DNA of 64,000 nucleotides from a virus (taxonomy: Duplodnaviria; Caudoviricetes). Each line of letters starts with the position of its first letter. Position 1 is the stretch's first letter. Under the pieces are notes generated by a model. It was not told the DNA's origin, did not search any database, and worked only from the letters and a program-made list of their open reading frames with translations. The translations under genes were made by a program, and so were the position numbers. Positions 1-64,000 of the stretch are shown piece after piece. Where the stretch lies: positions 16,586 to 80,585 of IMG/VR virus record IMGVR_UViG_3300028591_000166; one strand, written 5' to 3'.

Positions 1-612
1 GATTGTATTATTATCGATAGTATGACACATTTCTGGAGTAAAGAAGGTGGTTTACTAGAACAGAAATCTATTGTAGATATGTCTGGTGGTAACAGCTATA
101 GTAACTGGTTAAATATAGGAATAAAACTTAATACAACTATTGAGTTAATTCTTAAATCATCTAAACATTATTTTATTACAGCAAGAGCTAAATCTGATAC
201 TGCATTAATAGCAGATAGTAAAGGTAAAATGGTACCTAAAACATTTGGTCTTAAACCAGATCTAAGAGATGGCTTTGATTTTGAATGTGATATTACATTT
301 AATATTGATAAAGAAGATCATAGCCTTTTAGTAGAAAAAGGTTTACCTGGTATGGAATCAACTTATGCTATGGCTACACCTGAACTCGGTAAATTATTAT
401 ATCAATTTGCTACAGATAAAGCAGTAGCACCTGTTAGAACTAAAGATGATATTTGTAAATCTATAAGAACATTATCTGCAAAATCACAAGAATTAATTAA
501 TTTTGTAGGACAAAAATTGTCTGGACGTAAATTAGATGATCTTGAAATAGACGCATTAACTTCATTAGAAAAGGAGGTTATTACTCTATTAAAGAAGGCT
601 CAAGCTAAATAG
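1..612 (+). CDS. P-loop ATPase, AAA_24/Sak4-like recombination ATPase; 5' end truncated by the window edge
   Basis: The frame is open from nt 1 (DCIIIDS-MTHFW). This gives a Walker B-like hhhhDS followed by THFW..EGG, T.RAK and GL.P..R.GF.FE.D, as I recall for phage AAA_24 proteins. Confidence 0.75.
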   Translation, partial: DCIIIDSMTHFWSKEGGLLEQKSIVDMSGGNSYSNWLNIGIKLNTTIELILKSSKHYFITARAKSDTALIADSKGKMVPKTFGLKPDLRDGFDFECDITFNIDKEDHSLLVEKGLPGMESTYAMATPELGKLLYQFATDKAVAPVRTKDDICKSIRTLSAKSQELINFVGQKLSGRKLDDLEIDALTSLEKEVITLLKKAQAK

Positions 613-620
613 TAGAGTAA

Positions 621-649
621 GAGCCATAGATATCTATGGCTCCTTTTCT
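621..649 (+). terminator. Perfect 22-bp palindrome followed by CTTTTCT; probable intrinsic terminator
   Basis: GAGCCATAGAT-ATCTATGGCTC at 621-642, directly after the ATPase stop codon. Confidence 0.6.
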
Positions 650-934
650 ATGACAGTAAAAGATTTTATAGAGTTTACATTTAATATTAATACTGAATTA
701 AGTATAGAATATTATGTAAATAATAAATTAACCACTTGGTATGATTTAAAAGAAAGATCTAAAGAATTAATAAAAGAAATTATTATATCTTATAAAACAA
801 AAGAACTAATAAAAGAAGATATTTTAGAATATAATAATTTAAATTTAGATAATGAATTAAATATACCTTGTGGTTGTTATAAAAATATTTTAAAGTTTAA
901 TATAATATTATATAAGGAGGAAAAATATGTATAA
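650..934 (+). CDS. Hypothetical protein (94 aa)
   Basis: From the ORF track. No clear RBS, but its stop overlaps the next gene start. Confidence 0.5.
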   Translation: MTVKDFIEFTFNINTELSIEYYVNNKLTTWYDLKERSKELIKEIIISYKTKELIKEDILEYNNLNLDNELNIPCGCYKNILKFNIILYKEEKYV

Positions 935-1103
935 TCCAGATGATAAAAAGATTAAGGTTATTAATGAATTAACCGAACAAGATTTTGAAAATATGGAAAA
1001 TGATTATGCAGAAACTATGATTGGTTCTGATGATGATTATGCAGAAACTATGATTGGTTCTGATGATGATTACTTAGCTATGTTAGAAAATTCAGAAGAA
1101 TAA
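927..1103 (+). CDS. Small acidic protein, 58 aa, not in the ORF track (MYNPDDKKIKVINELTEQDFENMENDYAETMIGSDDDYAETMIGSDDDYLAMLENSEE)
   Basis: AAGGAGG at 914-920, ATG at 927, TAA at 1101-1103. 19 of 58 residues are D/E. Confidence 0.8.
   Translation: MYNPDDKKIKVINELTEQDFENMENDYAETMIGSDDDYAETMIGSDDDYLAMLENSEE
1002..1072 (+). repeat. 33-bp exact tandem duplication, in frame (DYAETMIGSDD x2)
   Basis: GATTATGCAGAAACTATGATTGGTTCTGATGAT at 1002-1034 and 1035-1067, followed by a partial GATTA. Confidence 0.95.
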
Positions 1104-1108
1104 AAGTA

Positions 1109-1140
1109 AAGGCGTAGATTAATTTCTACGCCTTATTTTT
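1109..1140. terminator. Bidirectional intrinsic terminator between the convergent plus-strand operon and the giant gene
   Basis: Stem AAGGCGTAGA / TCTACGCCTT with a 6-nt loop, A-rich 5' flank and TTATTTTT 3' flank. Confidence 0.85.
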
Positions 1141-4100
1141 ATTTACGATATTTACTACGCATCGATCTTACAATTCTTTCCCATTGTATTTGTTTAACAA
1201 TATCATAAGGATTCTTTGATTGAGATCTATGTTTACCGTATTTAGTAAATAAATCTTTATAAATATTTTCATATTTAGTCCAACGTCCATTATTAGTTCG
1301 TCTATAATTATATGGTGTATATTTAGAATAACCATTAGTATAGTTATAATTACCTATAGTATTATATGAATCATAGTTATTATAATTATTATATTCAAAG
1401 AATAATGAATTTGAATTTCCTAAAGATTTTTGTGTTAATTGTACTTCACCATTTTTAATAGATATATGTTTTGGAGATACAACATTAGCTGCTTTGGTTA
1501 ATGCTCCAACTGTAGCAAGTTGTTGTATTGCTTGTTTAAAGTCTCCAGTATCTATCATTTTAGAAATTGCACGAAGAATAGGATTGTATCGTTGTGTTAT
1601 ATATTCTGATGAACTATTTAATAATGATTGTACATCCCACATACCATTACCTGCACGAACACCTATGTGTCTACCAATAGGTAACCAACCATTAGCTATC
1701 ATAAATTTAGTCCATTCATCATATTGACCATCTTCGTCTTGATATTGTCCATACATACCATCAATAATATCATCCATAAATACGGCAAATCGTGGATCTA
1801 ATATTCTATCACACCAGTCTCCTAATGCTCTCATAGGGAATGATATATAAGGAATATCAAACATAAGTTGTTTTTCAAATGGACTTCTTTGTCCGTAATT
1901 GAACCAAGTTCTTAACGACATAGCAACAGATTCATCAAATGTTTTATCATACATAGTACGATTAAATATAAAGTATGTAATACGTGCAACGTTTTCAGTT
2001 CGTTCTGTAAGATATTTATATAAAGGTGTCATTAAATTACCTTCAGTTATAAATTCAGCTAAATTTTTAGAATATTGTTTTTTAGTTTCTTTTAACATTT
2101 TTTGAATATCTTCAATAGATATTTCATTATTAAATGTATGATTAGTGTTTCTATATTCATCCATCATTCTATATAATGTTTCATATTGTTGTGCTTTAAG
2201 ATAATCGTTTTCAGCTTGTGTATTCATGAAAGCAGATACTTCAAATAACATTGCTTCTGCACCTTTTAAATCCGTTTGGTTGTCTTTAAATCTTTGAATT
2301 TTACTACATGCTTTTCGAGGTTGCATAGATTCTTTAGAAGCATCTATTCTAAATCCTTTAATTATTGTTCCATCTGGTTCAATAATATTATCATAAAGTC
2401 TATAGTATTCTGCGAAACTTATGTTCATAAGAAATTTAACTGCTTGTTGTAGATCATATGAATTTTGTACAGCTTTAAATATGTATTTTTCAGGTTCTTT
2501 ACTATTTAAAATATTAATACTTTTATCAATACCATTAATTAATTTTTCAATGTAATCTAAGTTATTCTGCATAGCTTTAGTAGTATTAGAATTATCAGTT
2601 AATGTATTAGTTATTTTTATATAAGATATTAATTTATCTTTTATAAGGTTCATTTTAGTTTCTATTAATTCTTTATTACTTTCTGTTTTAGCTAATTTTA
2701 TAATATCTTCATAATGCATATTAACTTCAGATAAAGTTAATATACGTTCATCATATACATATTGATATACGTTATATATTTGATCTGATAAATGATATAA
2801 ATTATGTAATTGTTTTATATTTAATTGAGAAGCATAACCTAATTGCCTTAGTTCTTCTGATTTTAATTGATATATAGTATCAGCCATATTACGTAATAAG
2901 AATCCTGAAGACATACGAAGTAATACTTTTTGAATACTATTAAGTATACCAATTACACGAGAGAATTTACCATCTAATTTATAAGGTTTAAATGAAAATT
3001 CATCTGCTTCCATAATATAGTTTATATTTGTAATACCTATTTCTGGAGCATTCTCTTTATTTTCAATAATTAAATCATAGATAGCTTTAAGATCTTTAGG
3101 TCCTCTTATCTGTAATTCAGTTAAAGTAGGTGTCATATATTTAGCATATATTCCATTATCAGATAAATCTAATTTATCAGATATACCGTTATATGTTTTA
3201 CCATTAAATGTAAATTTAATATCACTATCTTTAGTGTGTGTTTTTAAGAATGATGTTAATTCTTCTAATGTGTTAAATCTTAATTCTTGGTTTAATTTAT
3301 ATGAATTTCTTTTTGGTTTTTTACCTTGTTTTTCTACATCCCAGTTATGTAATACATCATCAGCATCTTTTTTAAAGAAATCATTTAAGCCTTTTAATAG
3401 TCCTTGTGATTCAGATTTATCAGGTTTTCTTATTACAGTTACTCTTAAAGATCTATAATTTTCTTTTAGATAATTCCAGAATGCATCAAAGTCAGGTTCT
3501 TGATTTCCTTTAGAATTCTTTTTAATAAATAAAGATAATTGATTTATAAATGGGACTTGGTAATTATCTAATTGCATTAATTTAGAATTATAGAAATCTT
3601 GAATATCCTCATTAGTTAATTCTTTATGAGTATTCATATTTATTGTACCATCGTTTAATAATTCACCTTTAGATGTTTTTAAGAATGATAATAATCCACC
3701 GATGTTTTCTGATAAAGCCCAATCTATAGCCATATGTTTATCTTTTTCTATATCATCAAGATAATTATTTTTTTCTAGATTAAGTGATTTCCTGAGTTTA
3801 TCTTTATCGTTATTATTTAAGAATGTATTTAATTTATTAATTTCAAATTCTTTTATTGATTGTAATTTTTCTAGTTTATCTCTTGTTTTTATAAGTTTGT
3901 TCTTTTGTTGTTCTAGTTTTCTTAATTCAAAGAATGCTTTTGTTATGTTCTTTTCTGTAGGTTTTAAGAATATAGATCTTGTGTCTGCATAATCTTCTAT
4001 TATTTCATGTATAATTTGTTCCCATGAATCATTATGTCTAGTAGGTGTATTAACAAGATCTTCAATTTGTTTAGCTGTAGTTTTATAAATAGATTCTTCT

Positions 4101-7100
4101 AATTTTATTTCATTTATAAAATTAATTAAATTATCGGCTAAAGTTATTTGTTGATTAGATAAATATAATTGTGTATCATTTAATGATTTTAATACATCGT
4201 GAACAAATTGTGGTCTTAATTTATTTACCTCATTGCTGTCTTCTTTCATATTACCGTTAGCGATACTTTCGATACGGTCCCATAGATTATCATATTGTTT
4301 ATTTAAATCATATGCTTCTTTAATATCACGAAGTTCTCCTGATAATAAGTATAAATCAGAGTCAACATCATCTACACCTAATAAGTAATTTATTATAGCT
4401 TTTTCTTTTTCATCTCCATCTTTAATTAAGGCATAATTTAATCGTCTAAAACTATCTCTATCTAAGTAGATACTACCAAGATACATTTCCATTAAACATT
4501 TAGTTTGTTTTAATATAGGTATATTTATGTTTGTTTTAGTATAGAATGTATTAATGCCTGCATTTCTTAAGACATTGTTTGCTTCGTTTAAATGAGTAAA
4601 GCCATTTATTATAGCATATATAATTCTGTATAATGGGATATCATACTTACGTAGTACCATTATATTTTCGTATAAATTTTCTTTAGTGTTTTTATTTAAG
4701 TTATTGAAATTAATTAATTTATTATTTTCATCAGTTAATAAATTTTCTAAATTACTTATAGCATCTTCTACCTTACTATATGCTTGAGTATTATTACTTA
4801 AATAATCTTCTTTAAATAATTGTTTTCTTATTCCATAAGTTATAGATTTTTGTAGATTGTTGTACTCGTCTGAATTATGTAATAATGATTCTTTATAATT
4901 ATCTACTTTATATTTTTCTGAAGCATGTGCGTCTCTCATTGTACTAATATAGTCATCATTAAAATTAAAATCAATATCATCATCACGTATTTTACTTAAA
5001 CCCATTGCGACTGTTTTATCTTGTGATATACCACCACCTATAGTAATTTTACGGATAGCATAGTTCTTTTTAAAGTCTCTTGTACTTGTAATATATTCTA
5101 AGAATTTAGATTCAGGATTAAATATTATAGTTCCGTGTTTTGATAAAGATATTGGACCTTGTGCTAGATCAGATAACATTTTAGATAATTGTCTAGTTAA
5201 TACAACTTGATTTAAATATTGGTCGGCAAGATTATCTACATAATTTTTCTTTTCTTCGGTTGTGCTTAGATTGTTTATTAATCTAAACTGAGTGTTAAAG
5301 TCAGAACCAAAGATAGAAGCAGCAAGGATCTTTTTCATAAATGGTGCTACTTTATTATTATTGTCATCTCTTATTGTGTTTTTAAGAGATGTTAAATATA
5401 AATCCGTGTCTCCAGAATTATCGTCACTTATGAATGAAGTATTTATTAAAAGATTTTTAAGATCACTATATGTTGCATCGCTATTGTTTAAGAAGTCTAT
5501 TACTGTATACATGTCTATTTTTATTCTATTGTAATCCAAGAATGAATCTTCAATAAATTGTAATACTTCTTTTTTATTTAGTGCTTTACTAGCATCATTA
5601 AATACAGATAATTTTTTAAGTTCTGTTTCTAATTTTTTAATATATTCTTTTTCATTGTTTTTAATATATTTGATTTTTAATAGATTCGGTATTAAGTTTT
5701 GTATATTATCTTTCTTTGCTGCAGCCTCAATAAGTTTTAATGGTGTTACTACAACTATACCATTTTGTTCTGCTTCGATATTATAATTTACTGTCCAATT
5801 ATTATTCCCTTCAGCATCTCTACCATTATTTTCATTGAGTTCATCGAACATGTTTTCAGCTGCACCACCATTTATATCTTTACGTTGTCCACCTACCATA
5901 TTAATACCTAATTTAGATAAACGACCACGTTGTAAAGTTATAGCAGTAGCCTCATTTATGATCTTACGTTTAGTTGCTGCGATATTATTATCTCCAAACG
6001 CTTTAGCTAGTTCTGATGAATCTCCATTTTCACTAAGTTGTCTAGTTATATAATTATTAACTATACGCATCTTATCTATTTCATCTTTATGTTTTTCATA
6101 GAAATCTTCCATACCTTTTTTATTTTTTAAAGAATAATTTGTAAATTCACTATTGGTTGTTTCGCCACCAGTTTGTTTAAGTATGTATGCACTTATCCAG
6201 AAACTGTAAGTATTTTCAATATCTGTAGTTGTATCTTTATGCTCTAATTGTGTTAAAGTTGTATCGTCACTATTAAAGTTTTTACTTAGTTTAGTATATA
6301 GATCTTCATCAGTTATTAATTGGAATAATTCACACCAAGCATAATGAGCTTTATTACCTCTTATTTTTTTATCTCCTTCACCTTTTGCTGCAAGTTTACC
6401 GTAGAAAGCGTGACGCATATCAGAACTTTCGTATGAATCTAATACATCAGTTAAGTTATTATTAGTATCTTTTTTAATATTATAACTATCTTCATTAACA
6501 TCTGTAAAATATCCTTTATCATAATATTCTGGCTTAGATGCATCTAGTTTTTGTAGTAATCCATCTTTAGTTATAGATGATTTATCAACAGGAATAAACG
6601 TTGCAGTGTCACCATCATTGTCACCACCTATCATTTTATATAAATATGTATAACATTCAGTGGCAGGATGTAAAGAAGCACCAACAACTTTAACAATAGG
6701 AACTGCATTATAGTCTTGGACAGGTACACGAATAGCGAATACAGACATTATTGTTTGTTTTAAATCATGATTTATATTTTTAATACCATCAATAGATACT
6801 AATTTTTTGATACCAGCAATAGATTTATAAATAGGGTGTATTAATTCATAGTTAGTATATATATTACCATTGTTATCTTTAGTAGTAGGATAAACACCAC
6901 TATTTATTAGTTGATTAATTGCTTCTACTTTTTCATTTGTACTTAAATTATTTATAGAATTAATATCTTCTTTGTATGGTATAAGTTCTAATGTATGATG
7001 GATATTTTTATCTTTTAACAGTTCTTGTAATTGGTTATAAGGTAGTTTTATTTCACCTAGTTTTAATGATGTATTTGCTACTATTTGGCTTCGTGATGCA

Positions 7101-10100
7101 ATATGTCTCGCATACTGTAATCTATAACCTAGACCTCTATCTGATATTAATTCTTTCGCTGCTTTAATACGGATAGCTTTGTCTATATTAATTGCTCTGA
7201 TTTGTGAGAATTCTTGGTCTATGTCTTTATAATAATCAAACATAAATTTAAAGTAATTTATAAAGTCTTTATTATAATATTGAGATATTAATTGGTTATT
7301 GTTTAATTGTTGTATAAATTTTATTGCAAGATTTTCTTTTCCACTTTCAGATAATTCATTAGGTTCTGTAATTTTTTCTTCTTTTAATGCTGCATCGATG
7401 TTATTTTCAATAAACTCTTTTATATCTTCATCATATTGTTTTAATCCATTTATACTTAGACTATTTACAAGGTTAGTTAGTCTCTTAGTGACATCATTTT
7501 CTAATACATATTTACGCCAATTATATCCTACCTTTTGTGAAAGAATTAAATCTAAAGAATATGATAACATACCACCAGATTCTATAGAACCCTTATTATC
7601 TCTTTCTGCATATGTTAGTGTTCCATCACCTTTATAAGTAGGATTTGTTTGTTTATGTTTTGCATAGTTCTCAGTATCTATTCTTATATATGCTGTACCA
7701 GACCATGCGCCACCAATGTATTCAATAGCTTTAGAAGATTCAGTACCATCATCATAGTATCTATATACATCTTCGATAGCATTGTTATTCGCATTTGTAA
7801 GATTTAAAGTTTTTCTAATTACAGTTGTATAGTCTTCAATACCATTTGTTTTGAAATAGTTTTCTATATCTGTTTCTGGATTAACTACTATTTTATTATT
7901 TACTATTGCTATATCATATTGTTTAGCATCTTCATAAGTATTACATTTATGTATATTATTTTCAATAAATGATAATATTGATTCTTTGGTTTTGTTATCT
8001 ATTTTAATAGTATTTGAGAACAATTCACTTTGATCAATATATCCTAGTTTATAATCAAGCATCTTGTTTAATGCAAGTTCGAGTAACATTCCATATGTTC
8101 CACGTTTTATAATGGACTCACCAGTTGCTACGAAATTTGTACCATATTGTTTAGCTAATCCTTTAATATATTTTACGGCGCCTTTATAACCTGCACCTGC
8201 CCATATTTTAGAACCTTCTTCAATACCCATAAGGATTGCGTAATCTTCATCTACGAGCATAGTATCTTCAAAAGCACGTGGATCATTAACATAGGTTATA
8301 GTAGTATTAACTCCTTGTTTAGAGTATGTTCCATTATTATAATTTTTACTGTTGTTGAGTGTTTCAACATGTGGTGTAAATGCATCTCTGTCTTTATTGT
8401 GACCTTTTATAACTATTTCATCATACCTTTTTTTAGTTTCTTCATCTATTTCTTTTTTACGTTCTTTTAAATAATTATTTATTTGTTCATCTGTTATGTC
8501 TGGATTTAATTCTTTTATAGATTCTTTTTCTTTTTCTATTAATTTACTTCTCCAGTTAATATATTCTTTGCTATTATCTGGTAGTTGCAAATATGATGTT
8601 AGGTTAATGTTATTAGAATCACCAATACGTTCATCTAAATATAAATCATTAATAATTTTTAAAGGTGTGTATCTAGCAGTAATAAGTTTACTTATTAAGA
8701 CTAAACGTACAGAGTTTGTGTTTGCTGAAAATAATGCTTCAGGTGTTAACATATCTTTAATTGTAAATACGTTACCCATACTACCTTCAGATGCCTCAGT
8801 TGCTGCGATATCTAATCCTGTACCATCAACATTTTTTAAATCCTCAGCAGTATATGTAATAATTTCAGAACCATTTGCAAATTCATCAGGTATACCATTT
8901 AATATTTTTCCAGGATCTAACGCTGTGTATTTTCCTAAGAGTTTATTCATAATACCTAAATAAACATTTGATAGATTGTTATATCCGCCTTCACCCTGAT
9001 TAGAATAATTTATAACTGATGTCCAATCTAGGAATTTGTCTATAGATTCTTGTGTAATATTTACTAATTTTAATTTCTTTATAGGTACATTAGTTACAGG
9101 TGTTGCCTTTGTTAGTGCATTTGGATCTTTAATAAAGTTTAATAATTTATTAGCTGCTTCATACCCTGTATCAGTGAAACCATAATTACTGAATTTTAAT
9201 CTTGATGCATTAATATGTATACCTTGTTTACTATCATTTTTAAGGAAATTATAGAAATTATAACTTTGGTTACATGTGTTTTCAAAATCTTCTAAACTAT
9301 TAAATTTAATAGTTTTAATTTGTGGTTTCTCTAGTTCTTCACCTTTTAAATTGTATGCGTAATTTATTTCAACATTTTGGAATTTATATGAACCGTCTTT
9401 ATTAACTTTCATTGAACATTTACATAATGTGTTATTGTACGAATCACTTGTAATGAATGTAACATATTTATCTTCATCTTCTTCTGCTCTTAAACTATTT
9501 ACAGCATTGACATACAATGTATCATCTCTTAGTTTCCAAGCATATTGGTCGTTGTTGGATCTTAGTGTAGGTAAAACAAATGTTGAACCACAATAATTAT
9601 ATGCTTCTCTAGCAACATCACTATTAGGATCTATTCTAGTACTTGCAACTTTGTTGTATTCTTTTATTTCATTTGTGTCTGTAGTTATATATGTTTTAGT
9701 TGCATTATTATTATATAGTAGATCACTGTCTAGACGTGTTAATGCTTTACTTATTTCATTACTGTCACCGACTATATCAAGAGTTTCTTTGATATAAGTA
9801 TCTATAGCTTTGGTTATGTCTTTGTATAGTATTGTAGATGTATCATTTTCAGATTGTGGTACAAAGTCTAGATTACTTATAAAGTCTATAATGTTATTTG
9901 TTTTTATTATTTCGTTATCGAAGAATGAAATCATTGTATCGTACATAGGTTGGAATAGTTTTACATTATTTATACCTTCCATAGCTTTAGATGTATTATA
10001 AAGAGGTTCTAAATTATTAATTATAATAGAAGTTATTTCTTCTAAATCAAAGTTATTTGCTACTTTAGTATTTGTTTTATTTTTATTATCGATAATTTTT

Positions 10101-13100
10101 GATATTAATTCAAAATTATCTTTAATTTTTTCTACAGAATCTACTGTTGTAAATTTATTTTTAACATCTTTGAATATTCCTAAGTTGTCAATCTTCTTTT
10201 GTAATCCTTCGATTATATTATTATACTTAGTAATCAATCCTTCTTTATATGTGTTGACATACTTGTTTATATCATCTAATACTTCTTGTTTTATATTTTC
10301 TTTTTGAAGTTCTTCATTCAATTCTTCAGCTTTCTTTTTGTTTTCTGTGTATTCCTTAATATATTTTTTAAGTAATTTTATTGTATTATCACGATCTTTA
10401 TTAGTTTTTATACTATTGACATCTATTAAGGACTGTGTATCTTTAAGGTATCGGGTTATGTCTTGATCTTTTACGCTGATATCACTATCTTTAGCTGATT
10501 TAAGTGCTTTAACAAATGTCTTTAAATTTGATAAACATTGTTTTAGTCTAAGGCTTGATTGATCAAATGCGTATTTGGCATTTACATAACTTGTAGTACT
10601 TCTTAATTCTAATTTTTTATTTGTTATACGTGAAGATAATTGTGCATTAATATCTTCTAAAGCCTTACCACGAAGTTTTTCTATTACACCATTATAATAT
10701 GTTTCTAGTTTTGTAAGCCTTTCTACAATTTCATCATATGCTTTAGAATTTTCTTTTATCATCAGTTCGGTACTTGCTATATCTTTAGACATTTGTTCAT
10801 TTAGTGCCTTCAGCTCATCTAATTCTTTAGTTCTTTCTTTAGTGAACTTAAGTATGTCATCTTTAGTCATGTCAGTTTCTAATAAATCAATAGTAGTATC
10901 AATACTTTTAATGATTCTATTTTTAGCTATTATGCGATCTTGTAAAGATGTGTTATTTAATTTATTGTCGGATATATCATCATTAAATAAATCTTTAACA
11001 ATTTCTTTAGTTAGTTTTTCACATGTTTCATATTTAGGACTACTAATAACTTTTAGTGCACCGTTGATGTTGTTATCATATGCCTCAAATACTTTGTCAT
11101 ATAATACACCTAAAGATATTTTTAGATCAGATTTATCTGTTTCTGTAACATTATCTTTATTAGTAATAATAATGTCGTACATTTCTTGAATACATGTTTC
11201 TTTAGGATATTCTGTAGGAGTATTAAAAGACTTGTAGAGTTTATCTTTTATAATATTGTATTGGCTGTTAGGGTTATTAAACATATCATTTACTTGTGTG
11301 TCATTAAGTATAATACCTGTTGTAAGTGCAATTTGTTTTTTATATTCTGATGTAACTCTTGCTCTAACTATTGCTACATATAAATTACGTACAGCTTCTT
11401 CTATCTTTCTTTGACCTATAGTAGTAGATACTTTTTTCATTCTTAATTCATCTATAGCATCTTCTAATGCTTTATAGTATTCATTTACTTGTTCATCGTT
11501 AGAGTAATTTATAGTTCCATTATTTGTGATTTTAGCAATAATTTGTTTAGGCTCATATTTTTGGTAGCATAAATAGAATTCATTTCTAATTAATCTTGAT
11601 ACGTAAGATTGTATAAAATCATTGTATTTATGGAAATCAAATTGTTTACCATTATGTGCAATTATAGGACAGTCTGTAGAAACTAATGCGTGTAAAATTA
11701 CTTTAGTACTATATAGTGTGTTTTTAGTTTCCGATAATTTAATACGTAATTTTTCAAATTTATTTTTATAGTAAGTTTCTAGTTTATCATTTAGGTATTC
11801 TTCTTGATTAGATGCATTTTTATATGAATCTGTTGTTTTAATTTTTTCTATTTCTTTTTCTGTTTCAGTAGATTTACTCCATATATTTTTTTGCTGTTTG
11901 TAGAACTTCATTAAATCATCACCATAGGAAATACTACCGTCATTATTTTTGATAATATCATTTACTACAGGATTACTATAATAAGTATTGATCATGTTTT
12001 TAACCACACCATTTTCTACTTGTATTAGTGTTATTTGGTATGGTGTAGAATCATATTCATCTATACTAGGTAATGTTTCCATATCCATGATGTAATATGA
12101 TGATGTGTTCATTGCTTTTATAATATTATCTATATTATTTTCTACACCGTTAAGTTTATTGATTTGACGGCCTTTTTGGAATATATAATTAAGGAATGTT
12201 ATTACAGTGTCTGTTGCAGCATCATGAAGTTCAGGATCTTCAGTATTTGTTGTTAGTTTTTTATTTGGATCTAAGTTATATTTATCTATAAGATTGTACG
12301 CTAAGTTGATTGCTTCTTCTTCTGTAGCATTTTTATCTAAACCATAATATGTTTTAAACAGACCTATATTAGTATTTTTACCTTTTTCTTTCGCTTCATC
12401 ATAAATATATTGACTGTCGATATAATTTTCTTTGGCTTCTTTATATTCCTTTTCAGCAACTTCTAATAAATTTTTTAACTCTTTTATTTCTTTTTCTTTT
12501 TTATCTATGTTGTTATCACTGCTATCTCCATAAGCATCTTTAAATTGTTGATAGATTTCAAATTCTTTTTCAAGTTTTTTCTTTTCATTTTTAAGTTTTT
12601 CATCTTGATCTGTGTTGAATCTATCATAGTAATTATTTATAAAGTCTTTATTATTAATATCTTCATTTAAAACAAGAGTATTATTTTCTAAGTCATTTAA
12701 GTATGAATCTAAAATATATTTTGCTGCATCATAATATTTAGATTTAGGACTAATTGTATTAAGGTTATTTAGACCTGAAATAGATCTTATGTAAGATGTG
12801 TTATTACGGTATTGATTAGCAGCTACTTCCATGTCATCTATATGTTCAGCATCTATTAATTTTAATATATCGTTTGCTTGATTGAGTTGATAATCGTGGT
12901 ATAATCCTAATGCTTTATTTATATCTAAATCTTTTAAACCTGTAGCTTTTTGTAATTTTTCTAGACCGTTTTGTTTTAGAGTTATTTTTTTATTTTTAAT
13001 TTCAAAACAATTAGATATTAAAGATGGTTTTAAAGCGCTTAGAACTTTTTTATCTTCTACACTGTAAGAGAATTTATTAATTATTTCTCTAATTAGTACC

Positions 13101-16100
13101 GTCTTTATATTTTTACATCTTTCTATAATACCATGATATGTGTTGTATTTTCTATTACGCATATCGAGTGTGTACGCTTCCGGTTTAGTATTAGCATATT
13201 GTATATCATCTATAAGATAGCCTATTCCTAAGTCATCTAAATTACTCAATAAACCTAAACGGTAATTAACTTGTGCTATAGTTTTACCGAATAGTTCTTC
13301 ATAAGGTTTTTCTTCTTTATATAGAAGTTGTAATATCTCTTGTTTGTATATTTCATTATTATCTATATCAATGTTTAAACGTTTTTTGAATTTTTCTTTT
13401 ATATCATTTTTAGAATTTCTTTTGAATTCTTGTATTTCTTTATCTAATTTATTAATAACACGATGTAGTACATAACGATATTCTCTATATTCTTCTTTAT
13501 CTTCTGATGTTCCTAAAGCATCTATAAATTGGTTAGAAGTTTCTTGTAATAATTTATCAAATGTAGTAGTGCCGTTATCTATTACTTCTATAGAATGTTC
13601 TTTAGCAATAATATATTTATACATACCAATAAGTTTGCTCATATTATCAGTACTGATTTTATTAGTTTCTAAACCAGCTTTATTTAATATTGTTTTAGTT
13701 ATACTGTTGTTAGAGCCATATCTACTATTGTACTGGTATGCGTTTATTTGTTGTATAGTGTCGTCATATCTTTTAATTAATTCTTCAAATTCTTTTTTAG
13801 AACCTGGTAATTGATCTATGTAATACTTACTTAATCTTTTATATTTTTCTCTGCCTTGTTCAGTTTGCATGTCTGATTTAATAGCAAACAATTCTGTGTA
13901 GAGATCATCATTATGTAAGTCATCATAGTGCTGTCTTAAATAATTGTAGAAGCCATACTCTTTAGTTTTTAATTTATTAGTTAGTTCAGCATAATTTCTA
14001 ATTTCTTTTTTAAGTTTAGTTAAATTATCTTTAATATGTAGACGTAGTAATAAATTATCTATTTCATCGGTTTTATCTTTTATGTTTTCATTAAAATATT
14101 CTTTTAGTCCATTTTGATAATCTTCTTTTAAATTAGAATTTTGGACTAACCATAATACAAAGTATAGTTTTTTCTTTTGTCTTCCCTGCTCATTTAAATG
14201 AATTTGATTATTTATATTATCTAATTCTTCGAGTTTTTTATAGTAAGCCTTAGTCATTTCACTAGCGTAATTACCACTAATAAACATATTGAAAGATAAA
14301 TCAGAAGATTCTTTTCTAGTTCTAAGATAGTGTTCTCTGTATGCATTAGTAATATCATCTTTAGCTTTTTGTAATTCTTCTTCGACTTTAGTTAGTTTGT
14401 TTCTAATGTTTGTTAGTGTATTTTTAGCAGTAATTGTTGCTAAACTTTGTTCTCCATATAATGTTGCTGCATCAGACGTATATCTTTGGGCTTCTTCATA
14501 TGTATCATAAAGAACACGAACAGGTAAAGTAATATGTTTTGTATATGTGTACATATCAATAAGGTCTTTAACATATTGTTGTTCATATTCAGTGAGTTTA
14601 TCATATGCTTTGACGCCATTAGTTTTATCTTCTTCTGTTAATCTAAATTCAAAGACAAGATCACAAAATTCATTTATTTTTTCTTCTTCAGTTTTGTTGC
14701 TGTTGCATATATTATATAAAGTATTTATTGGGTCATGTTTAACATAATCTTTATATATAGAAATATCATTCCACATTTTTTTAAATGCTTCTGTACTTTC
14801 GTTAATACGTTTATCTATATCTTTAGTGGATTGTTGTCTGTTATACCAGATATATCCAATAATTTCTTTAGTATAATTTACAGATAAATTAATTAGATAA
14901 CCTTTAGAATTAAAGAAGTCTACTATATCTTCTAATGATTTATTAATTGAATCATTTAATTTTCTAAGTTCTGTTTCTTTATCTGTAATATCTTTGTTAT
15001 TATTTATTTTATTAATCATATCTTCACGCATCAATGAAAACGCTGCTAAAGATCTTTCAATTAAAATTGGATCTTTGTTATTATTTAAATCTTGTATAGC
15101 TGTAATAATTTCGTTTATTCTTATAAAATCTTTGTCTTTCCAGTTTTTAGGATCTATAAATAATTTATATGCTTCAGTAAAATATTTACGTATTTCTGGG
15201 AATGTTGTATTCATAGAACCGACATTGTTATAGTTTGGTGCTTCTATTTCTAGGAATAGTTCCATAGTAAATGTATCTAGTGCTTCTCTGAAGTTACGTA
15301 GTGTACTTGTGTAATCATTACCTTTTTGATCAGCTTTGAATAATACACCAAGTCGTGAACTATTTATATCACGTGCCATTTTTTTCATGTTATTATCAGT
15401 ACAAACTAAATAAGATTTTTTAAGAGTATCGTTAGTTACGTAGTCTTCACTATTATCAATAAGTATAGTGTTAAACATATCATTTTTTGCTTTAATATCT
15501 TTTCTCATTTTGTTAAGTAACCTAACAGGTTTACTTATCTCATCAGTAATATTAATGCTAATGCTATTTGTTTTTCTATCAAATGCGTGTACATTATTAA
15601 AATCTTGTATAAATGTAATATTATTTATTAAAGGTTGTTCTTCAAAGTATTCGACAACGTTTTCTGGTGTAAGTTCTATATTTTTGTTATGTAATGTTTC
15701 ACTCATATAATCATTTTTTCTTTTTTCAATATACATTATTAATGTATAGAATTCATTTATATCTGTATTTAAATTTGTTTTATTTTTATATATAGCATTA
15801 TTTAATAAGTTTTTATATACTTGTTCTAATGTGTAATTATTTATAGTGGATACATCATTATTTTTAATTTCAGTTATACCAAAGTATTTAGATACTTCAT
15901 CTTTTTTTGTAAGGCCTAATAAATTTCTTAATTCTTTATTATTTAGAATATCTTTATTGAAGTGCTTAATGAACCATTTATAGAATTCGGTGTCTTTATT
16001 TAAAATATCTCTGCCAAATGTATGTGGCATATCTTTTAATTCAATATTAGGTGCTTTGTCTTTAGACTTTAATTCATACCATCTTTGAATTATATCCCAG

Positions 16101-19100
16101 TTTTGTTCAAATAAACGTACAGTTTCATTAATGTATTCTATACCTTTATCTTTAAGTTCATATATATTACCACCATTTTTGCTCGGTTTAGCTAGATCAT
16201 TTATATCTTGTAAGTTGCTATTGTTTCCATCAGAAAGAATATATGAGATAATCTTATCGACTGTATCAAATATATTTGATGACTCTGCTCTTTTTAATTT
16301 ATAAGCACTCATAATAACAACTAGTAAATCTTTATTTAAATCTGTGTATAACAAATTATTTTTGTTAATAATATAATTATATAAATCTTTAATAGTTGAT
16401 GTGCTTTCTAATAATTTATTATCGTTTAATTCTTTGTCTAGATTTTCATAGTTAATACTTAGTGTTTTTTTAACATCTACACCACCAGTTATAGCATCTT
16501 CAACATTATCAAGAATTGTATCGAATGCATTTTGTAGTGTTTTATGTTTATCAATACCTAGAGCATCTAAAGCTAATTGTGGTATATAACCTTCTTTAAC
16601 TGGATCTGTTGTTTCAAAAGGTAAGCCCATACTAGATTCAGTATACAATATAGGTTTATCAGGAGTGTCAATATAATACGATGGTGAGAAATAGCTATAT
16701 TTAAATCTGTAACTACTATCTAAATATTTTATAGAATTTATTTTAAGTGTGTTGTTTATGTACTTATCAGATAATCTGTTGTATTCTTCTTCTGATATGA
16801 GACCATATTGTTTCGCTATATTTAGATCACTCATAAATGACATAGTAGCAGTTTCTAAGTACATAAACTCATTGGTTGCGTTTTCATATGTTTGTGTATG
16901 TTTTAATGTACGCATACCTATATTTTGTATATAAGGTTTTACAATATTAAGATATATAAATTTATGTATATTTATATTTCTTTTATTTTTTGGTAAATTC
17001 TTAGATATTGTATTTAATGTGTCTTCAGAGATACCAAGAAAATCCACTAAGTTACGTACATCTGGATCTGTATTAAGTTCAGTATTTGTGAAGTTAACTA
17101 TACATTTATTTTTAGAAAGTTTTTCATCTATTTTTTCACAGGCTTTAACTAGTTTATTTACAACACTATAATGTATGTGTTTTTTATATTTATCGGTTTG
17201 TTTATTTTTTATATATTCAGATTGTAGTTTATCTAGATTATAAGCTTCAGTAGTGCGTTTATATTTATTATATTCAAAGTCTTTTTTAATGGCGTCCATT
17301 AGTTCTAATAATGAGACTTTTCCATTTTTATTTATAGGTAATTCTTTTTCGATATCGAATATTGTTTTTAAACGCATGCTAGATTGTGTGTATAAGTTTG
17401 TACGTTCTTTTGTTGATAGTAAATTTAAATATTTCTGTAGAGTTTTTTTCCAATTTTTTGAGTTCTTTTTCCATTCACTAGCGAATGTATTAGATGCTTC
17501 AGTTAAACCACCTATGAGTTCATTGATACGATCTACAAAGTTATCTTCTAGAATATCTTCATATTTGAAATTATCAATGTCATCAGCATAATTACTACGC
17601 ATATAATGAATAGCATTTAATAATGCCTGATCTAAAGTATCGCCGTTTTTATTTTTTAAATTACTTACTTCATTATATCCTTTTGTTTGGTGTAGAGTAT
17701 TTATTATATCTGCATCATCTATATCATTTTTAATGTACTCATTTGTAAAGAATCTACTTATCATATTTATACTTATTATAGAATCATCATTTGTGTCTCT
17801 AAAATAATCTATAAATTTTTGGTGCGCTAAAATAAGTTTACCTATACGTTGTAATCCTGCAAATGTATATGTGTGTAGTAGATCTCTACCACTGTCTAAT
17901 GCTTGGTCATATAATGTATATTTGTTGTGTAAGTCGATTGCTTCTTCTAATTTTTTTATAGCTTCAACAATATTTTGATTATTTTTAATTTGTCTATCAT
18001 TATCATATAAATTATAATCTTTTAGGAAGCTGTTTAAATCATGCATAAACATAGGCACTATTGTGTCTTGAGCTGTTTTATTTATAATCTCGTTTACTTC
18101 ACAAGAACTATCAGTATATTCATAAGTATACGAACAGTCAATATTGTTAAAGTCTACTGTAGAATTTTTTACAAATTTATTAAATTGATCTTTTGTTAAT
18201 ATATATACATTTGTGTTATGGTACTGAGCTTTAATATTTTTTATTTTTTTATCTATGTCTGTTGTATCGTTGTTCACAATAATTAAAATATTATTGTTTG
18301 TGATCTTTTGTACAATAGCACCACAGTATTCATAATCTTTTTCAATCTTTTTATATTGTTCTTCAATATGGTCTGGGTCCTTTTGTACTTTACTAAAATC
18401 AAATTTATAAATGTTTTCTATAATATTTAAACATACTCTAGGTAGTGCACTTGTTTCAGTTACAAGTTTTTTACCACTAATATCAGTTTTATTTTTATCT
18501 ACTAAATGGTATTCATCAGTATTTCTTTTTTTAGCAACAACATATTTATTAGCATCATATGTGTAATTAGTGTTTAGATAATAATCTGTTATTGTTTCTT
18601 CATTAATTTTACCTGAACAATAATCATTTAAAATTTGTTCAGATAATCTTACGTCACCTATATCATGTATTTTAGAAGATATACTTTTTGCTCTTTCAAT
18701 ATCTTTGTTAAGTAGGTTGAGTTCTACTTGATATTTTCTTTTTAAATAATCATCTTCTGTTGTACTTATTTTAACTTCTTTAATTTTTGCATCTGATTCT
18801 AATTTTTCGATACGTTGATCATTATAGTTACCTGTAGATATTCTTATATTTCTTAAGAATACTTTACAAATAAGTTTTTTAAGTAAGTCTGCTTGTTCTG
18901 TATTTTCATTATTGTCTTTGTATTTTTTATACATATTAAGACATTGAATAAAGAATTGTTGGTTATATCCACCAGATGCTTTATATGCTTCGATAACATC
19001 AGTATTAAATACAATTTTAAACATTTCTTTAGATTCTTTTGAAGAACCCATATAATTAAGTCTAGTCGATACAGTTTCATGGTCATTTATAAATTTCATA

Positions 19101-22100
19101 AATCTGGTATCGTTTAGAGTGTTATAGATTTTTTCTATCTCTCTATCACTTAATGAATCATCTTTACTTTTAACCTGTGCTGTAAACAGATCTTTACTAC
19201 GTGCACTATAACCTAATGCTGATGTTTCACTATTTCTATTTAAAGCAATACGGTATTGATTAGATGCAGATATAAAATCTTTAACTGCTGTACGTTCATC
19301 TTTATTTTGGATTAGTTTGCTATGCAATAATGAACTAAATCCATATAAATTCAGTCTATATGTTTTAGTGAATTCATCAAAAGACATAATTGTACCGTCT
19401 TCTAGTACTAACGTAAATTCTCCAGTTTCAGTATTTTTATCAATTCTATCTACAAGTCCCTTGTAGTAGTTTTTCTTACCTGTTGTGTCTTCTTCAAATA
19501 CATCTGACATTTCTTTAAGTAAAGCACCTACTAATGTTTTTGCATCTGTGTTATTTTCATATTCAGTTAAATGTACAATATCATCTATATAATCTAGGAA
19601 ATCTTTATCTCTGTATACAATATCTTTAATACTATCTGTTGCAATTCTTAAAGATTTATCTTGACTACTACGAACCATAGATTTTTCAAATTCACTGAGT
19701 CTATCAGAAATGTTTCTTATTTCTGCTATACCTGTTATAGGTGTTTTATGAGCAAGTTCTGGTTTTAATATGTACATAGCATTATCATATATTTTAGTTA
19801 ATAATTTATTTCTTATTGATTTTTCTAGTTTTAATATATCTTCTAATATATGATCAGGATTTTTAAGGGAAGTGTACTTTGATGCGATGTCTTTAAAATC
19901 ATCATCATTATCTAGTAAGTAATCTATAGCACGGTATACTTTATTTTTAAACTGATTTGCAATATATCCTTGTGTTGCATTGTACTGTTTATACACACCG
20001 TCTTTAACTTGTTGTAATTGTATAATGATATTTTTACCGTCTACGTAATTATTACATAATGTTTCTATTAAATCTTCACGTGATATATCTTTAGTGTTTA
20101 AGTTTATAAATACATTATTTTCATTAAAGTATCCTATATTGTATTTATATTTATAACAATAGTCCACTAAAGATATCATTTCATTGTGTACATTATTTAA
20201 ATACGCATCTTCATTAGAATCATAGTCTATTGTATCTCTGTAGTTAGTAAATGTTATTTTGCCGTTTACTGATATGTGCGTAAATACAGTAGGAGATAGT
20301 TCGATATATGCTCCTCTTTTTCCATTATAATTTAGTTGCTCATATTTATTAGCAAAGTAATAACTATTTAATTCTTTAAATAGTTCATATCTAGATGCTC
20401 TTGCTGCTCTATTATTACCGCTGAAGTCGTCTAAAAAAGTATATACTTTGATATGATCTTTTTTATTTATTTTATCAAGCATATCTTTAGTTATTTTTAT
20501 ATTTTTTGCTTCATCTTTTTTCATTATAATATATGCGGCATCATCAAATTCTTCTTTAATGCTACGTTTATAATTTTTTATATTCTCATTAGTTTTATGA
20601 TTTTTTCTAGTTTCTTCTTTAATAGCTTGTGCTTCACTATCAGGTTCGTAATTAGTTTCAACATTTTCTTGTATATGTTCTTCGTTTAGCGCTTTAGATA
20701 TTTTACTAATATTTAATTTTTCTTCAGCAACTTTTATAAAGTCACTGTTATACATTAAAGCAGTTTTTCTTAAAACTTCCGTACCTGAATCTTTAGATGT
20801 TATCTTATCTTCTGATTTAAGGACTATATGGTCGTATAAAGAATCCATATTTACGAAGAACTTCAATCCTGTGTCTTCATCTAAACTATGCATTGCAGTA
20901 GCGTGTGCTTTTATAAACGAATATATAGTGGTGTTTCTTAGAGGTTCCATACAAGTGTTAATTGTATTCTCTAAACCTTGTCTCATTAGTCTTAATTCAT
21001 CTTTATTTAAATTCATAGATTCTAATGAAGTATTAATATCCTTAAGGAGTATATTAAATTTCTCTATATACGCTTTTATAACTTTATGTACTTCACTATT
21101 TTCATCATTTATTGCTTTTTTATAAATAAGATATTGCATCTGATTTTGTGTGAGTTCGTTTAAAGGAATATATTGTACTCTTGTATTAGAACTTTTAGAA
21201 GGGTAATTAGCAAGTCTGTCTAAACTTCTTATTATGTCATTTAAATATGCTTCAGAACATAATTTTTCTAAAGTATCTGTAGATATATTTGGATCATGTG
21301 ACACTATATAATTATATATAATCGTACGTAAATATTCTTGTCTCTGTATAGGAAGATTTGATGTTTCTTTCCACTTATCAAATGTCATTGCGTCGTTGTC
21401 TGATAACTCAATATCATCTATTAAAGGTGTCTTATAACCTAGTTTGTAAGTAACTGAGTTTATAATATTTATTAAAGCAGAATTAAAAGTATGTGTAAAT
21501 TTCACACTTAACTTTTTAGTTTTCTTATCTATGTATTTAAGACCAATACCTAAATCTGTTTTAGATATTTCTTCGAATTCACCATTAGCATTTTTAATTA
21601 CAAGAGGTAGTCCATTAAGTAGTGCGGATACTTCTAATGCACCTTTTTCTGAAAGTAGGTCTTGTATTGATTCATCAGTATTGTTACTAATGAATCCATC
21701 TTTATTAAGGAAGTCTAAAAATTCTTTAATTCCCGTACTTTTGGTAATATTGTATTTTTTGTTTTCAATATAATCTTTTATTTCTTTTGCTGTATCGTCT
21801 GTTATTTTTTTGCCTTGTTTAGTCAACCAAGAAGTTAATACATCCATAAAAGACTCAGTGTCAGTGAGTTTACTTTTATTGTTAAATATTAATCTTTTTA
21901 ATGAGTTTAGTGTTAAAGGTGTAGAAGTATATACTTTTTTTAGTCTTATATATTTAGATACAGTCTTAATGTAATCATCAGATAGTTCTTGTCCAATGTG
22001 TGTGATAGCATATCTTAATGCATTAACTGTACTAAATGCTGTTTCATATATATTACTATCAGAATGAATAGCAGCGTATTCACCGTAAATTATACATAGT

Positions 22101-25100
22101 GCATCATATCTAGCTTTTTGTTCTTTAGATAATAATTTAATATTTGCTTTTATTTGTGCATCTGTTAAATCACTACCACCTTCAAGTTGTTCTATTTCTT
22201 GTCTTATTTTATTAGCTTCTTCTTCTGTTTCAATTTTAATAGTATCTTCGCCATTAGAAGTTTTAATATAGTATTTAAGTTTTATTTCATCACTATATTT
22301 AAGTTGTTTTTTAGCTTCATCTAAACGTTCTTTAGTTTCGTTAACCTTTTTTATAGTTTCTTCGTTTATATTTTTAGCTCTATCTTTAACTTGTACTATT
22401 TGTTCGTCAGGAATATATTTAGATTCTTTTTCTTTAAATAATTTCTCACTGTTGAATACACTTTCAGGTTTAGCTATTTTTTCCTTTTCTTCTTTAGTTA
22501 AAAAAGCGTCTGATTTATCTTTAAGAATTTTACTTACTTTTAGTATTCTTATAGATTTTTTAGAGTTAGTTACAGTTTTATAAGAATTTTTCCATGCTTG
22601 ATATAAAGGCATAATAATTTGTTTAAATGTGAATACAGGTATATTAGACAAGCTATTAACTATTTGACCTGCTTGATTAATCATATCCATTTGATTTTTC
22701 ATATTAACATTTAAACTATATAATTTATAGACTTGTGTGTCTCTTGGTGTAAGTTTTAGATCATCTATAAATTTGTTTATTATAATATTATCTGTATCAT
22801 CATTATTATCAGTTATACCATAGTATGAATATAGCGATTCAAATGTATGTTGTGCTTTAGTGAATATATCTTTTTCTTCCTGTGTTAGTTCTTCTTTCTT
22901 ATTTTTTAATCTGTGATATTCTTCTAAAGTTTTTTTAAAGTCAACGTTTACTTCTTGTGCGTTAATATCTGATTGTGAACGTTGTATTTTTGAAGTGAAA
23001 TATTTATTTATGATGTCTGGTACATCTAATGTTGAGTCATCAATAATTTTAATTACTTCTACATTTGTACCTTTGTATAAAGTTTGTATTGATGCATATG
23101 TATCTGCTATAGCTTCTTTGCCACCTTCTAGCCATGAATCTATATAACGAGAGAAGGTATTAGGAATATTAGTATTACTTCCATATATAAGAGAACTACC
23201 TAAAGAGCTTAATTCAGGTAAACCATCTTTCATTGATATAATAATTTTTCCATCACTATCAGTAGTTGTTTTAAAAATAAACTTTGAATCAATATCGTCT
23301 AAAGTAGCGCCATTTAATACTTTCATATAAGCTTCAGTAGCATCTTTTTTCATATATTTATAGAAGCTTTTTTTGAAATTATTTCTACTTATTGATTGAG
23401 CAACTTCTGTAAGATTTTGTGGATCTATTAATATCTCACCAATTGTATCAAATATTGAATTACCGATTGAACCTAAGTTTATATTTGCCTTTTGTCTTGC
23501 TTCAGCTATAGTAGGTGAATTATAAATATCAGGTCCATATCCCCAAGCTTGAGCCATAGCTTTAACGTATGCATTTGGATCTCCTTCAGCCATACCAATA
23601 AGAGCGGCTTTACGTTGTGACGCTCCAAATAAATTATCGTTAATATCTCCATATATAGATAAAGCAGATACAAAACTTAAATCATCTATATCATCAGGTC
23701 TTTCCCAAGAATCCTCAAATTTTGTAGTTAAGGCTGTTATACCTTTATTAGCTAACATGGTTACACCACTACGGAAATAATTACCTGTAGAAGTATTTAC
23801 TAATTTATTAGGTAACCAACCAATTGCACGAGCAATTCCTTTATTTGAATCAGATAACATACTTAGTCTATCCATAGACCAGGTACTTGCGGCCATAGTA
23901 ACAACTGTAGCAATAGATGTCAAAGGTCTATTTATCCAAGAAGAATATAGGTTCATATTAAATAATTGTTGTGCTTTAAGACCTGATGGTGTTAAACTGT
24001 GTCCTACAGTTTGACCTACTAAGAATCCATTTATTGCTCCAGCAGCCATAGACATTACAGTACCTATAACATCAAGTACTTCACCTACAGCAAATAAAGG
24101 AGCACCAACAACTGCACCAATACCTGTAGAAGATGCACCAGAACCTGCAATCTCTAAAGTATCACCTACAAGTGCTACTACGTCACCTACTACAGAAGCA
24201 GTATTAAGACCTATACTAAGTCCTTTCATTAGTTCATTATCATTATCTGCTTGGATAGATTGTACTAGTCCTGCAATGTCTAAACCAAGACCTACTGTAT
24301 CCATAGCTATACCGACTACTGGTGCAAATCCAGCACTTCTACTAACTGCTTTAGAGCCTTGTTCAACTATTTTAGTTGTATCATCAGTTACTTCAGTTGC
24401 TATTTTTGTAATATCACTAATAGTGTCCGCAGATTTTGAAATATTTTTAGATGATTTGACTGCATCTATTACACTATCAGATGCTTTTTTAATTGCTGCT
24501 TTAGTTGTGGATTTTGCTGTATCTACAGCATCTTGTGCTTTATCTACAGTGTCTAGTAAATTATCAGCAGTTTTAATTAAATCATCAGCATTTACTGGCT
24601 TTGTTATAGTAGCTTGTTTTGCTTTAAGATTTGCTAATAAGGTCTTTTCATCATCAGTAAGATTAATTTTTTTACTTAATTCTTTAATTTGATTATTTAA
24701 CTCAATGTATTCTTTTTCATTTTTATTGAGACCTTTAATAAATTTATTATATTTTTTAGATGCTTTATTTAATAAATTAATTTTATCATTATAATCAGTA
24801 ATTTCTTTAGATGCGGTATTATATATAACATTTTTAACTTTATCATAATCTGTAGATCTAAAGGCTTTAGAAGTATCTAAACGTTTAGAACTAAATTTAC
24901 CTGTCCAAGGATTTTGAAAATTATTTTTATTCCAAAACTTTCTTGAGAATATATTTGTAGACTCAAAAGGACTTGTTATAAGTCCACCACCTGCAAGAGC
25001 ACCTATACCAGCACCTACTGTACCACCTATAATACCTGCTGCTTCATACCAATCTTCATCATTATAACCATACTTATCACGGATACGTTCCATATAAAGT

Positions 25101-25312
25101 TCGTTATTAACAGCAAATGGAGATTGTGCCATTTGTTGTAATGAATATTTATATTGGTTAGTGAAAGCATTTTGTATGTTTTGTATATTACGTCCTACAG
25201 TACCACTAGGCCCTATAACTAGTGGAGCAATAGCAGGACGTGCATAAAATTGTGCAGGATAAATCCTGCTATTGTTAATAGGTTGGATTGGTTTCTTTAC
25301 ATATGTAGCCAT
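1139..25312 (-). CDS. Giant (8057 aa) putative virion/ejection polyprotein containing a single-chain two-barrel RNA polymerase and a DEDD exonuclease-like domain
   Basis: Uninterrupted 24,174 nt ORF with a GAGG RBS, downstream of the capsid operon. Motifs: FED (E5682/D5683), GSK-IWAGAGY-KG (K5702/K5710), KRGTYGMLLE (R5737), IRVP (R6195), GGDNDGD (D6231-D6235), IMDMET (D4410/E4412), AHNGKQFD (D4559). Confidence 0.9.
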   Translation of the reverse strand: MATYVKKPIQPINNSRIYPAQFYARPAIAPLVIGPSGTVGRNIQNIQNAFTNQYKYSLQQMAQSPFAVNNELYMERIRDKYGYNDEDWYEAAGIIGGTVGAGIGALAGGGLITSPFESTNIFSRKFWNKNNFQNPWTGKFSSKRLDTSKAFRSTDYDKVKNVIYNTASKEITDYNDKINLLNKASKKYNKFIKGLNKNEKEYIELNNQIKELSKKINLTDDEKTLLANLKAKQATITKPVNADDLIKTADNLLDTVDKAQDAVDTAKSTTKAAIKKASDSVIDAVKSSKNISKSADTISDITKIATEVTDDTTKIVEQGSKAVSRSAGFAPVVGIAMDTVGLGLDIAGLVQSIQADNDNELMKGLSIGLNTASVVGDVVALVGDTLEIAGSGASSTGIGAVVGAPLFAVGEVLDVIGTVMSMAAGAINGFLVGQTVGHSLTPSGLKAQQLFNMNLYSSWINRPLTSIATVVTMAASTWSMDRLSMLSDSNKGIARAIGWLPNKLVNTSTGNYFRSGVTMLANKGITALTTKFEDSWERPDDIDDLSFVSALSIYGDINDNLFGASQRKAALIGMAEGDPNAYVKAMAQAWGYGPDIYNSPTIAEARQKANINLGSIGNSIFDTIGEILIDPQNLTEVAQSISRNNFKKSFYKYMKKDATEAYMKVLNGATLDDIDSKFIFKTTTDSDGKIIISMKDGLPELSSLGSSLIYGSNTNIPNTFSRYIDSWLEGGKEAIADTYASIQTLYKGTNVEVIKIIDDSTLDVPDIINKYFTSKIQRSQSDINAQEVNVDFKKTLEEYHRLKNKKEELTQEEKDIFTKAQHTFESLYSYYGITDNNDDTDNIIINKFIDDLKLTPRDTQVYKLYSLNVNMKNQMDMINQAGQIVNSLSNIPVFTFKQIIMPLYQAWKNSYKTVTNSKKSIRILKVSKILKDKSDAFLTKEEKEKIAKPESVFNSEKLFKEKESKYIPDEQIVQVKDRAKNINEETIKKVNETKERLDEAKKQLKYSDEIKLKYYIKTSNGEDTIKIETEEEANKIRQEIEQLEGGSDLTDAQIKANIKLLSKEQKARYDALCIIYGEYAAIHSDSNIYETAFSTVNALRYAITHIGQELSDDYIKTVSKYIRLKKVYTSTPLTLNSLKRLIFNNKSKLTDTESFMDVLTSWLTKQGKKITDDTAKEIKDYIENKKYNITKSTGIKEFLDFLNKDGFISNNTDESIQDLLSEKGALEVSALLNGLPLVIKNANGEFEEISKTDLGIGLKYIDKKTKKLSVKFTHTFNSALINIINSVTYKLGYKTPLIDDIELSDNDAMTFDKWKETSNLPIQRQEYLRTIIYNYIVSHDPNISTDTLEKLCSEAYLNDIIRSLDRLANYPSKSSNTRVQYIPLNELTQNQMQYLIYKKAINDENSEVHKVIKAYIEKFNILLKDINTSLESMNLNKDELRLMRQGLENTINTCMEPLRNTTIYSFIKAHATAMHSLDEDTGLKFFVNMDSLYDHIVLKSEDKITSKDSGTEVLRKTALMYNSDFIKVAEEKLNISKISKALNEEHIQENVETNYEPDSEAQAIKEETRKNHKTNENIKNYKRSIKEEFDDAAYIIMKKDEAKNIKITKDMLDKINKKDHIKVYTFLDDFSGNNRAARASRYELFKELNSYYFANKYEQLNYNGKRGAYIELSPTVFTHISVNGKITFTNYRDTIDYDSNEDAYLNNVHNEMISLVDYCYKYKYNIGYFNENNVFINLNTKDISREDLIETLCNNYVDGKNIIIQLQQVKDGVYKQYNATQGYIANQFKNKVYRAIDYLLDNDDDFKDIASKYTSLKNPDHILEDILKLEKSIRNKLLTKIYDNAMYILKPELAHKTPITGIAEIRNISDRLSEFEKSMVRSSQDKSLRIATDSIKDIVYRDKDFLDYIDDIVHLTEYENNTDAKTLVGALLKEMSDVFEEDTTGKKNYYKGLVDRIDKNTETGEFTLVLEDGTIMSFDEFTKTYRLNLYGFSSLLHSKLIQNKDERTAVKDFISASNQYRIALNRNSETSALGYSARSKDLFTAQVKSKDDSLSDREIEKIYNTLNDTRFMKFINDHETVSTRLNYMGSSKESKEMFKIVFNTDVIEAYKASGGYNQQFFIQCLNMYKKYKDNNENTEQADLLKKLICKVFLRNIRISTGNYNDQRIEKLESDAKIKEVKISTTEDDYLKRKYQVELNLLNKDIERAKSISSKIHDIGDVRLSEQILNDYCSGKINEETITDYYLNTNYTYDANKYVVAKKRNTDEYHLVDKNKTDISGKKLVTETSALPRVCLNIIENIYKFDFSKVQKDPDHIEEQYKKIEKDYEYCGAIVQKITNNNILIIVNNDTTDIDKKIKNIKAQYHNTNVYILTKDQFNKFVKNSTVDFNNIDCSYTYEYTDSSCEVNEIINKTAQDTIVPMFMHDLNSFLKDYNLYDNDRQIKNNQNIVEAIKKLEEAIDLHNKYTLYDQALDSGRDLLHTYTFAGLQRIGKLILAHQKFIDYFRDTNDDSIISINMISRFFTNEYIKNDIDDADIINTLHQTKGYNEVSNLKNKNGDTLDQALLNAIHYMRSNYADDIDNFKYEDILEDNFVDRINELIGGLTEASNTFASEWKKNSKNWKKTLQKYLNLLSTKERTNLYTQSSMRLKTIFDIEKELPINKNGKVSLLELMDAIKKDFEYNKYKRTTEAYNLDKLQSEYIKNKQTDKYKKHIHYSVVNKLVKACEKIDEKLSKNKCIVNFTNTELNTDPDVRNLVDFLGISEDTLNTISKNLPKNKRNINIHKFIYLNIVKPYIQNIGMRTLKHTQTYENATNEFMYLETATMSFMSDLNIAKQYGLISEEEYNRLSDKYINNTLKINSIKYLDSSYRFKYSYFSPSYYIDTPDKPILYTESSMGLPFETTDPVKEGYIPQLALDALGIDKHKTLQNAFDTILDNVEDAITGGVDVKKTLSINYENLDKELNDNKLLESTSTIKDLYNYIINKNNLLYTDLNKDLLVVIMSAYKLKRAESSNIFDTVDKIISYILSDGNNSNLQDINDLAKPSKNGGNIYELKDKGIEYINETVRLFEQNWDIIQRWYELKSKDKAPNIELKDMPHTFGRDILNKDTEFYKWFIKHFNKDILNNKELRNLLGLTKKDEVSKYFGITEIKNNDVSTINNYTLEQVYKNLLNNAIYKNKTNLNTDINEFYTLIMYIEKRKNDYMSETLHNKNIELTPENVVEYFEEQPLINNITFIQDFNNVHAFDRKTNSISINITDEISKPVRLLNKMRKDIKAKNDMFNTILIDNSEDYVTNDTLKKSYLVCTDNNMKKMARDINSSRLGVLFKADQKGNDYTSTLRNFREALDTFTMELFLEIEAPNYNNVGSMNTTFPEIRKYFTEAYKLFIDPKNWKDKDFIRINEIITAIQDLNNNKDPILIERSLAAFSLMREDMINKINNNKDITDKETELRKLNDSINKSLEDIVDFFNSKGYLINLSVNYTKEIIGYIWYNRQQSTKDIDKRINESTEAFKKMWNDISIYKDYVKHDPINTLYNICNSNKTEEEKINEFCDLVFEFRLTEEDKTNGVKAYDKLTEYEQQYVKDLIDMYTYTKHITLPVRVLYDTYEEAQRYTSDAATLYGEQSLATITAKNTLTNIRNKLTKVEEELQKAKDDITNAYREHYLRTRKESSDLSFNMFISGNYASEMTKAYYKKLEELDNINNQIHLNEQGRQKKKLYFVLWLVQNSNLKEDYQNGLKEYFNENIKDKTDEIDNLLLRLHIKDNLTKLKKEIRNYAELTNKLKTKEYGFYNYLRQHYDDLHNDDLYTELFAIKSDMQTEQGREKYKRLSKYYIDQLPGSKKEFEELIKRYDDTIQQINAYQYNSRYGSNNSITKTILNKAGLETNKISTDNMSKLIGMYKYIIAKEHSIEVIDNGTTTFDKLLQETSNQFIDALGTSEDKEEYREYRYVLHRVINKLDKEIQEFKRNSKNDIKEKFKKRLNIDIDNNEIYKQEILQLLYKEEKPYEELFGKTIAQVNYRLGLLSNLDDLGIGYLIDDIQYANTKPEAYTLDMRNRKYNTYHGIIERCKNIKTVLIREIINKFSYSVEDKKVLSALKPSLISNCFEIKNKKITLKQNGLEKLQKATGLKDLDINKALGLYHDYQLNQANDILKLIDAEHIDDMEVAANQYRNNTSYIRSISGLNNLNTISPKSKYYDAAKYILDSYLNDLENNTLVLNEDINNKDFINNYYDRFNTDQDEKLKNEKKKLEKEFEIYQQFKDAYGDSSDNNIDKKEKEIKELKNLLEVAEKEYKEAKENYIDSQYIYDEAKEKGKNTNIGLFKTYYGLDKNATEEEAINLAYNLIDKYNLDPNKKLTTNTEDPELHDAATDTVITFLNYIFQKGRQINKLNGVENNIDNIIKAMNTSSYYIMDMETLPSIDEYDSTPYQITLIQVENGVVKNMINTYYSNPVVNDIIKNNDGSISYGDDLMKFYKQQKNIWSKSTETEKEIEKIKTTDSYKNASNQEEYLNDKLETYYKNKFEKLRIKLSETKNTLYSTKVILHALVSTDCPIIAHNGKQFDFHKYNDFIQSYVSRLIRNEFYLCYQKYEPKQIIAKITNNGTINYSNDEQVNEYYKALEDAIDELRMKKVSTTIGQRKIEEAVRNLYVAIVRARVTSEYKKQIALTTGIILNDTQVNDMFNNPNSQYNIIKDKLYKSFNTPTEYPKETCIQEMYDIIITNKDNVTETDKSDLKISLGVLYDKVFEAYDNNINGALKVISSPKYETCEKLTKEIVKDLFNDDISDNKLNNTSLQDRIIAKNRIIKSIDTTIDLLETDMTKDDILKFTKERTKELDELKALNEQMSKDIASTELMIKENSKAYDEIVERLTKLETYYNGVIEKLRGKALEDINAQLSSRITNKKLELRSTTSYVNAKYAFDQSSLRLKQCLSNLKTFVKALKSAKDSDISVKDQDITRYLKDTQSLIDVNSIKTNKDRDNTIKLLKKYIKEYTENKKKAEELNEELQKENIKQEVLDDINKYVNTYKEGLITKYNNIIEGLQKKIDNLGIFKDVKNKFTTVDSVEKIKDNFELISKIIDNKNKTNTKVANNFDLEEITSIIINNLEPLYNTSKAMEGINNVKLFQPMYDTMISFFDNEIIKTNNIIDFISNLDFVPQSENDTSTILYKDITKAIDTYIKETLDIVGDSNEISKALTRLDSDLLYNNNATKTYITTDTNEIKEYNKVASTRIDPNSDVAREAYNYCGSTFVLPTLRSNNDQYAWKLRDDTLYVNAVNSLRAEEDEDKYVTFITSDSYNNTLCKCSMKVNKDGSYKFQNVEINYAYNLKGEELEKPQIKTIKFNSLEDFENTCNQSYNFYNFLKNDSKQGIHINASRLKFSNYGFTDTGYEAANKLLNFIKDPNALTKATPVTNVPIKKLKLVNITQESIDKFLDWTSVINYSNQGEGGYNNLSNVYLGIMNKLLGKYTALDPGKILNGIPDEFANGSEIITYTAEDLKNVDGTGLDIAATEASEGSMGNVFTIKDMLTPEALFSANTNSVRLVLISKLITARYTPLKIINDLYLDERIGDSNNINLTSYLQLPDNSKEYINWRSKLIEKEKESIKELNPDITDEQINNYLKERKKEIDEETKKRYDEIVIKGHNKDRDAFTPHVETLNNSKNYNNGTYSKQGVNTTITYVNDPRAFEDTMLVDEDYAILMGIEEGSKIWAGAGYKGAVKYIKGLAKQYGTNFVATGESIIKRGTYGMLLELALNKMLDYKLGYIDQSELFSNTIKIDNKTKESILSFIENNIHKCNTYEDAKQYDIAIVNNKIVVNPETDIENYFKTNGIEDYTTVIRKTLNLTNANNNAIEDVYRYYDDGTESSKAIEYIGGAWSGTAYIRIDTENYAKHKQTNPTYKGDGTLTYAERDNKGSIESGGMLSYSLDLILSQKVGYNWRKYVLENDVTKRLTNLVNSLSINGLKQYDEDIKEFIENNIDAALKEEKITEPNELSESGKENLAIKFIQQLNNNQLISQYYNKDFINYFKFMFDYYKDIDQEFSQIRAINIDKAIRIKAAKELISDRGLGYRLQYARHIASRSQIVANTSLKLGEIKLPYNQLQELLKDKNIHHTLELIPYKEDINSINNLSTNEKVEAINQLINSGVYPTTKDNNGNIYTNYELIHPIYKSIAGIKKLVSIDGIKNINHDLKQTIMSVFAIRVPVQDYNAVPIVKVVGASLHPATECYTYLYKMIGGDNDGDTATFIPVDKSSITKDGLLQKLDASKPEYYDKGYFTDVNEDSYNIKKDTNNNLTDVLDSYESSDMRHAFYGKLAAKGEGDKKIRGNKAHYAWCELFQLITDEDLYTKLSKNFNSDDTTLTQLEHKDTTTDIENTYSFWISAYILKQTGGETTNSEFTNYSLKNKKGMEDFYEKHKDEIDKMRIVNNYITRQLSENGDSSELAKAFGDNNIAATKRKIINEATAITLQRGRLSKLGINMVGGQRKDINGGAAENMFDELNENNGRDAEGNNNWTVNYNIEAEQNGIVVVTPLKLIEAAAKKDNIQNLIPNLLKIKYIKNNEKEYIKKLETELKKLSVFNDASKALNKKEVLQFIEDSFLDYNRIKIDMYTVIDFLNNSDATYSDLKNLLINTSFISDDNSGDTDLYLTSLKNTIRDDNNNKVAPFMKKILAASIFGSDFNTQFRLINNLSTTEEKKNYVDNLADQYLNQVVLTRQLSKMLSDLAQGPISLSKHGTIIFNPESKFLEYITSTRDFKKNYAIRKITIGGGISQDKTVAMGLSKIRDDDIDFNFNDDYISTMRDAHASEKYKVDNYKESLLHNSDEYNNLQKSITYGIRKQLFKEDYLSNNTQAYSKVEDAISNLENLLTDENNKLINFNNLNKNTKENLYENIMVLRKYDIPLYRIIYAIINGFTHLNEANNVLRNAGINTFYTKTNINIPILKQTKCLMEMYLGSIYLDRDSFRRLNYALIKDGDEKEKAIINYLLGVDDVDSDLYLLSGELRDIKEAYDLNKQYDNLWDRIESIANGNMKEDSNEVNKLRPQFVHDVLKSLNDTQLYLSNQQITLADNLINFINEIKLEESIYKTTAKQIEDLVNTPTRHNDSWEQIIHEIIEDYADTRSIFLKPTEKNITKAFFELRKLEQQKNKLIKTRDKLEKLQSIKEFEINKLNTFLNNNDKDKLRKSLNLEKNNYLDDIEKDKHMAIDWALSENIGGLLSFLKTSKGELLNDGTINMNTHKELTNEDIQDFYNSKLMQLDNYQVPFINQLSLFIKKNSKGNQEPDFDAFWNYLKENYRSLRVTVIRKPDKSESQGLLKGLNDFFKKDADDVLHNWDVEKQGKKPKRNSYKLNQELRFNTLEELTSFLKTHTKDSDIKFTFNGKTYNGISDKLDLSDNGIYAKYMTPTLTELQIRGPKDLKAIYDLIIENKENAPEIGITNINYIMEADEFSFKPYKLDGKFSRVIGILNSIQKVLLRMSSGFLLRNMADTIYQLKSEELRQLGYASQLNIKQLHNLYHLSDQIYNVYQYVYDERILTLSEVNMHYEDIIKLAKTESNKELIETKMNLIKDKLISYIKITNTLTDNSNTTKAMQNNLDYIEKLINGIDKSINILNSKEPEKYIFKAVQNSYDLQQAVKFLMNISFAEYYRLYDNIIEPDGTIIKGFRIDASKESMQPRKACSKIQRFKDNQTDLKGAEAMLFEVSAFMNTQAENDYLKAQQYETLYRMMDEYRNTNHTFNNEISIEDIQKMLKETKKQYSKNLAEFITEGNLMTPLYKYLTERTENVARITYFIFNRTMYDKTFDESVAMSLRTWFNYGQRSPFEKQLMFDIPYISFPMRALGDWCDRILDPRFAVFMDDIIDGMYGQYQDEDGQYDEWTKFMIANGWLPIGRHIGVRAGNGMWDVQSLLNSSSEYITQRYNPILRAISKMIDTGDFKQAIQQLATVGALTKAANVVSPKHISIKNGEVQLTQKSLGNSNSLFFEYNNYNNYDSYNTIGNYNYTNGYSKYTPYNYRRTNNGRWTKYENIYKDLFTKYGKHRSQSKNPYDIVKQIQWERIVRSMRSKYRK
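6600..6740 (-). other. Beta-prime-like catalytic barrel (RxP and DxDGD) within the giant ORF
   Basis: IRVP at R6195 lies 36 residues before DNDGD (nt 6608-6622). The RpoC R425 to D460 spacing is 35. Confidence 0.88.
8070..8320 (-). other. Beta-like double-psi beta-barrel motifs within the giant ORF
   Basis: RAFEDTMLV resembles E. coli RpoB YNFEDSILV. GSKIWAGAGYKG has the same K-x7-K spacing as GDKMAGRHGNKG. KRGTYGMLLE resembles SRMNIGQILE. Confidence 0.85.
11630..12230 (-). other. DEDD-superfamily 3'-5' exonuclease-like domain within the giant ORF
   Basis: ExoI-like YYIMDMET (nt ~12075-12095) and ExoII-like IIAHNGKQFD (nt ~11636-11665). ExoIII is ambiguous (see findings). Confidence 0.7.
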
Positions 25313-25342
25313 ATATTATACCTCACTTAATAAAAATTATTC

Positions 25343-25392
25343 TTACATAAATATATTAACATATATTTATGGATATTAATATATTTATGTAA
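25343..25392. promoter_or_regulatory. 17-bp perfect inverted repeat with 16-bp spacer upstream of the giant gene; putative operator
   Basis: TTACATAAATATATTAA (25343-25359) / TTAATATATTTATGTAA (25376-25392), with a third partial copy ATATATTTATG in the spacer. Confidence 0.6.
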
Positions 25393-25420
25393 AAAGACCA
25401 TAGAGTTATACCCTATGGTC
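25391..25420 (-). terminator. Intrinsic terminator ending the capsid operon
   Basis: GACCATAG / CTATGGTC stem (25396-25420) followed by TTTTT on the minus strand. Confidence 0.8.
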
Positions 25421-25426
25421 AATTTA

Positions 25427-25765
25427 TTAGAGTCTTCTGAAATCACCGTTTACTGGATCACCCATAAAGTTAGCATTTTGTTGTGCAATCTTAATTTGTC
25501 TATCTATATGATTTAGATATTTCTTAAGAGCATTATAGTGACCTTGCGAGATTTCAAATTCAGAACCATCAACAGGTAGTTTTCTGAAATTACCATTAAA
25601 TGCAATAGTAATTGTTTTACCTACATATCTAGCATACAAAGGTGAAATACTATATTTAATATTTGATGTTTTGTATAGCTTGATATCATTCTGCTTAGCC
25701 TGGTTTTCTTTTGACTCTACGCCTTTTACTAAACTGGATGTTAGGTCAAATGTGTCTTTTGCCAT
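25427..25765 (-). CDS. Hypothetical protein co-transcribed with the capsid gene; possible virion protein (112 aa)
   Basis: From the ORF track. GGAGG RBS; lies directly downstream of the MCP gene. Confidence 0.75.
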   Translation of the reverse strand: MAKDTFDLTSSLVKGVESKENQAKQNDIKLYKTSNIKYSISPLYARYVGKTITIAFNGNFRKLPVDGSEFEISQGHYNALKKYLNHIDRQIKIAQQNANFMGDPVNGDFRRL

Positions 25766-25802
25766 CTGAGTGCTGCCTCCTTTTAATAATATTTAATTTT
25801 AA

Positions 25803-27605
25803 CTACTTAACGTTAGAAGTTTTATCGTTAGCAGTATCTAGTAAGTTAGTGTATAAACCTTTAACTTCTACAACATGCTTAGCATCCCAAGCACCTGCAT
25901 CGTGTTTCTTTGTAAATACATAAACTTTACCATCTGTATAAACTACAAGATCGCCTGGTTCATAAGATGAAGATGTGCTAAATGCTGGATAGTCTTTTAG
26001 AAGTCTATTAGGAGCATTTACAACAACATCATTGTATTGGTTAACTGCTGCAACTTCCATCTTTTGGTATGCATCTTTAGTAGAAGTAGCTGCTACAAAT
26101 GAGTTAACATCTGTAGATGCGTTAGTACTGTTATCTAATAATACTGGATGTCCTACCATATAAGCTGTTGTAAGTGCTGCAAATTCTGCATTTACAGGGA
26201 TACCATAAGTGATACAGATTGCTTCAGGACGTTTGATAGCAAGTCCGAAACCATCAACTCTGTAACCAATTGATTGTCTTTGATTTAATGGATCAAGAAC
26301 ACCAGAAGAACCTACTGGTTTAACAATGATTCTTGGAGCATCTGATAATCCTTCATAGTTAAGTTTAATCATAGCTTCATCACCGAATAAGATTCCTCTA
26401 TGTACTGGTAATTGCATAAATGCACCATCATCAATTAAACCATTAATAGCAGTTAGATAAGTAGATACATTAGCGTCTTGACCAGTTGTAGTAATTGTTA
26501 CAGGTGTAAATACTGTATGTTTAACACCGTATGAATCTGTTGTATGAGAAATTGTAGCGGCGCCAATACGTACTTTTGAAGAAGATGCTTCAACGATATC
26601 AGCGTTACTTGTTGTAAATGTTTCAGTATTAGTTGGAACTTCCCATTTAGTAGGATATTCTACTGCTGTACCATCTGATAAATATTCGACTTCTGCTCCA
26701 GTACTTTTAGCTGTTATATTATTTGTAGTGTCTACTACAAAGTCTTGATGTACATCTAGATAGTAAATTGTACTATCTTTAACAGCGTATAATCTGATAA
26801 TTTCTTTTCCTGTTGAGTCTTCATAAACACCAGGGAATTCTGTATCAGGATATGCAAATTCATCAAGCATAGTAGGGATAAAGTTAAGATCGAATAATGG
26901 GAAGCATTCACCACTGGTCCATAAGTTACCAGTAGTATTATTAATCTCCATATACATCTTAACTCTTGGATCATCAATTAAACCATTAATAAATTCTTGA
27001 GAACAGATATAATTGAATTTACCACTAACTGGTTTAACTTGCATACGTTTCATACGTGCAGTTAAGAATCTTAAATCATCGATAGTGATTGCATCACCGA
27101 ATTGTAAATCTGCAAAACCACCTTTGAAGTTAGCATAGAATTCGTTTGGTGAAGATAACCAAGTTTTACGAGCATATAACTCTTTAGTTTGGTTAGCATT
27201 TTCACCATATTGAACAGATCTTTCTGCTACGATTTCAGAGATTACAGACATATCAATTTGGTCTGTATATTCACTCCATCTACCAAATGAATAAACATTA
27301 CCTACTTCAATATATTCATAAGCATGTTTATCTGGTGCTGGTGGAAAACCTTCAAGTAAAGGTCTAAGTGTAGGTGTCATACCTGCCCATCTACGGAAAC
27401 GAGCAACTTTAGCACCTTTCTTAATATTAACTGTTTCTGCATATTTTAAATGCACATAATTTTCTTCGCCGTACTTTAAAGAATCTAAAAGGATTGTATC
27501 ATAGAATTCTTCAGGCGAAAACCCAGGACGATAATTTCCGTCCTTATCATAAAGCATACCAAGGACGGTATTTACATTTTTGAGGTCATGTAAACTGAAC
27601 TTCAT
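25803..27605 (-). CDS. Major capsid protein, N4-gp56-like, with an internal insertion and a C-terminal CBM5/12-like module
   Basis: N-terminal FYD.ILL...KY...V.IKKG.K...FRRW and C-terminal GS.G..DPLNQRQSIG.R motifs match my recollection of N4-gp56-family capsids. The tail YPAFSTSSSYEPGDLVVYTDGKVY...W resembles CBM5/12. Confidence 0.85.
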   Translation of the reverse strand: MKFSLHDLKNVNTVLGMLYDKDGNYRPGFSPEEFYDTILLDSLKYGEENYVHLKYAETVNIKKGAKVARFRRWAGMTPTLRPLLEGFPPAPDKHAYEYIEVGNVYSFGRWSEYTDQIDMSVISEIVAERSVQYGENANQTKELYARKTWLSSPNEFYANFKGGFADLQFGDAITIDDLRFLTARMKRMQVKPVSGKFNYICSQEFINGLIDDPRVKMYMEINNTTGNLWTSGECFPLFDLNFIPTMLDEFAYPDTEFPGVYEDSTGKEIIRLYAVKDSTIYYLDVHQDFVVDTTNNITAKSTGAEVEYLSDGTAVEYPTKWEVPTNTETFTTSNADIVEASSSKVRIGAATISHTTDSYGVKHTVFTPVTITTTGQDANVSTYLTAINGLIDDGAFMQLPVHRGILFGDEAMIKLNYEGLSDAPRIIVKPVGSSGVLDPLNQRQSIGYRVDGFGLAIKRPEAICITYGIPVNAEFAALTTAYMVGHPVLLDNSTNASTDVNSFVAATSTKDAYQKMEVAAVNQYNDVVVNAPNRLLKDYPAFSTSSSYEPGDLVVYTDGKVYVFTKKHDAGAWDAKHVVEVKGLYTNLLDTANDKTSNVK

Positions 27606-27788
27606 AATAATTTTTCTTTTCTCCTTTTTTATTTTTTTTGTTTTTTGTTTTTTGTTTTACTGGTATCTGTGCTATCAGTGCGCACGAGATTTATACTTTC
27701 TCAAAGTCTGGCGAAAATATTTATATAAACAGTTGCCGAAGTTGTTTATAATGTAATCTAGACATTAAAGGAGTCCGTACCTATAATA

Positions 27789-27818
27789 ATTATAAAACAT
27801 ATAATTATTGTTTGTCAA
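27789..27818 (-). promoter_or_regulatory. Consensus sigma70/sigmaA promoter for the capsid operon
   Basis: TTGACA (27818-27813), 18-nt spacer, TATAAT (27794-27789). Confidence 0.8.
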
Positions 27819-28186
27819 ATAATTTTTCCTATATGCTGTTGTTTAAACCACTTTCTCTCCCAATATACTTTTAAAAATTTATAACTATCTTTAAATGCTT
27901 CATAGTGCATATTAGCTAGCTGCACATGAAGTTTTTTATTATTAGGAAATATTTTAGTTTGTATAAATATAGCTAAAGGTATTGTAATTAATTTTTCTGC
28001 AGTAAAAGGTAGGTAGAGAAAAGCGACATATGTGGAAGAAATTACTTTTAACCAGGAAATTTTGTAAAGGAAACTGAGAGCAAGACAAATATATGCCCAC
28101 CCATTAGTAATGAACCAAGCAATGCCAAAGCTTAACAAGAATTTTAAATTTAGAAAAGGTAACAAATAAATTTTTAGTTTTTTCAT
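27815..28186 (-). CDS. Membrane protein (123 aa)
   Basis: From the ORF track. Several hydrophobic segments; an extended -10 (TGtTATAAT, 28214-28206) lies upstream. Confidence 0.65.
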   Translation of the reverse strand: MKKLKIYLLPFLNLKFLLSFGIAWFITNGWAYICLALSFLYKISWLKVISSTYVAFLYLPFTAEKLITIPLAIFIQTKIFPNNKKLHVQLANMHYEAFKDSYKFLKVYWERKWFKQQHIGKII

Positions 28187-28221
28187 ATGCGCTTTCTCTA
28201 TACTAATTATAACATATAAAT

Positions 28222-28250
28222 AAAAAAAGACACCTATTTATATAGGTGTC
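28222..28250 (-). terminator. Intrinsic terminator
   Basis: GACACCTAT / ATAGGTGTC 9-bp stem followed by T7 on the minus strand. Confidence 0.85.
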
Positions 28251-28257
28251 TGGAATA

Positions 28258-28692
28258 CTATTTCATTGCTAGATAGTAGCAGAGTGCTTTTCCTTCTTTA
28301 GCATCTTTATCAGTTAAGAATTTTTTAGATATTTTAGCGTATGTGTTAACATCATCAGATACTGCTCCATAGTAATCAGAGTAGATCATATTCATAGTGT
28401 AGTTCCAATCATATTCATTATACTCTTTAAAAGTTATATTCATATTTCTTGCAACAGAGTTAGTTTCATCAATAGTCCAATGTGGTCCTGTAGTACCATC
28501 TTCATTAACCATATATTTAGTCGCTTTTTCTAAAAGCCAATCGCTAAAGTGTTTACCATAAATCTCTTTATATAAATGAATTTCTAGATCTTCATATAAA
28601 TCACTATGTGTTTCTTTTAACATACTTAATGTATCACATATAAAAGATTTAAGTTGTTCGTAACTAGCATGTTCAATTAATGTTTTATGCAT
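28258..28692 (-). CDS. Conserved phage hypothetical protein (last gene of the five-gene cassette)
   Basis: From the ORF track. The W/Y-rich helical motif WNYTMNMIYSDY recalls proteins I have seen in Bacillota phage cassettes. Confidence 0.75.
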   Translation of the reverse strand: MHKTLIEHASYEQLKSFICDTLSMLKETHSDLYEDLEIHLYKEIYGKHFSDWLLEKATKYMVNEDGTTGPHWTIDETNSVARNMNITFKEYNEYDWNYTMNMIYSDYYGAVSDDVNTYAKISKKFLTDKDAKEGKALCYYLAMK

Positions 28693-28700
28693 AGTAGTAC

Positions 28701-29114
28701 CTATCCTAAATATTCCACTGCTACTGAAATATTAGTTGTATTTATAGCAACACCACTATTAATTACAGAAAGAATTGATGCACACTCAAATGGCATTGTT
28801 CTTATGATTCCTGTAATTGTTAAAGTATGTACTTCTGTATCAGCAGTAGTTACAGTACAAGATGCTGTAAGTCCAGGAATATTTGTACTAGCTTTCTGTA
28901 CATTTATAATAACATCACCTGCAGCAGGTGCAGTAAATGTAACATTAACAGAAACAGCATAGTATCCTGGAGCACCTAAAACTATACTATCAGAATTGTT
29001 TTTAAGTATTCTTCCTGTTCTTCTAGCTATTGTAGATAATGGTAATATACTATCTGCAGGTACGCTAGATGTAGCAGGTGTAATCATATAAATTAAGTTA
29101 TCAACTAAAGCCAT
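28701..29114 (-). CDS. Beta-sandwich protein, BclA-C/C1q-like
   Basis: Alternating beta-strand pattern (PGYYAVSVNVTF, VIINVQK, LSVIN). GGAGG RBS. Confidence 0.6.
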   Translation of the reverse strand: MALVDNLIYMITPATSSVPADSILPLSTIARRTGRILKNNSDSIVLGAPGYYAVSVNVTFTAPAAGDVIINVQKASTNIPGLTASCTVTTADTEVHTLTITGIIRTMPFECASILSVINSGVAINTTNISVAVEYLG

Positions 29115-29142
29115 ATTTATATACCTCCTTATTAAATTTTAA

Positions 29143-29173
29143 AAAGATGGATCATATTGAATGGTCCATCTTT
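29143..29173 (-). terminator. Hairpin, possible terminator or attenuator
   Basis: AAAGATGGA / TCCATCTTT stem followed by a T-run on the minus strand. Confidence 0.55.
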
Positions 29174-29197
29174 GGCAAATGTGCCGTGTCAATATGA

Positions 29198-29821
29198 CTA
29201 AATGTTAGGTGTAAATGGTGGAACAGGTCCATAGAATGGATTGTATCCAGCACTGAATGTTGTAGCACTAGGATATCTAACGATACCACTAGTTGCTTGT
29301 GCTAATTCTAATGAATTAACTTTAGCTTGTAATGCTTCAATCTTGTTAGCTGCTAGAGCATCTAATACTTTTTGGATTTGAACTGTTGTATTATAGTTCA
29401 CGCCATCAATAGCTCTAAGTGTAGAACAACAACATTCATTTTCTTTAGCAAGTAAATTTGCTTGACCTACTGCTAAACCTGCAACATCTCTTTGAAGTTC
29501 TGAATATTTGTCATTAAACGCTGCAACTGTATCATGATATACTTGATTAGTAGTTGCAACACTCTGAGCTGTACCAGAAGTTATAGCACCAATAATGTCT
29601 CTGTTTTGGTTTTGTAAATCATTGAAATTGAAACCATTGTTTACATCTTCAGCAGTCGCAGGTCTATAACCTAAACCATCATAGCCACGTCCTCCAAAGA
29701 AACCATTACCTCCCCACATTAAAGCAAGGATAGCAAATAACCAAAGGCCTCCACCATTCATACCGAAACCATCACCATAACCTCCGCCAACAGGCATTAC
29801 AGGAGTAATTCCGTTTTCCAT
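29198..29821 (-). CDS. Gly-rich single-TM protein with a CCC motif and coiled coil (conserved phage cassette protein)
   Basis: GGG-rich N-terminus, TM segment LWLFAILALMW, NECCC motif and C-terminal heptads. Confidence 0.8.
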   Translation of the reverse strand: MENGITPVMPVGGGYGDGFGMNGGGLWLFAILALMWGGNGFFGGRGYDGLGYRPATAEDVNNGFNFNDLQNQNRDIIGAITSGTAQSVATTNQVYHDTVAAFNDKYSELQRDVAGLAVGQANLLAKENECCCSTLRAIDGVNYNTTVQIQKVLDALAANKIEALQAKVNSLELAQATSGIVRYPSATTFSAGYNPFYGPVPPFTPNI

Positions 29822-29838
29822 AGTTTACTTTCTCCTTA

Positions 29839-30099
29839 TTAATATTTTCCTTGAATACTATTTAAGAAAGCGTTTGGATTTATACCACGTTGTTTACACA
29901 TCGATTCAAATAAACTTTTAGGATCTGCACCATTTTTAAGCGCAGATATAATAGGTTTTAAATTAGGATTACGACTTGCAAGATTTTCAAACATTTGCAT
30001 AGGATTTTTACTATTCATTATTGTTTGATACATACTCCTAATCTCTGACATATTATAGTTTTGCATAGGATTAACTGTAGTATTAAATGGATTAGCCAT
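29839..30099 (-). CDS. Hypothetical protein, N/P/Q/M-rich (86 aa)
   Basis: From the ORF track. Translationally coupled to the upstream gene (AGGGGAA RBS). Confidence 0.75.
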   Translation of the reverse strand: MANPFNTTVNPMQNYNMSEIRSMYQTIMNSKNPMQMFENLASRNPNLKPIISALKNGADPKSLFESMCKQRGINPNAFLNSIQGKY

Positions 30100-30101
30100 A
30101 A

Positions 30102-30488
30102 TTATTCCCCTTTGCTTTCACCTTTTAATAACTTTGTTAATTCTGCTAACTTATTGTTTATATTATCAATGTCGCTTTTTAAAGCGTATTCAGGAATCAT
30201 AGTATTATTTTTTAGAGAAAGTATTTCTTTTGTTTTTGCTTCATCAATTTCTTCAAGTTTAAAATATCTTATAGACGCTTTACCAACTTCATCAGTTTGT
30301 TTCATGTAACATATTGGATTATCACTATCCATTAGAAGCATTGTTTGATTAGGATAAAGCACTTGATACGACTTAGCACCTTCTATACCATTAACAAAAG
30401 TGTATTGATTAATTGGTGCTTTATTATATGCAGGTTGATATCCTGGCATATAAGGATTCTGATAATTATTATAGTTGTAGTTAGGCAT
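30102..30488 (-). CDS. Hypothetical protein with an N/Y/Q-rich N-terminus (128 aa)
   Basis: From the ORF track. AAGGAG RBS. Confidence 0.8.
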   Translation of the reverse strand: MPNYNYNNYQNPYMPGYQPAYNKAPINQYTFVNGIEGAKSYQVLYPNQTMLLMDSDNPICYMKQTDEVGKASIRYFKLEEIDEAKTKEILSLKNNTMIPEYALKSDIDNINNKLAELTKLLKGESKGE

Positions 30489-30557
30489 ACAATTCTCCTT
30501 TAATGTTAATTACATTTTGATTGTATAAAATAACTACTATAAAATACTATAATATAT

Positions 30558-30584
30558 AAAAAGAGTCTATAATTATAGACTCTT
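30558..30584 (-). terminator. Perfect 24-bp palindrome plus T-run; terminator and/or operator
   Basis: AAGAGTCTATAA-TTATAGACTCTT at 30561-30584. Confidence 0.7.
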
Positions 30585-30593
30585 ATAGAATGC

Positions 30594-31178
30594 TTATAAA
30601 CTTTTGTAAGTATCTTTTACTTTCTTTACGTACTTATATATTAAAGGTTCACTTATATTTTTAGACATTGCGTATGCATACGCAGTTATTGTTCTATCTT
30701 TATGTAGATAACCATAAACAATATCTAGTATTTCTTTGTTTATGTTAGGCATAAGATCATACATCTCATTTAAAGTTAAGTTGTGTATAGACTTCTGTTT
30801 TAATAATTTCACAGTATTAATATATTCTTTATTATCTAAATAGTCTTTAACATAATAAGATATTAATGTGATCATAAATGCTGTTAGTACACTGAATAAG
30901 ATAGATGTATTTAATCTTAATTCAATTAGAATAATAAATATAAATGCTATTATTGATATAAGTGCACAAAGTATTAATGATTTTGCATGATATTGTTTAA
31001 CATATAAATTACGAAATATAAAGAATAGTATTATTGTTATACTTGTTTCTATCAACTTTTGATTTGTATAAGCAATACATAGTACTGCTATTAGAGTTAA
31101 TAGTCCAAGTAAAGTATATAACATAAATTTAAACTTTATTTTAAACTTATACAACAATTTATTTAGATTCTTTTTCAA
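30594..31178 (-). CDS. AgrB-like membrane peptidase fused to a C-terminal HTH-like domain
   Basis: Four hydrophobic segments. FRNLYVKQYHAKSLILC places H64 and C71 seven residues apart, like AgrB H77/C84. The C-terminus AYAYAMSKNISEPLIYKYVKKVK is HTH-like. The start codon is uncertain (TTG at 31178 or a downstream ATG). Confidence 0.7.
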   Translation of the reverse strand: MKKNLNKLLYKFKIKFKFMLYTLLGLLTLIAVLCIAYTNQKLIETSITIILFFIFRNLYVKQYHAKSLILCALISIIAFIFIILIELRLNTSILFSVLTAFMITLISYYVKDYLDNKEYINTVKLLKQKSIHNLTLNEMYDLMPNINKEILDIVYGYLHKDRTITAYAYAMSKNISEPLIYKYVKKVKDTYKSL

Positions 31179-31302
31179 GTTTTTCTAGCATTTCCTTATA
31201 GTATTTTTCTACTGTGTCTTTAGATACTTTATGAAGTTTAGCAATTTCTTCAACTAATACTTCATCTTTTTCTCCAAAGAAGAAAACCCACCATGCTCCC
31301 AT
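31159..31302 (-). CDS. Unannotated 47-aa peptide, AgrD-like precursor candidate (MGAWWVFFFGEKDEVLVEEIAKLHKVSKDTVEKYYKEMLEKLEKESK)
   Basis: AAGGAG RBS 8 nt upstream of ATG 31302; TAA at 31159-31161; lies immediately upstream of the AgrB-like gene. Confidence 0.8.
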   Translation of the reverse strand: MGAWWVFFFGEKDEVLVEEIAKLHKVSKDTVEKYYKEMLEKLEKESK

Positions 31303-31865
31303 TGTTTATTCTCCTTTTTTAATATTATATAGTTGGAATAAAGATAATATAGCATTGTCATAATCATACTATCTATTTGTAATAATATAGATACTAATGT
31401 ATATTCTTGATTCAAATACCAATGACCAATATCTTTTACTACAATAGATATTAATTGGAATACTAATATTACAACTACTCCTATTAAAACTCTGTACCAT
31501 TTCTTTTTAAGCCATATAATAGGAAGAAGATATAGAATTACACCAATAATTATATTTATTAATTGGTTATACCAACTCACTAAACTCATAGCAATTATAA
31601 GGGGAATAAAAATCATTGCTTGAGTTCTGGTGTAAAATCTTTGTCCTAGTATAGCTAAGAAAGATAGAGAGTTTAAGATTAAACTCATTATACATGCAAG
31701 TGTATATTTTAACCAGAGATGTTCGTCTATATAAGAACAAACATTTATGAATGTATTGTTGTCAGAGGTTGGATAGAAGTTAGCTCCAAATAGTTTTGCT
31801 ATTAAAGCTAATATTAAAACAATCCAACAAGTTATGATAACAACTAATAGTGTATGTTTCTTCAT
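31254..31865 (-). CDS. Multi-pass membrane protein (about 6 TM, 203 aa)
   Basis: From the ORF track. Strongly hydrophobic; its start overlaps the upstream stop (ATGA) and its 3' end overlaps the peptide ORF. Confidence 0.8.
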   Translation of the reverse strand: MKKHTLLVVIITCWIVLILALIAKLFGANFYPTSDNNTFINVCSYIDEHLWLKYTLACIMSLILNSLSFLAILGQRFYTRTQAMIFIPLIIAMSLVSWYNQLINIIIGVILYLLPIIWLKKKWYRVLIGVVVILVFQLISIVVKDIGHWYLNQEYTLVSILLQIDSMIMTMLYYLYSNYIILKKENKQWEHGGFSSLEKKMKY

Positions 31866-32203
31866 AATTGAGCTTCTAATCTATTTATTTCATCACGCCA
31901 AAATTGTCTTTGGGTTTTAATTGATGTGTATTCTTCTTCACTAATTAGACCTTCTGCATACTTAATTGCTTTATAATCAGTATTAGCAAGATTTAGTTTA
32001 AGCTCATCTATATTTATTTTTATAGTATTTAATTTAATAAATTCTTTTTCTTCAGTAATATATTCAGGAGTTTTCGTTTGACTTTCAAATAATAATTCAG
32101 ACCCATCATATTTACATACAATGTCTTCATCAGTGTATTCAAAGCCTTTTCTTTTAGTTTCACTAATTGATACTATTTTATTATTTTCTAATAAATACCA
32201 CAT
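31862..32203 (-). CDS. Tail-fibre assembly chaperone-like protein
   Basis: L.NTDYKAIKY.EG.IS.EEY..IK..RQ.WRDEIN.LE motif; lies directly after the fibre genes. Confidence 0.6.
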   Translation of the reverse strand: MWYLLENNKIVSISETKRKGFEYTDEDIVCKYDGSELLFESQTKTPEYITEEKEFIKLNTIKINIDELKLNLANTDYKAIKYAEGLISEEEYTSIKTQRQFWRDEINRLEAQL

Positions 32204-32212
32204 ATGACCTCC

Positions 32213-33193
32213 TTAAATTGCAGATACAACATCTGTTATAGTAGCAGATGCACTTGTAGTTAAATAATATACTGTAAATGAAGTATCAGTTGTAGAATTT
32301 TTATAAGCATTTACAATAGCTGTTGATGAATTTCTATAAACACATTGACCATCTTCCTTTATTGCAGTAGTAGTTTTTGCTAAAGTTGCAGTTGCTTGTG
32401 TTGTTGCACCTATTGACTCTAGTAATGATAAAACTGCTGAAAGGCTTGTGGCTTTATAATGATTTGTTGAATAAATTTCAAATGATACAGTTCTAGATGT
32501 TGTACCTACTGATGCAGAAGTATTCCATTGACCTGATGTTATTTGAATAGCATGTCTATATACTTTAAGTCCGAGATATGCAGTACCACCTGAATTCATA
32601 ATATCTTCATCTGGTAAAAAGACATAATAATCATCATCTAGCTCAGTACCACTAGCTGCATTAAATCCAAATACTAATGAACTTCCTGCATAATTTTCAA
32701 AGTATATATATGGTTCACTGGCATATGCGAGAATAATTCCATCCTTAAAACTTACTGTATTATTGAAAGTTTTTTGACCTGCAAATGTTTGATTACCTGT
32801 AGTTACTACACCTGCTTGATTGCTTGCTGCATTTGGAACATATAATTTACAAGTATCTGTTACACCTTGAGATGTAGATATTTGTAAACCACTTGAATAA
32901 GAACGAGATGGATAATAGTTAGTATCAGTAAATGTTGGAGTGAATGTTACAGGTAATCCTGTAGTAGTTAATGTTAAAGTATTTCCACTAACTGAAGCTG
33001 ATTTAACATAAGATGTTGTGCTTGGTAATGCCTGAACATCACTTGCTGATAGAGTAATATTGCTTGATAATGCTTTTCCATTTACAGTTCTTGTTGTAGG
33101 GACGTATTCACTATGTGTATGAGACCTAACTGGGAAGATTAGTTCCTCCCAGCTAGTTCCATTGAATACTTTATATTTAGCATTTGTTGCCAT
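32213..33193 (-). CDS. Tail fibre / receptor-binding protein 2 (326 aa)
   Basis: S/T-rich beta sequence with the VPTTRTVNGKALSSNITL fibre repeat and a GVVTTGNQTFAGQKTF fibre motif. Confidence 0.75.
   Translation of the reverse strand: MATNAKYKVFNGTSWEELIFPVRSHTHSEYVPTTRTVNGKALSSNITLSASDVQALPSTTSYVKSASVSGNTLTLTTTGLPVTFTPTFTDTNYYPSRSYSSGLQISTSQGVTDTCKLYVPNAASNQAGVVTTGNQTFAGQKTFNNTVSFKDGIILAYASEPYIYFENYAGSSLVFGFNAASGTELDDDYYVFLPDEDIMNSGGTAYLGLKVYRHAIQITSGQWNTSASVGTTSRTVSFEIYSTNHYKATSLSAVLSLLESIGATTQATATLAKTTTAIKEDGQCVYRNSSTAIVNAYKNSTTDTSFTVYYLTTSASATITDVVSAI
33057..33094. repeat. 38-bp exact direct repeat, copy 1, shared between the two fibre genes
   Basis: ATATTGCTTGATAATGCTTTTCCATTTACAGTTCTTGT; identical to 34202-34239. 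Confidence 0.95.
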
Positions 33194-33207
33194 CTGCTAA
33201 GTACCTC

Positions 33208-34863
33208 CTATGCACTAGTATCTAACCAAATATCACCATTCACCATACCTGATGGTGCAGAATCAGCATAATAAATTGTTCTTACTCTTACTGAGTTACT
33301 ATATATACAGTGATCTGTGTGAACAAATACTTCGCCGTGTGAATATGTTTGTGCATTAGCGGCTTGTGAAGCTGCACCAACTAAATATATTTTTGCATTA
33401 GTATCTGTAGATCCTGCAGTATTTTTAGTATCGTTATCAGTATTAGTCGTATAACTAGGGGCTGCCCAAGTACCATCTTCTCTTAAGAATTTAGTAGATT
33501 GTGTCTGAGATGATACAGTATTGATCGCTGGAACTATTCCACCATGAGTTGTAGTAGGTGCAGGAATATATATAGGATCTAGTCCACCAGTATGTGTTGA
33601 TACCTGTAGTCCTGAACTATAACTACCGACTTGATATTCATTTTCAGACGTAGGCATAGTAAACACAACACTTGTTCCACCTGCTGTTAATTTATATTTA
33701 CCAGCGTAAGCAAGAGTTATTGTACTTGAATCATTAGCGCCTCCTTGTGCTAAAGTTGTTGTATGTGTATGACTTGTTGTAGAATAACCAGCTAATGTTG
33801 TAGATAATGAAGTACTTGTGACATAATTAGCTAAATCTACTTTTGCTGTTTCCATCTTATAAAGCATATAAGAACCACTATTTATAGCACCAACCCATCT
33901 ATCAGGAACGTTTGTATTTGTAATATAAATAACATCCCCAATTTTTAAATTCATTGCTGAAACAAGTTTAGCTCCTGTTAATCTACCGCCAGAAATATAT
34001 AATGTATCGCTATCTGTAATTGTAATAGAGTTGTCTTGACTGTTGAACACACTATTACTATATGTTCCTGGAGTAGCAGGATTATAAGCAAGTGAATAGG
34101 CTTGGTTCTTTCCTTCTGCAACTCCTACTAAATCGTTAATAGCTTCCTGAACTGTTGTAGAATCAGATGAAGACATAGCAAGATCAGATCCATATAATGT
34201 TATATTGCTTGATAATGCTTTTCCATTTACAGTTCTTGTAGTTGGAACTGCTCCTACATCCCCTGCTGTTAAACTAGATACATATGCCAATGAACCTAAA
34301 CCTAAATCTGATTTTAAGTTTGTAATAGAAATATCGCCTGTTCTAGTTCCTAATTTAGTAACAGCAGTTTTAAGATATGTTGATTCATCAATACTTGCTA
34401 CACCATTAGTTATCTTAATTAAACCAGTTTTTGATGTAGATAGTCCTGCTAAACTTGTTAGATTTGCGTGTTTAGGTTGATATACTGAATTAAGTGTTGC
34501 ACCATAGTTACTTGTAGTTAATACACCTGATGGAATAGAATTTCTAGCTTCTTGAATACCTCTTGCTAATACTTCTATACAAGAATTTATCGAATCTCCA
34601 CTTTGTATATCATCATCTATTCCTACTATGTCATTATCACCTAAATAACTAATATCAGATGCAGTTAATGTAATACCACTTTGATTTCCAAAATGTTTAT
34701 TATTTACTGTGTGATGTTGTGTATCTAATATTGTCTTATAGTATGTAGTACCATCTTTAGTATATTGAGCACTAGTTACTTGGTCACTCCTAGTTTTAAA
34801 ATATATGGTATCCCAATCAGTCCCATTATATATTTTATAAGTAGCTTTTTTTTCAGTTGCCAT
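33208..34863 (-). CDS. Tail fibre protein 1 (551 aa)
   Basis: S/T/G-rich, carries the same fibre repeat, and ends in the tail-fibre-type SAPSGMVNGDIWLD. Confidence 0.8.
   Translation of the reverse strand: MATEKKATYKIYNGTDWDTIYFKTRSDQVTSAQYTKDGTTYYKTILDTQHHTVNNKHFGNQSGITLTASDISYLGDNDIVGIDDDIQSGDSINSCIEVLARGIQEARNSIPSGVLTTSNYGATLNSVYQPKHANLTSLAGLSTSKTGLIKITNGVASIDESTYLKTAVTKLGTRTGDISITNLKSDLGLGSLAYVSSLTAGDVGAVPTTRTVNGKALSSNITLYGSDLAMSSSDSTTVQEAINDLVGVAEGKNQAYSLAYNPATPGTYSNSVFNSQDNSITITDSDTLYISGGRLTGAKLVSAMNLKIGDVIYITNTNVPDRWVGAINSGSYMLYKMETAKVDLANYVTSTSLSTTLAGYSTTSHTHTTTLAQGGANDSSTITLAYAGKYKLTAGGTSVVFTMPTSENEYQVGSYSSGLQVSTHTGGLDPIYIPAPTTTHGGIVPAINTVSSQTQSTKFLREDGTWAAPSYTTNTDNDTKNTAGSTDTNAKIYLVGAASQAANAQTYSHGEVFVHTDHCIYSNSVRVRTIYYADSAPSGMVNGDIWLDTSA
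34202..34239. repeat. 38-bp exact direct repeat, copy 2
   Basis: Identical to 33057-33094. Confidence 0.95.
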
Positions 34864-35258
34864 TATTTTTTACCTCCTGTTTTATTTTTTGGTTTAGATT
34901 TTTCTTCAACTTCTGTTTCTTCAGAAATAGTTTCTTCTTTCATAACTAACTGCCCATTAATATAAGCAAGTTTAGAAATATCTGTTTTTCTTGGAAGCCA
35001 TATTTCCATTCCATTTTCACTTTCAACTACATTGCCTTTATTATCTAAAGCAAGTTTGAATTTCTTATGAATTGTAGTATATGGTTCTTTTTCTACTACT
35101 GTCATAGTACCTTTAATTGGAACTATTAAAGGTTCTATTATTTCCTGTTCACTTTCTAAAACCGCAACAGGTAAATCTGCAAATACTACACCACTATCTA
35201 AAAGTGTGTACTTGTCTTTTGATTTGTTGTAATTGTAATTAACTAGAATTTTACTCAT
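34863..35258 (-). CDS. Hypothetical protein in the tail module (131 aa)
   Basis: From the ORF track. AGGAG RBS; coupled to the next gene. Confidence 0.75.
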   Translation of the reverse strand: MSKILVNYNYNKSKDKYTLLDSGVVFADLPVAVLESEQEIIEPLIVPIKGTMTVVEKEPYTTIHKKFKLALDNKGNVVESENGMEIWLPRKTDISKLAYINGQLVMKEETISEETEVEEKSKPKNKTGGKK

Positions 35259-35276
35259 AATTCTCCTTTTTTATAT

Positions 35277-35663
35277 TTATTGTATATTTGAATATTCTAT
35301 AACAGCCTCATAATTGTTTGAATCATTATTTTCTAATGTTCCATAAGTATTGTTTTCATCATTATCATCATTTGTAACTGTTGTTATTTCAGGTACTGTT
35401 TGATAAATAACATTATTTGAAATTGTTTGATAAGATATGCCATTCAAATCGGAATTAGTTTTAGTTAAAGATAGTGTTGCAATTTCTTCATCATTTTCTT
35501 CAGTAGGTGTTAACCATACCTTACCTTTAACTTTTATTTCTGGTTCTTCATCAGATAATTTAGGAAGAACTGTTTTTTGAAGGTGTATTATATTTTCCGC
35601 TTTAGTAATAGGATAAATAATATTATTATTCTCATCTAATAATCTTCTGTTCAATTCACTCAT
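35277..35663 (-). CDS. Hypothetical tail-associated protein (128 aa)
   Basis: From the ORF track. The N-terminal IIYPITKAENI resembles fibre-anchor motifs. Confidence 0.65.
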   Translation of the reverse strand: MSELNRRLLDENNNIIYPITKAENIIHLQKTVLPKLSDEEPEIKVKGKVWLTPTEENDEEIATLSLTKTNSDLNGISYQTISNNVIYQTVPEITTVTNDDNDENNTYGTLENNDSNNYEAVIEYSNIQ

Positions 35664-35995
35664 TATTTATCCTCCTCAGGTATTATATAATCAGTAGACT
35701 CTATAAATATATTACTATTATTTACTTTAGACTCAAGAATATTTACTCTAGAATTAAGTGAATTAGTAGCAGATATAAGAGAACTTAGATCGTAATTAAC
35801 TGCATTACACCAACCGATAGTTTCAGTAAAAAACCATTGGTGCAATTGTTTAAGATAATCTACAGTTGCATTAGCTTGTAATCTTAATGAATTAATTATT
35901 ATATTCCAATCTCTTACTGTAAGTTGATTCGCATATGTAAGGTTTTGATTAGGAACAGTATTATAACCAAGTTTATTTATATTAGGTATATTCAT
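35663..35995 (-). CDS. Hypothetical protein (110 aa)
   Basis: From the ORF track. Start and stop overlap both neighbours. Confidence 0.7.
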   Translation of the reverse strand: MNIPNINKLGYNTVPNQNLTYANQLTVRDWNIIINSLRLQANATVDYLKQLHQWFFTETIGWCNAVNYDLSSLISATNSLNSRVNILESKVNNSNIFIESTDYIIPEEDK

Positions 35996-36453
35996 TGTTT
36001 ATTCACCGTTCCTAGTACATATCCTTTATCTATAAGATCTAGTTCTCTATATTTTTCATGAAGTGCACTAAATACAGATGCTATACATAATGATCCAAAG
36101 AATACTAATATAAATTCAAAGTAATTTTGGAAACCTACTTTTATCTGTTTTTCAAGTACTACTTTAAGAACTAAACCAATAGTAATAAGTAATATTGTGA
36201 TTAAATAGATTGGAATAGATTTAATAATGCCTTTTGTTACACTTGGTTTCCATGTAGCAACCCAACCAGGGATAGCTAAACATAATTTAATAACACCTAC
36301 AATAGCTAAGAATAATACAGGTATTACCACAGATGTAGACTTTTTAGTCATCCCTAATTTACATAAAAAGTATACAAATGGAAATACATAACCTATAAGA
36401 AAAGATAACCAAAAGAATAAGTATCGTTTCTTTTCATTACTCATTTTGGTCAC
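35992..36453 (-). CDS. Four-TM membrane protein, holin candidate
   Basis: Four hydrophobic segments in 153 aa; located in the late operon. Confidence 0.5.
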   Translation of the reverse strand: MTKMSNEKKRYLFFWLSFLIGYVFPFVYFLCKLGMTKKSTSVVIPVLFLAIVGVIKLCLAIPGWVATWKPSVTKGIIKSIPIYLITILLITIGLVLKVVLEKQIKVGFQNYFEFILVFFGSLCIASVFSALHEKYRELDLIDKGYVLGTVNKQ

Positions 36454-36456
36454 CTC

Positions 36457-37053
36457 CTATAGCGATGTTTCATTTGTGCTGTATTTATCCAATAAAGATT
36501 GTGCTTTTTCAACAGATGCTACAACTTCAGTTACAGCAGCCTCTGCCTTTTGTTTTGTTTCATCAATTTTATTACTTACAGTATTTACTTGTTCTACAAC
36601 ATTTGTAATTTTATCTTGTGCTCTTTCACTAGCTTCAACTACTTGTTGTTCAGATGTATTAGTCAAAGTATTAAACTTCTTTAATAAAGATGCTTTATCT
36701 TCACTAGGAAGTTTAGATGCCATAAGTAAATATGATAGTGCTTCAAAAGTAGTAGCTTGAACTTTATTAAAGTATTCATTCTGTGCTACTTTTTCTGCTA
36801 AAACTTTTTGAGTTTCTTTTTTAGATTCTTCTAGTTTATTTGCTTGTTCAGATAATTTAGCAAGTAAAGTATTAATGTTACCTTTTAATACTTCATTACC
36901 TTTTTGTAATTCACCATTAGAATCTTTAAGTTTCAAATTACTCATAAGAAACTTAATTGCTGTAATAATAAATACTACTAATGTTCCTACAGTTACACTA
37001 CCGAATAATGTGTAACCCCAATATTGTTCAAAAAATTGTAAGATTGGTTCCAT
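36457..37053 (-). CDS. Membrane-anchored coiled-coil protein (198 aa)
   Basis: N-terminal TM segment GSVTVGTLVVFIITAIKFL followed by long heptad repeats. Confidence 0.7.
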   Translation of the reverse strand: MEPILQFFEQYWGYTLFGSVTVGTLVVFIITAIKFLMSNLKLKDSNGELQKGNEVLKGNINTLLAKLSEQANKLEESKKETQKVLAEKVAQNEYFNKVQATTFEALSYLLMASKLPSEDKASLLKKFNTLTNTSEQQVVEASERAQDKITNVVEQVNTVSNKIDETKQKAEAAVTEVVASVEKAQSLLDKYSTNETSL

Positions 37054-37064
37054 AATTCTACTCC

Positions 37065-38063
37065 TTATTTTTTATTTTGTTCTGCACCTATTACAGTTTT
37101 CCAATAATTTTGTTGTTGCGGTGTAAGTGTGCCATATTGTTTTGCTAATTGATATGGGTTACCTGCGTCTGTTGCAGCCATAGCACTAGCAGTAGTACCT
37201 GTTTGATTCATAGAATTAAGCCAGTTTTGATAAGCTGTTTGTTGAGCACCTGCAAGTTGTTGTTGTCCTTGAAGTACACCCATATTAGATGCAGCAATTT
37301 GATCATTAAGTGCATTAGTATTAGCAATCATTTGTTGCATATCTTGTGAAGCTATTTGTGATTCACTCATGCCTGCACGAAGTCTTGCCATACGTTCGGC
37401 TCTAACTTGATCAGTTATATTTTTAACAGTTTGAGCCTGTGCCATAGCAAGTTGTTGTGTTTGTGCATTTGCTAAATCTATAGCACCTTGAGCATTATTT
37501 TGTTCTGCTAATAATAACTGATCATATGCTTCTTTTCCTAATGAACCTTCTCTGTTCCTATCAAACAGGTTATTCCAATAATTATTATATGCTATACCTT
37601 GTGCTTCGTCAAGTCGTAATTGTTTAGCACGCTCACTATTAGGATCTAATTCTTCACCTGTGTCAGGGTCTATTATAGTATCAGCATTATTATTAAAATA
37701 TTTAGCATATTCAGGACGATCTGGGTTTTGTAATAAATCAGATATTTGTGCATCATTTAATTTTTTAGATCCTGAAGGCACTAATTGATTATTAACAATA
37801 TTTCTTATTATTTCACGGGCAGCATTTTTTGTTCTATCATATGCTGGTATATCACCAAAAGTACCATTATGAAGATAATAGTTAACTAAATACGCTACTT
37901 TAGCATCATTACCTATTTTACCACTGGCATTATATGTTATTAGTTTACCATTGACACGGGTTGTGATATTTTGTTGATTACTATTACCACCATAATATTC
38001 ACTTATATCTACGGTATGTTCTGTACCATCAGGATCTTTATATGTAAAATTTGTCCAAGCCAT
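37065..38063 (-). CDS. Putative internal virion (ejection) protein, Q/A-rich and helical (332 aa)
   Basis: Q/A/N-rich helical composition. Its position after the nozzle gene matches podophage internal proteins (inference). Confidence 0.55.
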   Translation of the reverse strand: MAWTNFTYKDPDGTEHTVDISEYYGGNSNQQNITTRVNGKLITYNASGKIGNDAKVAYLVNYYLHNGTFGDIPAYDRTKNAAREIIRNIVNNQLVPSGSKKLNDAQISDLLQNPDRPEYAKYFNNNADTIIDPDTGEELDPNSERAKQLRLDEAQGIAYNNYWNNLFDRNREGSLGKEAYDQLLLAEQNNAQGAIDLANAQTQQLAMAQAQTVKNITDQVRAERMARLRAGMSESQIASQDMQQMIANTNALNDQIAASNMGVLQGQQQLAGAQQTAYQNWLNSMNQTGTTASAMAATDAGNPYQLAKQYGTLTPQQQNYWKTVIGAEQNKK

Positions 38064-38066
38064 AAA

Positions 38067-38438
38067 TTATATTACCTCCCCTTGTTCTTCTAGTTTTTTT
38101 ATTTTTTCTTGTGCTTTAATTAGTTCTTCATACACATCTATTTGTTCTTTAGTTCCTAGTGAGAACGTATTATACATTATGAATGTATTTTCATACGTAC
38201 GCATAATACGTCCTACACCATCTATTAAACAAACTTTTAATGTAATACTGTTACTTACATACTTACTTAAATCTAATAAAATATTATTACCAACATAGCT
38301 ATCACCATCTATATATAATACAGGAGTGTATTGATTGGTATTTAATTCAAATACATATGATACTTTTGTGTTATGTATATTTTCAGGTGTATAAGGTTTT
38401 TTAATTGTTATACTATTATTTTTTAATTGTAATATCAT
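38067..38438 (-). CDS. Hypothetical protein (123 aa)
   Basis: From the ORF track. Overlaps the nozzle stop (ATGA). Confidence 0.7.
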   Translation of the reverse strand: MILQLKNNSITIKKPYTPENIHNTKVSYVFELNTNQYTPVLYIDGDSYVGNNILLDLSKYVSNSITLKVCLIDGVGRIMRTYENTFIMYNTFSLGTKEQIDVYEELIKAQEKIKKLEEQGEVI

Positions 38439-41400
38439 ACTGAATGCTCCTTATATATTAGTGTAAATCCTTGTAGTTTGTATTTACCTTTAGAATTAAA
38501 TCTTAATTTAAGATTAATATTCTTACCCATGGAAGGAATATTAGTGCTATGTGTAATAATTTTATTAGAACTAAATGAACTGAAATCAAATAATTTAGTA
38601 TTATTTCTTAATAATTCTGATGAAGTTAAACTATTAATAGGTATATCCTTAGCAAGATTATATCTATCATCTTTCTGCTCTGTAATAAAATATAGTTCCT
38701 CTTTATTAGATGCGTCTATATTTTTAAGAACAAGAGTGTCTCCCATTGTAGAACTTATATAGATATCATCAACTATAACATCTAAATTAAATAATATATC
38801 CTGTGCATCTAAGTTCTTATAAATAGTCTGTAAAGATCTAAATCTTTTCTTTAAATGATTATTAAGATATAAGATACCTGTATCAATCTCAGTTAATATA
38901 TCATGTTGAATAAATATATAGTTATCAACTGAAGTAAGATCACAGTTATTATTTAGTACATTAGGTTCAGTATAAGGTATAACAGCAGATAAATCATTAT
39001 TATAATTTCGTGTAAGAACTAAATCATACATATTAGTTTGTACAATACTCTGTGCTGTACCATATGCTATAGTGTCATATATAGTATATCTATTATTAGT
39101 TATATCATATATAAGTATATATGTATATGTATATTTTGGTACTGTGTAATAAATCTTTATGTACGAGATAGATACTGATGCTGTTATAATTACGTCATCT
39201 TTATTTTCTTTCAATATTGGATTAAAATCAGGTACATTATAATGAACAGATAACCTATCATTTATATACTTATCATAATTTAATAATATATCGTTAGCAG
39301 ATTTATTAATAAATTTTAAAGTAAATGCAGTATCAGAATCTATTGTAGCAGATGGTGCAATTAAATATAGTTGTCCATCAGCAGAATAGAATAGTATCAT
39401 ACCATTATATACTTGTATAACATCTTTATATTTTTCATCTGTGTATAGATTATACAATACTGGTAATGAATTATAAATAATAGTTTTTTGCTGAACATAT
39501 TTAGGATTACCTTGGTCATCTACACCATCTTGAACCTGTATTGTTTGTTCATATGGGAATATAGAGTACATATTTTGTGTTGTAAACACAAGAAGCATAT
39601 CTTTAAATGGTAATACTTTTACTACAGGTTCAGCAAAAGATTTTTTATTTTCTTCTCTAAAGTAATAATAATCTCCTGCTTCAGACATATATACATTGTT
39701 TTTCGACCATGTAACTAAACGATATCCTTCAACAGAATAGAATACACACCAATCTTTTCCTTCTTTAATTATTGCAGGGTCTTCATCAGGACCATTTAAA
39801 GCAAGATCTATTATATTCTCTTTGTCTGCATCTGCACCACCCTTTAAAGTTATTTGCATACTAGTAAATAAATTTGTAGATACTATAGCATATTGGCGTT
39901 GATAGATGTATGTAAAATCTAATTCAGTGCTATTAATATAATCTAGAGTAGGTAATTTCATTATATATATTACTATAGAAAGACCTTTTTCAAAATAATG
40001 TAAATTGTTTAATTGTGTTATTAAAGCATTATTACTATTGTAAGTAAAATGCAGATTCGGTATTTTGTATGTATTAAAATCCTGTGTATTAGTCATAAAT
40101 AGAGAATCTATTGGTGTATCGTATAGTACTTTATAATTATTATCTGCTATTGAATTATATGTATCTTTACCATCTTCTGTTGTATGCTCATATCCATTTT
40201 TAATATATAATGGTATACATATATTAGAAATCTTAAAATCATATTTATCTATAACAAAATTAATTATTTTATCTTTAGATAATGTATAACTATATATACG
40301 TGTATTTTTTTCATTTAAAAAAGAATAAGTAGCTTTATTATTATCTGTAGTCCATACAGGAATGTAATCAAACAGCATATCGTTTATAATATTTATATTA
40401 ATATTACTATCTTCAGAGTCGCCTAATGTGTCACGCACTAACATATTATTATTATAATAATATCCTTTATTATTCAATAAACCTATAGGTGTTGTAACTG
40501 TATCATCAGTACAAGAAGTGTAAATATAATAAGTTTTATAAGTCTTTCCATTTGGTGCATCACTTAAAAGTACTGTATTTTTATAAGATATTGTTTCTTC
40601 TGTTTGAGAACCAACAACATCTTCGTCCCAATCATATGTATTTATCTCTAAGTTAGATATATAGTCATTTAATGTTTCTTGTTCTTTTGATTCAGCATCA
40701 GATACAATTAAATTAGGAAAAAAGAAATTAATATTTTGTCTAATATCATTTATGCTTTTACCTTGATTTAGGTATTTAGTTCCGTTAAACGCTGTAAAAG
40801 AACACATCATATTATATATTAGAGCGTTTTTACATGAGATTGTATAAGTTAACTTTGTATAGAGCGGTCGTATAATAATAGGGCATAAATTATTTAAAGA
40901 ACAATTAGGTATATCATCATATTTTTTTAAATAATTTTTATACAAATCATTGTATGTTATAGGCTCTTTATCAAATATAATAACACCAGAATTTAGTGAA
41001 GATTGTGCTGAATTGTATGTTGTTGCTCCATCTGCAGTAATATCAGTATTAATAACATCATTAAGATCTAAAACATAGTAAGCTAATTGTTCTTTATATT
41101 GTTCTCCTATCTTTATTAAATCTTGAATTGTATTAATACGGCTTAAAATATTTTTAAAATATTTATTTGATTTGCTATTATATTTAGAGCTTATACTAGA
41201 TACTTTATAAGATGCATGTAATACATCGGCTAAATTATCATTATGAACATTAATAAATAAATGGTATAATTCTTCCATTAAATCAACATGAGTAATTACA
41301 TTCTTATTAATAGTTGTTGATTTATGTGTACTAGCAGCATCTGAAGTATATGGGCTATATGTATTATCTTTTTTAGGAACAATATAAATTAATTTTATAT

Positions 41401-42700
41401 CCTCATATGCTTTAGGCCACCTTGTTAATTCACCATTTTGTGTATATTTATTTGTTAATGTTGTATAGTTTTCTATATTTTTAAGTTTATATGTATTTGT
41501 ATTTAATTTAAATCTTAAATTATAAGTAGTACTAGAATCAGAACCAATTAAATTATTTTGGTTATATACAAATGATATATCTTTATTTGTACTATTATAA
41601 GTATTATTTTTATTTAAAAATATAAGATCTTTATATTTAAAATAATCTAGACAATTAGCAGGATATCTAAACAATGTGTTTTCTTCTAAATCGTATAGAG
41701 GAGATGAATATAATATATATTTAGAATTAGTATTGTTATCTGAATCTTGTGTAGCTTCAGTATAGTATAATGAAGTTATATCGGATGTTGATAATATATC
41801 ATATGAGTATACCCATAAATAATTAGTATTTAATGGAAGCAAATAAAAACTAGGCTCTATTACAAGATCCTCTAAATTATCTGTATAGTTAATAAAATAT
41901 CTATATTCTCCATTAACTATTTTATACTTATATATAATTGGAAATTTATTATATGTAACACTATCATTAAATGCGTCTTGTTCTGTTAAATATATCTTTT
42001 GTTTATCTTCTGGTACGACTGATTTATCACTAGCGATATTTCTATCTGCAATATTAACAGTATCGTCAGTATTGACTACAGTGAATAGCATAGATTCTTT
42101 AGTTTCATTATATTTAAATTCTAACCAGAATATATGTTTAACCTCTTGGTCATCTTTATAAAATACTTTAATAATATTTCTATCTACGAATAGACCATCT
42201 TTAGCGTATTGTGCTAAATGTGTGCCGATAGGTTTAATAGCATTTGTGTATTCTGCAGGAATATAATCATGTAAATAGATAATATCTTCTTCTGGTTCAG
42301 CATTAAAAACATAATTAGTTATAGGTTCAAGTATAAAATATTTTGTTTGTTCATCTACTTTAGTTAAATCTGCACGATACACAAAAGTGCCATCAGCGTA
42401 TTTACTAAAATCTATAAAGTAGTAATAACCATTAGCGTGGTCTAAATAATATATAGTAGTGTCATAATTAAGATTTATATATGGGTATGTATCAGTGCTT
42501 TCATCATGAATATGAAATGAAGTATTCATAAAACCTTTGCGTGGTTGTAAAGATTGCCCTGTATCTGATATATCGAAGTTTATTAGTTGCTTAAAATATC
42601 CTTCAGGATTAGGATCTGTTGTTGCAGACACACCACGAAAGACTGTATTATCATATATAAGTTTTTCTTTATAGCTGCTTGAATAACCTTTACGTGCCAT
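38435..42700 (-). CDS. Tail nozzle / tubular protein B-like (1421 aa)
   Basis: Starts with FRGVS...P.GYFKQLINFDI..TG.SL.PRKG, as in podophage nozzle proteins. It has beta-propeller-like repeats and an LRF.S.G.Y.L.GF.LIY terminus, and follows the adaptor gene. Confidence 0.7.
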   Translation of the reverse strand: MARKGYSSSYKEKLIYDNTVFRGVSATTDPNPEGYFKQLINFDISDTGQSLQPRKGFMNTSFHIHDESTDTYPYINLNYDTTIYYLDHANGYYYFIDFSKYADGTFVYRADLTKVDEQTKYFILEPITNYVFNAEPEEDIIYLHDYIPAEYTNAIKPIGTHLAQYAKDGLFVDRNIIKVFYKDDQEVKHIFWLEFKYNETKESMLFTVVNTDDTVNIADRNIASDKSVVPEDKQKIYLTEQDAFNDSVTYNKFPIIYKYKIVNGEYRYFINYTDNLEDLVIEPSFYLLPLNTNYLWVYSYDILSTSDITSLYYTEATQDSDNNTNSKYILYSSPLYDLEENTLFRYPANCLDYFKYKDLIFLNKNNTYNSTNKDISFVYNQNNLIGSDSSTTYNLRFKLNTNTYKLKNIENYTTLTNKYTQNGELTRWPKAYEDIKLIYIVPKKDNTYSPYTSDAASTHKSTTINKNVITHVDLMEELYHLFINVHNDNLADVLHASYKVSSISSKYNSKSNKYFKNILSRINTIQDLIKIGEQYKEQLAYYVLDLNDVINTDITADGATTYNSAQSSLNSGVIIFDKEPITYNDLYKNYLKKYDDIPNCSLNNLCPIIIRPLYTKLTYTISCKNALIYNMMCSFTAFNGTKYLNQGKSINDIRQNINFFFPNLIVSDAESKEQETLNDYISNLEINTYDWDEDVVGSQTEETISYKNTVLLSDAPNGKTYKTYYIYTSCTDDTVTTPIGLLNNKGYYYNNNMLVRDTLGDSEDSNININIINDMLFDYIPVWTTDNNKATYSFLNEKNTRIYSYTLSKDKIINFVIDKYDFKISNICIPLYIKNGYEHTTEDGKDTYNSIADNNYKVLYDTPIDSLFMTNTQDFNTYKIPNLHFTYNSNNALITQLNNLHYFEKGLSIVIYIMKLPTLDYINSTELDFTYIYQRQYAIVSTNLFTSMQITLKGGADADKENIIDLALNGPDEDPAIIKEGKDWCVFYSVEGYRLVTWSKNNVYMSEAGDYYYFREENKKSFAEPVVKVLPFKDMLLVFTTQNMYSIFPYEQTIQVQDGVDDQGNPKYVQQKTIIYNSLPVLYNLYTDEKYKDVIQVYNGMILFYSADGQLYLIAPSATIDSDTAFTLKFINKSANDILLNYDKYINDRLSVHYNVPDFNPILKENKDDVIITASVSISYIKIYYTVPKYTYTYILIYDITNNRYTIYDTIAYGTAQSIVQTNMYDLVLTRNYNNDLSAVIPYTEPNVLNNNCDLTSVDNYIFIQHDILTEIDTGILYLNNHLKKRFRSLQTIYKNLDAQDILFNLDVIVDDIYISSTMGDTLVLKNIDASNKEELYFITEQKDDRYNLAKDIPINSLTSSELLRNNTKLFDFSSFSSNKIITHSTNIPSMGKNINLKLRFNSKGKYKLQGFTLIYKEHSV

Positions 42701-42711
42701 AATGTTCTCCG

Positions 42712-44187
42712 TTATTCAGATAATTTTCTATAAGTAATATGATAAAGAGTAAAATAAATTCCTTTATTTTCTACTATATATCCATCATTAGTTAAATTAA
42801 ACGTCTCTGGTTTAATTTCATCAGCCCAGTCACACACAACTTCTACATTACTAAGGTTATAAGTACTGCCTGAATGAAGAGTTATAAACATTTTAGCTTC
42901 TGCATATGTTGAATAATTTGCTACAACATACCCTTCCTCATTCTTTATAAATGAATCCTTTCCAATCTTAAACACACTATTAGGTATGATTATTTCAGAT
43001 ACTTTAGTACCTTGTAAAGATAATACACCTTTTGTACTCCAATCAAGTTGTGTATTATTTATTAGATACATATCAACATTATGTATATTATCATTAGTAA
43101 TTAAATTAATTTTATTAGTTAAAGTATTGTTATAAGGTACTTTAGATTCACTTGCATTTCCATAGAATTCAATTTTTTCTAAATTAGGGAAATGTGTAAA
43201 GAAATTAGGCTCTATATATTTGATACCATAATATGGTACAGATATTTTAGTAATTTCTGAAACTGTAATATTATTAAAACATCCAGTATATACTAGTGCA
43301 TCTATATTAAAACCATTTACAAACTTAGGTATAATTAAATTATTATCCATAAGTTTAATAAATTTAACAGCAGTATAATTATTGTTATTAACTACATATG
43401 GTGAAGGAACACATGAGTTATACTCATTCCACAAAGCATAAACATCTATATCTTGTATAATAGTTCCTGTTGAATTTGCAGGTACGGAGCAACCAGCATC
43501 TTGATACCACCCTGCAAATGTATAATAATGCACACCATCACTAGATACAAATTCAAGATTACTGTCTACTTGTTGTAATACATAAGTATCATTATATTCA
43601 AAGTCATCGTATTCTCTTAATGTGTCAGCAGTATATATAATATCATCTTTATTGATATGGTATCTAATTTTAAATTCAGTTAACATATCTAAACCTTTAG
43701 ATGCATTATGTTTATTATGTTTATTATGTTTATTATGCTTATTATGTTCAAAATATTTGCTTGTCTCACCATGTGAGAAATCATCTGCAAAGAAAACACC
43801 TGTAGTATCATCTTGTTTAAATGTATCTGGTATTCTATTGAACTCGTTTTGGAACATAGTAAATAGTCCGTTCTCTACATCCATAGCATATTTATTATAT
43901 ATTGTTGTAAATTCTTCATCACGTGCAAGAATCTCTGATGCAATATAAGGTATAATTATAGTACGAATGTATATATCTGCAAATATAGAATAATATATAC
44001 CATCTTTTTTAAGAGCATATATAGAATTAGGTGCAGTTAAAATCTGAGACATTAATGGATACTCTGTACCTAAATAAGAATTTATTTTATGTATGGCAGC
44101 ATCTGCGTCATTTTGTATTTCAAACCAAGTAACATTATAGCCTACAGATAAACGGTTGACTTCATTAACAATGTCATCACGTGTCAT
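42712..44187 (-). CDS. Head-tail adaptor-like protein fused to an InlB B-repeat-like domain and a BspA-type LRR region
   Basis: Helical N-domain (DAAIHKINSYLG...IIIPYIASEILARDEE), then YTFAGWYQD...DIDVYALWN (B-repeat-like) and IIIPNSVFKIGKDSF (BspA LRR-like). Confidence 0.65.
   Translation of the reverse strand: MTRDDIVNEVNRLSVGYNVTWFEIQNDADAAIHKINSYLGTEYPLMSQILTAPNSIYALKKDGIYYSIFADIYIRTIIIPYIASEILARDEEFTTIYNKYAMDVENGLFTMFQNEFNRIPDTFKQDDTTGVFFADDFSHGETSKYFEHNKHNKHNKHNKHNASKGLDMLTEFKIRYHINKDDIIYTADTLREYDDFEYNDTYVLQQVDSNLEFVSSDGVHYYTFAGWYQDAGCSVPANSTGTIIQDIDVYALWNEYNSCVPSPYVVNNNNYTAVKFIKLMDNNLIIPKFVNGFNIDALVYTGCFNNITVSEITKISVPYYGIKYIEPNFFTHFPNLEKIEFYGNASESKVPYNNTLTNKINLITNDNIHNVDMYLINNTQLDWSTKGVLSLQGTKVSEIIIPNSVFKIGKDSFIKNEEGYVVANYSTYAEAKMFITLHSGSTYNLSNVEVVCDWADEIKPETFNLTNDGYIVENKGIYFTLYHITYRKLSE
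43705..43746. repeat. 9-bp tandem repeat (about 4.7 copies) encoding HNK repeats
   Basis: (T/C)TTATTATG units; the protein reads EHNKHNKHNKHNKHNA. Confidence 0.9.
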
Positions 44188-44210
44188 AAAAAATACCTCC
44201 TAATCACCTT

Positions 44211-44240
44211 ATTATAACATAATGTTATAAATAATGTAAA
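44211..44240 (-). promoter_or_regulatory. SigmaA-type promoter for the tail operon, overlapped by a 19-bp palindrome
   Basis: TTTACA (44240-44235), 18-nt spacer, TGtTATAAT. Palindrome TTATAACAT-A-ATGTTATAA at 44212-44230. Confidence 0.7.
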
Positions 44241-44245
44241 TAATA

Positions 44246-44274
44246 AAAAGACATCGTATTCTTAGTACGATGTC
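44246..44274 (-). terminator. Intrinsic terminator
   Basis: GACATCGTA / TACGATGTC stem followed by a T-run on the minus strand. Confidence 0.8.
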
Positions 44275-44316
44275 ATATGGCATAGAAAGAGAGGTCAATC
44301 TTTCTTATACCGTTAT

Positions 44317-44345
44317 ATTATAATATAGTTTTTATATAATTACAA
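44317..44345 (-). promoter_or_regulatory. Putative sigmaA promoter just downstream of the scaffold gene stop
   Basis: TTGTAA (44345-44340), 17-nt spacer, TATAAT (44322-44317). Confidence 0.5.
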
Positions 44346-44348
44346 TGT

Positions 44349-45266
44349 CTACTTTCTTGATGCAGCTTCATTTAATAGTGCGTCTAATGATAAAGAATCA
44401 TTACTATTTGTACTAGTTGCAGGTTTAGCAGGGTTTGAGATAGGTGCTACTTTTGAGTTAGCCTTTTCCCATTCGGCTTTAGCATCTGCTACTGCTTTAT
44501 CTACAGTATCTTTAGTTAATTTCTCTCTATAAATGAGATAATATAAATCTTGTAAAGACCCACCTTGTGCTAACCATTGATAAGGATTTTTCTTAACCGC
44601 AAGTGAATCTGCAAAGAATTGATTAACAGCATTTCTATCTAATTGTAAATCAATTTGCATATTAGATACTTCTCTATCCATAGCAACTTTTAATCTTTCT
44701 TTCTGTAATTCAACTTTTTCTTTTTCGATACGATCAATTTCTGCTTGGATTTCAGGAGTAATACCACGTTCAGATGCTTTACGTTCAGTATCTTTTTTAT
44801 CCATAGCTTCTATTAAAGCATCATAATCTACTTTACCATCCTCTGTTTTAAAATCTTTTAATTTAAAATCGTAATCTCCGTTGGTAAATCTTTGAATAGC
44901 AGATTCAATTCTTTCTCTAGATTTTTGTTCAGCATTAAGTTTATCTCTAACCTCTTTCATAGGATTAGGTTTGTTTTGTTTATTTGCATTAGGATCCGTA
45001 GATTGAGTTTGAGTTTGAGTTTGGTTAGGATCAGTTGTTTGATTTGGATCTTGTTGCTGATTAGGATCTGTTTGTTGGTTTGGATCTGTTGCTTGATTAG
45101 GGTCTGCTGTTTGGTTAGGATCAGTCTGTGTTGCAGCAGGATTTGTTTGTGTATTTGGATCTGTTTGAGGTGCAGGATCTCCACCAGCTGCTTCATTTAA
45201 CAAAGCATCTAACCCAATACCACCGTCACCTTCAGGTGCATAAAACTTATTAAATCTTATAAACAT
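44349..45266 (-). CDS. Capsid scaffolding protein-like (305 aa) with QTDPNQ repeats
   Basis: The N-terminus MFIRFNKFYAPEGDGG is scaffold-like. A low-complexity Q/T/D/P/N repeat tract (~45000-45180) is followed by a coiled coil. Confidence 0.65.
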   Translation of the reverse strand: MFIRFNKFYAPEGDGGIGLDALLNEAAGGDPAPQTDPNTQTNPAATQTDPNQTADPNQATDPNQQTDPNQQQDPNQTTDPNQTQTQTQSTDPNANKQNKPNPMKEVRDKLNAEQKSRERIESAIQRFTNGDYDFKLKDFKTEDGKVDYDALIEAMDKKDTERKASERGITPEIQAEIDRIEKEKVELQKERLKVAMDREVSNMQIDLQLDRNAVNQFFADSLAVKKNPYQWLAQGGSLQDLYYLIYREKLTKDTVDKAVADAKAEWEKANSKVAPISNPAKPATSTNSNDSLSLDALLNEAASRK

Positions 45267-45706
45267 TAGTCAACCACCTCACTTGTTGCTTGTTTTTTAT
45301 AATTTCTTTTTTCTTTAAGAGTGACTTTAGCATCACTAAGAGTAACCTTAGTATCACCATCTGTGTCACCAGAAGATGTGCTAGTAGTAGGATCAATATT
45401 AGTATCTACAGGTTTATTAGATACTTCTAATCTACCCATAGCTGTAGTAAGATTGATATGTTCGATCTTTGCTCTTAATTCTAACAAATGTAAATACTCT
45501 CCCATAACTGATTGTTGTTGTTTAAGTAAGTCTAACGGACAATCATGTTTAGGTTCTTCCATTCCTGTTAATCTTGCTACTTCAATTCTTTGATTAAATG
45601 TTTTTAATTTTTCATATCTTGTTTTTAATTGTATATACTCTGCTACAAATCTATCTTTGTAATATTCAGAATTCATTAATGTTATAGTATCTTTTAATTC
45701 AACCAT
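45266..45706 (-). CDS. crAss001_48-like helical hairpin protein
   Basis: RFVAEYIQLKTRYEKL...LLKQQQSVMGEYLHLLELRA pattern, recalled from that family. Confidence 0.6.
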   Translation of the reverse strand: MVELKDTITLMNSEYYKDRFVAEYIQLKTRYEKLKTFNQRIEVARLTGMEEPKHDCPLDLLKQQQSVMGEYLHLLELRAKIEHINLTTAMGRLEVSNKPVDTNIDPTTSTSSGDTDGDTKVTLSDAKVTLKEKRNYKKQATSEVVD

Positions 45707-45719
45707 TTGTTTCCTCCTA

Positions 45720-46157
45720 TTATTCTACTGCTATTGCTTTTGCTTCTGCGCAACAAGATGATTCTTTTTGATAGTTCTTATATAGTTCATCCATTTCTTG
45801 TTTATCTATAACACAACTACATGGAAGTTCTAAATAATTAGATCCTTTATAATTTTCTACATAACTATAACGTCTAAATACATCTTTTTCAGTTTTACAA
45901 CCTTTTGATTGTAGCCAATATGGTGTATCGACACATACAAGAATATCTGCTTGAGCTAATAATTGTATAGATTTTCCTAAATACCATACAGCTTCATTTT
46001 GAGTAGTATATGGAGGTTTTTCTTTAACTATAGTATTGATGAATTCAATATCATCTCCTAATGCTACTTTAGCTATTGCCTTCATTTTTTCTAAAGACTT
46101 TTCAATGTTTTCTTTTGTCCTATTTTTCATAGGTACTGATAAAAATACTTTTTTCAT
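45720..46157 (-). CDS. DUF4406 / nucleoside 2-deoxyribosyltransferase-like protein
   Basis: KVFLSVPM ... SIQLLAQADILV ... W..SKGCKTE, including the Glu typical of the NDT fold. Confidence 0.7.
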   Translation of the reverse strand: MKKVFLSVPMKNRTKENIEKSLEKMKAIAKVALGDDIEFINTIVKEKPPYTTQNEAVWYLGKSIQLLAQADILVCVDTPYWLQSKGCKTEKDVFRRYSYVENYKGSNYLELPCSCVIDKQEMDELYKNYQKESSCCAEAKAIAVE

Positions 46158-46510
46158 TTTTTCTCCTTAATTTTATTTAATATGATTTGATATGCTTTTG
46201 CTTGTATTAAGCATTTTTTCATTTGAGTTTCTATATACTCTATAATAGAATTATCTACATCTGCAATGAGATCATAATTATCTAGAGCAATAAGTAACTC
46301 AGTTAGACTAACAGAATCCGCTTTAAAAAATTCTGTTTTTATTGTTGTAGATTCTTCTAATTTTATTGAAGGAAGTTTCTTCCCTGTTTTAACTTTAGAT
46401 ATATAAGATGTTGATACACCTAAACGTCTTGCTATAGACTTATTAGATTCACCTAAAGCTAATGCTATTAATATCTTTTGATCAACTTCATATGGTATCT
46501 TAGGTTTCAT
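46154..46510 (-). CDS. HTH DNA-binding protein (118 aa)
   Basis: GESNKSIARRLGVSTSYISKVK helix-turn-helix. Confidence 0.8.
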   Translation of the reverse strand: MKPKIPYEVDQKILIALALGESNKSIARRLGVSTSYISKVKTGKKLPSIKLEESTTIKTEFFKADSVSLTELLIALDNYDLIADVDNSIIEYIETQMKKCLIQAKAYQIILNKIKEKK

Positions 46511-47645
46511 TTGTATTCACCTCTCTATGTTTATTCATATCAGCTAAATATAGAAGGGCTATATTACGCCTAGATATTAAATTAGTAATCAAATGATTAT
46601 CCATGAATGAATCGCAATAATCATAGGCCGCAGGTATCTGTAGAGACATAGGTGCTATCTTAGTTATAATATTAATCAATATCCAATACCATGGTTGATC
46701 TGCCGAAGATCCTACAGTAAATGTAAGTAGTATAGCGAACATAGTAGTAATTAGAACAGACATAGCTATTTTCTTAAAGCTGTCTTTACTTAATCTACTT
46801 GCATCTGAATTTAATAATGAATAACTATCGGTAGAAACACCTATAACATTATAACCAGAAGTAACAAATGTAGGATGTATATATACAAATCCTTTAACTT
46901 TTTTACCTGTAATGTATTTATTAATATACTCATCAGTTAATTGTTCTTCTAGGTTCTTCTTTTTTGTTTCATATTTAATACGTCTCTTATCTGTAGGATC
47001 AGCATTACGTACTGTATAACTTGTATGTTTATTCAGTAAATCTAATTTATATTTAATATTTGCTTTATGTTGTGCTATCTTACGATTTCTATTAAATACA
47101 TTTATCATCCAAGGTTCAAAAGTTATAGGATCTAATTTATTTGTAGTAGCACTATCAACTTCTTTAAGAAGTGATAAGTATCTATCATATTTTTGTTTAC
47201 GCTTAGATAAGATATAATTAAACACTGAATAATATATTAACAATACAGATACAACATGCGTTGCAGTTGATACCCACCAATAAGGATGTTTAAAGAAAAA
47301 CTTAGTGTACACTTTTACTTTAAAATTATCTGGTGGTATTATATTGTACTTCTGTGATAAAGGGATTTCGTTTTCTTCTGCATAAGCATCAATATACTTA
47401 TCTATCTCTTTATTAGAAGCCCAAGTAAGATTGTAGTTAGGATTAGCACTTACTTTTTCTTGATACTCTGCATATGTCATTTCTTCTATAGCTTCAGTAT
47501 AATGGGCAGAACCTTCAATAACAGGAAGTAATGAGTTAATTGCAAGTACAGCAAGAATAGAAATGATTAAAAATAAAACATTTCTAGTATTCTTATCACG
47601 TGCAATACGCATAATATTTGTTACTGTTTCTTCTGCTACAGACAT
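46500..47645 (-). CDS. Four-TM membrane protein with a large soluble loop (381 aa)
   Basis: Hydrophobic segments near the N-terminus, around residue 125-145, and two near the C-terminus. Confidence 0.75.
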   Translation of the reverse strand: MSVAEETVTNIMRIARDKNTRNVLFLIISILAVLAINSLLPVIEGSAHYTEAIEEMTYAEYQEKVSANPNYNLTWASNKEIDKYIDAYAEENEIPLSQKYNIIPPDNFKVKVYTKFFFKHPYWWVSTATHVVSVLLIYYSVFNYILSKRKQKYDRYLSLLKEVDSATTNKLDPITFEPWMINVFNRNRKIAQHKANIKYKLDLLNKHTSYTVRNADPTDKRRIKYETKKKNLEEQLTDEYINKYITGKKVKGFVYIHPTFVTSGYNVIGVSTDSYSLLNSDASRLSKDSFKKIAMSVLITTMFAILLTFTVGSSADQPWYWILINIITKIAPMSLQIPAAYDYCDSFMDNHLITNLISRRNIALLYLADMNKHREVNTNET

Positions 47646-47647
47646 AA

Positions 47648-47866
47648 TTATAACATTCCTTTAAATTCTTCGTACTTAGTGTCACGTTCTTCTTTAGTTT
47701 CATAAGGAATCATGATAGGACTTGATACATCTGCAACATATATACATACAGCATAATATGGTTCGCTTGCAGGAGTTGCAGGTACATCAACAGTAGCTAA
47801 ACCTTTAACAGCCCATCTATCAAAACAAGCAACACCAAAATCAATTAATTCACGTGTAGAATCCAT
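47648..47866 (-). CDS. Hypothetical protein (72 aa)
   Basis: From the ORF track. GGAGG RBS. Confidence 0.7.
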   Translation of the reverse strand: MDSTRELIDFGVACFDRWAVKGLATVDVPATPASEPYYAVCIYVADVSSPIMIPYETKEERDTKYEEFKGML

Positions 47867-48423
47867 TATTTACCCTCCTTTTGTTTATCAGATTTTTTAT
47901 TTGCTTCTTTCATTTCTTTAGCAATAGATTCATTAATCATATTAATTAAATTGTCATAGTTCTCACGGATCTGTTGTGTAATATACTCAACATCGTATTT
48001 ATAATCTTCAATCTCATCTTGAGTTTTATCTTCTGCAAAAGCAAACTCTTGTTGATATTGCTGACAATGTTCAATATATTGAATATCTGGAAATACATGA
48101 GCTAAAATAAAATTAAATGCTTTTAATGTATCTTCATATAACATTTTTCTAGCTTTGTACATTTGGTGTTCAGTATCATCTTTATTATCAGTTTTAAAAA
48201 CATAAATATGTTTTTCTTTTTCTTCTGTTGTTGCTGGACGCATAATATTTACACCACTGAATAATTCTGCATAAGCAGATACAAAGTTATCCATTAGGTT
48301 CTTGTAATGATATTTAAAATTAGGTGCTTCTATAGCAGGCTTAAATCTAAACTTAGTTTTTCCTTCTGCATCAGTATTAAATGTTACAGAATAAGTAGGT
48401 TTTTTTGTTTCTTTTTCTTCCAT
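47866..48423 (-). CDS. Hypothetical protein (185 aa)
   Basis: From the ORF track. AGGAG RBS. Confidence 0.75.
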   Translation of the reverse strand: MEEKETKKPTYSVTFNTDAEGKTKFRFKPAIEAPNFKYHYKNLMDNFVSAYAELFSGVNIMRPATTEEKEKHIYVFKTDNKDDTEHQMYKARKMLYEDTLKAFNFILAHVFPDIQYIEHCQQYQQEFAFAEDKTQDEIEDYKYDVEYITQQIRENYDNLINMINESIAKEMKEANKKSDKQKEGK

Positions 48424-48434
48424 TTTTTTTCTCC

Positions 48435-48713
48435 TTATAAATCAACTTTATCTATTAAATCGTTTCCACTTAAACAAATATTATACTCTTTTTGATAAAT
48501 ATCAATATAGAGTTCATCTTTGTTTCCGTTATATGTGCATTCGTAATATCTTTGATTATTTGCTAAATCAATAATAACACACTTATGGTTTTGTAATTCT
48601 TTGGCATACCAAACTAGATGTAATTCATTAATTTTGAAATCTTCATTGTACTTTTCTTTTAAGATTTTAATTAGTGCATTCTTACATTTAACTTGAAACT
48701 CATAACTTTGCAT
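48435..48713 (-). CDS. DUF6275-like phage protein
   Basis: LVWYAKELQNHK...YYECTYNGNKDELYIDIYQK matches my recollection of that family. Confidence 0.7.
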   Translation of the reverse strand: MQSYEFQVKCKNALIKILKEKYNEDFKINELHLVWYAKELQNHKCVIIDLANNQRYYECTYNGNKDELYIDIYQKEYNICLSGNDLIDKVDL

Positions 48714-48725
48714 TTTATTTCCTCC

Positions 48726-49034
48726 TTATTTATTTTCATTTTCATCGATGATGTTACCATTTTCATCGATCATATAATGGTTACTTTCAATAAATGCAAC
48801 TTGATGTTCATCTCTAAAGCATTTAATATGTGTTTTAACATAATCAAATATTTGTTCAGAAATTTCCTTTTTAACTTTTTTAAAGAACTGTATATCATCT
48901 GACATATCTATATCATTTTTATATAAGGATGCCATATTATCTACTTCATTGTGTAAATCATCAACAGCTTTTAAAAACCCTTTTTCAAAATCATCAAGTT
49001 TGTCTTCTAATTTTTTTGGGTATGATTGTAACAT
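48726..49034 (-). CDS. Hypothetical protein (102 aa)
   Basis: From the ORF track. GGAGG RBS and its own promoter. Confidence 0.75.
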   Translation of the reverse strand: MLQSYPKKLEDKLDDFEKGFLKAVDDLHNEVDNMASLYKNDIDMSDDIQFFKKVKKEISEQIFDYVKTHIKCFRDEHQVAFIESNHYMIDENGNIIDENENK

Positions 49035-49053
49035 AATGTCCTCCTCTGTTAAT

Positions 49054-49082
49054 ATTATACCACTTTATAAGCTCATTGTAAA
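49054..49082 (-). promoter_or_regulatory. SigmaA-type promoter
   Basis: TTTACA, 17-nt spacer, TGgTATAAT. Confidence 0.75.
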
Positions 49083-49083
49083 T

Positions 49084-49120
49084 AAAAAGATACACATAAT
49101 TTACGTCTTATGTGTATCTT
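49084..49120 (-). terminator. Intrinsic terminator after the portal gene
   Basis: 13-bp stem AAGATACACATAA / TTATGTGTATCTT followed by a T-run on the minus strand. Confidence 0.85.
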
Positions 49121-49127
49121 ATAAATT

Positions 49128-50999
49128 CTATTCAAATCCTCTACCTAATGAAGGATCTTGCATCATAGCATTCTTTTCTTCTATAAGCATTTGGATTGCT
49201 TCTTGTGCTGCTTGTTCTTCAGATAATCCTTGTGCTAATAGTTTAGAGAATATTGATGCAAAGTTAGTTAAGTCAGAAATTAAGTCTTCTGCAGTACTAC
49301 TCTGTTTATCTTTCTCAATACGTTGTAATAATAAATCTTTTTGAGGGAAATCAGAGTATCTAACAAGATCTGCTTCAGAGATAATCTGTGTTTTAAAGTT
49401 ATATTGACCTTGCATCTCATATAATGCTTTAGCACTTTCAAATAAGTTAGCCTGGTTCATAGGTAGTAATACTGATGCATTAATCATATAATTATATGGT
49501 ACTTCATTAAATCTAAGTTTATAAGTACTTATAACTGCATTTGTACCTGTAGCAGATAATTTTGGTACTTGATATTCTTGTTCTCCTGAGAAGTTTGTGT
49601 AGAAATCAATAATGATTTTAGTGATATTCTCACAGAATTCTTCAAGGAGTGTAATACGAGAATTATCTGTAAGCATTGTAACTCTTGCTTGGAATGCTTG
49701 TGTAGCTCCTGTCGTTTGTATAGAGTTAGTCATTCTACCTTTATAGTAAGGATCCACACCAGTAATTTGGAATATAGAGTTTTCTAATCTATTCTTTAAA
49801 GGGGTTAAATCAGGGATAGTTGGTACTTCAACATAATGTACTATGTCTCTAGGATCACCTTTAACTTCAAACGAAGCACCAGGAGTTGCACCATATTTAG
49901 AGAAAGACCTCATATTAATACGACCATCTACATTAACTAATCTTACTCTATTAAGCAATCTATATGGTTGTGTTGCTTCCATGCTATCAAGTAAGTTTAA
50001 TGTTATAACTGTATTTAAAATCTTAATCAGTTTTGAATCACCATAAGGAGATCCTTCAGGTCTTGATGGTGTGTATATAGCAATAGGGAATTCTTTAAGA
50101 TCGAGACGAATACCATAGATAATAACTGCTTCATCTAGAATAAATATCTGATCTATTGTACCTTCATCATTCCTTACGAAGCACTCAAGTAGTGATACCA
50201 TCTGGTTATCTGATGTTGTATTATTATTGATTTCAATACGATATTGTTTAGTCTTGTCATCATACCTAGTCTTACCCTTCATGTATTTTTCTACTTCTTT
50301 TGAAAAACGTTCATCATTTTTTAATTTATTAATATCTATAGATCTTTCTATAAATATTGAATGTCCTTCTTTGTAGTCATCTACATTAGGATCAAGATAT
50401 ACTTCATCAGGTGATAATGCTTTAATAGATACACAAAGTTTGTTTTGGTTCCAATCTACTCTTACAGCACCTAAGTTATATAGTTCACCATTCTCACCAA
50501 TATGTAAGAACTTATTTTTCATACCCCATTTATTCCAGTTATATGATATAAAAGCGTTTAAATGTTCTATATATTCGGTGTCTTCTTCTCTCACAGGAGT
50601 AAGTGTTCCTATAAATGCCCCTGAATATATACTATTAAGATATGCTTGTACAGTATATTCAAGATAGTTCCAATCAGGTGTTAATGTATAATCTTTAAGA
50701 TATTTCTTAAATACTTGCCAGAAGTCACCTTTGTATAAAGATCTAATTAATCTCCAACTCTTGAGAATCTTTTGTTTAAAAGATCTATACTCACTAAAGA
50801 TTTTTATAAGTTTTTCAACATCATATTCTTTTTTAACATCTTTAGGTTCTTTAGTATCTACAGGAGGAATTGGATTTTGTTGAGGTAAACTAAGCACTTT
50901 AGGTCCTTGTTGTTGAGCAGCACCTGCCATAGCACTAGGATCTATTCGATCTTGTCCAGCACCTTGCATCATTTGTGCTGTTTGATTCATATCTGGCAT
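49128..50999 (-). CDS. Portal protein (623 aa)
   Basis: Size and position after TerL fit. Podophage portal-type motifs: LSPDEVYLDP, ITGVDPYYKG...TATGA, Y..NASVLLPMNQA. Confidence 0.8.
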   Translation of the reverse strand: MPDMNQTAQMMQGAGQDRIDPSAMAGAAQQQGPKVLSLPQQNPIPPVDTKEPKDVKKEYDVEKLIKIFSEYRSFKQKILKSWRLIRSLYKGDFWQVFKKYLKDYTLTPDWNYLEYTVQAYLNSIYSGAFIGTLTPVREEDTEYIEHLNAFISYNWNKWGMKNKFLHIGENGELYNLGAVRVDWNQNKLCVSIKALSPDEVYLDPNVDDYKEGHSIFIERSIDINKLKNDERFSKEVEKYMKGKTRYDDKTKQYRIEINNNTTSDNQMVSLLECFVRNDEGTIDQIFILDEAVIIYGIRLDLKEFPIAIYTPSRPEGSPYGDSKLIKILNTVITLNLLDSMEATQPYRLLNRVRLVNVDGRINMRSFSKYGATPGASFEVKGDPRDIVHYVEVPTIPDLTPLKNRLENSIFQITGVDPYYKGRMTNSIQTTGATQAFQARVTMLTDNSRITLLEEFCENITKIIIDFYTNFSGEQEYQVPKLSATGTNAVISTYKLRFNEVPYNYMINASVLLPMNQANLFESAKALYEMQGQYNFKTQIISEADLVRYSDFPQKDLLLQRIEKDKQSSTAEDLISDLTNFASIFSKLLAQGLSEEQAAQEAIQMLIEEKNAMMQDPSLGRGFE

Positions 51000-51370
51000 T
51001 ATTCGTCACCCCCTCCATTCATAATTGTTTTTAGAGTGTTTGTTAAAGCATTATTATATTTATTGATACTATTCTCAATATTTTGCTCTATTTCTTTTTT
51101 AATCTTTTCTTGTTCTTCTTTATCTCGTTTGGCAATTTCTTTATTCGCTTCTTCTTGATTATCGAACATACTTTGTGATGTATTAGACACATCATCAGTA
51201 TCCATCCGGGATGTATGCCCCGAATGTGAATTCATCCGATGCATCGGCTTCTCCGCCTTTGTCACTTGTCGGGGTTTCAATCGTAGAATAAGATAAGTTA
51301 TCAGGATTGTATCTGCCATCAAAAGGACCGAATCTATTATCATTAAAATTATTCCTAGAACTTCCATCAT
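50999..51370 (-). CDS. Single-TM protein (123 aa) whose first 176 nt overlap terL in another frame
   Basis: Strong GGAGG RBS inside terL, N-terminal TM segment, and stop coupled to the portal start. Confidence 0.7.
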   Translation of the reverse strand: MMEVLGIILMIIDSVLLMADTILITYLILRLKPRQVTKAEKPMHRMNSHSGHTSRMDTDDVSNTSQSMFDNQEEANKEIAKRDKEEQEKIKKEIEQNIENSINKYNNALTNTLKTIMNGGGDE

Positions 51371-53099
51371 TTACCTCCAAAGGATTATATATTTTTTGTT
51401 TTTGTATATTTGGTTTATTTAATTCTTTATCATGCTCAAACTTAACACCAGGTTTTATATAAGCACTCATGTTTATTTCTTGTAAATTATGAGGTAATTC
51501 TACTACAACAAATTCAAGTGCAGTTATACCGTGGTCTTTACCGTCTTTAGGTGTCCTTGTAGGAACACCATTCTTATCCAGAATAAAAGAATAATTTAGT
51601 AATTCTTCTATTAAATATTCACAAGTAGAATATATTTCCATCTGTCCATGGTTAATTAAAGAGTTCATCTTAATTATACGAATCTCATGGTTAGCAAATG
51701 CTGGTTCAAAGAATAATCCTAATGCTTCAAAAGCACCGCCTATTGTATGTAAATCAGATTCTCTTTTATTATATGACTTACCATCAAAGCGTGGTAACAT
51801 CATTAAACCATTTAAGTGTGTACCATTTATAGCAGTATTCTTACGATACTCTTTAGCTATTGTTTTAACATCGGCATTATTTATACGAAGCTCATCATAC
51901 ACATAAAGTTTCTTTGTTTCTGTAGAAAATGCCGTATAAACAATATGTGTATAGTCAACTATACCATAGTCAAGACCTATAGCAAACCATAACACTCTCT
52001 TACCTGTTTCATCAAACTCTCTAGGGAGCGGATGATTTTTAACTATACATAAGCCTACATTAGGAAATACAAGATTGTTATTAAAATTAAAACTACCATA
52101 TACAAACTGTGCTACCCATGCAGGTGACTTACCTTTAGATAAATCAGCTATATAGTTATTAGGTAAGTATGGGTTAGCATCTGTAGGTATTATTTGTGTA
52201 AACTTATTTGGATCAGGATGTTCAGACATTTTATATCCTTCATTCTTTGCAGATCCATAATATCTTACATCTTTAGAATCTGTTAAAAACTTTTTAACCC
52301 AGTTAGATGCAGGGTTTGTCTCCATAAGAATATGTCTAGCATCTACTCTATACTTAACCTTATATGTATTTGTTGCAGGATCATATTCCATCAAAGGATG
52401 TCCTGTAGTATCATAGTAAGGTATCATAGCTGCTGCATTTCTTATACGTGATTTGAACATATCAAATCCTGATTCAGGTACATCAGATGCTTCAACTATA
52501 ACAGCAAGAGTTAAGTTCATAGATTTAAGTTTTGTAGGGTCATCAAAACTACGCAAAAGTAAAACTGAACCATTGGTTATATAAAACTCATGCTTTTGTT
52601 CATTCTTACCTTTAAGTAGTTTTTGTGGGAAAGCAGCTTTAAATTCTTCAAGGAATGTTGGTTCTAGTGCAGGATATGTACGAGCAGCAACACATACACG
52701 AGCAGAAGGTATAAGTAATAAATGTTTTATTACATATTGTATATCTGCTGTAGATTTACCACTACCATAACCACCTGCTGTTAATTTAAATCTAGCAGGA
52801 TGTTTAAAGAAATCTGCCTGATGAGGTAAAGGTTTAAAAGCATTAACTAATGTACCACAAGCAGGACACTCTCTAAAACAGGTACTCTCATTTCCAGATA
52901 TTGCTAATGTAGCAACTAAAGGTTTTCTACATCTAGGACATATCCAAAGTTGGTCAATATGGGATAGGTCAACATCAGATACAGGTGTATCAGAAATATA
53001 CATATCTTCATTGATACGCTCTTGTTTCTGTTCAGGTATATCAATTATTACGTCTTCATCCACATCTATAGATGTGTTATTAATTAAACTCTTTTTCAT
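51195..53099 (-). CDS. terL: Terminase large subunit with an N-terminal Zn-ribbon
   Basis: Walker A GGYGSGKST, Walker B LAVIVEAS, motif METNP, RNase H-like AIGLDYG and DGKDH. CPRC...CPAC near the N-terminus. Confidence 0.92.
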   Translation of the reverse strand: MKKSLINNTSIDVDEDVIIDIPEQKQERINEDMYISDTPVSDVDLSHIDQLWICPRCRKPLVATLAISGNESTCFRECPACGTLVNAFKPLPHQADFFKHPARFKLTAGGYGSGKSTADIQYVIKHLLLIPSARVCVAARTYPALEPTFLEEFKAAFPQKLLKGKNEQKHEFYITNGSVLLLRSFDDPTKLKSMNLTLAVIVEASDVPESGFDMFKSRIRNAAAMIPYYDTTGHPLMEYDPATNTYKVKYRVDARHILMETNPASNWVKKFLTDSKDVRYYGSAKNEGYKMSEHPDPNKFTQIIPTDANPYLPNNYIADLSKGKSPAWVAQFVYGSFNFNNNLVFPNVGLCIVKNHPLPREFDETGKRVLWFAIGLDYGIVDYTHIVYTAFSTETKKLYVYDELRINNADVKTIAKEYRKNTAINGTHLNGLMMLPRFDGKSYNKRESDLHTIGGAFEALGLFFEPAFANHEIRIIKMNSLINHGQMEIYSTCEYLIEELLNYSFILDKNGVPTRTPKDGKDHGITALEFVVVELPHNLQEINMSAYIKPGVKFEHDKELNKPNIQKQKIYNPLEVNDGSSRNNFNDNRFGPFDGRYNPDNLSYSTIETPTSDKGGEADASDEFTFGAYIPDGY

Positions 53100-53527
53100 A
53101 AATTATTAGCGTTCTCTGGTACGTTAGGTAAAAACTGTTTTTCATCATATGTTAATGGTGTTTGTATATAGATATATTGTACAGGTACAGCAAAGTCTGC
53201 TTTATGATCATCTCTATATTTAATAGCAGCCGAAAGTCTAGCAGAATCTGCTTGAGATAAATGAGCATCTAAGTTTAAAGATTGGTTAATAATAATACCA
53301 GCTCTTGTATATATAATTTTATCAATATATTCTTGTACTCTACTGTCTGCTATAAACTCCTGCCAATCAGTATATGTAGTATACTGACCTATTAAAGAAG
53401 CAAGTTCATGTGGATTCGATTCAAATAATTTGTCATATAATATTGGATTCGCTTCTGCAGCATTCCACAATCTAGCAAGATTAAGTAACTTACTTTCAGA
53501 ATTATTAAACATATCTAATGAAATCAT
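53096..53527 (-). CDS. Hypothetical protein; terminase small subunit candidate (143 aa)
   Basis: Based on position only: directly upstream of and coupled to terL. Confidence 0.4.
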   Translation of the reverse strand: MISLDMFNNSESKLLNLARLWNAAEANPILYDKLFESNPHELASLIGQYTTYTDWQEFIADSRVQEYIDKIIYTRAGIIINQSLNLDAHLSQADSARLSAAIKYRDDHKADFAVPVQYIYIQTPLTYDEKQFLPNVPENANNL

Positions 53528-53537
53528 ATTAACACCT

Positions 53538-54116
53538 TTAATAGTTAGGAAAAAGTTTAATCCTTTCCTTATATTTATATCCTTTTTTATCTGTCTTAAT
53601 TCTATATAAAGTGAATTGTTCTATAGGATACAAAGCGACCCATAATCTTAGTTGGTCTCTAGCTTCTGCTATAGAATTAAATTCATATCTTTTTTCAGCT
53701 CTACCTACAGTCCTTATAATAAGAGCAGGTTGTTTAGATCCCCTTCTACTTTTTGTACCTCTAGTCCCTCTAAAGTTATCAAAAAAAGAATATGTATCTA
53801 AATGATCTAAAGTGTCTTCTTTAGAATGTGTAAACAAATAATTAAATAATGCTTTAGCATAGGTTAAATCTTTACCTTTAAAAAAATCATATACATATTC
53901 AAGCCCATAATCTGTTAGGTAATATTCTGTGCTTACACCTTTTTTACCATATATAGACATAGTAAAAGGTTGGTTAGTATTAACAGCATACATCTTCATA
54001 ACTGCTTGAAGGTTTGTATATCTTAAAGGATACCTTCTTATAGTATCTTTAGTAAGTATCCCTAGTTGTTCTAGGGATACTTCAGATACTGGTAGTATTC
54101 TATTGTCCATATTCAT
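53538..54116 (-). CDS. Hypothetical basic protein (192 aa)
   Basis: From the ORF track. K/R-rich C-terminal half. Confidence 0.7.
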   Translation of the reverse strand: MNMDNRILPVSEVSLEQLGILTKDTIRRYPLRYTNLQAVMKMYAVNTNQPFTMSIYGKKGVSTEYYLTDYGLEYVYDFFKGKDLTYAKALFNYLFTHSKEDTLDHLDTYSFFDNFRGTRGTKSRRGSKQPALIIRTVGRAEKRYEFNSIAEARDQLRLWVALYPIEQFTLYRIKTDKKGYKYKERIKLFPNY

Positions 54117-54369
54117 TTAATGCTTCGCCCATATAATCTTCAGATCCCTCTGATGCTCCTTCAGATTCTTCAGGCACAGTACCGCCTTCGACAGAAATGT
54201 TACTATCTGTAATACTAAATGTATATCCTGCATCATTGATTGCTGTGATAACACTAACTAAAGTATCTTTATCAATATCAGCAATATCAATATCAAGAAC
54301 ACCACCTTCATAATCTTCTGTGTAAGTTACACCTAAATCGTCTAATGTAGCAATTAAATCTTCAAACAT
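54100..54369 (-). CDS. Highly acidic protein (89 aa)
   Basis: 23 D/E against 1 K and no R; GGAGG RBS; own promoter. Confidence 0.8.
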   Translation of the reverse strand: MFEDLIATLDDLGVTYTEDYEGGVLDIDIADIDKDTLVSVITAINDAGYTFSITDSNISVEGGTVPEESEGASEGSEDYMGEALNEYGQ

Positions 54370-54392
54370 TTAAAGTACCTCCAATCAATAAA

Positions 54393-54422
54393 ATTATAAC
54401 ATAATAAATCTAAGTAGGTCAA
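54393..54422 (-). promoter_or_regulatory. SigmaA-type promoter
   Basis: TTGACC, 18-nt spacer, TGtTATAAT. Confidence 0.7.
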
Positions 54423-54434
54423 TAAACATATCAC

Positions 54435-54782
54435 TTATGTTTCTATAAAAATTGTTGGTCTATATATAGGTAATCCTTTTTTAATATATAAACAAAGCTT
54501 CATTAGTTCTTCAAGTTCTTCTTTGGTATTGACACAGAAATACCTATAAGGATCTGATGCAACCAAAAATGTTTTCCATTTTAATTGTATTGGTGTTAAC
54601 TGATAATAACTGCCACCTTTAAACTCTACCCATAGAGTACCACCATTTGGTACTATTACTATCCTATCAGGTATACCTGCATACACAGAAGATGGACCTT
54701 TAAAAGCACGAATATTATTTTCTTTACACCATTTAACAAATTTATTTTCTAAGTATTTTTCTATTGAAGTCTTTGTTGCCAT
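54435..54782 (-). CDS. VRR-NUC domain nuclease (resolvase-like)
   Basis: E..LE ... GIPDRIVI ... WVEFK ... LTPIQ; PD-(D/E)xK motif. Confidence 0.88.
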   Translation of the reverse strand: MATKTSIEKYLENKFVKWCKENNIRAFKGPSSVYAGIPDRIVIVPNGGTLWVEFKGGSYYQLTPIQLKWKTFLVASDPYRYFCVNTKEELEELMKLCLYIKKGLPIYRPTIFIET

Positions 54783-54785
54783 AAT

Positions 54786-55121
54786 CTAGTCTATTACTCC
54801 ATTCTTACGTAAAGCATCTATAGATGTTTTATATGCTTCACATTGTGTTTTGTAACTATCAACATCTCTTTTAAGATCTTGTATCTGTCTTGCAGTAGAT
54901 GCTAATACATCTTTAATATCATTGAACACTTGTTCAGATACTATAGATATAGGGTGTCCTCCTGCATCTGTCCATTGATCTTCATACACTTGTGATCTTC
55001 TTTTATGTACTATCGCATGACGCTTTCTACTCTTACCAGATCTTTCATCCATGAATATTATCATATCAAATAAAGATGTAGTAAGTACTAAATTGTCTGC
55101 TCCTGGTTTTATAATATTCAT
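54786..55121 (-). CDS. Hypothetical protein (111 aa)
   Basis: From the ORF track. Coupled operon. Confidence 0.7.
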   Translation of the reverse strand: MNIIKPGADNLVLTTSLFDMIIFMDERSGKSRKRHAIVHKRRSQVYEDQWTDAGGHPISIVSEQVFNDIKDVLASTARQIQDLKRDVDSYKTQCEAYKTSIDALRKNGVID

Positions 55122-55471
55122 AATTGTTTTAGATCCCTTTCATCATTTAATTTTGCTGCATAGATTAAACCTTTATCAGTTTCTAATACACCATGTAATA
55201 TACATGGATGCTCCACCAAAGCATTAAAATAACTTTCTGCTTCATCGTAATAATCGAATATTGAATAAATATCTAAATCTTCAACATAGACTATAAATCT
55301 ATCACATAATTCTTTTATGTTATCAGCTTCTTTAATAACACTTTTATCGGTTATCTTTTTCCAGCTACCTGTTCTTGGATTTATTTCAATATGATACATA
55401 AATCCAATTGGCATAGACTCTCTATATAAAACTTTGTATATTCCTGTTTTAGTTCTAACATATTCACTCAT
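55118..55471 (-). CDS. Hypothetical protein (117 aa)
   Basis: From the ORF track. Coupled operon. Confidence 0.7.
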   Translation of the reverse strand: MSEYVRTKTGIYKVLYRESMPIGFMYHIEINPRTGSWKKITDKSVIKEADNIKELCDRFIVYVEDLDIYSIFDYYDEAESYFNALVEHPCILHGVLETDKGLIYAAKLNDERDLKQL

Positions 55472-55658
55472 TTTCTAATACCTCTACTTTTTTAACTTCT
55501 ATCTCTGCGTTTTCTTTTTTATTTGCATAGAGGTCCTTACATATATCAGTAAGCACTAAAGAATTTTTTTCATCTTCCTTTAAAGTATTTGCGATACTTT
55601 CTAAAGCATTTGCGATACGCTCTATATTATTATAAAAGTTTTCTTCTGCTTTAAGCAT
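55464..55658 (-). CDS. Hypothetical protein (64 aa)
   Basis: From the ORF track. AGGAGG RBS. Confidence 0.65.
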   Translation of the reverse strand: MLKAEENFYNNIERIANALESIANTLKEDEKNSLVLTDICKDLYANKKENAEIEVKKVEVLENE

Positions 55659-56022
55659 TTTTAGTTCCTCCTTTTATATACTTTTCAATATCTATTAAAT
55701 AAGCACTTCTATCTTCTATATTAAATCTACACCAATAGTTATTTCCTATTTGTATTTTATGATTGTAAGATTTAGCCTGTTCAATAATGTATAAATCAGG
55801 TTTATTTTCTAGCATATATTCTATATGTTCTTTTTCAAGAAAATATTTTTCTGTATTGACTTTACTAATGCTCCTACCCGTCCCTAAAGCTACTGCTAGA
55901 ATCATAACTAATACTGTTATTACTCCTAAACTAAGACGTGTTATTTTTTCATTATCAAAAAATATTATTATCCCAGCAATACATAATAAAATTAAAACTC
56001 CACATATTATTGTTGCTATCAT
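55651..56022 (-). CDS. Two-TM membrane protein (123 aa)
   Basis: Two N-terminal hydrophobic segments. Confidence 0.7.
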   Translation of the reverse strand: MIATIICGVLILLCIAGIIIFFDNEKITRLSLGVITVLVMILAVALGTGRSISKVNTEKYFLEKEHIEYMLENKPDLYIIEQAKSYNHKIQIGNNYWCRFNIEDRSAYLIDIEKYIKGGTKNA

Positions 56023-56336
56023 TTTTCTAATACCTCTTTTAACTTCTCTAATAGTTCCCTTACTTCTTTTGTTTTTTCAAATACTATGAAGTAATAATCA
56101 TCACCATTATCTTGGTTGTTATCAATTTCTACGATATGTGATTTTAATATTTCATTAGTTTTTAATTCTCTTTTGATAATTTCTAAACATTTAACCATTT
56201 CATAGACATCTTTGCAATCATCATTTTCTTCTTTATCAATGTTAAACTTTATTGATTGACAATTCAGACACAAAGTATTATCTATTTTTTCATATGCTTC
56301 TAGTGGTTTATTTTTCATAATAAGTTGCTCCTGCAT
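56019..56336 (-). CDS. Hypothetical protein (105 aa)
   Basis: From the ORF track. The start may be the downstream MKNKPL Met. Confidence 0.6.
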   Translation of the reverse strand: MQEQLIMKNKPLEAYEKIDNTLCLNCQSIKFNIDKEENDDCKDVYEMVKCLEIIKRELKTNEILKSHIVEIDNNQDNGDDYYFIVFEKTKEVRELLEKLKEVLEK

Positions 56337-56619
56337 CTAACCACGTTTTCATCATATCTGCTAGTGAATATGTCATCTTTTCATTTTCTAAAATAAACTC
56401 TGGACTAATACAAATTTTAAATATACATTTATCGGGAATTTCTAACCTAACTAAAATGTGATTAAAGTCAGGATAATCATCAATAATGAATTTAATGTTT
56501 GGAATAGATATATCTTTATCTAAGTTTTCTAATTCCTTTAAAGCATTCTTTTTATAATCTTTACCAACAAATTCTTTTGCGTTTTTAATTAATATTTCTG
56601 CTATCTCATCTCTTGTCAT
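56308..56619 (-). CDS. Hypothetical protein (103 aa)
   Basis: From the ORF track. GAGG RBS. Confidence 0.65.
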   Translation of the reverse strand: MTRDEIAEILIKNAKEFVGKDYKKNALKELENLDKDISIPNIKFIIDDYPDFNHILVRLEIPDKCIFKICISPEFILENEKMTYSLADMMKTWLDAGATYYEK

Positions 56620-56911
56620 TACTAAATACCTCTTTTAACAAATCAAATTCTTCTTGGGTTAATATACCATAACATTTTTCAAATATGTTTTCTTTGGTGC
56701 AAAAATTATGAAAAGCCATATATTCGATATATTCATCATAGCTATCAAAATCTTTTTCAATAAATAGCATACAATCAATATGTTTTTCTTTAATAATCTT
56801 TAATGCTTTGAGTTCTTTTTCAATAACTTTTTTGCCTTTTTTAAATTCATCACTATATTTGTAATTATTTAGATTTTTACAAATCTTTTTAAAATAACCT
56901 TTACTTGTCAT
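56606..56911 (-). CDS. Hypothetical protein (101 aa)
   Basis: From the ORF track. GGAG RBS. Confidence 0.65.
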   Translation of the reverse strand: MTSKGYFKKICKNLNNYKYSDEFKKGKKVIEKELKALKIIKEKHIDCMLFIEKDFDSYDEYIEYMAFHNFCTKENIFEKCYGILTQEEFDLLKEVFSNDKR

Positions 56912-57402
56912 TGTATCTCCTCATCACTATGTATTCTTTTTATAAAGAAGGCATAAGCATTTGATATCTTGTGCAGGTTGCGAGCATGAGTTCTAGCGGC
57001 TGTATCACCAGTATGATAATTGATGAAGTATTCATCAGAACCACAGACAGATTTAACTATACCTAGTTCAAATCTATCACCATTCTGATATATCACAGGC
57101 TCACCTACAGTATATGTAGATATATTATTTTCTTTGTATTCATTTAATGCAGCTTCTGCATCTTTATATTCAGCATCAGTTACTCGTACAAGTGCAGTAA
57201 CTGATCTTGCATCTAAAGGATAACTTATAGATAAATATTTTGAACCTTGTATACCTAGTGGAGTTATAGATAATGTATGCATAAGTATATCTAACAACAC
57301 ATGTTTTGCATCATTTACATCTCTGTGTTGTATATAGCCAGGAATAGCTTTTCTAATTTTTTCTAAATCTTTATCAAGTCTTTCGTATGTTTCGTTATTC
57401 AT
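56908..57402 (-). CDS. Hypothetical protein (about 164 aa; start revised from 57498)
   Basis: GAGG RBS precedes ATG 57402 (MNNETYERL), which overlaps the ATPase stop. The longer track start overlaps the ATPase by ~100 nt. Confidence 0.65.
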   Translation of the reverse strand: MNNETYERLDKDLEKIRKAIPGYIQHRDVNDAKHVLLDILMHTLSITPLGIQGSKYLSISYPLDARSVTALVRVTDAEYKDAEAALNEYKENNISTYTVGEPVIYQNGDRFELGIVKSVCGSDEYFINYHTGDTAARTHARNLHKISNAYAFFIKRIHSDEEIQ

Positions 57403-58093
57403 CTTTGTACCTCTTGTTTTTCTTGCTTCTTGTTTTATACACATAGTTTTTATATCTTGTGTATGACTTAAACACCATAGATTTAAATGTACAAGCATCT
57501 ATACATACAGAGTTATATGGGTTATTATATGTAAACTCATAACTATTGATAGGTGCTATACCATAAAATGTTATGTTATTATCCTCACATTCTTTAACTA
57601 CCATAGATATAACATTTTTTAGATCGTTAATCATATCAAGTGAAGTACCTGCATCTAGGTCATCCATGAATAGAAACAATGTTTTACCACTATTGTTTTT
57701 ATCCTGTATCCATTTTTTAAGATAAATCAAACCTGTGACATAGCGATGTGATATACTTTCACCGTTTGATTGTAACATTGATATTGCATGAGAATTTAAG
57801 AACTGACCTTCTGTAGCATAATATCTACTATCTACATCAAACTTAAAGTAGCCAACATTAACATCTAGTGCGTTTTTATTGAACGCTCTTGCTATAGGGT
57901 TTGTCATATATGAGACAATATTCACTGCTTTTTTACTATCTACATAATCTTCTATCTGTAAGAGCAATGTTGATTTACCATAACCATTACACCCACAGAT
58001 GTAAGTTATAGTATTAGGTTTAAGGTCTATGGACTTGTGTGCATAGAGATATACTTCCTCATCATAGTATCTTCTTATTATAGGTATAATCAT
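57395..58093 (-). CDS. Stand-alone ABC-type ATPase (232 aa)
   Basis: Walker A GCNGYGKST, signature-like QSNGE, Walker B/D-loop LFMDDLDAGTS. Confidence 0.85.
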   Translation of the reverse strand: MIIPIIRRYYDEEVYLYAHKSIDLKPNTITYICGCNGYGKSTLLLQIEDYVDSKKAVNIVSYMTNPIARAFNKNALDVNVGYFKFDVDSRYYATEGQFLNSHAISMLQSNGESISHRYVTGLIYLKKWIQDKNNSGKTLFLFMDDLDAGTSLDMINDLKNVISMVVKECEDNNITFYGIAPINSYEFTYNNPYNSVCIDACTFKSMVFKSYTRYKNYVYKTRSKKNKRYKDE

Positions 58094-58296
58094 AGCAATC
58101 CTCCATATTCAGCAGCCTTTTTAACCCATTCAGGTACTTTAACTTCTATCCCTATAGCTACTGGTAGAAACACAAAACCATTGCTGAATGTAATATAATT
58201 AGTTTTAACACCATCTACCACTGTAGTATGTGTAACTTTACTCATAGTGTATTCATTTATTGGTATAAATATTTTAACCTTCTTTTCTTCAGACAT
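58090..58296 (-). CDS. Hypothetical protein (68 aa)
   Basis: From the ORF track. Coupled to its neighbours. Confidence 0.6.
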   Translation of the reverse strand: MSEEKKVKIFIPINEYTMSKVTHTTVVDGVKTNYITFSNGFVFLPVAIGIEVKVPEWVKKAAEYGGLL

Positions 58297-58297
58297 T

Positions 58298-58480
58298 TTA
58301 TTTAACCTCTATAATGTTTCTTATGTGTGATGCACGGAAGTGCTCGTACTCTATATGGTACCATCTCTTTTTACCTAATCCTATGTACCCTTCTTTGAGG
58401 ATACCTTTTAATATAGTCCCATCATATAGAAGGACTTTAACGTATTTATCTATATATGTATTTACTAAACTTATTCTCAT
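58298..58480 (-). CDS. Hypothetical protein, possibly LSm-like beta fold (60 aa)
   Basis: YIDKYVKVLLYDGTILKGIL pattern; GAGG RBS. Confidence 0.5.
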   Translation of the reverse strand: MRISLVNTYIDKYVKVLLYDGTILKGILKEGYIGLGKKRWYHIEYEHFRASHIRNIIEVK

Positions 58481-58519
58481 ATTGTTACCTCTACTGTGTT
58501 CTTAATAGTGGCTATGTTT

Positions 58520-58557
58520 GATAATCTTTGTTACATGGCGTGCTAACAAAGATTATC
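58520..58557. repeat. 14-bp perfect inverted repeat with a 10-nt loop and no U-tail
   Basis: GATAATCTTTGTTA / TAACAAAGATTATC. Confidence 0.9.
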
Positions 58558-58577
58558 TGCACATACCCACAAATGAA

Positions 58578-58697
58578 TTAATCCCATCTTGATGGTGGTC
58601 TTTTATGATCATCATCTTCATTATTACCTTTAACTAAAGCAGCAATTATGAAGATTAGGATAAGTACACCAGATGCACCATATATTAACCATTCCAT
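58578..58697 (-). CDS. Unannotated 39-aa single-TM microprotein (MEWLIYGASGVLILIFIIAALVKGNNEDDDHKRPPSRWD)
   Basis: GGAG RBS, start overlaps the upstream stop, and there is a clear TM helix. Confidence 0.65.
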   Translation of the reverse strand: MEWLIYGASGVLILIFIIAALVKGNNEDDDHKRPPSRWD

Positions 58698-59044
58698 ACC
58701 ATTCTCCATACGTATTTCAAATCATTAAAATCTGTAAATCTTTTTGACTCAATGAACTTACTAAACTGTTCATCCTGTCCTTTAATGTAATATATGAACT
58801 CTGTGCCATGAGCACAAACATATTTATCGTAGTAAAAGTTTTTCTTTAACTCTTTGTAGAAGTCAGTGTAACTCATAGGTCTATCAGCGATGAGTTTGTA
58901 GTAAGCGTAAAGTGTTGTTGAGTTAACCTCTGTTGAGCATGCCTTCACCTTGTTGTATTCATCTTCAGTGAATGATACCTTTAAGCAGATAGGATCTATG
59001 AGAGATAGGAATTTATTAAATGTCATATCCTTCCTCCCACGCAT
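58685..59044 (-). CDS. Hypothetical protein (119 aa)
   Basis: From the ORF track. The true start is probably MTFNKF. Confidence 0.65.
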   Translation of the reverse strand: MRGRKDMTFNKFLSLIDPICLKVSFTEDEYNKVKACSTEVNSTTLYAYYKLIADRPMSYTDFYKELKKNFYYDKYVCAHGTEFIYYIKGQDEQFSKFIESKRFTDFNDLKYVWRMVWNG

Positions 59045-59234
59045 CCATCATACTTTCTAACTCATAGATGCTTATTGGTGTAAACACTTCTTTACCATCA
59101 GCTCTAGTTATTCTATATATCATGCAAGTCAGTTTATCTAACTCAACTGTACAGACTTCGCTTTCAAACCTATTGCTACCTATGATCTCTTTGAACCCTA
59201 TATTTAAGAGTGCCATACGAAGCTTGTTGTACAT
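59016..59234 (-). CDS. Hypothetical protein (72 aa)
   Basis: From the ORF track. Confidence 0.65.
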   Translation of the reverse strand: MYNKLRMALLNIGFKEIIGSNRFESEVCTVELDKLTCMIYRITRADGKEVFTPISIYELESMMDAWEEGYDI

Positions 59235-59236
59235 GT

Positions 59237-61036
59237 CTATTCATCTCCATCATCATCCGCTGTTCTTGTTGATGTCTTTATATCTGGAGCAAATGCTACC
59301 ATATCTTCGTAGTTCTGTTTAATGACTAAGCCTCTTATGTATTCTGTTCCACTTATATTAACTGGTTTAGGATCTAATCCACAAGCCTTTATAACTGTAG
59401 CAATGAGTGTAGTGAAACCATTACTACCTGTGTTTCTTATAGCCTTTCTACCATTTGCGTTGCAGTATTTCTGATAGAACTTATATAAATCAGCACGTTT
59501 AATCCTATCTCTAGGATTCATAGTAACCTCGAAACATTCTTCCCAGAAGGCTTTGATGATATCAGAATCCTTATAGTATTGATTGAACACATCTTGCCAG
59601 TCTTGTGGTACAGGTAGATCCTTTAGTCTCACACCTTTATATTTAAAGTAGTTCATATAGAGCCAACGTTCAATCTTAGGGTATTCTTTAGCAAGTTTGT
59701 TTAAGAGATCTGGGTCTTCATGTGGGATGACATAATCAAATGGCACAAGGATCAGTCTTCTGAAGATTGGTCTTAGGTTGGTCCACTCACCCATATTGAT
59801 GAGTGTGTTAGCGATGACAACAGGAGTACCACAGATATTGATATCGTAGTTAGCCTTATATGCTGGTCTTATCGTAGTCATAACCTTGTTGCCATACTCA
59901 TCTCTACCACCTTCAGTAAGATCCTTAATGTTTTGAGTGGAAGCAACCATTCTTTCATCTATCTCGTTAAAGATGAGTAAGCTCTTACCTGATGTCGCCG
60001 CTAAAGCATCATCTTTCTTGAACGATATTGATGGGTGTGCATTGATGAGGTCACTATTAAGCCTTGTAGCATAAGGCCCTAAGATATCCTGTAAAACCTT
60101 AATCACTGTACTCTTACCGTTTCTTCCTTCTTTACCTATCCAGTAAATCAAGACTTGGTTGTAGTTATATGGTGACATCATGTATGCAAGCACCTTACAG
60201 AAGTATTCATACTTAACAGGATCGTTCATCATATACTGCTTTAGGAGGTCTGTCCATATCTTTGGATCATCTTCATCATCTGGATCATACATAGGATCTA
60301 TCGCTATCCTAGCCATTGACTGAAGCATCATATCCTGTGTATCTTTAAACCTAACAGGTTCAAGCACCATATCATCCTTATCCATATGGAGTATGACACG
60401 CTTTCCGTCTACAGTTTTGAAGTACCTAATGTTCTCATTACTATTGATGATTGTCTGTGCTGTAGGTATTCTGAACGCATTACCACTCTTTAGGTTATTT
60501 ATGAGTGCCCTTATAGCAGGACCTTTTAACATTTCGCTTGCATATAACTTATATATACCATCGCCAGTCATATCTGCTTTATCATGAAGTGCTTGGAAGA
60601 AGTCCACTAGGAGTGCATTTAGCTGTTCACCTTTCTCTGTGGTCTTCCAGATACCTGTTGTGTTATCATACACAAGCCACTCATCTTTATCTTCTATATA
60701 CTTAACGAGTGAGTTAAGCCAACCAACTGTTGCTGTGTTTAGAGGCACTCCTCTATCTAGCAGTCTTTCAGCACCTTCTTTTAGGTTAAGTCTGCTATAA
60801 CTTCTTGTATCTCTGAACTCATATGCTTCATCTATGTGTTTATAGATCTCTCTTTTAAAGGATGAGAGATATGCAACATCCATACGATCGCTTGTCATCT
60901 TGGTATCCATAACTAAAGGTGTATCTTTAGTCCTTGGCATACTTGAAGCATTGTCTTCAACATTTACAGTCTGTTCTTGCTTTACTTCAGTATCAACATT
61001 AATCACATTATTAATCTCAGTTACTTTGTTATTCAT
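59237..61036 (-). CDS. D5/P4-type superfamily-3 replicative helicase with no recognisable primase domain
   Basis: D5_N-like WLVYDNTTGIWK, Walker A GKEGRNGKST, Walker B LLIFNEID, RRLILVPFD and a C-terminal winged helix (LYKFYQKYC..NG). Confidence 0.88.
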   Translation of the reverse strand: MNNKVTEINNVINVDTEVKQEQTVNVEDNASSMPRTKDTPLVMDTKMTSDRMDVAYLSSFKREIYKHIDEAYEFRDTRSYSRLNLKEGAERLLDRGVPLNTATVGWLNSLVKYIEDKDEWLVYDNTTGIWKTTEKGEQLNALLVDFFQALHDKADMTGDGIYKLYASEMLKGPAIRALINNLKSGNAFRIPTAQTIINSNENIRYFKTVDGKRVILHMDKDDMVLEPVRFKDTQDMMLQSMARIAIDPMYDPDDEDDPKIWTDLLKQYMMNDPVKYEYFCKVLAYMMSPYNYNQVLIYWIGKEGRNGKSTVIKVLQDILGPYATRLNSDLINAHPSISFKKDDALAATSGKSLLIFNEIDERMVASTQNIKDLTEGGRDEYGNKVMTTIRPAYKANYDINICGTPVVIANTLINMGEWTNLRPIFRRLILVPFDYVIPHEDPDLLNKLAKEYPKIERWLYMNYFKYKGVRLKDLPVPQDWQDVFNQYYKDSDIIKAFWEECFEVTMNPRDRIKRADLYKFYQKYCNANGRKAIRNTGSNGFTTLIATVIKACGLDPKPVNISGTEYIRGLVIKQNYEDMVAFAPDIKTSTRTADDDGDE

Positions 61037-61104
61037 TTACATGTCCTCTTATCTAAATGTTATTATACAATTATCTAAATGTATGTATGTATTAACCTTA
61101 CTTA

Positions 61105-61314
61105 TTATAACTCAATGCTATCATTAAGAGCAAGACTATTTACAATGTCTTCGTAGGTAGAACCAATCACTATAGCTCTACCTTCTAAAGTACCTATCAT
61201 AACTTCTTTATCATTCCTTAAAGTTAGATACCATTCAAACTTAGGGTATTCTTCTTTAAGTCTTTTCATGATTCTCTTAGCATATTCATTGATCAGTTTT
61301 CTTCTTTCTGTCAT
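61105..61314 (-). CDS. Hypothetical protein (69 aa)
   Basis: From the ORF track. GAGG RBS. Confidence 0.65.
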   Translation of the reverse strand: MTERRKLINEYAKRIMKRLKEEYPKFEWYLTLRNDKEVMIGTLEGRAIVIGSTYEDIVNSLALNDSIEL

Positions 61315-61571
61315 TCTTCTTCCTCACTTTGTTTTTTAAATCTTACGAGCTGTATATTCAGTTCCACTATTACATCTTTAAGTTCATCTATCTTTCTATA
61401 AGCATCCTCAAGCTTACATAGTGTATTTTCATACTCCTTCTCACTTACAGCAGTTTTTATTGTTGAATGTATATCACCACTTGGGGTAGCATTTATACCT
61501 GTTACTAAACCTGTAGTACTCGTTAGTGTCGGTGCTTCTTTTTCCATCATATTACTTAGACTATCAATCAT
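61311..61571 (-). CDS. Hypothetical coiled-coil protein (86 aa)
   Basis: From the ORF track. GGGAGG RBS; first gene after the leftward promoter. Confidence 0.7.
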   Translation of the reverse strand: MIDSLSNMMEKEAPTLTSTTGLVTGINATPSGDIHSTIKTAVSEKEYENTLCKLEDAYRKIDELKDVIVELNIQLVRFKKQSEEEE

Positions 61572-61595
61572 ACTATACCTCCCTTATCTACTATT

Positions 61596-61624
61596 ATTAT
61601 ACCACGAATGTAGAAAGATTGCAA
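61596..61624 (-). promoter_or_regulatory. SigmaA-type promoter for the leftward replication operon
   Basis: TTGCAA, 17-nt spacer, TGgTATAAT. Confidence 0.75.
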
Positions 61625-61659
61625 CTAAAATGTTAATAAATTGTAGAAATATTTACATT

Positions 61660-61976
61660 TAGTAGTATCTAGTAGTATGTTTAGTGGGTGTTTAGTAGTA
61701 TCCTTAAATTGCCAAAATTGCCCCAGATCTAGCGGAGAAATGGAAAAAAATTTTAAATTTAGTAGTATCAGTCCTATATTAATATAAAAAATTTGTCGCC
61801 TTAGTTTTAAATTTTTTTTTCTCTAACATGTGATACTACTAAAACATATATATAATATACAAAATATCCCTAGATTTAGACGTATTTTGTATATATAATC
61901 ATACTACTAATCATACTACTAAATAGGGGTTTTCATACTACTAATCATACTACTAAATATTAAGGTTATACTACTA
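61660..61976. repeat. Ten copies of ATACTACTA in two oppositely oriented clusters; putative replication origin
   Basis: TAGTAGTAT at 61660, 61670, 61693 and 61760. ATACTACTA at 61833, 61901, 61913, 61935, 61947 and 61968. The centre is AT-rich. Confidence 0.8.
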
Positions 61977-62183
61977 AATCTGACACAGTGGGTCTGTGTG
62001 CATAACTTCATACAATTATCATATAAAGAACATATAAGTAAGGTATAGTGAGAAGATGGTAAGAGGAACACGGAGAAATATGGACTAATGAATGAATATG
62101 AATATATACCCTTTAAACCAAGAGCGTTTTAAGAACCACCCCCTATACATCTATATGTCAAAGAACGTGTGCATTATTTAGGA

Positions 62184-62270
62184 TGCGAGGGAGGTCTACG
62201 TCGGCGTGTCCGATGCAGCGTGAGCGTAGCACCATGATGTATATATACATCTGGCATGACCTCTGACGCA
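62184..62270. other. GC-rich multibranch secondary-structure element
   Basis: Closing stems TGCG/CGCA and GAGGTC/GACCTC, internal hairpin CGTCGG/CCGATG, and palindrome GATGTATATATACATC. About 50% GC in two counted 60-mers. Confidence 0.55.
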
Positions 62271-62481
62271 AGCTATAAGCACACTGATTTGACTCAACTT
62301 ATATTCTCTTTGTTTATCTTTGTTAAAGTATTCTTATTGATTACTCTTAGGTCCTGACCACACAACCTTTCGCCTCTCAGTTGCGTACTCCTCACGCACT
62401 GTCTCCGTCTTTTGTCATTTTCCGTCTATAACTACACGTTGGTGTTCTTCCGTACAGCAAAATCAAAAAGGAGAATTTAAT

Positions 62482-62724
62482 ATGGTATTTAGAATTTTTA
62501 AAAAAGAAGAACTTGAAAAATTATCACTAATTAGTGGAGAATGGGAAGGATCTTACAATCCTAAAACTAAAAAGTGGTCTACAAACGGCAAACATACTAA
62601 AACTGCCGATGAAACCACAAGAAAGACCATTACTGCTATTCCTAGCATAGATGGATCTTTAGTATCAGTCGGTTTTGCCGATGATGCAACTGCTGACAAG
62701 TATGTCAATCAATTAAGAAAGTAA
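62482..62724 (+). CDS. First gene of the rightward (putative early) operon; hypothetical (80 aa)
   Basis: From the ORF track. AAGGAG RBS. Confidence 0.8.
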   Translation: MVFRIFKKEELEKLSLISGEWEGSYNPKTKKWSTNGKHTKTADETTRKTITAIPSIDGSLVSVGFADDATADKYVNQLRK

Positions 62725-62745
62725 GGTTTTTACCTTACTTTTTTT
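62719..62745 (+). terminator. Intrinsic terminator
   Basis: AAGTAAGGT / ACCTTACTT stem followed by a T-run. Confidence 0.8.
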
Positions 62746-62921
62746 AAAAGGAAGTATACCTCTTTATTGTATACTACATAGTTTAGAATACTGTTCTATG
62801 TATAAATAAAAACAGTAATAAAATAGTTAAAAAGACTTACACAATACTTTGGTCCGAGTATTGCTAGTCTCTTAAAGGACCATCTTATAGCAGGTTTAGT
62901 GGCTTTTACCTGCTAGATTCC

Positions 62922-62955
62922 AAAGGGATAGACATCCATTCATCTATCCCTTTTT
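62922..62955 (+). terminator. Intrinsic terminator closing a non-coding stretch
   Basis: AAAGGGATAGA / TCTATCCCTTT 11-bp stem followed by T residues. Confidence 0.75.
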
Positions 62956-63040
62956 ATAAATATAAATAACAGGCACAGTTTCGATAGTTCTGCGCCATAT
63001 AAATTAAAAACTGTCTATAAAAATAATATAAGGAGAGAAT

Positions 63041-63478
63041 ATGAAAAAATTAACTAAAGAATTAAAATTAAATAAAGATTTAACAATTAAAGAAGAATAT
63101 AAAAAAGTAATAACTGAAGCCGAAAGAAGAAGTTATTCCTATTTTGACTATACAAAAGAAAAAATACAAGAAATAGCATCTAAAGATTTAACTGAACTAA
63201 AAGTAAAAGATGGATTTTATTTAGTTCAAGCATTATACCCACAATATTTAGTATGTAGTGGATTGATTGATAACTTTTTAATATTTGAAATTAAAAAAGG
63301 AATGAGAGTTGATCCACCAAAATATTATTATAGAAACATAACAAGTTATTTAAACAATGATGACAAAAATAAATTTAATTATTTAGCAGCTGAAATTGTA
63401 GACTTATTTAAAGTAAATAATATTGAATACAATAAATTATGGGATGTGCTTATAAGAAATAGGTTATTTAAAAATTGA
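63041..63478 (+). CDS. Hypothetical protein (145 aa)
   Basis: From the ORF track. AAGGAG RBS. Confidence 0.75.
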   Translation: MKKLTKELKLNKDLTIKEEYKKVITEAERRSYSYFDYTKEKIQEIASKDLTELKVKDGFYLVQALYPQYLVCSGLIDNFLIFEIKKGMRVDPPKYYYRNITSYLNNDDKNKFNYLAAEIVDLFKVNNIEYNKLWDVLIRNRLFKN

Positions 63479-63490
63479 TAAGGAGAAAAT

Positions 63491-63967
63491 ATGAAAACAA
63501 TTAAAGAATTATTAGATTTTTTTGGGGTAGAATATAATAAGATTTACCGTCTTAAAACAAATACTGAAAAAGAAATAGGTTATTTTAAAATTGATAATAC
63601 TAATGGGAATCCTATAATTAAATATTCAAGTGATACAAAAATAATTAAAAAAGGAGGAGAAAAAATATATAATATATTACAACTTCGACATTGGGACTAT
63701 GAAGAATATCAAGAACCTATGCTTGATAAAGAAGAATATAAATATTTAAGTAATATAATCAAACCTTTCAAAGAAAGAGTAATAGCAATATATAAGATAA
63801 AATCAACAGGTAAAAATAAAGGATATAATTATATTTCAATTAAAGTTAAATCTTTAAGTGATCCTCAACTTGAAGAATATACTGATTTACCATTATTTGA
63901 AGCTGGTACTATGTATAAAGGTATAGAAGAAAATAAACCTTATACTATTGCGGAATTAGGACTATGA
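63491..63967 (+). CDS. Hypothetical protein (158 aa)
   Basis: From the ORF track. AAGGAG RBS. The C-terminus LPLFEAGTMYKGIEENKPYTIAELGL recalls a recurrent Bacillota phage motif. Confidence 0.75.
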   Translation: MKTIKELLDFFGVEYNKIYRLKTNTEKEIGYFKIDNTNGNPIIKYSSDTKIIKKGGEKIYNILQLRHWDYEEYQEPMLDKEEYKYLSNIIKPFKERVIAIYKIKSTGKNKGYNYISIKVKSLSDPQLEEYTDLPLFEAGTMYKGIEENKPYTIAELGL

Positions 63968-64000
63968 ATAAAAGATGTTATATAATTACAGATAATTTTA
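63964..64000 (+). CDS. Start of the next gene, truncated by the window edge (MNKRCYIITDNF...)
   Basis: ATGA overlap with the upstream stop; the frame is open to the window end. Confidence 0.5.
   Translation, partial: MNKRCYIITDNF

Follow-up and report, generated by a model that had tools for sequence, protein, structure and literature searches.

A 931-kDa protein with a probable two-barrel RNA polymerase core in a lineage of gut phages

Virion-packaged RNA polymerases (vRNAPs) have been described for N4, crAss-like phages and P23-45, and giant transcription-apparatus proteins are a recognised signature of the crAss-like phages. A single open reading frame (ORF) that takes up 30.0% of an 80,585-bp sheep-gut phage contig in IMG/VR (IMGVR_UViG_3300028591_000166) raises the question of whether it, too, encodes a protein of this kind. 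Coordinates below refer to the window, the 64,000 nucleotides that correspond to positions 16,586 to 80,585 of the contig, unless stated otherwise.

The giant ORF runs from 1139 to 25312 on the minus strand, starts with ATG and has 8057 codons without an internal stop, which bears out the earlier note on this DNA; its homologues are collinear. The encoded protein (P0001) has 8057 residues, a mass of 931 kDa and a pI of 5.8. A GAGG ribosome-binding (Shine-Dalgarno) site is found 8 nt upstream of the start codon. A chance open frame is ruled out because, at 28% GC, each codon has a probability of 0.087 of being a stop, and 8057 open codons would arise with a probability of about 1e-318; the other five frames contain between 276 and 1441 stops each across the same stretch. 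A variant of about 97% identity is present in a gut metagenome from 2013, and all of its indels relative to the giant ORF keep the frame: a loss of 3, a gain of 3, a +1/−1 pair placed 5 nt apart and a cluster that sums to 18. The frame is under selection and reflects neither chance nor misassembly, and the ORF is virtually certain to be a real, conserved gene. A 155-aa ORF lies antisense to it within the polymerase core described below (8496-8963, plus strand) and is probably a chance frame.

The gene is also found in other collections. One public DNA contig matches it at 100% over 20 kb and probably comes from the source sample. In addition, an independent RNA library from sheep gut, produced in another study, contains contigs that are 100% identical to it in at least eight places along its length (window 1000-20999; runs X2 and X4). 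Since these metatranscriptome contigs match at 100% identity, the same phage strain recurs in sheep. The giant gene is possibly transcribed, but the contigs may stem from contaminating DNA, and their coverage is no proof of transcription. Sequencing runs with small shares, from bovine, goat and other guts, do not count here as evidence of habitat.

When residues 5500-6699 were used as a HMMER query against 1.84 billion proteins, 14 relatives were found, five of which are themselves giants of 7597-7838 aa that match at the same relative position. Two more giants, one of 7600 aa and one of 7874 aa, came from a second database, where their contigs measure 50-83 kb. Together with P0001, these make eight full-length giants (the seven homologues span 7597-7874 aa) that align collinearly from end to end at 23-35% identity. 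Another IMG/VR contig, G001 (81,831 bp, 36% GC), has a 7596-aa ORF in the corresponding location and shares the order of about 30 genes with the present genome. Its giant counts as the ninth distinct homologue and is 26-36% identical to the others. In all, nine collinear giants of 7596-7874 aa are known besides P0001. G001 was recovered from IMG/VR with a shortened degenerate DNA pattern for GGDNDGDT, a first degenerate pattern having given no match there. Another huge ORF, of 3889 aa (G001:C1:53345-65014, loci L028/L029), is found in G001 where the present window has fibre-like genes and smaller ORFs. Two shorter relatives, P0011 (2051 aa) and P0013 (2331 aa), were considered as free-standing short forms and rejected; they are fragments, because both frames run open to the ends of their contigs. 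A tblastn search of the polymerase region against 50,697 phage records gave no match, nor did Pfam searches of the homologue fragments. On balance, the giant gene appears to define a small lineage of ~80-kb phages from animal guts with head genes nearest those of Firmicutes podophages.

The contig has 28% GC, is classed as linear in IMG/VR and has an estimated CheckV completeness of about 82%. Its ends share a 177-bp direct repeat, identical but for one mismatch (G000:C1 1-177 and 80409-80585, the latter being window 63824-64000). The left arm, transcribed from the plus strand, encodes a DnaG-type primase, an SNF2 helicase, a family A DNA polymerase with an exonuclease, a PD-(D/E)XK nuclease and AAA ATPases. 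This early/replication arm also includes an HNH endonuclease gene (L001:3408-4394, plus strand; phrog_1891, E 3e-20). Besides the head genes, the minus strand encodes a primase-helicase, fibre-like proteins and a 1421-aa protein. Where the minus-strand primase-helicase gene and the plus-strand genes diverge, the intergenic region (61638-61978) has iteron-like repeats, TAGTAGTAT and ATACTACTA, clustered in both orientations, with two exact copies of a 27-nt unit at 61899 and 61933; the region is a candidate origin or regulatory region. No tRNAs were found in the genome.

The head genes are all on the minus strand: the large terminase (51195-53099), an SU10-type portal (49128-50999), the major capsid protein (25803-27605), which is the next large gene upstream of the giant, and a small conserved protein (25427-25765) between the two. 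The capsid and the small post-capsid protein have their homologues in genes 8 and 9 of Paenibacillus podophage API480, and all four proteins have their nearest relatives (~30% identity) in the Paenibacillus larvae podophages API480 and SV21, not in Crassvirales. The earlier note had placed the giant next to podovirus-type capsid, portal and nozzle genes. Its setting on a phage structural strand is supported, but the portal and large terminase, on the giant's strand, are 24 kb distant, and a nozzle gene was not identified. Between the portal and the tail-like genes, there is a nucleoside 2-deoxyribosyltransferase-like gene together with a gene for a small HTH protein (45720-46157 and 46154-46510, minus strand). 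Genes for a tail tube, a sheath or a tape-measure chaperone were not recognised in the genome, and neither was another RNAP or a sigma factor.

The giant is the last gene of the capsid-strand unit, following the major capsid gene, the small protein and a terminator. Just upstream of the capsid gene is a perfect consensus sigma-70-type promoter, TTGACA-18-TATAAT (27818-27789, minus strand), which implies that the late unit is transcribed by the host RNAP. Between the capsid unit and the giant is a strong terminator-like hairpin with an 11-bp stem and a T run (25396-25420, minus strand), an arrangement that suggests that the giant is expressed at a low level relative to the capsid protein. Five nucleotides past its stop codon is a second, bidirectional terminator-like hairpin (1109-1134).

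A conservation profile of the giants shows eight blocks, at residues 1-150, 301-670, 4401-4600, 5381-5780, 5851-5960, 6031-6520, 6681-6770 and 7191-8057. Those within residues 5381-6520 (5753-9172, minus strand) make up the putative RNAP core. Its first half, residues 5505-5889 (7646-8800, minus strand), is beta/Rpb2-like and matches solved structures of second-largest RNAP subunits. It includes the beta-type catalytic motifs (8102-8272, minus strand): F-E-D5683, K5702-x7-K5710-G and R5737. The second half includes a candidate beta'-type barrel, residues 6139-6244 (6581-6898, minus strand), with R6195-x-P-x-Q followed by D6231, D6233 and D6235 (codons at 6608-6622). These are the sites at which the earlier note had placed the RNAP motifs, and the motifs are indeed there, with the three aspartates in GGDNDGD and GYKGAV at 5708.

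Residues D5683, K5702, W5704, G5708, K5710, G5711, R5737, R6195, P6197, Q6199 and G6229 are invariant in the 12-13 sequences that could be compared. The beta motifs FED and GxK-x7-KG are conserved, which provides the acidic ED and basic Lys/Arg residues of a beta-type barrel, and RxPxQ-x31-GGDNDGD is invariant across the homologues. Conservation of the Asp triad had been set beforehand as a test that could refute the polymerase reading; all homologues that span the region have the DxDGD triad, down to 22-25% identity. The block around it is among the best conserved of the protein, with a mean identity to the reference of 0.49 compared to 0.24 overall. For D.DGD alone, the chance expectation is about 0.15 in 8057 residues of this composition.

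Three segments can be aligned with Escherichia coli RNAP subunits, and they stand in beta-then-beta' order. FEDTMLVDE aligns to FEDSILVSE of RpoB, and 4 of 2000 shuffled sequences aligned equally well. The second segment, GSKIWAGAGYKGAVKYI, given as IEEGSKIWAGAGYKGAVKYI in the fuller alignment, is also aligned to RpoB (45 of 2000 shuffles), while RVPVQ...LHP...GGDNDGD aligns to R...LHP...NADFDGD of RpoC (24 of 2000).

An AlphaFold2 model of residues 5500-6699, built on only 14 sequences, has a mean pLDDT of 50 and a pTM of 0.33, with several moderately confident segments. The top 50 Foldseek matches to this model are nearly all RNAP beta/Rpb2-type chains, none of them at E ≤ 1e-3. In a fold search of BFVD, RNAP beta subunits were mixed with tape-measure-like helices, and every match had an E above 0.03. 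Of the two apposed double-psi β-barrels (DPBBs) expected in the earlier note, the beta half is thus consistent with beta/Rpb2-like fold matches, whereas the beta' half is seen only as a strand-rich part of the model, without a fold match and with a pLDDT below 50 across the Asp triad.

Family searches found no RNAP in the giant. Pfam and PHROGs searches of the whole protein gave two sub-threshold matches only, to TMP_4 and a tail terminator. PF00562 and PF00623 were matched neither by hmmscan nor in a six-frame search of the genome, and all 14 control genomes were matched. PF00940 (T7-like RNAP) likewise gave no match, but in this case the control search matched nothing anywhere. Sequence and profile searches of the PDB with both halves and with the RNAP profile returned low-complexity noise only, and hhalign comparisons of the core with crAss RNAPs, RpoB, RpoC and YonO showed no family link. 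What fold matches there are involve two-barrel RNAPs. Taken together, residues ~5381-6520 very probably form an RNAP core of the cellular two-barrel type, and this core is probably catalytically active. With somewhat less assurance, it may be described as a minimal, cellular-like, single-chain polymerase in which beta is followed by beta', of a family that is undetectable by sequence.

About 800 residues upstream of the RNAP core is a region that resembles the DEDD exonucleases (residues 4355-4640; 11393-12250, minus strand). D4410-x-E4412-T4413 (ExoI) and G4555-x2-F4558-D4559 (ExoII) are invariant in the eight giants; the exonuclease motifs reported in the earlier note are therefore present, as DMETLP at 4410 and HNGKQFD at 4553. 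A conserved ExoIII motif, H-x4-D or Y-x3-D, was not found downstream of ExoII in the eight giants. An invariant H4363-x4-D4368 lies instead 45 residues upstream of ExoI, and hhalign sets it on the ExoIII motif of DnaQ (LHGALLD), insignificantly (E 0.41). From the order of these motifs, a circular permutation is possible. A wide VIA fold search of the exonuclease model gave matches dominated by a helical hairpin. Although its support is weak, an exonuclease-like domain is moderately favoured overall.

At the N-terminus is a conserved module of residues 1-670 (23303-25312, minus strand), in which a hydropathy scan picked out Gly/Ala-rich hydrophobic segments at residues 94-112 (24977-25033) and 332-433 (24014-24319). 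Length-matched searches with the N-terminal 700 aa found no standalone homologues. The C-terminal module, residues 7191-8057 (1142-3742, minus strand), is the most conserved part of the protein, with a peak at 7801-7900, and ends in a basic tail rich in Tyr, Lys and Arg. Its 858 aa have no relatives in the PDB, and a length-matched search for standalone homologues returned nothing but a single fragment from another giant. The chain lacks internal repeats. Nothing in Pfam, PHROGs or the PDB matches some 5000 of its residues, the strongly conserved terminal modules among them, in keeping with the earlier note, which could assign no motif to most of the ~5600 aa upstream of the RNAP. That note also called the protein a polyprotein. 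This term is not supported because no protease was found, and there is no sign of cleavage.

How does the giant compare to known systems? The crAss-like proteins (gp66 of Cellulophaga phage phi14:2 and its relatives in cr1_1, cr10_1 and Flavobacterium phage Fpv1) share with it a single-chain, two-barrel RNAP inside a very large protein. Deposited gp66-like cores are found in single coding sequences of 4551 aa (cr1_1), 4460 aa (cr10_1) and 4401 aa (Fpv1, annotated as a structural protein); the range of 2200-5000 aa and the "architecturally different" label that the earlier note gave were therefore overstated. The genes for gp65-67 of phi14:2 and for the 4401-aa protein of Fpv1 are located at the end of the structural block, as the giant gene is, and the RxPxQ strand that precedes the metal motif of gp66 aligns with that of the giant. 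However, a profile of seven crAss/Fpv1 members compared with the giant gives an hhalign E of 0.014 and a probability of 3%, which falls short of homology to the gp66 family. The profile of the giants found no match to gp65, gp66, gp67 or the Fpv1 proteins with hmmsearch, and no homology was found between the giants and gene 16 of API480, gp65/67/68/69/71 of phi14:2 or the Fpv1 neighbours. The metal motif is DNDGD in the giant and DFDID, DFDVD or DYDID in the crAss/Fpv1 proteins. The giant's phage lacks crAss-like head genes, and the giant is 1.8 times longer than the fused crAss-type proteins. It is one chain where phi14:2 has gp65, gp66 and gp67 and where Fpv1 has five adjacent genes that total about 9100 aa.

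The best structural matches to the core are RpoB and RpoC, the non-virion RNAPs of AR9 and PhiKZ, and the RNAPs of ASFV and the poxviruses. Cellular and jumbo-phage RNAPs have FED, GxK-x7-KG and R-x-P...LHP...DxDGD in the same order as the giant, in which the spacing from R to D is 36 residues, and RpoC shares the R...LHP...DxDGD layout. Unlike in the multisubunit enzymes, both barrels are on one chain. The distance from FED to the Lys motif is also far shorter, about 20 residues compared to about 250 in RpoB (positions 813 and 1065, as quoted in another earlier note), where this stretch includes the flap. Since the metal motif has the cellular G (DxDGD) and the hhalign comparison with crAss/Fpv1 is insignificant, the motifs suggest that the core resembles the cellular/jumbo-phage type more than the crAss type.

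YonO, from the Bacillus prophage SPbeta, is another single-chain, two-barrel RNAP of a Firmicutes phage and has the DNDGD variant with an R-S-P strand upstream. Unlike the giant, it is a free-standing protein of 839 aa, and it is not known to occur in virions. The DNDGD variant is listed for YonO-family proteins in a published survey. When YonO is compared with the giant, the hhalign alignment is confined to 15 residues around DNDGD (E 0.15), hmmsearch gives no significant match, and homology beyond the metal motif was not found.

Two further systems for comparison are gp96 of Thermus phage P23-45 (5002 aa) and the N4 vRNAP (~3500 aa), both of them giant proteins that bring an RNAP along in the virion to transcribe the first phage genes. 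The RNAP of gp96 is at the N-terminus, the rest being a tape measure, whereas that of the giant is located at 67-81% of the chain, and the 6900 flanking residues have no assigned family. The N4 enzyme is T7-like and not two-barrel. The same concept is seen in the polyvalent proteins of phages and conjugative elements, in which unrelated activities are fused in one packaged protein and delivered with the DNA, to work as infection begins (Iyer et al. 2017, PMC5512222). The typical domains of these proteins and an embedded peptidase were not detected in the giant with Pfam or PHROGs. A full-text literature search found no description of the giant-protein family, although the collection was limited and this absence is not proof.

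The reading that best fits these observations, and that is modestly favoured, is that the giant is a 0.93-MDa multidomain protein of a gut-phage lineage, with a two-barrel RNAP core, that is packaged, ejected and transcribes the first genes. Delivery by the virion is suggested by the position of the gene after the capsid gene, the Gly-rich hydrophobic N-terminus and the failure to recognise any other phage RNAP, together with the similar placement of gp65-67 of phi14:2 and of the Fpv1 protein and the published behaviour of the vRNAPs of N4, the crAss-like phages and P23-45; such delivery is somewhat more probable than not. According to this model, the giant would be made late and at a low level by read-through of the post-capsid terminator or re-initiation after it, and a few copies would be packaged in the head. 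It would be ejected ahead of the DNA or with it, and its glycine-rich hydrophobic N-terminus would engage the host envelope. The RNAP core would then transcribe the first phage genes ahead of all phage protein synthesis. Whether the protein acts as one uncleaved chain is somewhat doubtful.

A bolder version, which is rather unlikely as a whole, holds that the uncleaved ~0.93-MDa chain is the entire ejection and early-transcription apparatus (envelope conduit, DNA-pulling RNAP and processor of RNA/DNA 3' ends) of a podovirus whose host is a gut bacterium of low GC, probably Gram-positive. The RNAP would in that case be a minimal fusion of beta and beta' that has so far gone unrecognised and that groups with the cellular-type clade, not with crAss, QDE-1 or YonO, and the protein would be the largest phage protein found on record.

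Packaging is suggested by gene position, the hydrophobic N-terminal segments and analogy, and the giant might instead be an intracellular enzyme, a middle or late RNAP or a replication or repair factor, that never enters the virion. An exonuclease-like domain and a two-barrel core would also suit nucleic acid processing, archaeal PolD being a two-barrel DNA polymerase, and the host-type promoter at 27818-27789 indicates that the host RNAP is used on the giant's strand. However, the gene is part of the capsid unit and not of the replication arm, which has its own PolA with an exonuclease, primase and helicases, and the fold matches are to RNAP beta subunits and not to PolD. A mass of 931 kDa and hydrophobic N-terminal segments are hard to reconcile with a soluble role, and the known giant phage proteins that carry an RNAP all belong to the virion. 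An intracellular enzyme is therefore considered unlikely.

It is less likely still that the giant is the tape measure of a long-tailed phage with a fused RNAP, as in P23-45, its helical bulk setting the length of the tail and forming a conduit for the DNA. Besides this precedent, the idea draws on the TMP_4 match at residues 168-238 (E 8.5e-4), although at 19.9 bits it is below the 27-bit cut-off. Gly-rich hydrophobic segments are typical of tape measures, the models are mostly helical, and tape-measure proteins occur among the low-scoring viral fold matches. On the other hand, TerL, the portal, the capsid and the post-capsid protein are nearest those of the podophages API480 and SV21, the genome has no recognisable tail tube, sheath or chaperone gene, and the giant adjoins the capsid gene and not tail genes. 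At the usual figure of 1.5 Å per residue, a tape measure of 8057 residues would correspond to a tail about 1.2 µm long. Finally, the RNAP-like core could be a degenerate relic in a protein that is purely a structural or ejection cargo scaffold, as might be supposed from its extreme divergence from every RNAP family and from a chain that is mostly without an enzymatic signature. Such decay is hard to square with catalytic residues of both barrels that are invariant among homologues only 22-47% identical, or with the 0.49 mean identity of the Asp-triad block, and is the least probable of these explanations.

If the giant is indeed a virion-delivered RNAP, then it is not the first of its kind, because gp66-like coding sequences of 4401-4551 aa and P23-45 gp96 at 5002 aa precede it. 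It is the scale, the lineage and the RNAP family that are new. At 8057 aa, it is the largest of a family of 7596-8057 aa and probably nearly twice the size of any RNAP-bearing virion protein found on record. A whole block of cargo proteins has apparently been fused into one chain, in a phage lineage unrelated to Crassvirales, and the RNAP belongs to a family that sequence methods do not recognise and that seems closer to the cellular type.

To our knowledge, virion-delivered two-barrel RNAPs have so far been tied to Crassvirales, which infect Bacteroidota, and to one Thermus siphovirus. The present family, if the reading is correct, would extend the virion-RNAP strategy to unrelated ~80-kb phages of the gut and rumen with heads of the Firmicutes-podophage type. 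The core itself, at about 1100 residues, would be a very small cellular-like beta-beta' polymerase, useful for the question of what a minimal two-barrel transcriptase requires, and the ~5000 conserved residues without a known fold represent a large unexplored protein space. There would also be a physical question of how a chain of 931 kDa is translated, folded, packaged and threaded through the portal. For the phages themselves, it would mean that, in evolution, all the ejected proteins can be fused and encoded by a single gene, here 30% of the genome.

Follow-up and report, generated by a model that had tools for sequence, protein, structure and literature searches.

A three-gene unit of an uncultured sheep-gut phage encodes an AgrB-like protein fused to a predicted HTH domain and a leaderless small protein: a putative kinase-free relative of the agr system

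Why would a phage carry an AgrB-like peptidase gene beside a small gene whose product has neither a leader nor a ring-forming residue, and without a receptor kinase? We examined this question in a 64-kb stretch of the genome of an uncultured sheep-gut phage (hereafter the window; 64,000 nucleotides of an 80.6-kb contig that is estimated to be 82% complete). The initial annotation had described three overlapping genes there, encoding a membrane protein of about six transmembrane (TM) helices, a 47-aa protein with a strong ribosome-binding site and the core GAWWVFFF, and an AgrB-like protein with a His-x6-Cys dyad, and this observation was confirmed in our analysis. It had further inferred that AgrB may make a lactam or linear aromatic peptide for phage–phage or phage–host communication, with the membrane protein as exporter or receptor, and this interpretation was only partly supported. 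The three genes are translationally coupled, and the features of the locus are collected in Table 1.

Table 1. Coordinates of the features of the three-gene unit and of the adjacent downstream region in the 64-kb window.
Feature	Position	Strand	Length	Description
6-TM membrane protein	31254-31865	-	203 aa	First gene of the trio; overlaps the small ORF by 49 nt; its last 16 residues are a window-specific extension
Shine-Dalgarno sequence	31311-31315	-		AGGAG, 8 nt upstream of the ATG of the small ORF
Small ORF	31159-31302	-	47 aa	Starts MGAWWVFFFGEKDEV; Met1, core Gly2-Phe9, Gly10-Glu11 and a 38-aa charged follower; overlaps the AgrB-like ORF by 20 nt
Core of the small protein	31276-31299	-	8 aa	GAWWVFFF
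AgrB-like ORF	30594-31178	-	194 aa	AgrB-like domain and predicted HTH domain; start uncertain (TTG 31178, or ATG at M19)
AgrB-like four-helix membrane peptidase domain	30795-31178	-	residues 1 to ~128	
R56 codon	31011-31013	-		
H64 codon	30987-30989	-		CAT
C71 codon	30966-30968	-		TGT
Predicted cytoplasmic four-helix HTH domain	30597-30794	-	residues ~129-194	
Palindrome and T-run	30561-30584	-	12-bp arms	Perfect palindrome; intrinsic-terminator-like site ending the transcription unit of the trio
Candidate operator/promoter of the downstream cassette	30520-30551	-		Tandem repeat followed by a -10-like TATACAAT
Tandem direct repeat	30535-30551	-		TATAGTA-TTT-TATAGTA

We first asked whether the third gene is truly related to AgrB. 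The protein scored 33.8 bits against Pfam AgrB PF04647 (cut-off 23, E 2.7e-8) and 33.1 bits in a six-frame search, and most homologues carried a precomputed PF04647 hit. R56, H64 and C71, together with F52, aligned with the AgrB proteins of the phages phiCDHM1 and Davies, and correspond to the conserved Arg (R70) and the catalytic H77/C84 of the S. aureus enzyme. Lack of conservation of the His/Cys pair had been named beforehand as a condition that would refute the initial reading, but His and Cys were each kept in 149 of 150 relatives, whereas Arg was kept in 134 of 150, with Lys in 7 more. However, the match is partial and covers only residues 23–109, which is profile positions 30–117 of 185, and the alignment with canonical AgrB ends after TM4. 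The GG before the catalytic His, which canonical phage AgrBs carry, is replaced by KQ. The AlphaFold2 (AF2) model gave four TM helices (pLDDT 90.5), so the full-length six-helix body of AgrB is absent, and no AgrB structure was found in the PDB by sequence. The start of this gene remains uncertain, because a 90% identical homologue is called from the ATG at M19, but the conserved basic N-terminal stretch favours an upstream start.

The C-terminal 65 residues are not AgrB but a predicted HTH domain, which the initial annotation did not mention. AF2 placed helices at 136–193 with pLDDT above 90, and Foldseek found KorA, ArdK, SigD4 and SigE region 4 at probability up to 0.99, but with E of only about 0.3. 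The SloR HTH was matched at E 0.011. Stand-alone soluble homologues of this domain exist in other contigs, and one of them scored 25.6 bits against the Pfam Mga-HTH cut-off of 21.1.

We then asked whether the small ORF is a real gene. It sits in the same place in every related locus with enough upstream sequence, down to about 25% AgrB identity, and the whole trio recurs in these loci. The three genes are not always separate: the 6-TM protein is fused in frame to the AgrB-HTH protein, giving one polypeptide of about 400 aa, in 30 of the 150 best representatives, of which 29 are true family members. These fused genes still carry an MG-aromatic peptide ORF, out of frame, in their linker, and it is better conserved than the main frame. 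Among the 21 copies with an MG-type start, MG was found in 20, an 8-aa core in 19, an aromatic residue or Leu followed by a small residue in 21, and an acidic residue next in 19. The follower is not conserved between subfamilies, so the N-terminal core is the constrained part.

The small protein nevertheless fails most of the criteria of AgrD. In agreement with the initial annotation, the core starts at residue 2 and there is no amphipathic leader of about 24 residues, and GAWWVFFF contains no Cys, Ser or Thr, as in 18 of the 21 cores. The core of 7–9 residues followed by an acidic, charged tail is shared with AgrD (here G-E-K-D-E follows the core), but the tail is 38 aa rather than 14–15 and contains no proline, and hence no PxxP or EVPKEL-type motif. 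No AgrD family was found among the Pfam or NCBIfam hits at E up to 10, and hhalign against phiCDHM1 AgrD gave a probability of 0.5%.

The 6-TM protein had 27 homologues of 183–196 aa, and AF2 gave six TM helices at pLDDT 79, but no relative of known function was detected. Searches of Pfam, PHROGs and NCBIfam gave nothing. The Atlas gave only unnamed clusters, with a TM of 0.37 to an AgrC-type kinase cluster, which is too weak to use. A wide PDB fold search gave a best Z of 6.5, which is background for helical bundles, and hhalign against the AgrC-like membrane protein of Davies gave a probability of 0.7%. As the initial annotation had stated, no AgrC or AgrA is present: neither HATPase_c_5 nor LytTR was matched on the 80.6-kb contig. 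No tyrosine integrase (PF00589) was found on the contig either, so there is no sign that the phage is temperate, and communication of the lysis–lysogeny type has no support.

A further finding concerns the DNA after the gene. The tandem repeat is unique in the 64-kb window and positionally conserved, and a repeat of 10–11 bp period occurred in 20 of 24 loci, against 14% of random windows and 21% of shuffles. The half-site covaried with the recognition helix of the HTH: YKY with TATAG, [YF]RY with GATAG, and RTLFRL with GGCAC/GACAC. The YKY/TATAG pairing occurred in two lineages that the tree does not join, although the covariation rests on few independent lineages and the repeat could be a promoter element read by another factor. 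A scan for sigma-70 promoters gave fewer sites than shuffles and was uninformative.

Studies have described several systems with which this unit can be compared. The staphylococcal and clostridial AgrB/AgrD pair (PMC10482373) shares the membrane cysteine peptidase with Arg and His-x6-Cys aligned at the cytoplasmic membrane face, the adjacent small precursor gene, and a core ending in a hydrophobic residue before acidic residues and a charged tail. Here, in contrast, the last part of AgrB is replaced by the predicted HTH domain, the gene order is precursor before enzyme, and an extra 6-TM partner is present. Among phages, Clostridium phage phiCDHM1 carries agrD-agrB-agrC, and the Brevibacillus phages Davies, Emery and Abouo carry AgrB, a putative AgrD and membrane proteins without a kinase domain (PMC3901668). 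These cassettes also combine a phage-encoded AgrB homologue with a small peptide gene and polytopic membrane proteins, and the Davies type likewise lacks a kinase domain. However, their AgrBs are full length without an HTH, their AgrDs have leaders and PxxP tails, their membrane proteins are unrelated to the 6-TM protein, and they sit in temperate phages next to integrase and repressor genes.

The homodetic cyclic autoinducing peptides of Clostridia (Molloy et al. 2021, PMC8251862) are made by an AgrB-dependent route to a head-to-tail cyclic peptide, through a thioester and attack by the N-terminal amine. That route needs an N-terminal Cys, a thiolactone intermediate and prior leader removal, whereas here the amine would have to attack the acyl-enzyme directly. 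Precursors with an N-terminal core plus follower are known for bottromycin (BtmD/BotA; PMC5103208). The bottromycin precursor has Met, a Gly-initiated 8-residue hydrophobic core and an acidic follower of about 35 aa, without a leader. This resemblance is one of architecture by analogy only. There is no sequence relation, and the enzymes (YcaO, radical SAM, aminopeptidase and amidohydrolase) are entirely different. Membrane-bound one-component regulators of the ToxR/CadC/BcrR type also tether a DNA-binding HTH to a membrane sensor domain, and the four-helix fold resembles sigma region 4, KorA and ArdK, but here the HTH is C-terminal to a peptidase-like membrane domain, and no such pairing with AgrB was found in the papers searched. 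Literature searches for AgrB-HTH fusions, leaderless AgrD or AgrB-like phage proteins found no description.

We believe that the three genes most likely encode one membrane-bound unit that is derived from the agr peptide-processing machinery but wired differently, as a kinase-free peptidase/transcription switch, with a probability of roughly 55%. In this view, the 194-aa protein is the catalytic core of an AgrB-type cysteine peptidase, and its most likely substrate is the 47-aa protein, in which removal of Met1 would expose Gly2. By analogy with AgrB/AgrD, cleavage would fall after Phe9, leave the core as a thioester on Cys71 and release the follower. The 6-TM protein would be an obligatory third subunit acting as scaffold, exporter or sensor. 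The HTH would bind the tandem repeat, which lies just after the terminator-like site and before the next operon, and the state of the peptidase/peptide complex would be coupled directly to transcription of the downstream cassette with no AgrC/AgrA relay. The output is therefore probably direct transcriptional control inside the infected cell. What our analysis itself established is the homology, the conservation, the synteny, the fusions, and the repeat with its covariation, whereas peptidase or cyclase activity, cleavage and its position, DNA binding, and the coupling between them are inferred.

This reading is supported by the predicted topology, which puts the linker or small protein, H64/C71 and the HTH all on the cytoplasmic side, and by the motif of the small protein, which mirrors the AgrD site (hydrophobic P1, acidic P1'/P2', and E34 contacting R70 of AgrB; PMC10482373). 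On the other hand, there is no biochemical evidence of cleavage for any member, and a membrane-tethered HTH must reach DNA from the membrane. One cleavage rule does not fit all subfamilies, because the residues after the core are basic in some (related locus L038 and the fused forms), and the core is preceded by an N-terminal extension in others (loci L037 and L039).

The communication proposed in the initial annotation is possible but unlikely on present evidence. In that case the enzyme would turn the precursor into a diffusible hydrophobic octapeptide, head-to-tail cyclic through the Gly2 amine or linear, which the 6-TM protein would export or sense and which would act on other cells as a phage–phage or phage–host signal or a membrane-active agent, while the HTH would mainly grip the follower, like a RiPP recognition element, rather than DNA. 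The near-invariant Gly2 and the core of exactly 8 residues across very divergent subfamilies fit closure by the N-terminal amine, which would need these features where a bare substrate would not, but they do not prove it. The lack of Cys, Ser and Thr in 18 of 21 cores excludes (thio)lactones, homodetic peptides and N-terminal cores with followers have precedents as described above, and the peptide ORF is kept even inside fused genes. However, no result shows that a peptide is released, cyclised, exported or sensed, no receptor kinase or regulator is present, a covarying DNA repeat lies next to the HTH gene, and a lysis–lysogeny signal has no support. The core is also not hypervariable between close relatives, as 6 of 8 residues are identical between the window and the relative L002, no more diverged than the rest of the protein. 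In some subfamilies an N-terminal extension, or an in-frame fusion of the core to the 6-TM protein, removes the free Gly amine unless there is internal initiation (L036, L037 and L039).

A more far-reaching combination is not excluded, although we consider it doubtful. After Met removal, the free amine of Gly2 would attack the Phe9 acyl-enzyme thioester directly and give cyclo(GAWWVFFF) with no thiolactone intermediate, and the HTH of the same protein would read out the state of this reaction at the next promoter. The result would be a complete peptide-signal maker and transcription switch in one phage membrane complex without any kinase.

About as improbable is a membrane-tethered transcription factor complex in which the small protein is a structural or regulatory subunit, the homologue of a linker, and is not cleaved into a product. 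The His/Cys pair would then act on the complex itself, for example by cutting at the conserved SYYVKDYLD segment after TM4 to release the HTH into the cytoplasm, or would have a non-proteolytic role. The single-polypeptide forms, the free-standing HTH homologues (which indicate that the domain works untethered), the strong conservation of Y108, D112, Y113 and D115 after TM4, and a small protein at least as conserved as the enzyme are consistent with this. In contrast, the feature common to all subfamilies is the N-terminal MG-aromatic segment and not the follower, its retention as an overlapping out-of-frame gene in fused forms is hard to explain for a mere linker, and the motif after the core resembles the AgrD scissile site. 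That the small ORF is a chance or untranslated ORF created by the overlap of two real genes can be all but dismissed, because although it is short, overlaps both neighbours and may be missed by gene callers, its amino acids are conserved across more than 20 loci with synonymous and conservative change, its RBS is strong, and it is called as a gene in independent assemblies.

agr-type signalling is understood as a four-part circuit of enzyme, precursor, kinase and regulator. The present family has about 400 sequence clusters at 50% identity and was found only in phage and metagenome contigs. Searches for cultured relatives in 50,697 phage records by blastn and tblastn with the window protein, a distant member or a fused member found nothing, a scan of bacterial genomes that used only the near family found none, and a single fused protein found no viral locus. 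The family shows that the catalytic core of AgrB can be detached from the rest of the protein, joined to a predicted DNA-binding domain, and paired with a putative precursor that has no leader and no ring-forming residue. If the proposed coupling holds, it would be a new way of linking peptide processing to gene control, would add a regulatory layer to gut and rumen phages, and would offer a compact part for synthetic biology, and if the Gly-to-Phe ring closure occurs, it would extend AgrB chemistry to direct macrolactam formation. Either way, the cassette is small and self-contained.

Metatranscriptome contigs covered the stretch at 100% identity and broke at 30540–30590, around the terminator-like site, while the DNA contig runs on. 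This is weak support, because these are contigs from one study that could contain DNA and do not prove transcription. Because the 203-aa and 194-aa ORFs share a frame, we also considered a single frameshifted gene, but three stops separate them and the frame of the small ORF itself is the conserved one, so this was rejected. The tail of the small protein gave matches to GerE (E 0.003) and sigma70-ECF (E 0.0035), which could suggest an HTH fragment, but the followers of other subfamilies have unrelated sequences, and we treat the resemblance as incidental.

Three tightly packed ORFs were found on the minus strand, encoding a hydrophobic membrane protein, a small protein and an AgrB-like protein. 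The first gene overlaps the upstream gene on the tail-fibre side by 4 nt, the three genes overlap one another by 49 and 20 nt, and a perfect hairpin followed by a T-run lies behind the last stop codon. The initial annotation had reported these three overlapping genes, and this observation held. The stretch belongs to an 80.6-kb IMG/VR viral contig, estimated to be 82% complete, which carries a terminase, an adaptor and a primase, tail-fibre-like genes and a giant ORF. Near-identical DNA occurs in sheep-gut metagenomes and in one sheep-gut metatranscriptome study.

Coordinates of the features described in the text (window unless a related locus is named)
Feature	Position	Strand	Description
Membrane protein (6-TM)	31254-31865	-	203 aa, hydrophobic
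C-terminal extension of the 6-TM protein	31254-31301	-	16 residues
Small ORF	31159-31302	-	47 aa, MGAWWVFFFGEKDEVLVEEIAK..., AGGAG 8 nt upstream
AgrB-like protein	30594-31178	-	194 aa
Terminator-like hairpin	30561-30584		12-bp arms, T-run
Tandem repeat	30535-30551		TATAGTA-TTT-TATAGTA
Downstream cassette	28258-30488	-	five proteins
Giant ORF	1139-25312	-	8057 aa
Hidden out-of-frame ORF in fused gene, L040	590-860
Hidden out-of-frame ORF in fused gene, L012	2800-3010
Variant precursor, L037	1335-1484		24-residue N-terminal extension
Variant precursor, L039	1315-1494		aromatic motif, then a TM helix
Variant precursor, L036	2-652		MG-core and follower fused in frame to the 6-TM protein

The 6-TM protein of the window runs past the point where all 26 homologues stop (...KKENK), so that the usual stop-start overlap with the small ORF has become an overlap of 49 nt.

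The Pfam AgrB profile (PF04647) matched the 194-aa protein at 33.8 bits against a gathering cut-off of 23, but the match covers only residues 23-109, which are profile positions 30-117 of 185. The protein was aligned with two canonical phage AgrBs taken from annotated records, phiCDHM1 gp36 and Brevibacillus phage Davies gp46. The only invariant columns were F52, R56, H64 and C71, and similarity ended after the fourth helix. Among 150 family members of at least 150 aa, His64 and Cys71 are each present in 149, and Arg56 is present in 134, with Lys in 7 others. These are the most conserved positions of the family, which argues for retained catalysis. AlphaFold2 (pLDDT 90.5) predicted four TM helices, a juxtamembrane helix and a C-terminal four-helix bundle at residues 136-193. 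Foldseek placed this bundle with the HTH domains of KorA, ArdK and sigma region 4, at probability up to 0.99 but with weak E-values, and a profile search of PDB sequences found the SloR HTH at E 0.011. Free-standing homologues of this domain of 70-128 aa exist, and one of them passes the Pfam Mga-HTH cut-off. The free-standing 70-80-aa proteins P0084, P0088, P0096, P0142, P0166, P0178 and P0181 (our labels for single homologues) are homologous to the HTH domain alone, and they suggest a family of small phage regulators from which the fusion drew its DNA-binding part. From the positive-inside pattern and the predicted structures, we inferred that the N-terminus, the H64 loop, C71 and the HTH lie on the cytoplasmic side. 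The protein is therefore the catalytic half of AgrB fused to a DNA-binding-type domain, which the initial annotation had not noted.

The small ORF is a real gene. Every related locus with enough sequence, among contigs from ENA, Logan, IMG/VR and JGI, has an ORF of 46-60 aa in the same slot, between a 6-TM gene of ~185-200 aa and the AgrB-HTH gene. This pattern extends to subfamilies whose AgrB-HTH proteins are only ~20-30% identical to that of the window. Within the near subfamily, the small protein is 45-74% identical, apart from one outlier locus (L009) at 28%, whereas across subfamilies only the N-terminus is alike. Of 21 copies with an MG-type start, 20 begin with Met-Gly, 19 have exactly eight residues from Gly2 to the last aromatic residue, all 21 end the core in an aromatic residue or Leu, all 21 follow it with a small residue (G/S/A/N/C), 19 then have Asp or Glu, and 18 have no Cys, Ser or Thr in the core. 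The follower is a long charged segment whose sequence is not conserved between subfamilies, and the weak HTH-like profile hits of the window's tail are therefore probably incidental. Exceptions were found among the related loci. L037 and L039 have N-terminal extensions, and L037, with its 24-residue extension and a Cys six residues before the GDD site, is closer to a canonical AgrD. L038 has a basic continuation, L036 is an in-frame fusion, and L034 deviates.

An exhaustive profile search found 401 cluster representatives at E below 1e-3. Of the best 150, 30 are 340 aa or longer, and those inspected are single polypeptides made of the 6-TM domain, a linker, the AgrB-like domain and the HTH, except for one long hit (P0133), which is an unrelated repeat protein. 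This ties the three genes together functionally. In the two fused genes whose DNA could be read, L040 and L012, the linker hides an out-of-frame ORF, MGRWLPFFKSERKW plus a hydrophobic helix and MGAWLVFFKSNKKW plus a hydrophobic helix, respectively. In this ORF an MG-aromatic core is followed by KS..KW and then by the hydrophobic helix, and it is more conserved than the low-complexity, Ser/Asn/Cys-rich linker of the main frame, which looks like overprinted genes. The MG-aromatic peptide gene is thus the universal, constrained element.

A review defines AgrD as an amphipathic leader of ~24 aa, a core of 7-9 aa and a charged tail of 14-15 aa, in which Cys28 forms the ring, and tail residues such as E34, modelled to contact AgrB R70, are needed for processing (PMC10482373). 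The small protein of the window shares the core length, the hydrophobic last residue, an acidic residue two positions after it and the adjacency to the enzyme. However, it lacks the leader, the nucleophile and the PxxP motif seen in phage AgrDs, and it hit no AgrD model. In outline it would work like an AgrD, but we believe that it should not be filed as one.

Between the terminator-like hairpin and the next gene lies a tandem repeat, which is followed about 10 nt later by TATACAAT. The exact repeat is unique in the 64-kb window, and relatives have a repeat at the same place. Two 7-mers with at most one mismatch, at a period of 10-11 bp, occur within 90 nt of the stop codon in 20 of 24 loci, compared with 14% of random windows of the same loci and 21% of shuffles, although many of these loci are related and are not independent. 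The half-site changes with the predicted recognition helix of the HTH.

Recognition helix of the fused HTH and half-site of the downstream repeat, by locus
Recognition helix	Half-site	Loci
SEP/QL-YKY	TATAG	window, L002, L023
SEATL-[YF]RY	GATAG / GAAAG / GAGAG	nine loci (one, L008, reads GVATL)
SERTLFRY	GACAG / GTCAG	L009
SRRTLFRL	GGCAC / GACAC	L040, L012 (fused forms)
other helices	GATAC, TTACTAT, ATAACAA	L036, L034, L011

In a maximum-likelihood tree, L023 is not joined to the pair of the window and L002. The Lys/T pairing may therefore have arisen twice, although the polytomy does not exclude one origin. This is the pattern expected of a regulator and its operator, with DNA binding inferred from sequence alone.

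In this study, we believe that the best-supported reading is a kinase-free, agr-derived membrane switch, in which an AgrB-type peptidase domain would act on the adjacent leaderless small protein at the inner face of the membrane, with the 6-TM protein as third subunit, while the fused HTH would control the downstream cassette. The homology, the conservation and synteny of the genes, the fused forms, and the repeat and its covariation were established from the sequences, whereas cleavage of the small protein, binding of the HTH to DNA and the coupling of these two activities are inferred, and release, cyclisation or export of the octapeptide remains hypothetical. The strict Met-Gly start and the length of eight residues are the best arguments for ring closure by the N-terminal amine, and the subfamilies with N-terminal extensions or in-frame fusion are the best arguments against it as a general rule. 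No AgrC-type kinase, LytTR regulator or tyrosine integrase was found on the contig. Nothing therefore points to a temperate phage, and a lysis-lysogeny signal has no support. The proposal of the initial annotation, an agr-like cassette making a peptide for phage-phage or phage-host communication, was thus only partly supported.

No description of an AgrB-HTH fusion, a leaderless AgrD or this cassette was found in the searchable literature. The nearest published cases are full-length agr cassettes in temperate phages (PMC3901668). Compared with these, the AgrB of the window is reduced to its catalytic half and joined to an HTH, and its putative precursor has an N-terminal core without Cys and a long follower.

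The cassette behind the candidate operator is conserved next to the three genes in relatives and is the likely target of regulation. It comprises a 128-aa N/Y/Q-rich protein with a conserved FVNGIEGAK core (PHROG 21718), an 86-aa protein, a Gly-rich membrane protein (PHROG 16490), a BclA-C-like protein and a DUF7841 protein, all of unknown function. Other annotations of this stretch place an RNA-polymerase-like core and an exonuclease motif inside the giant ORF. If so, the phage may bring its own polymerase, which bears on which enzyme reads the promoter after the AgrB-HTH gene. In the sheep-gut metatranscriptome, contigs at 29800-30539, which cover the downstream cassette, had a higher word depth (80 and 29) than those at 30591-32400, which cover the three genes (10-23 and 4-9.5). 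This evidence is at the level of contigs from one study, and contig depth cannot rank genes, so it is only a hint of a separate strong promoter. The contigs break at the region of the terminator and the repeat.
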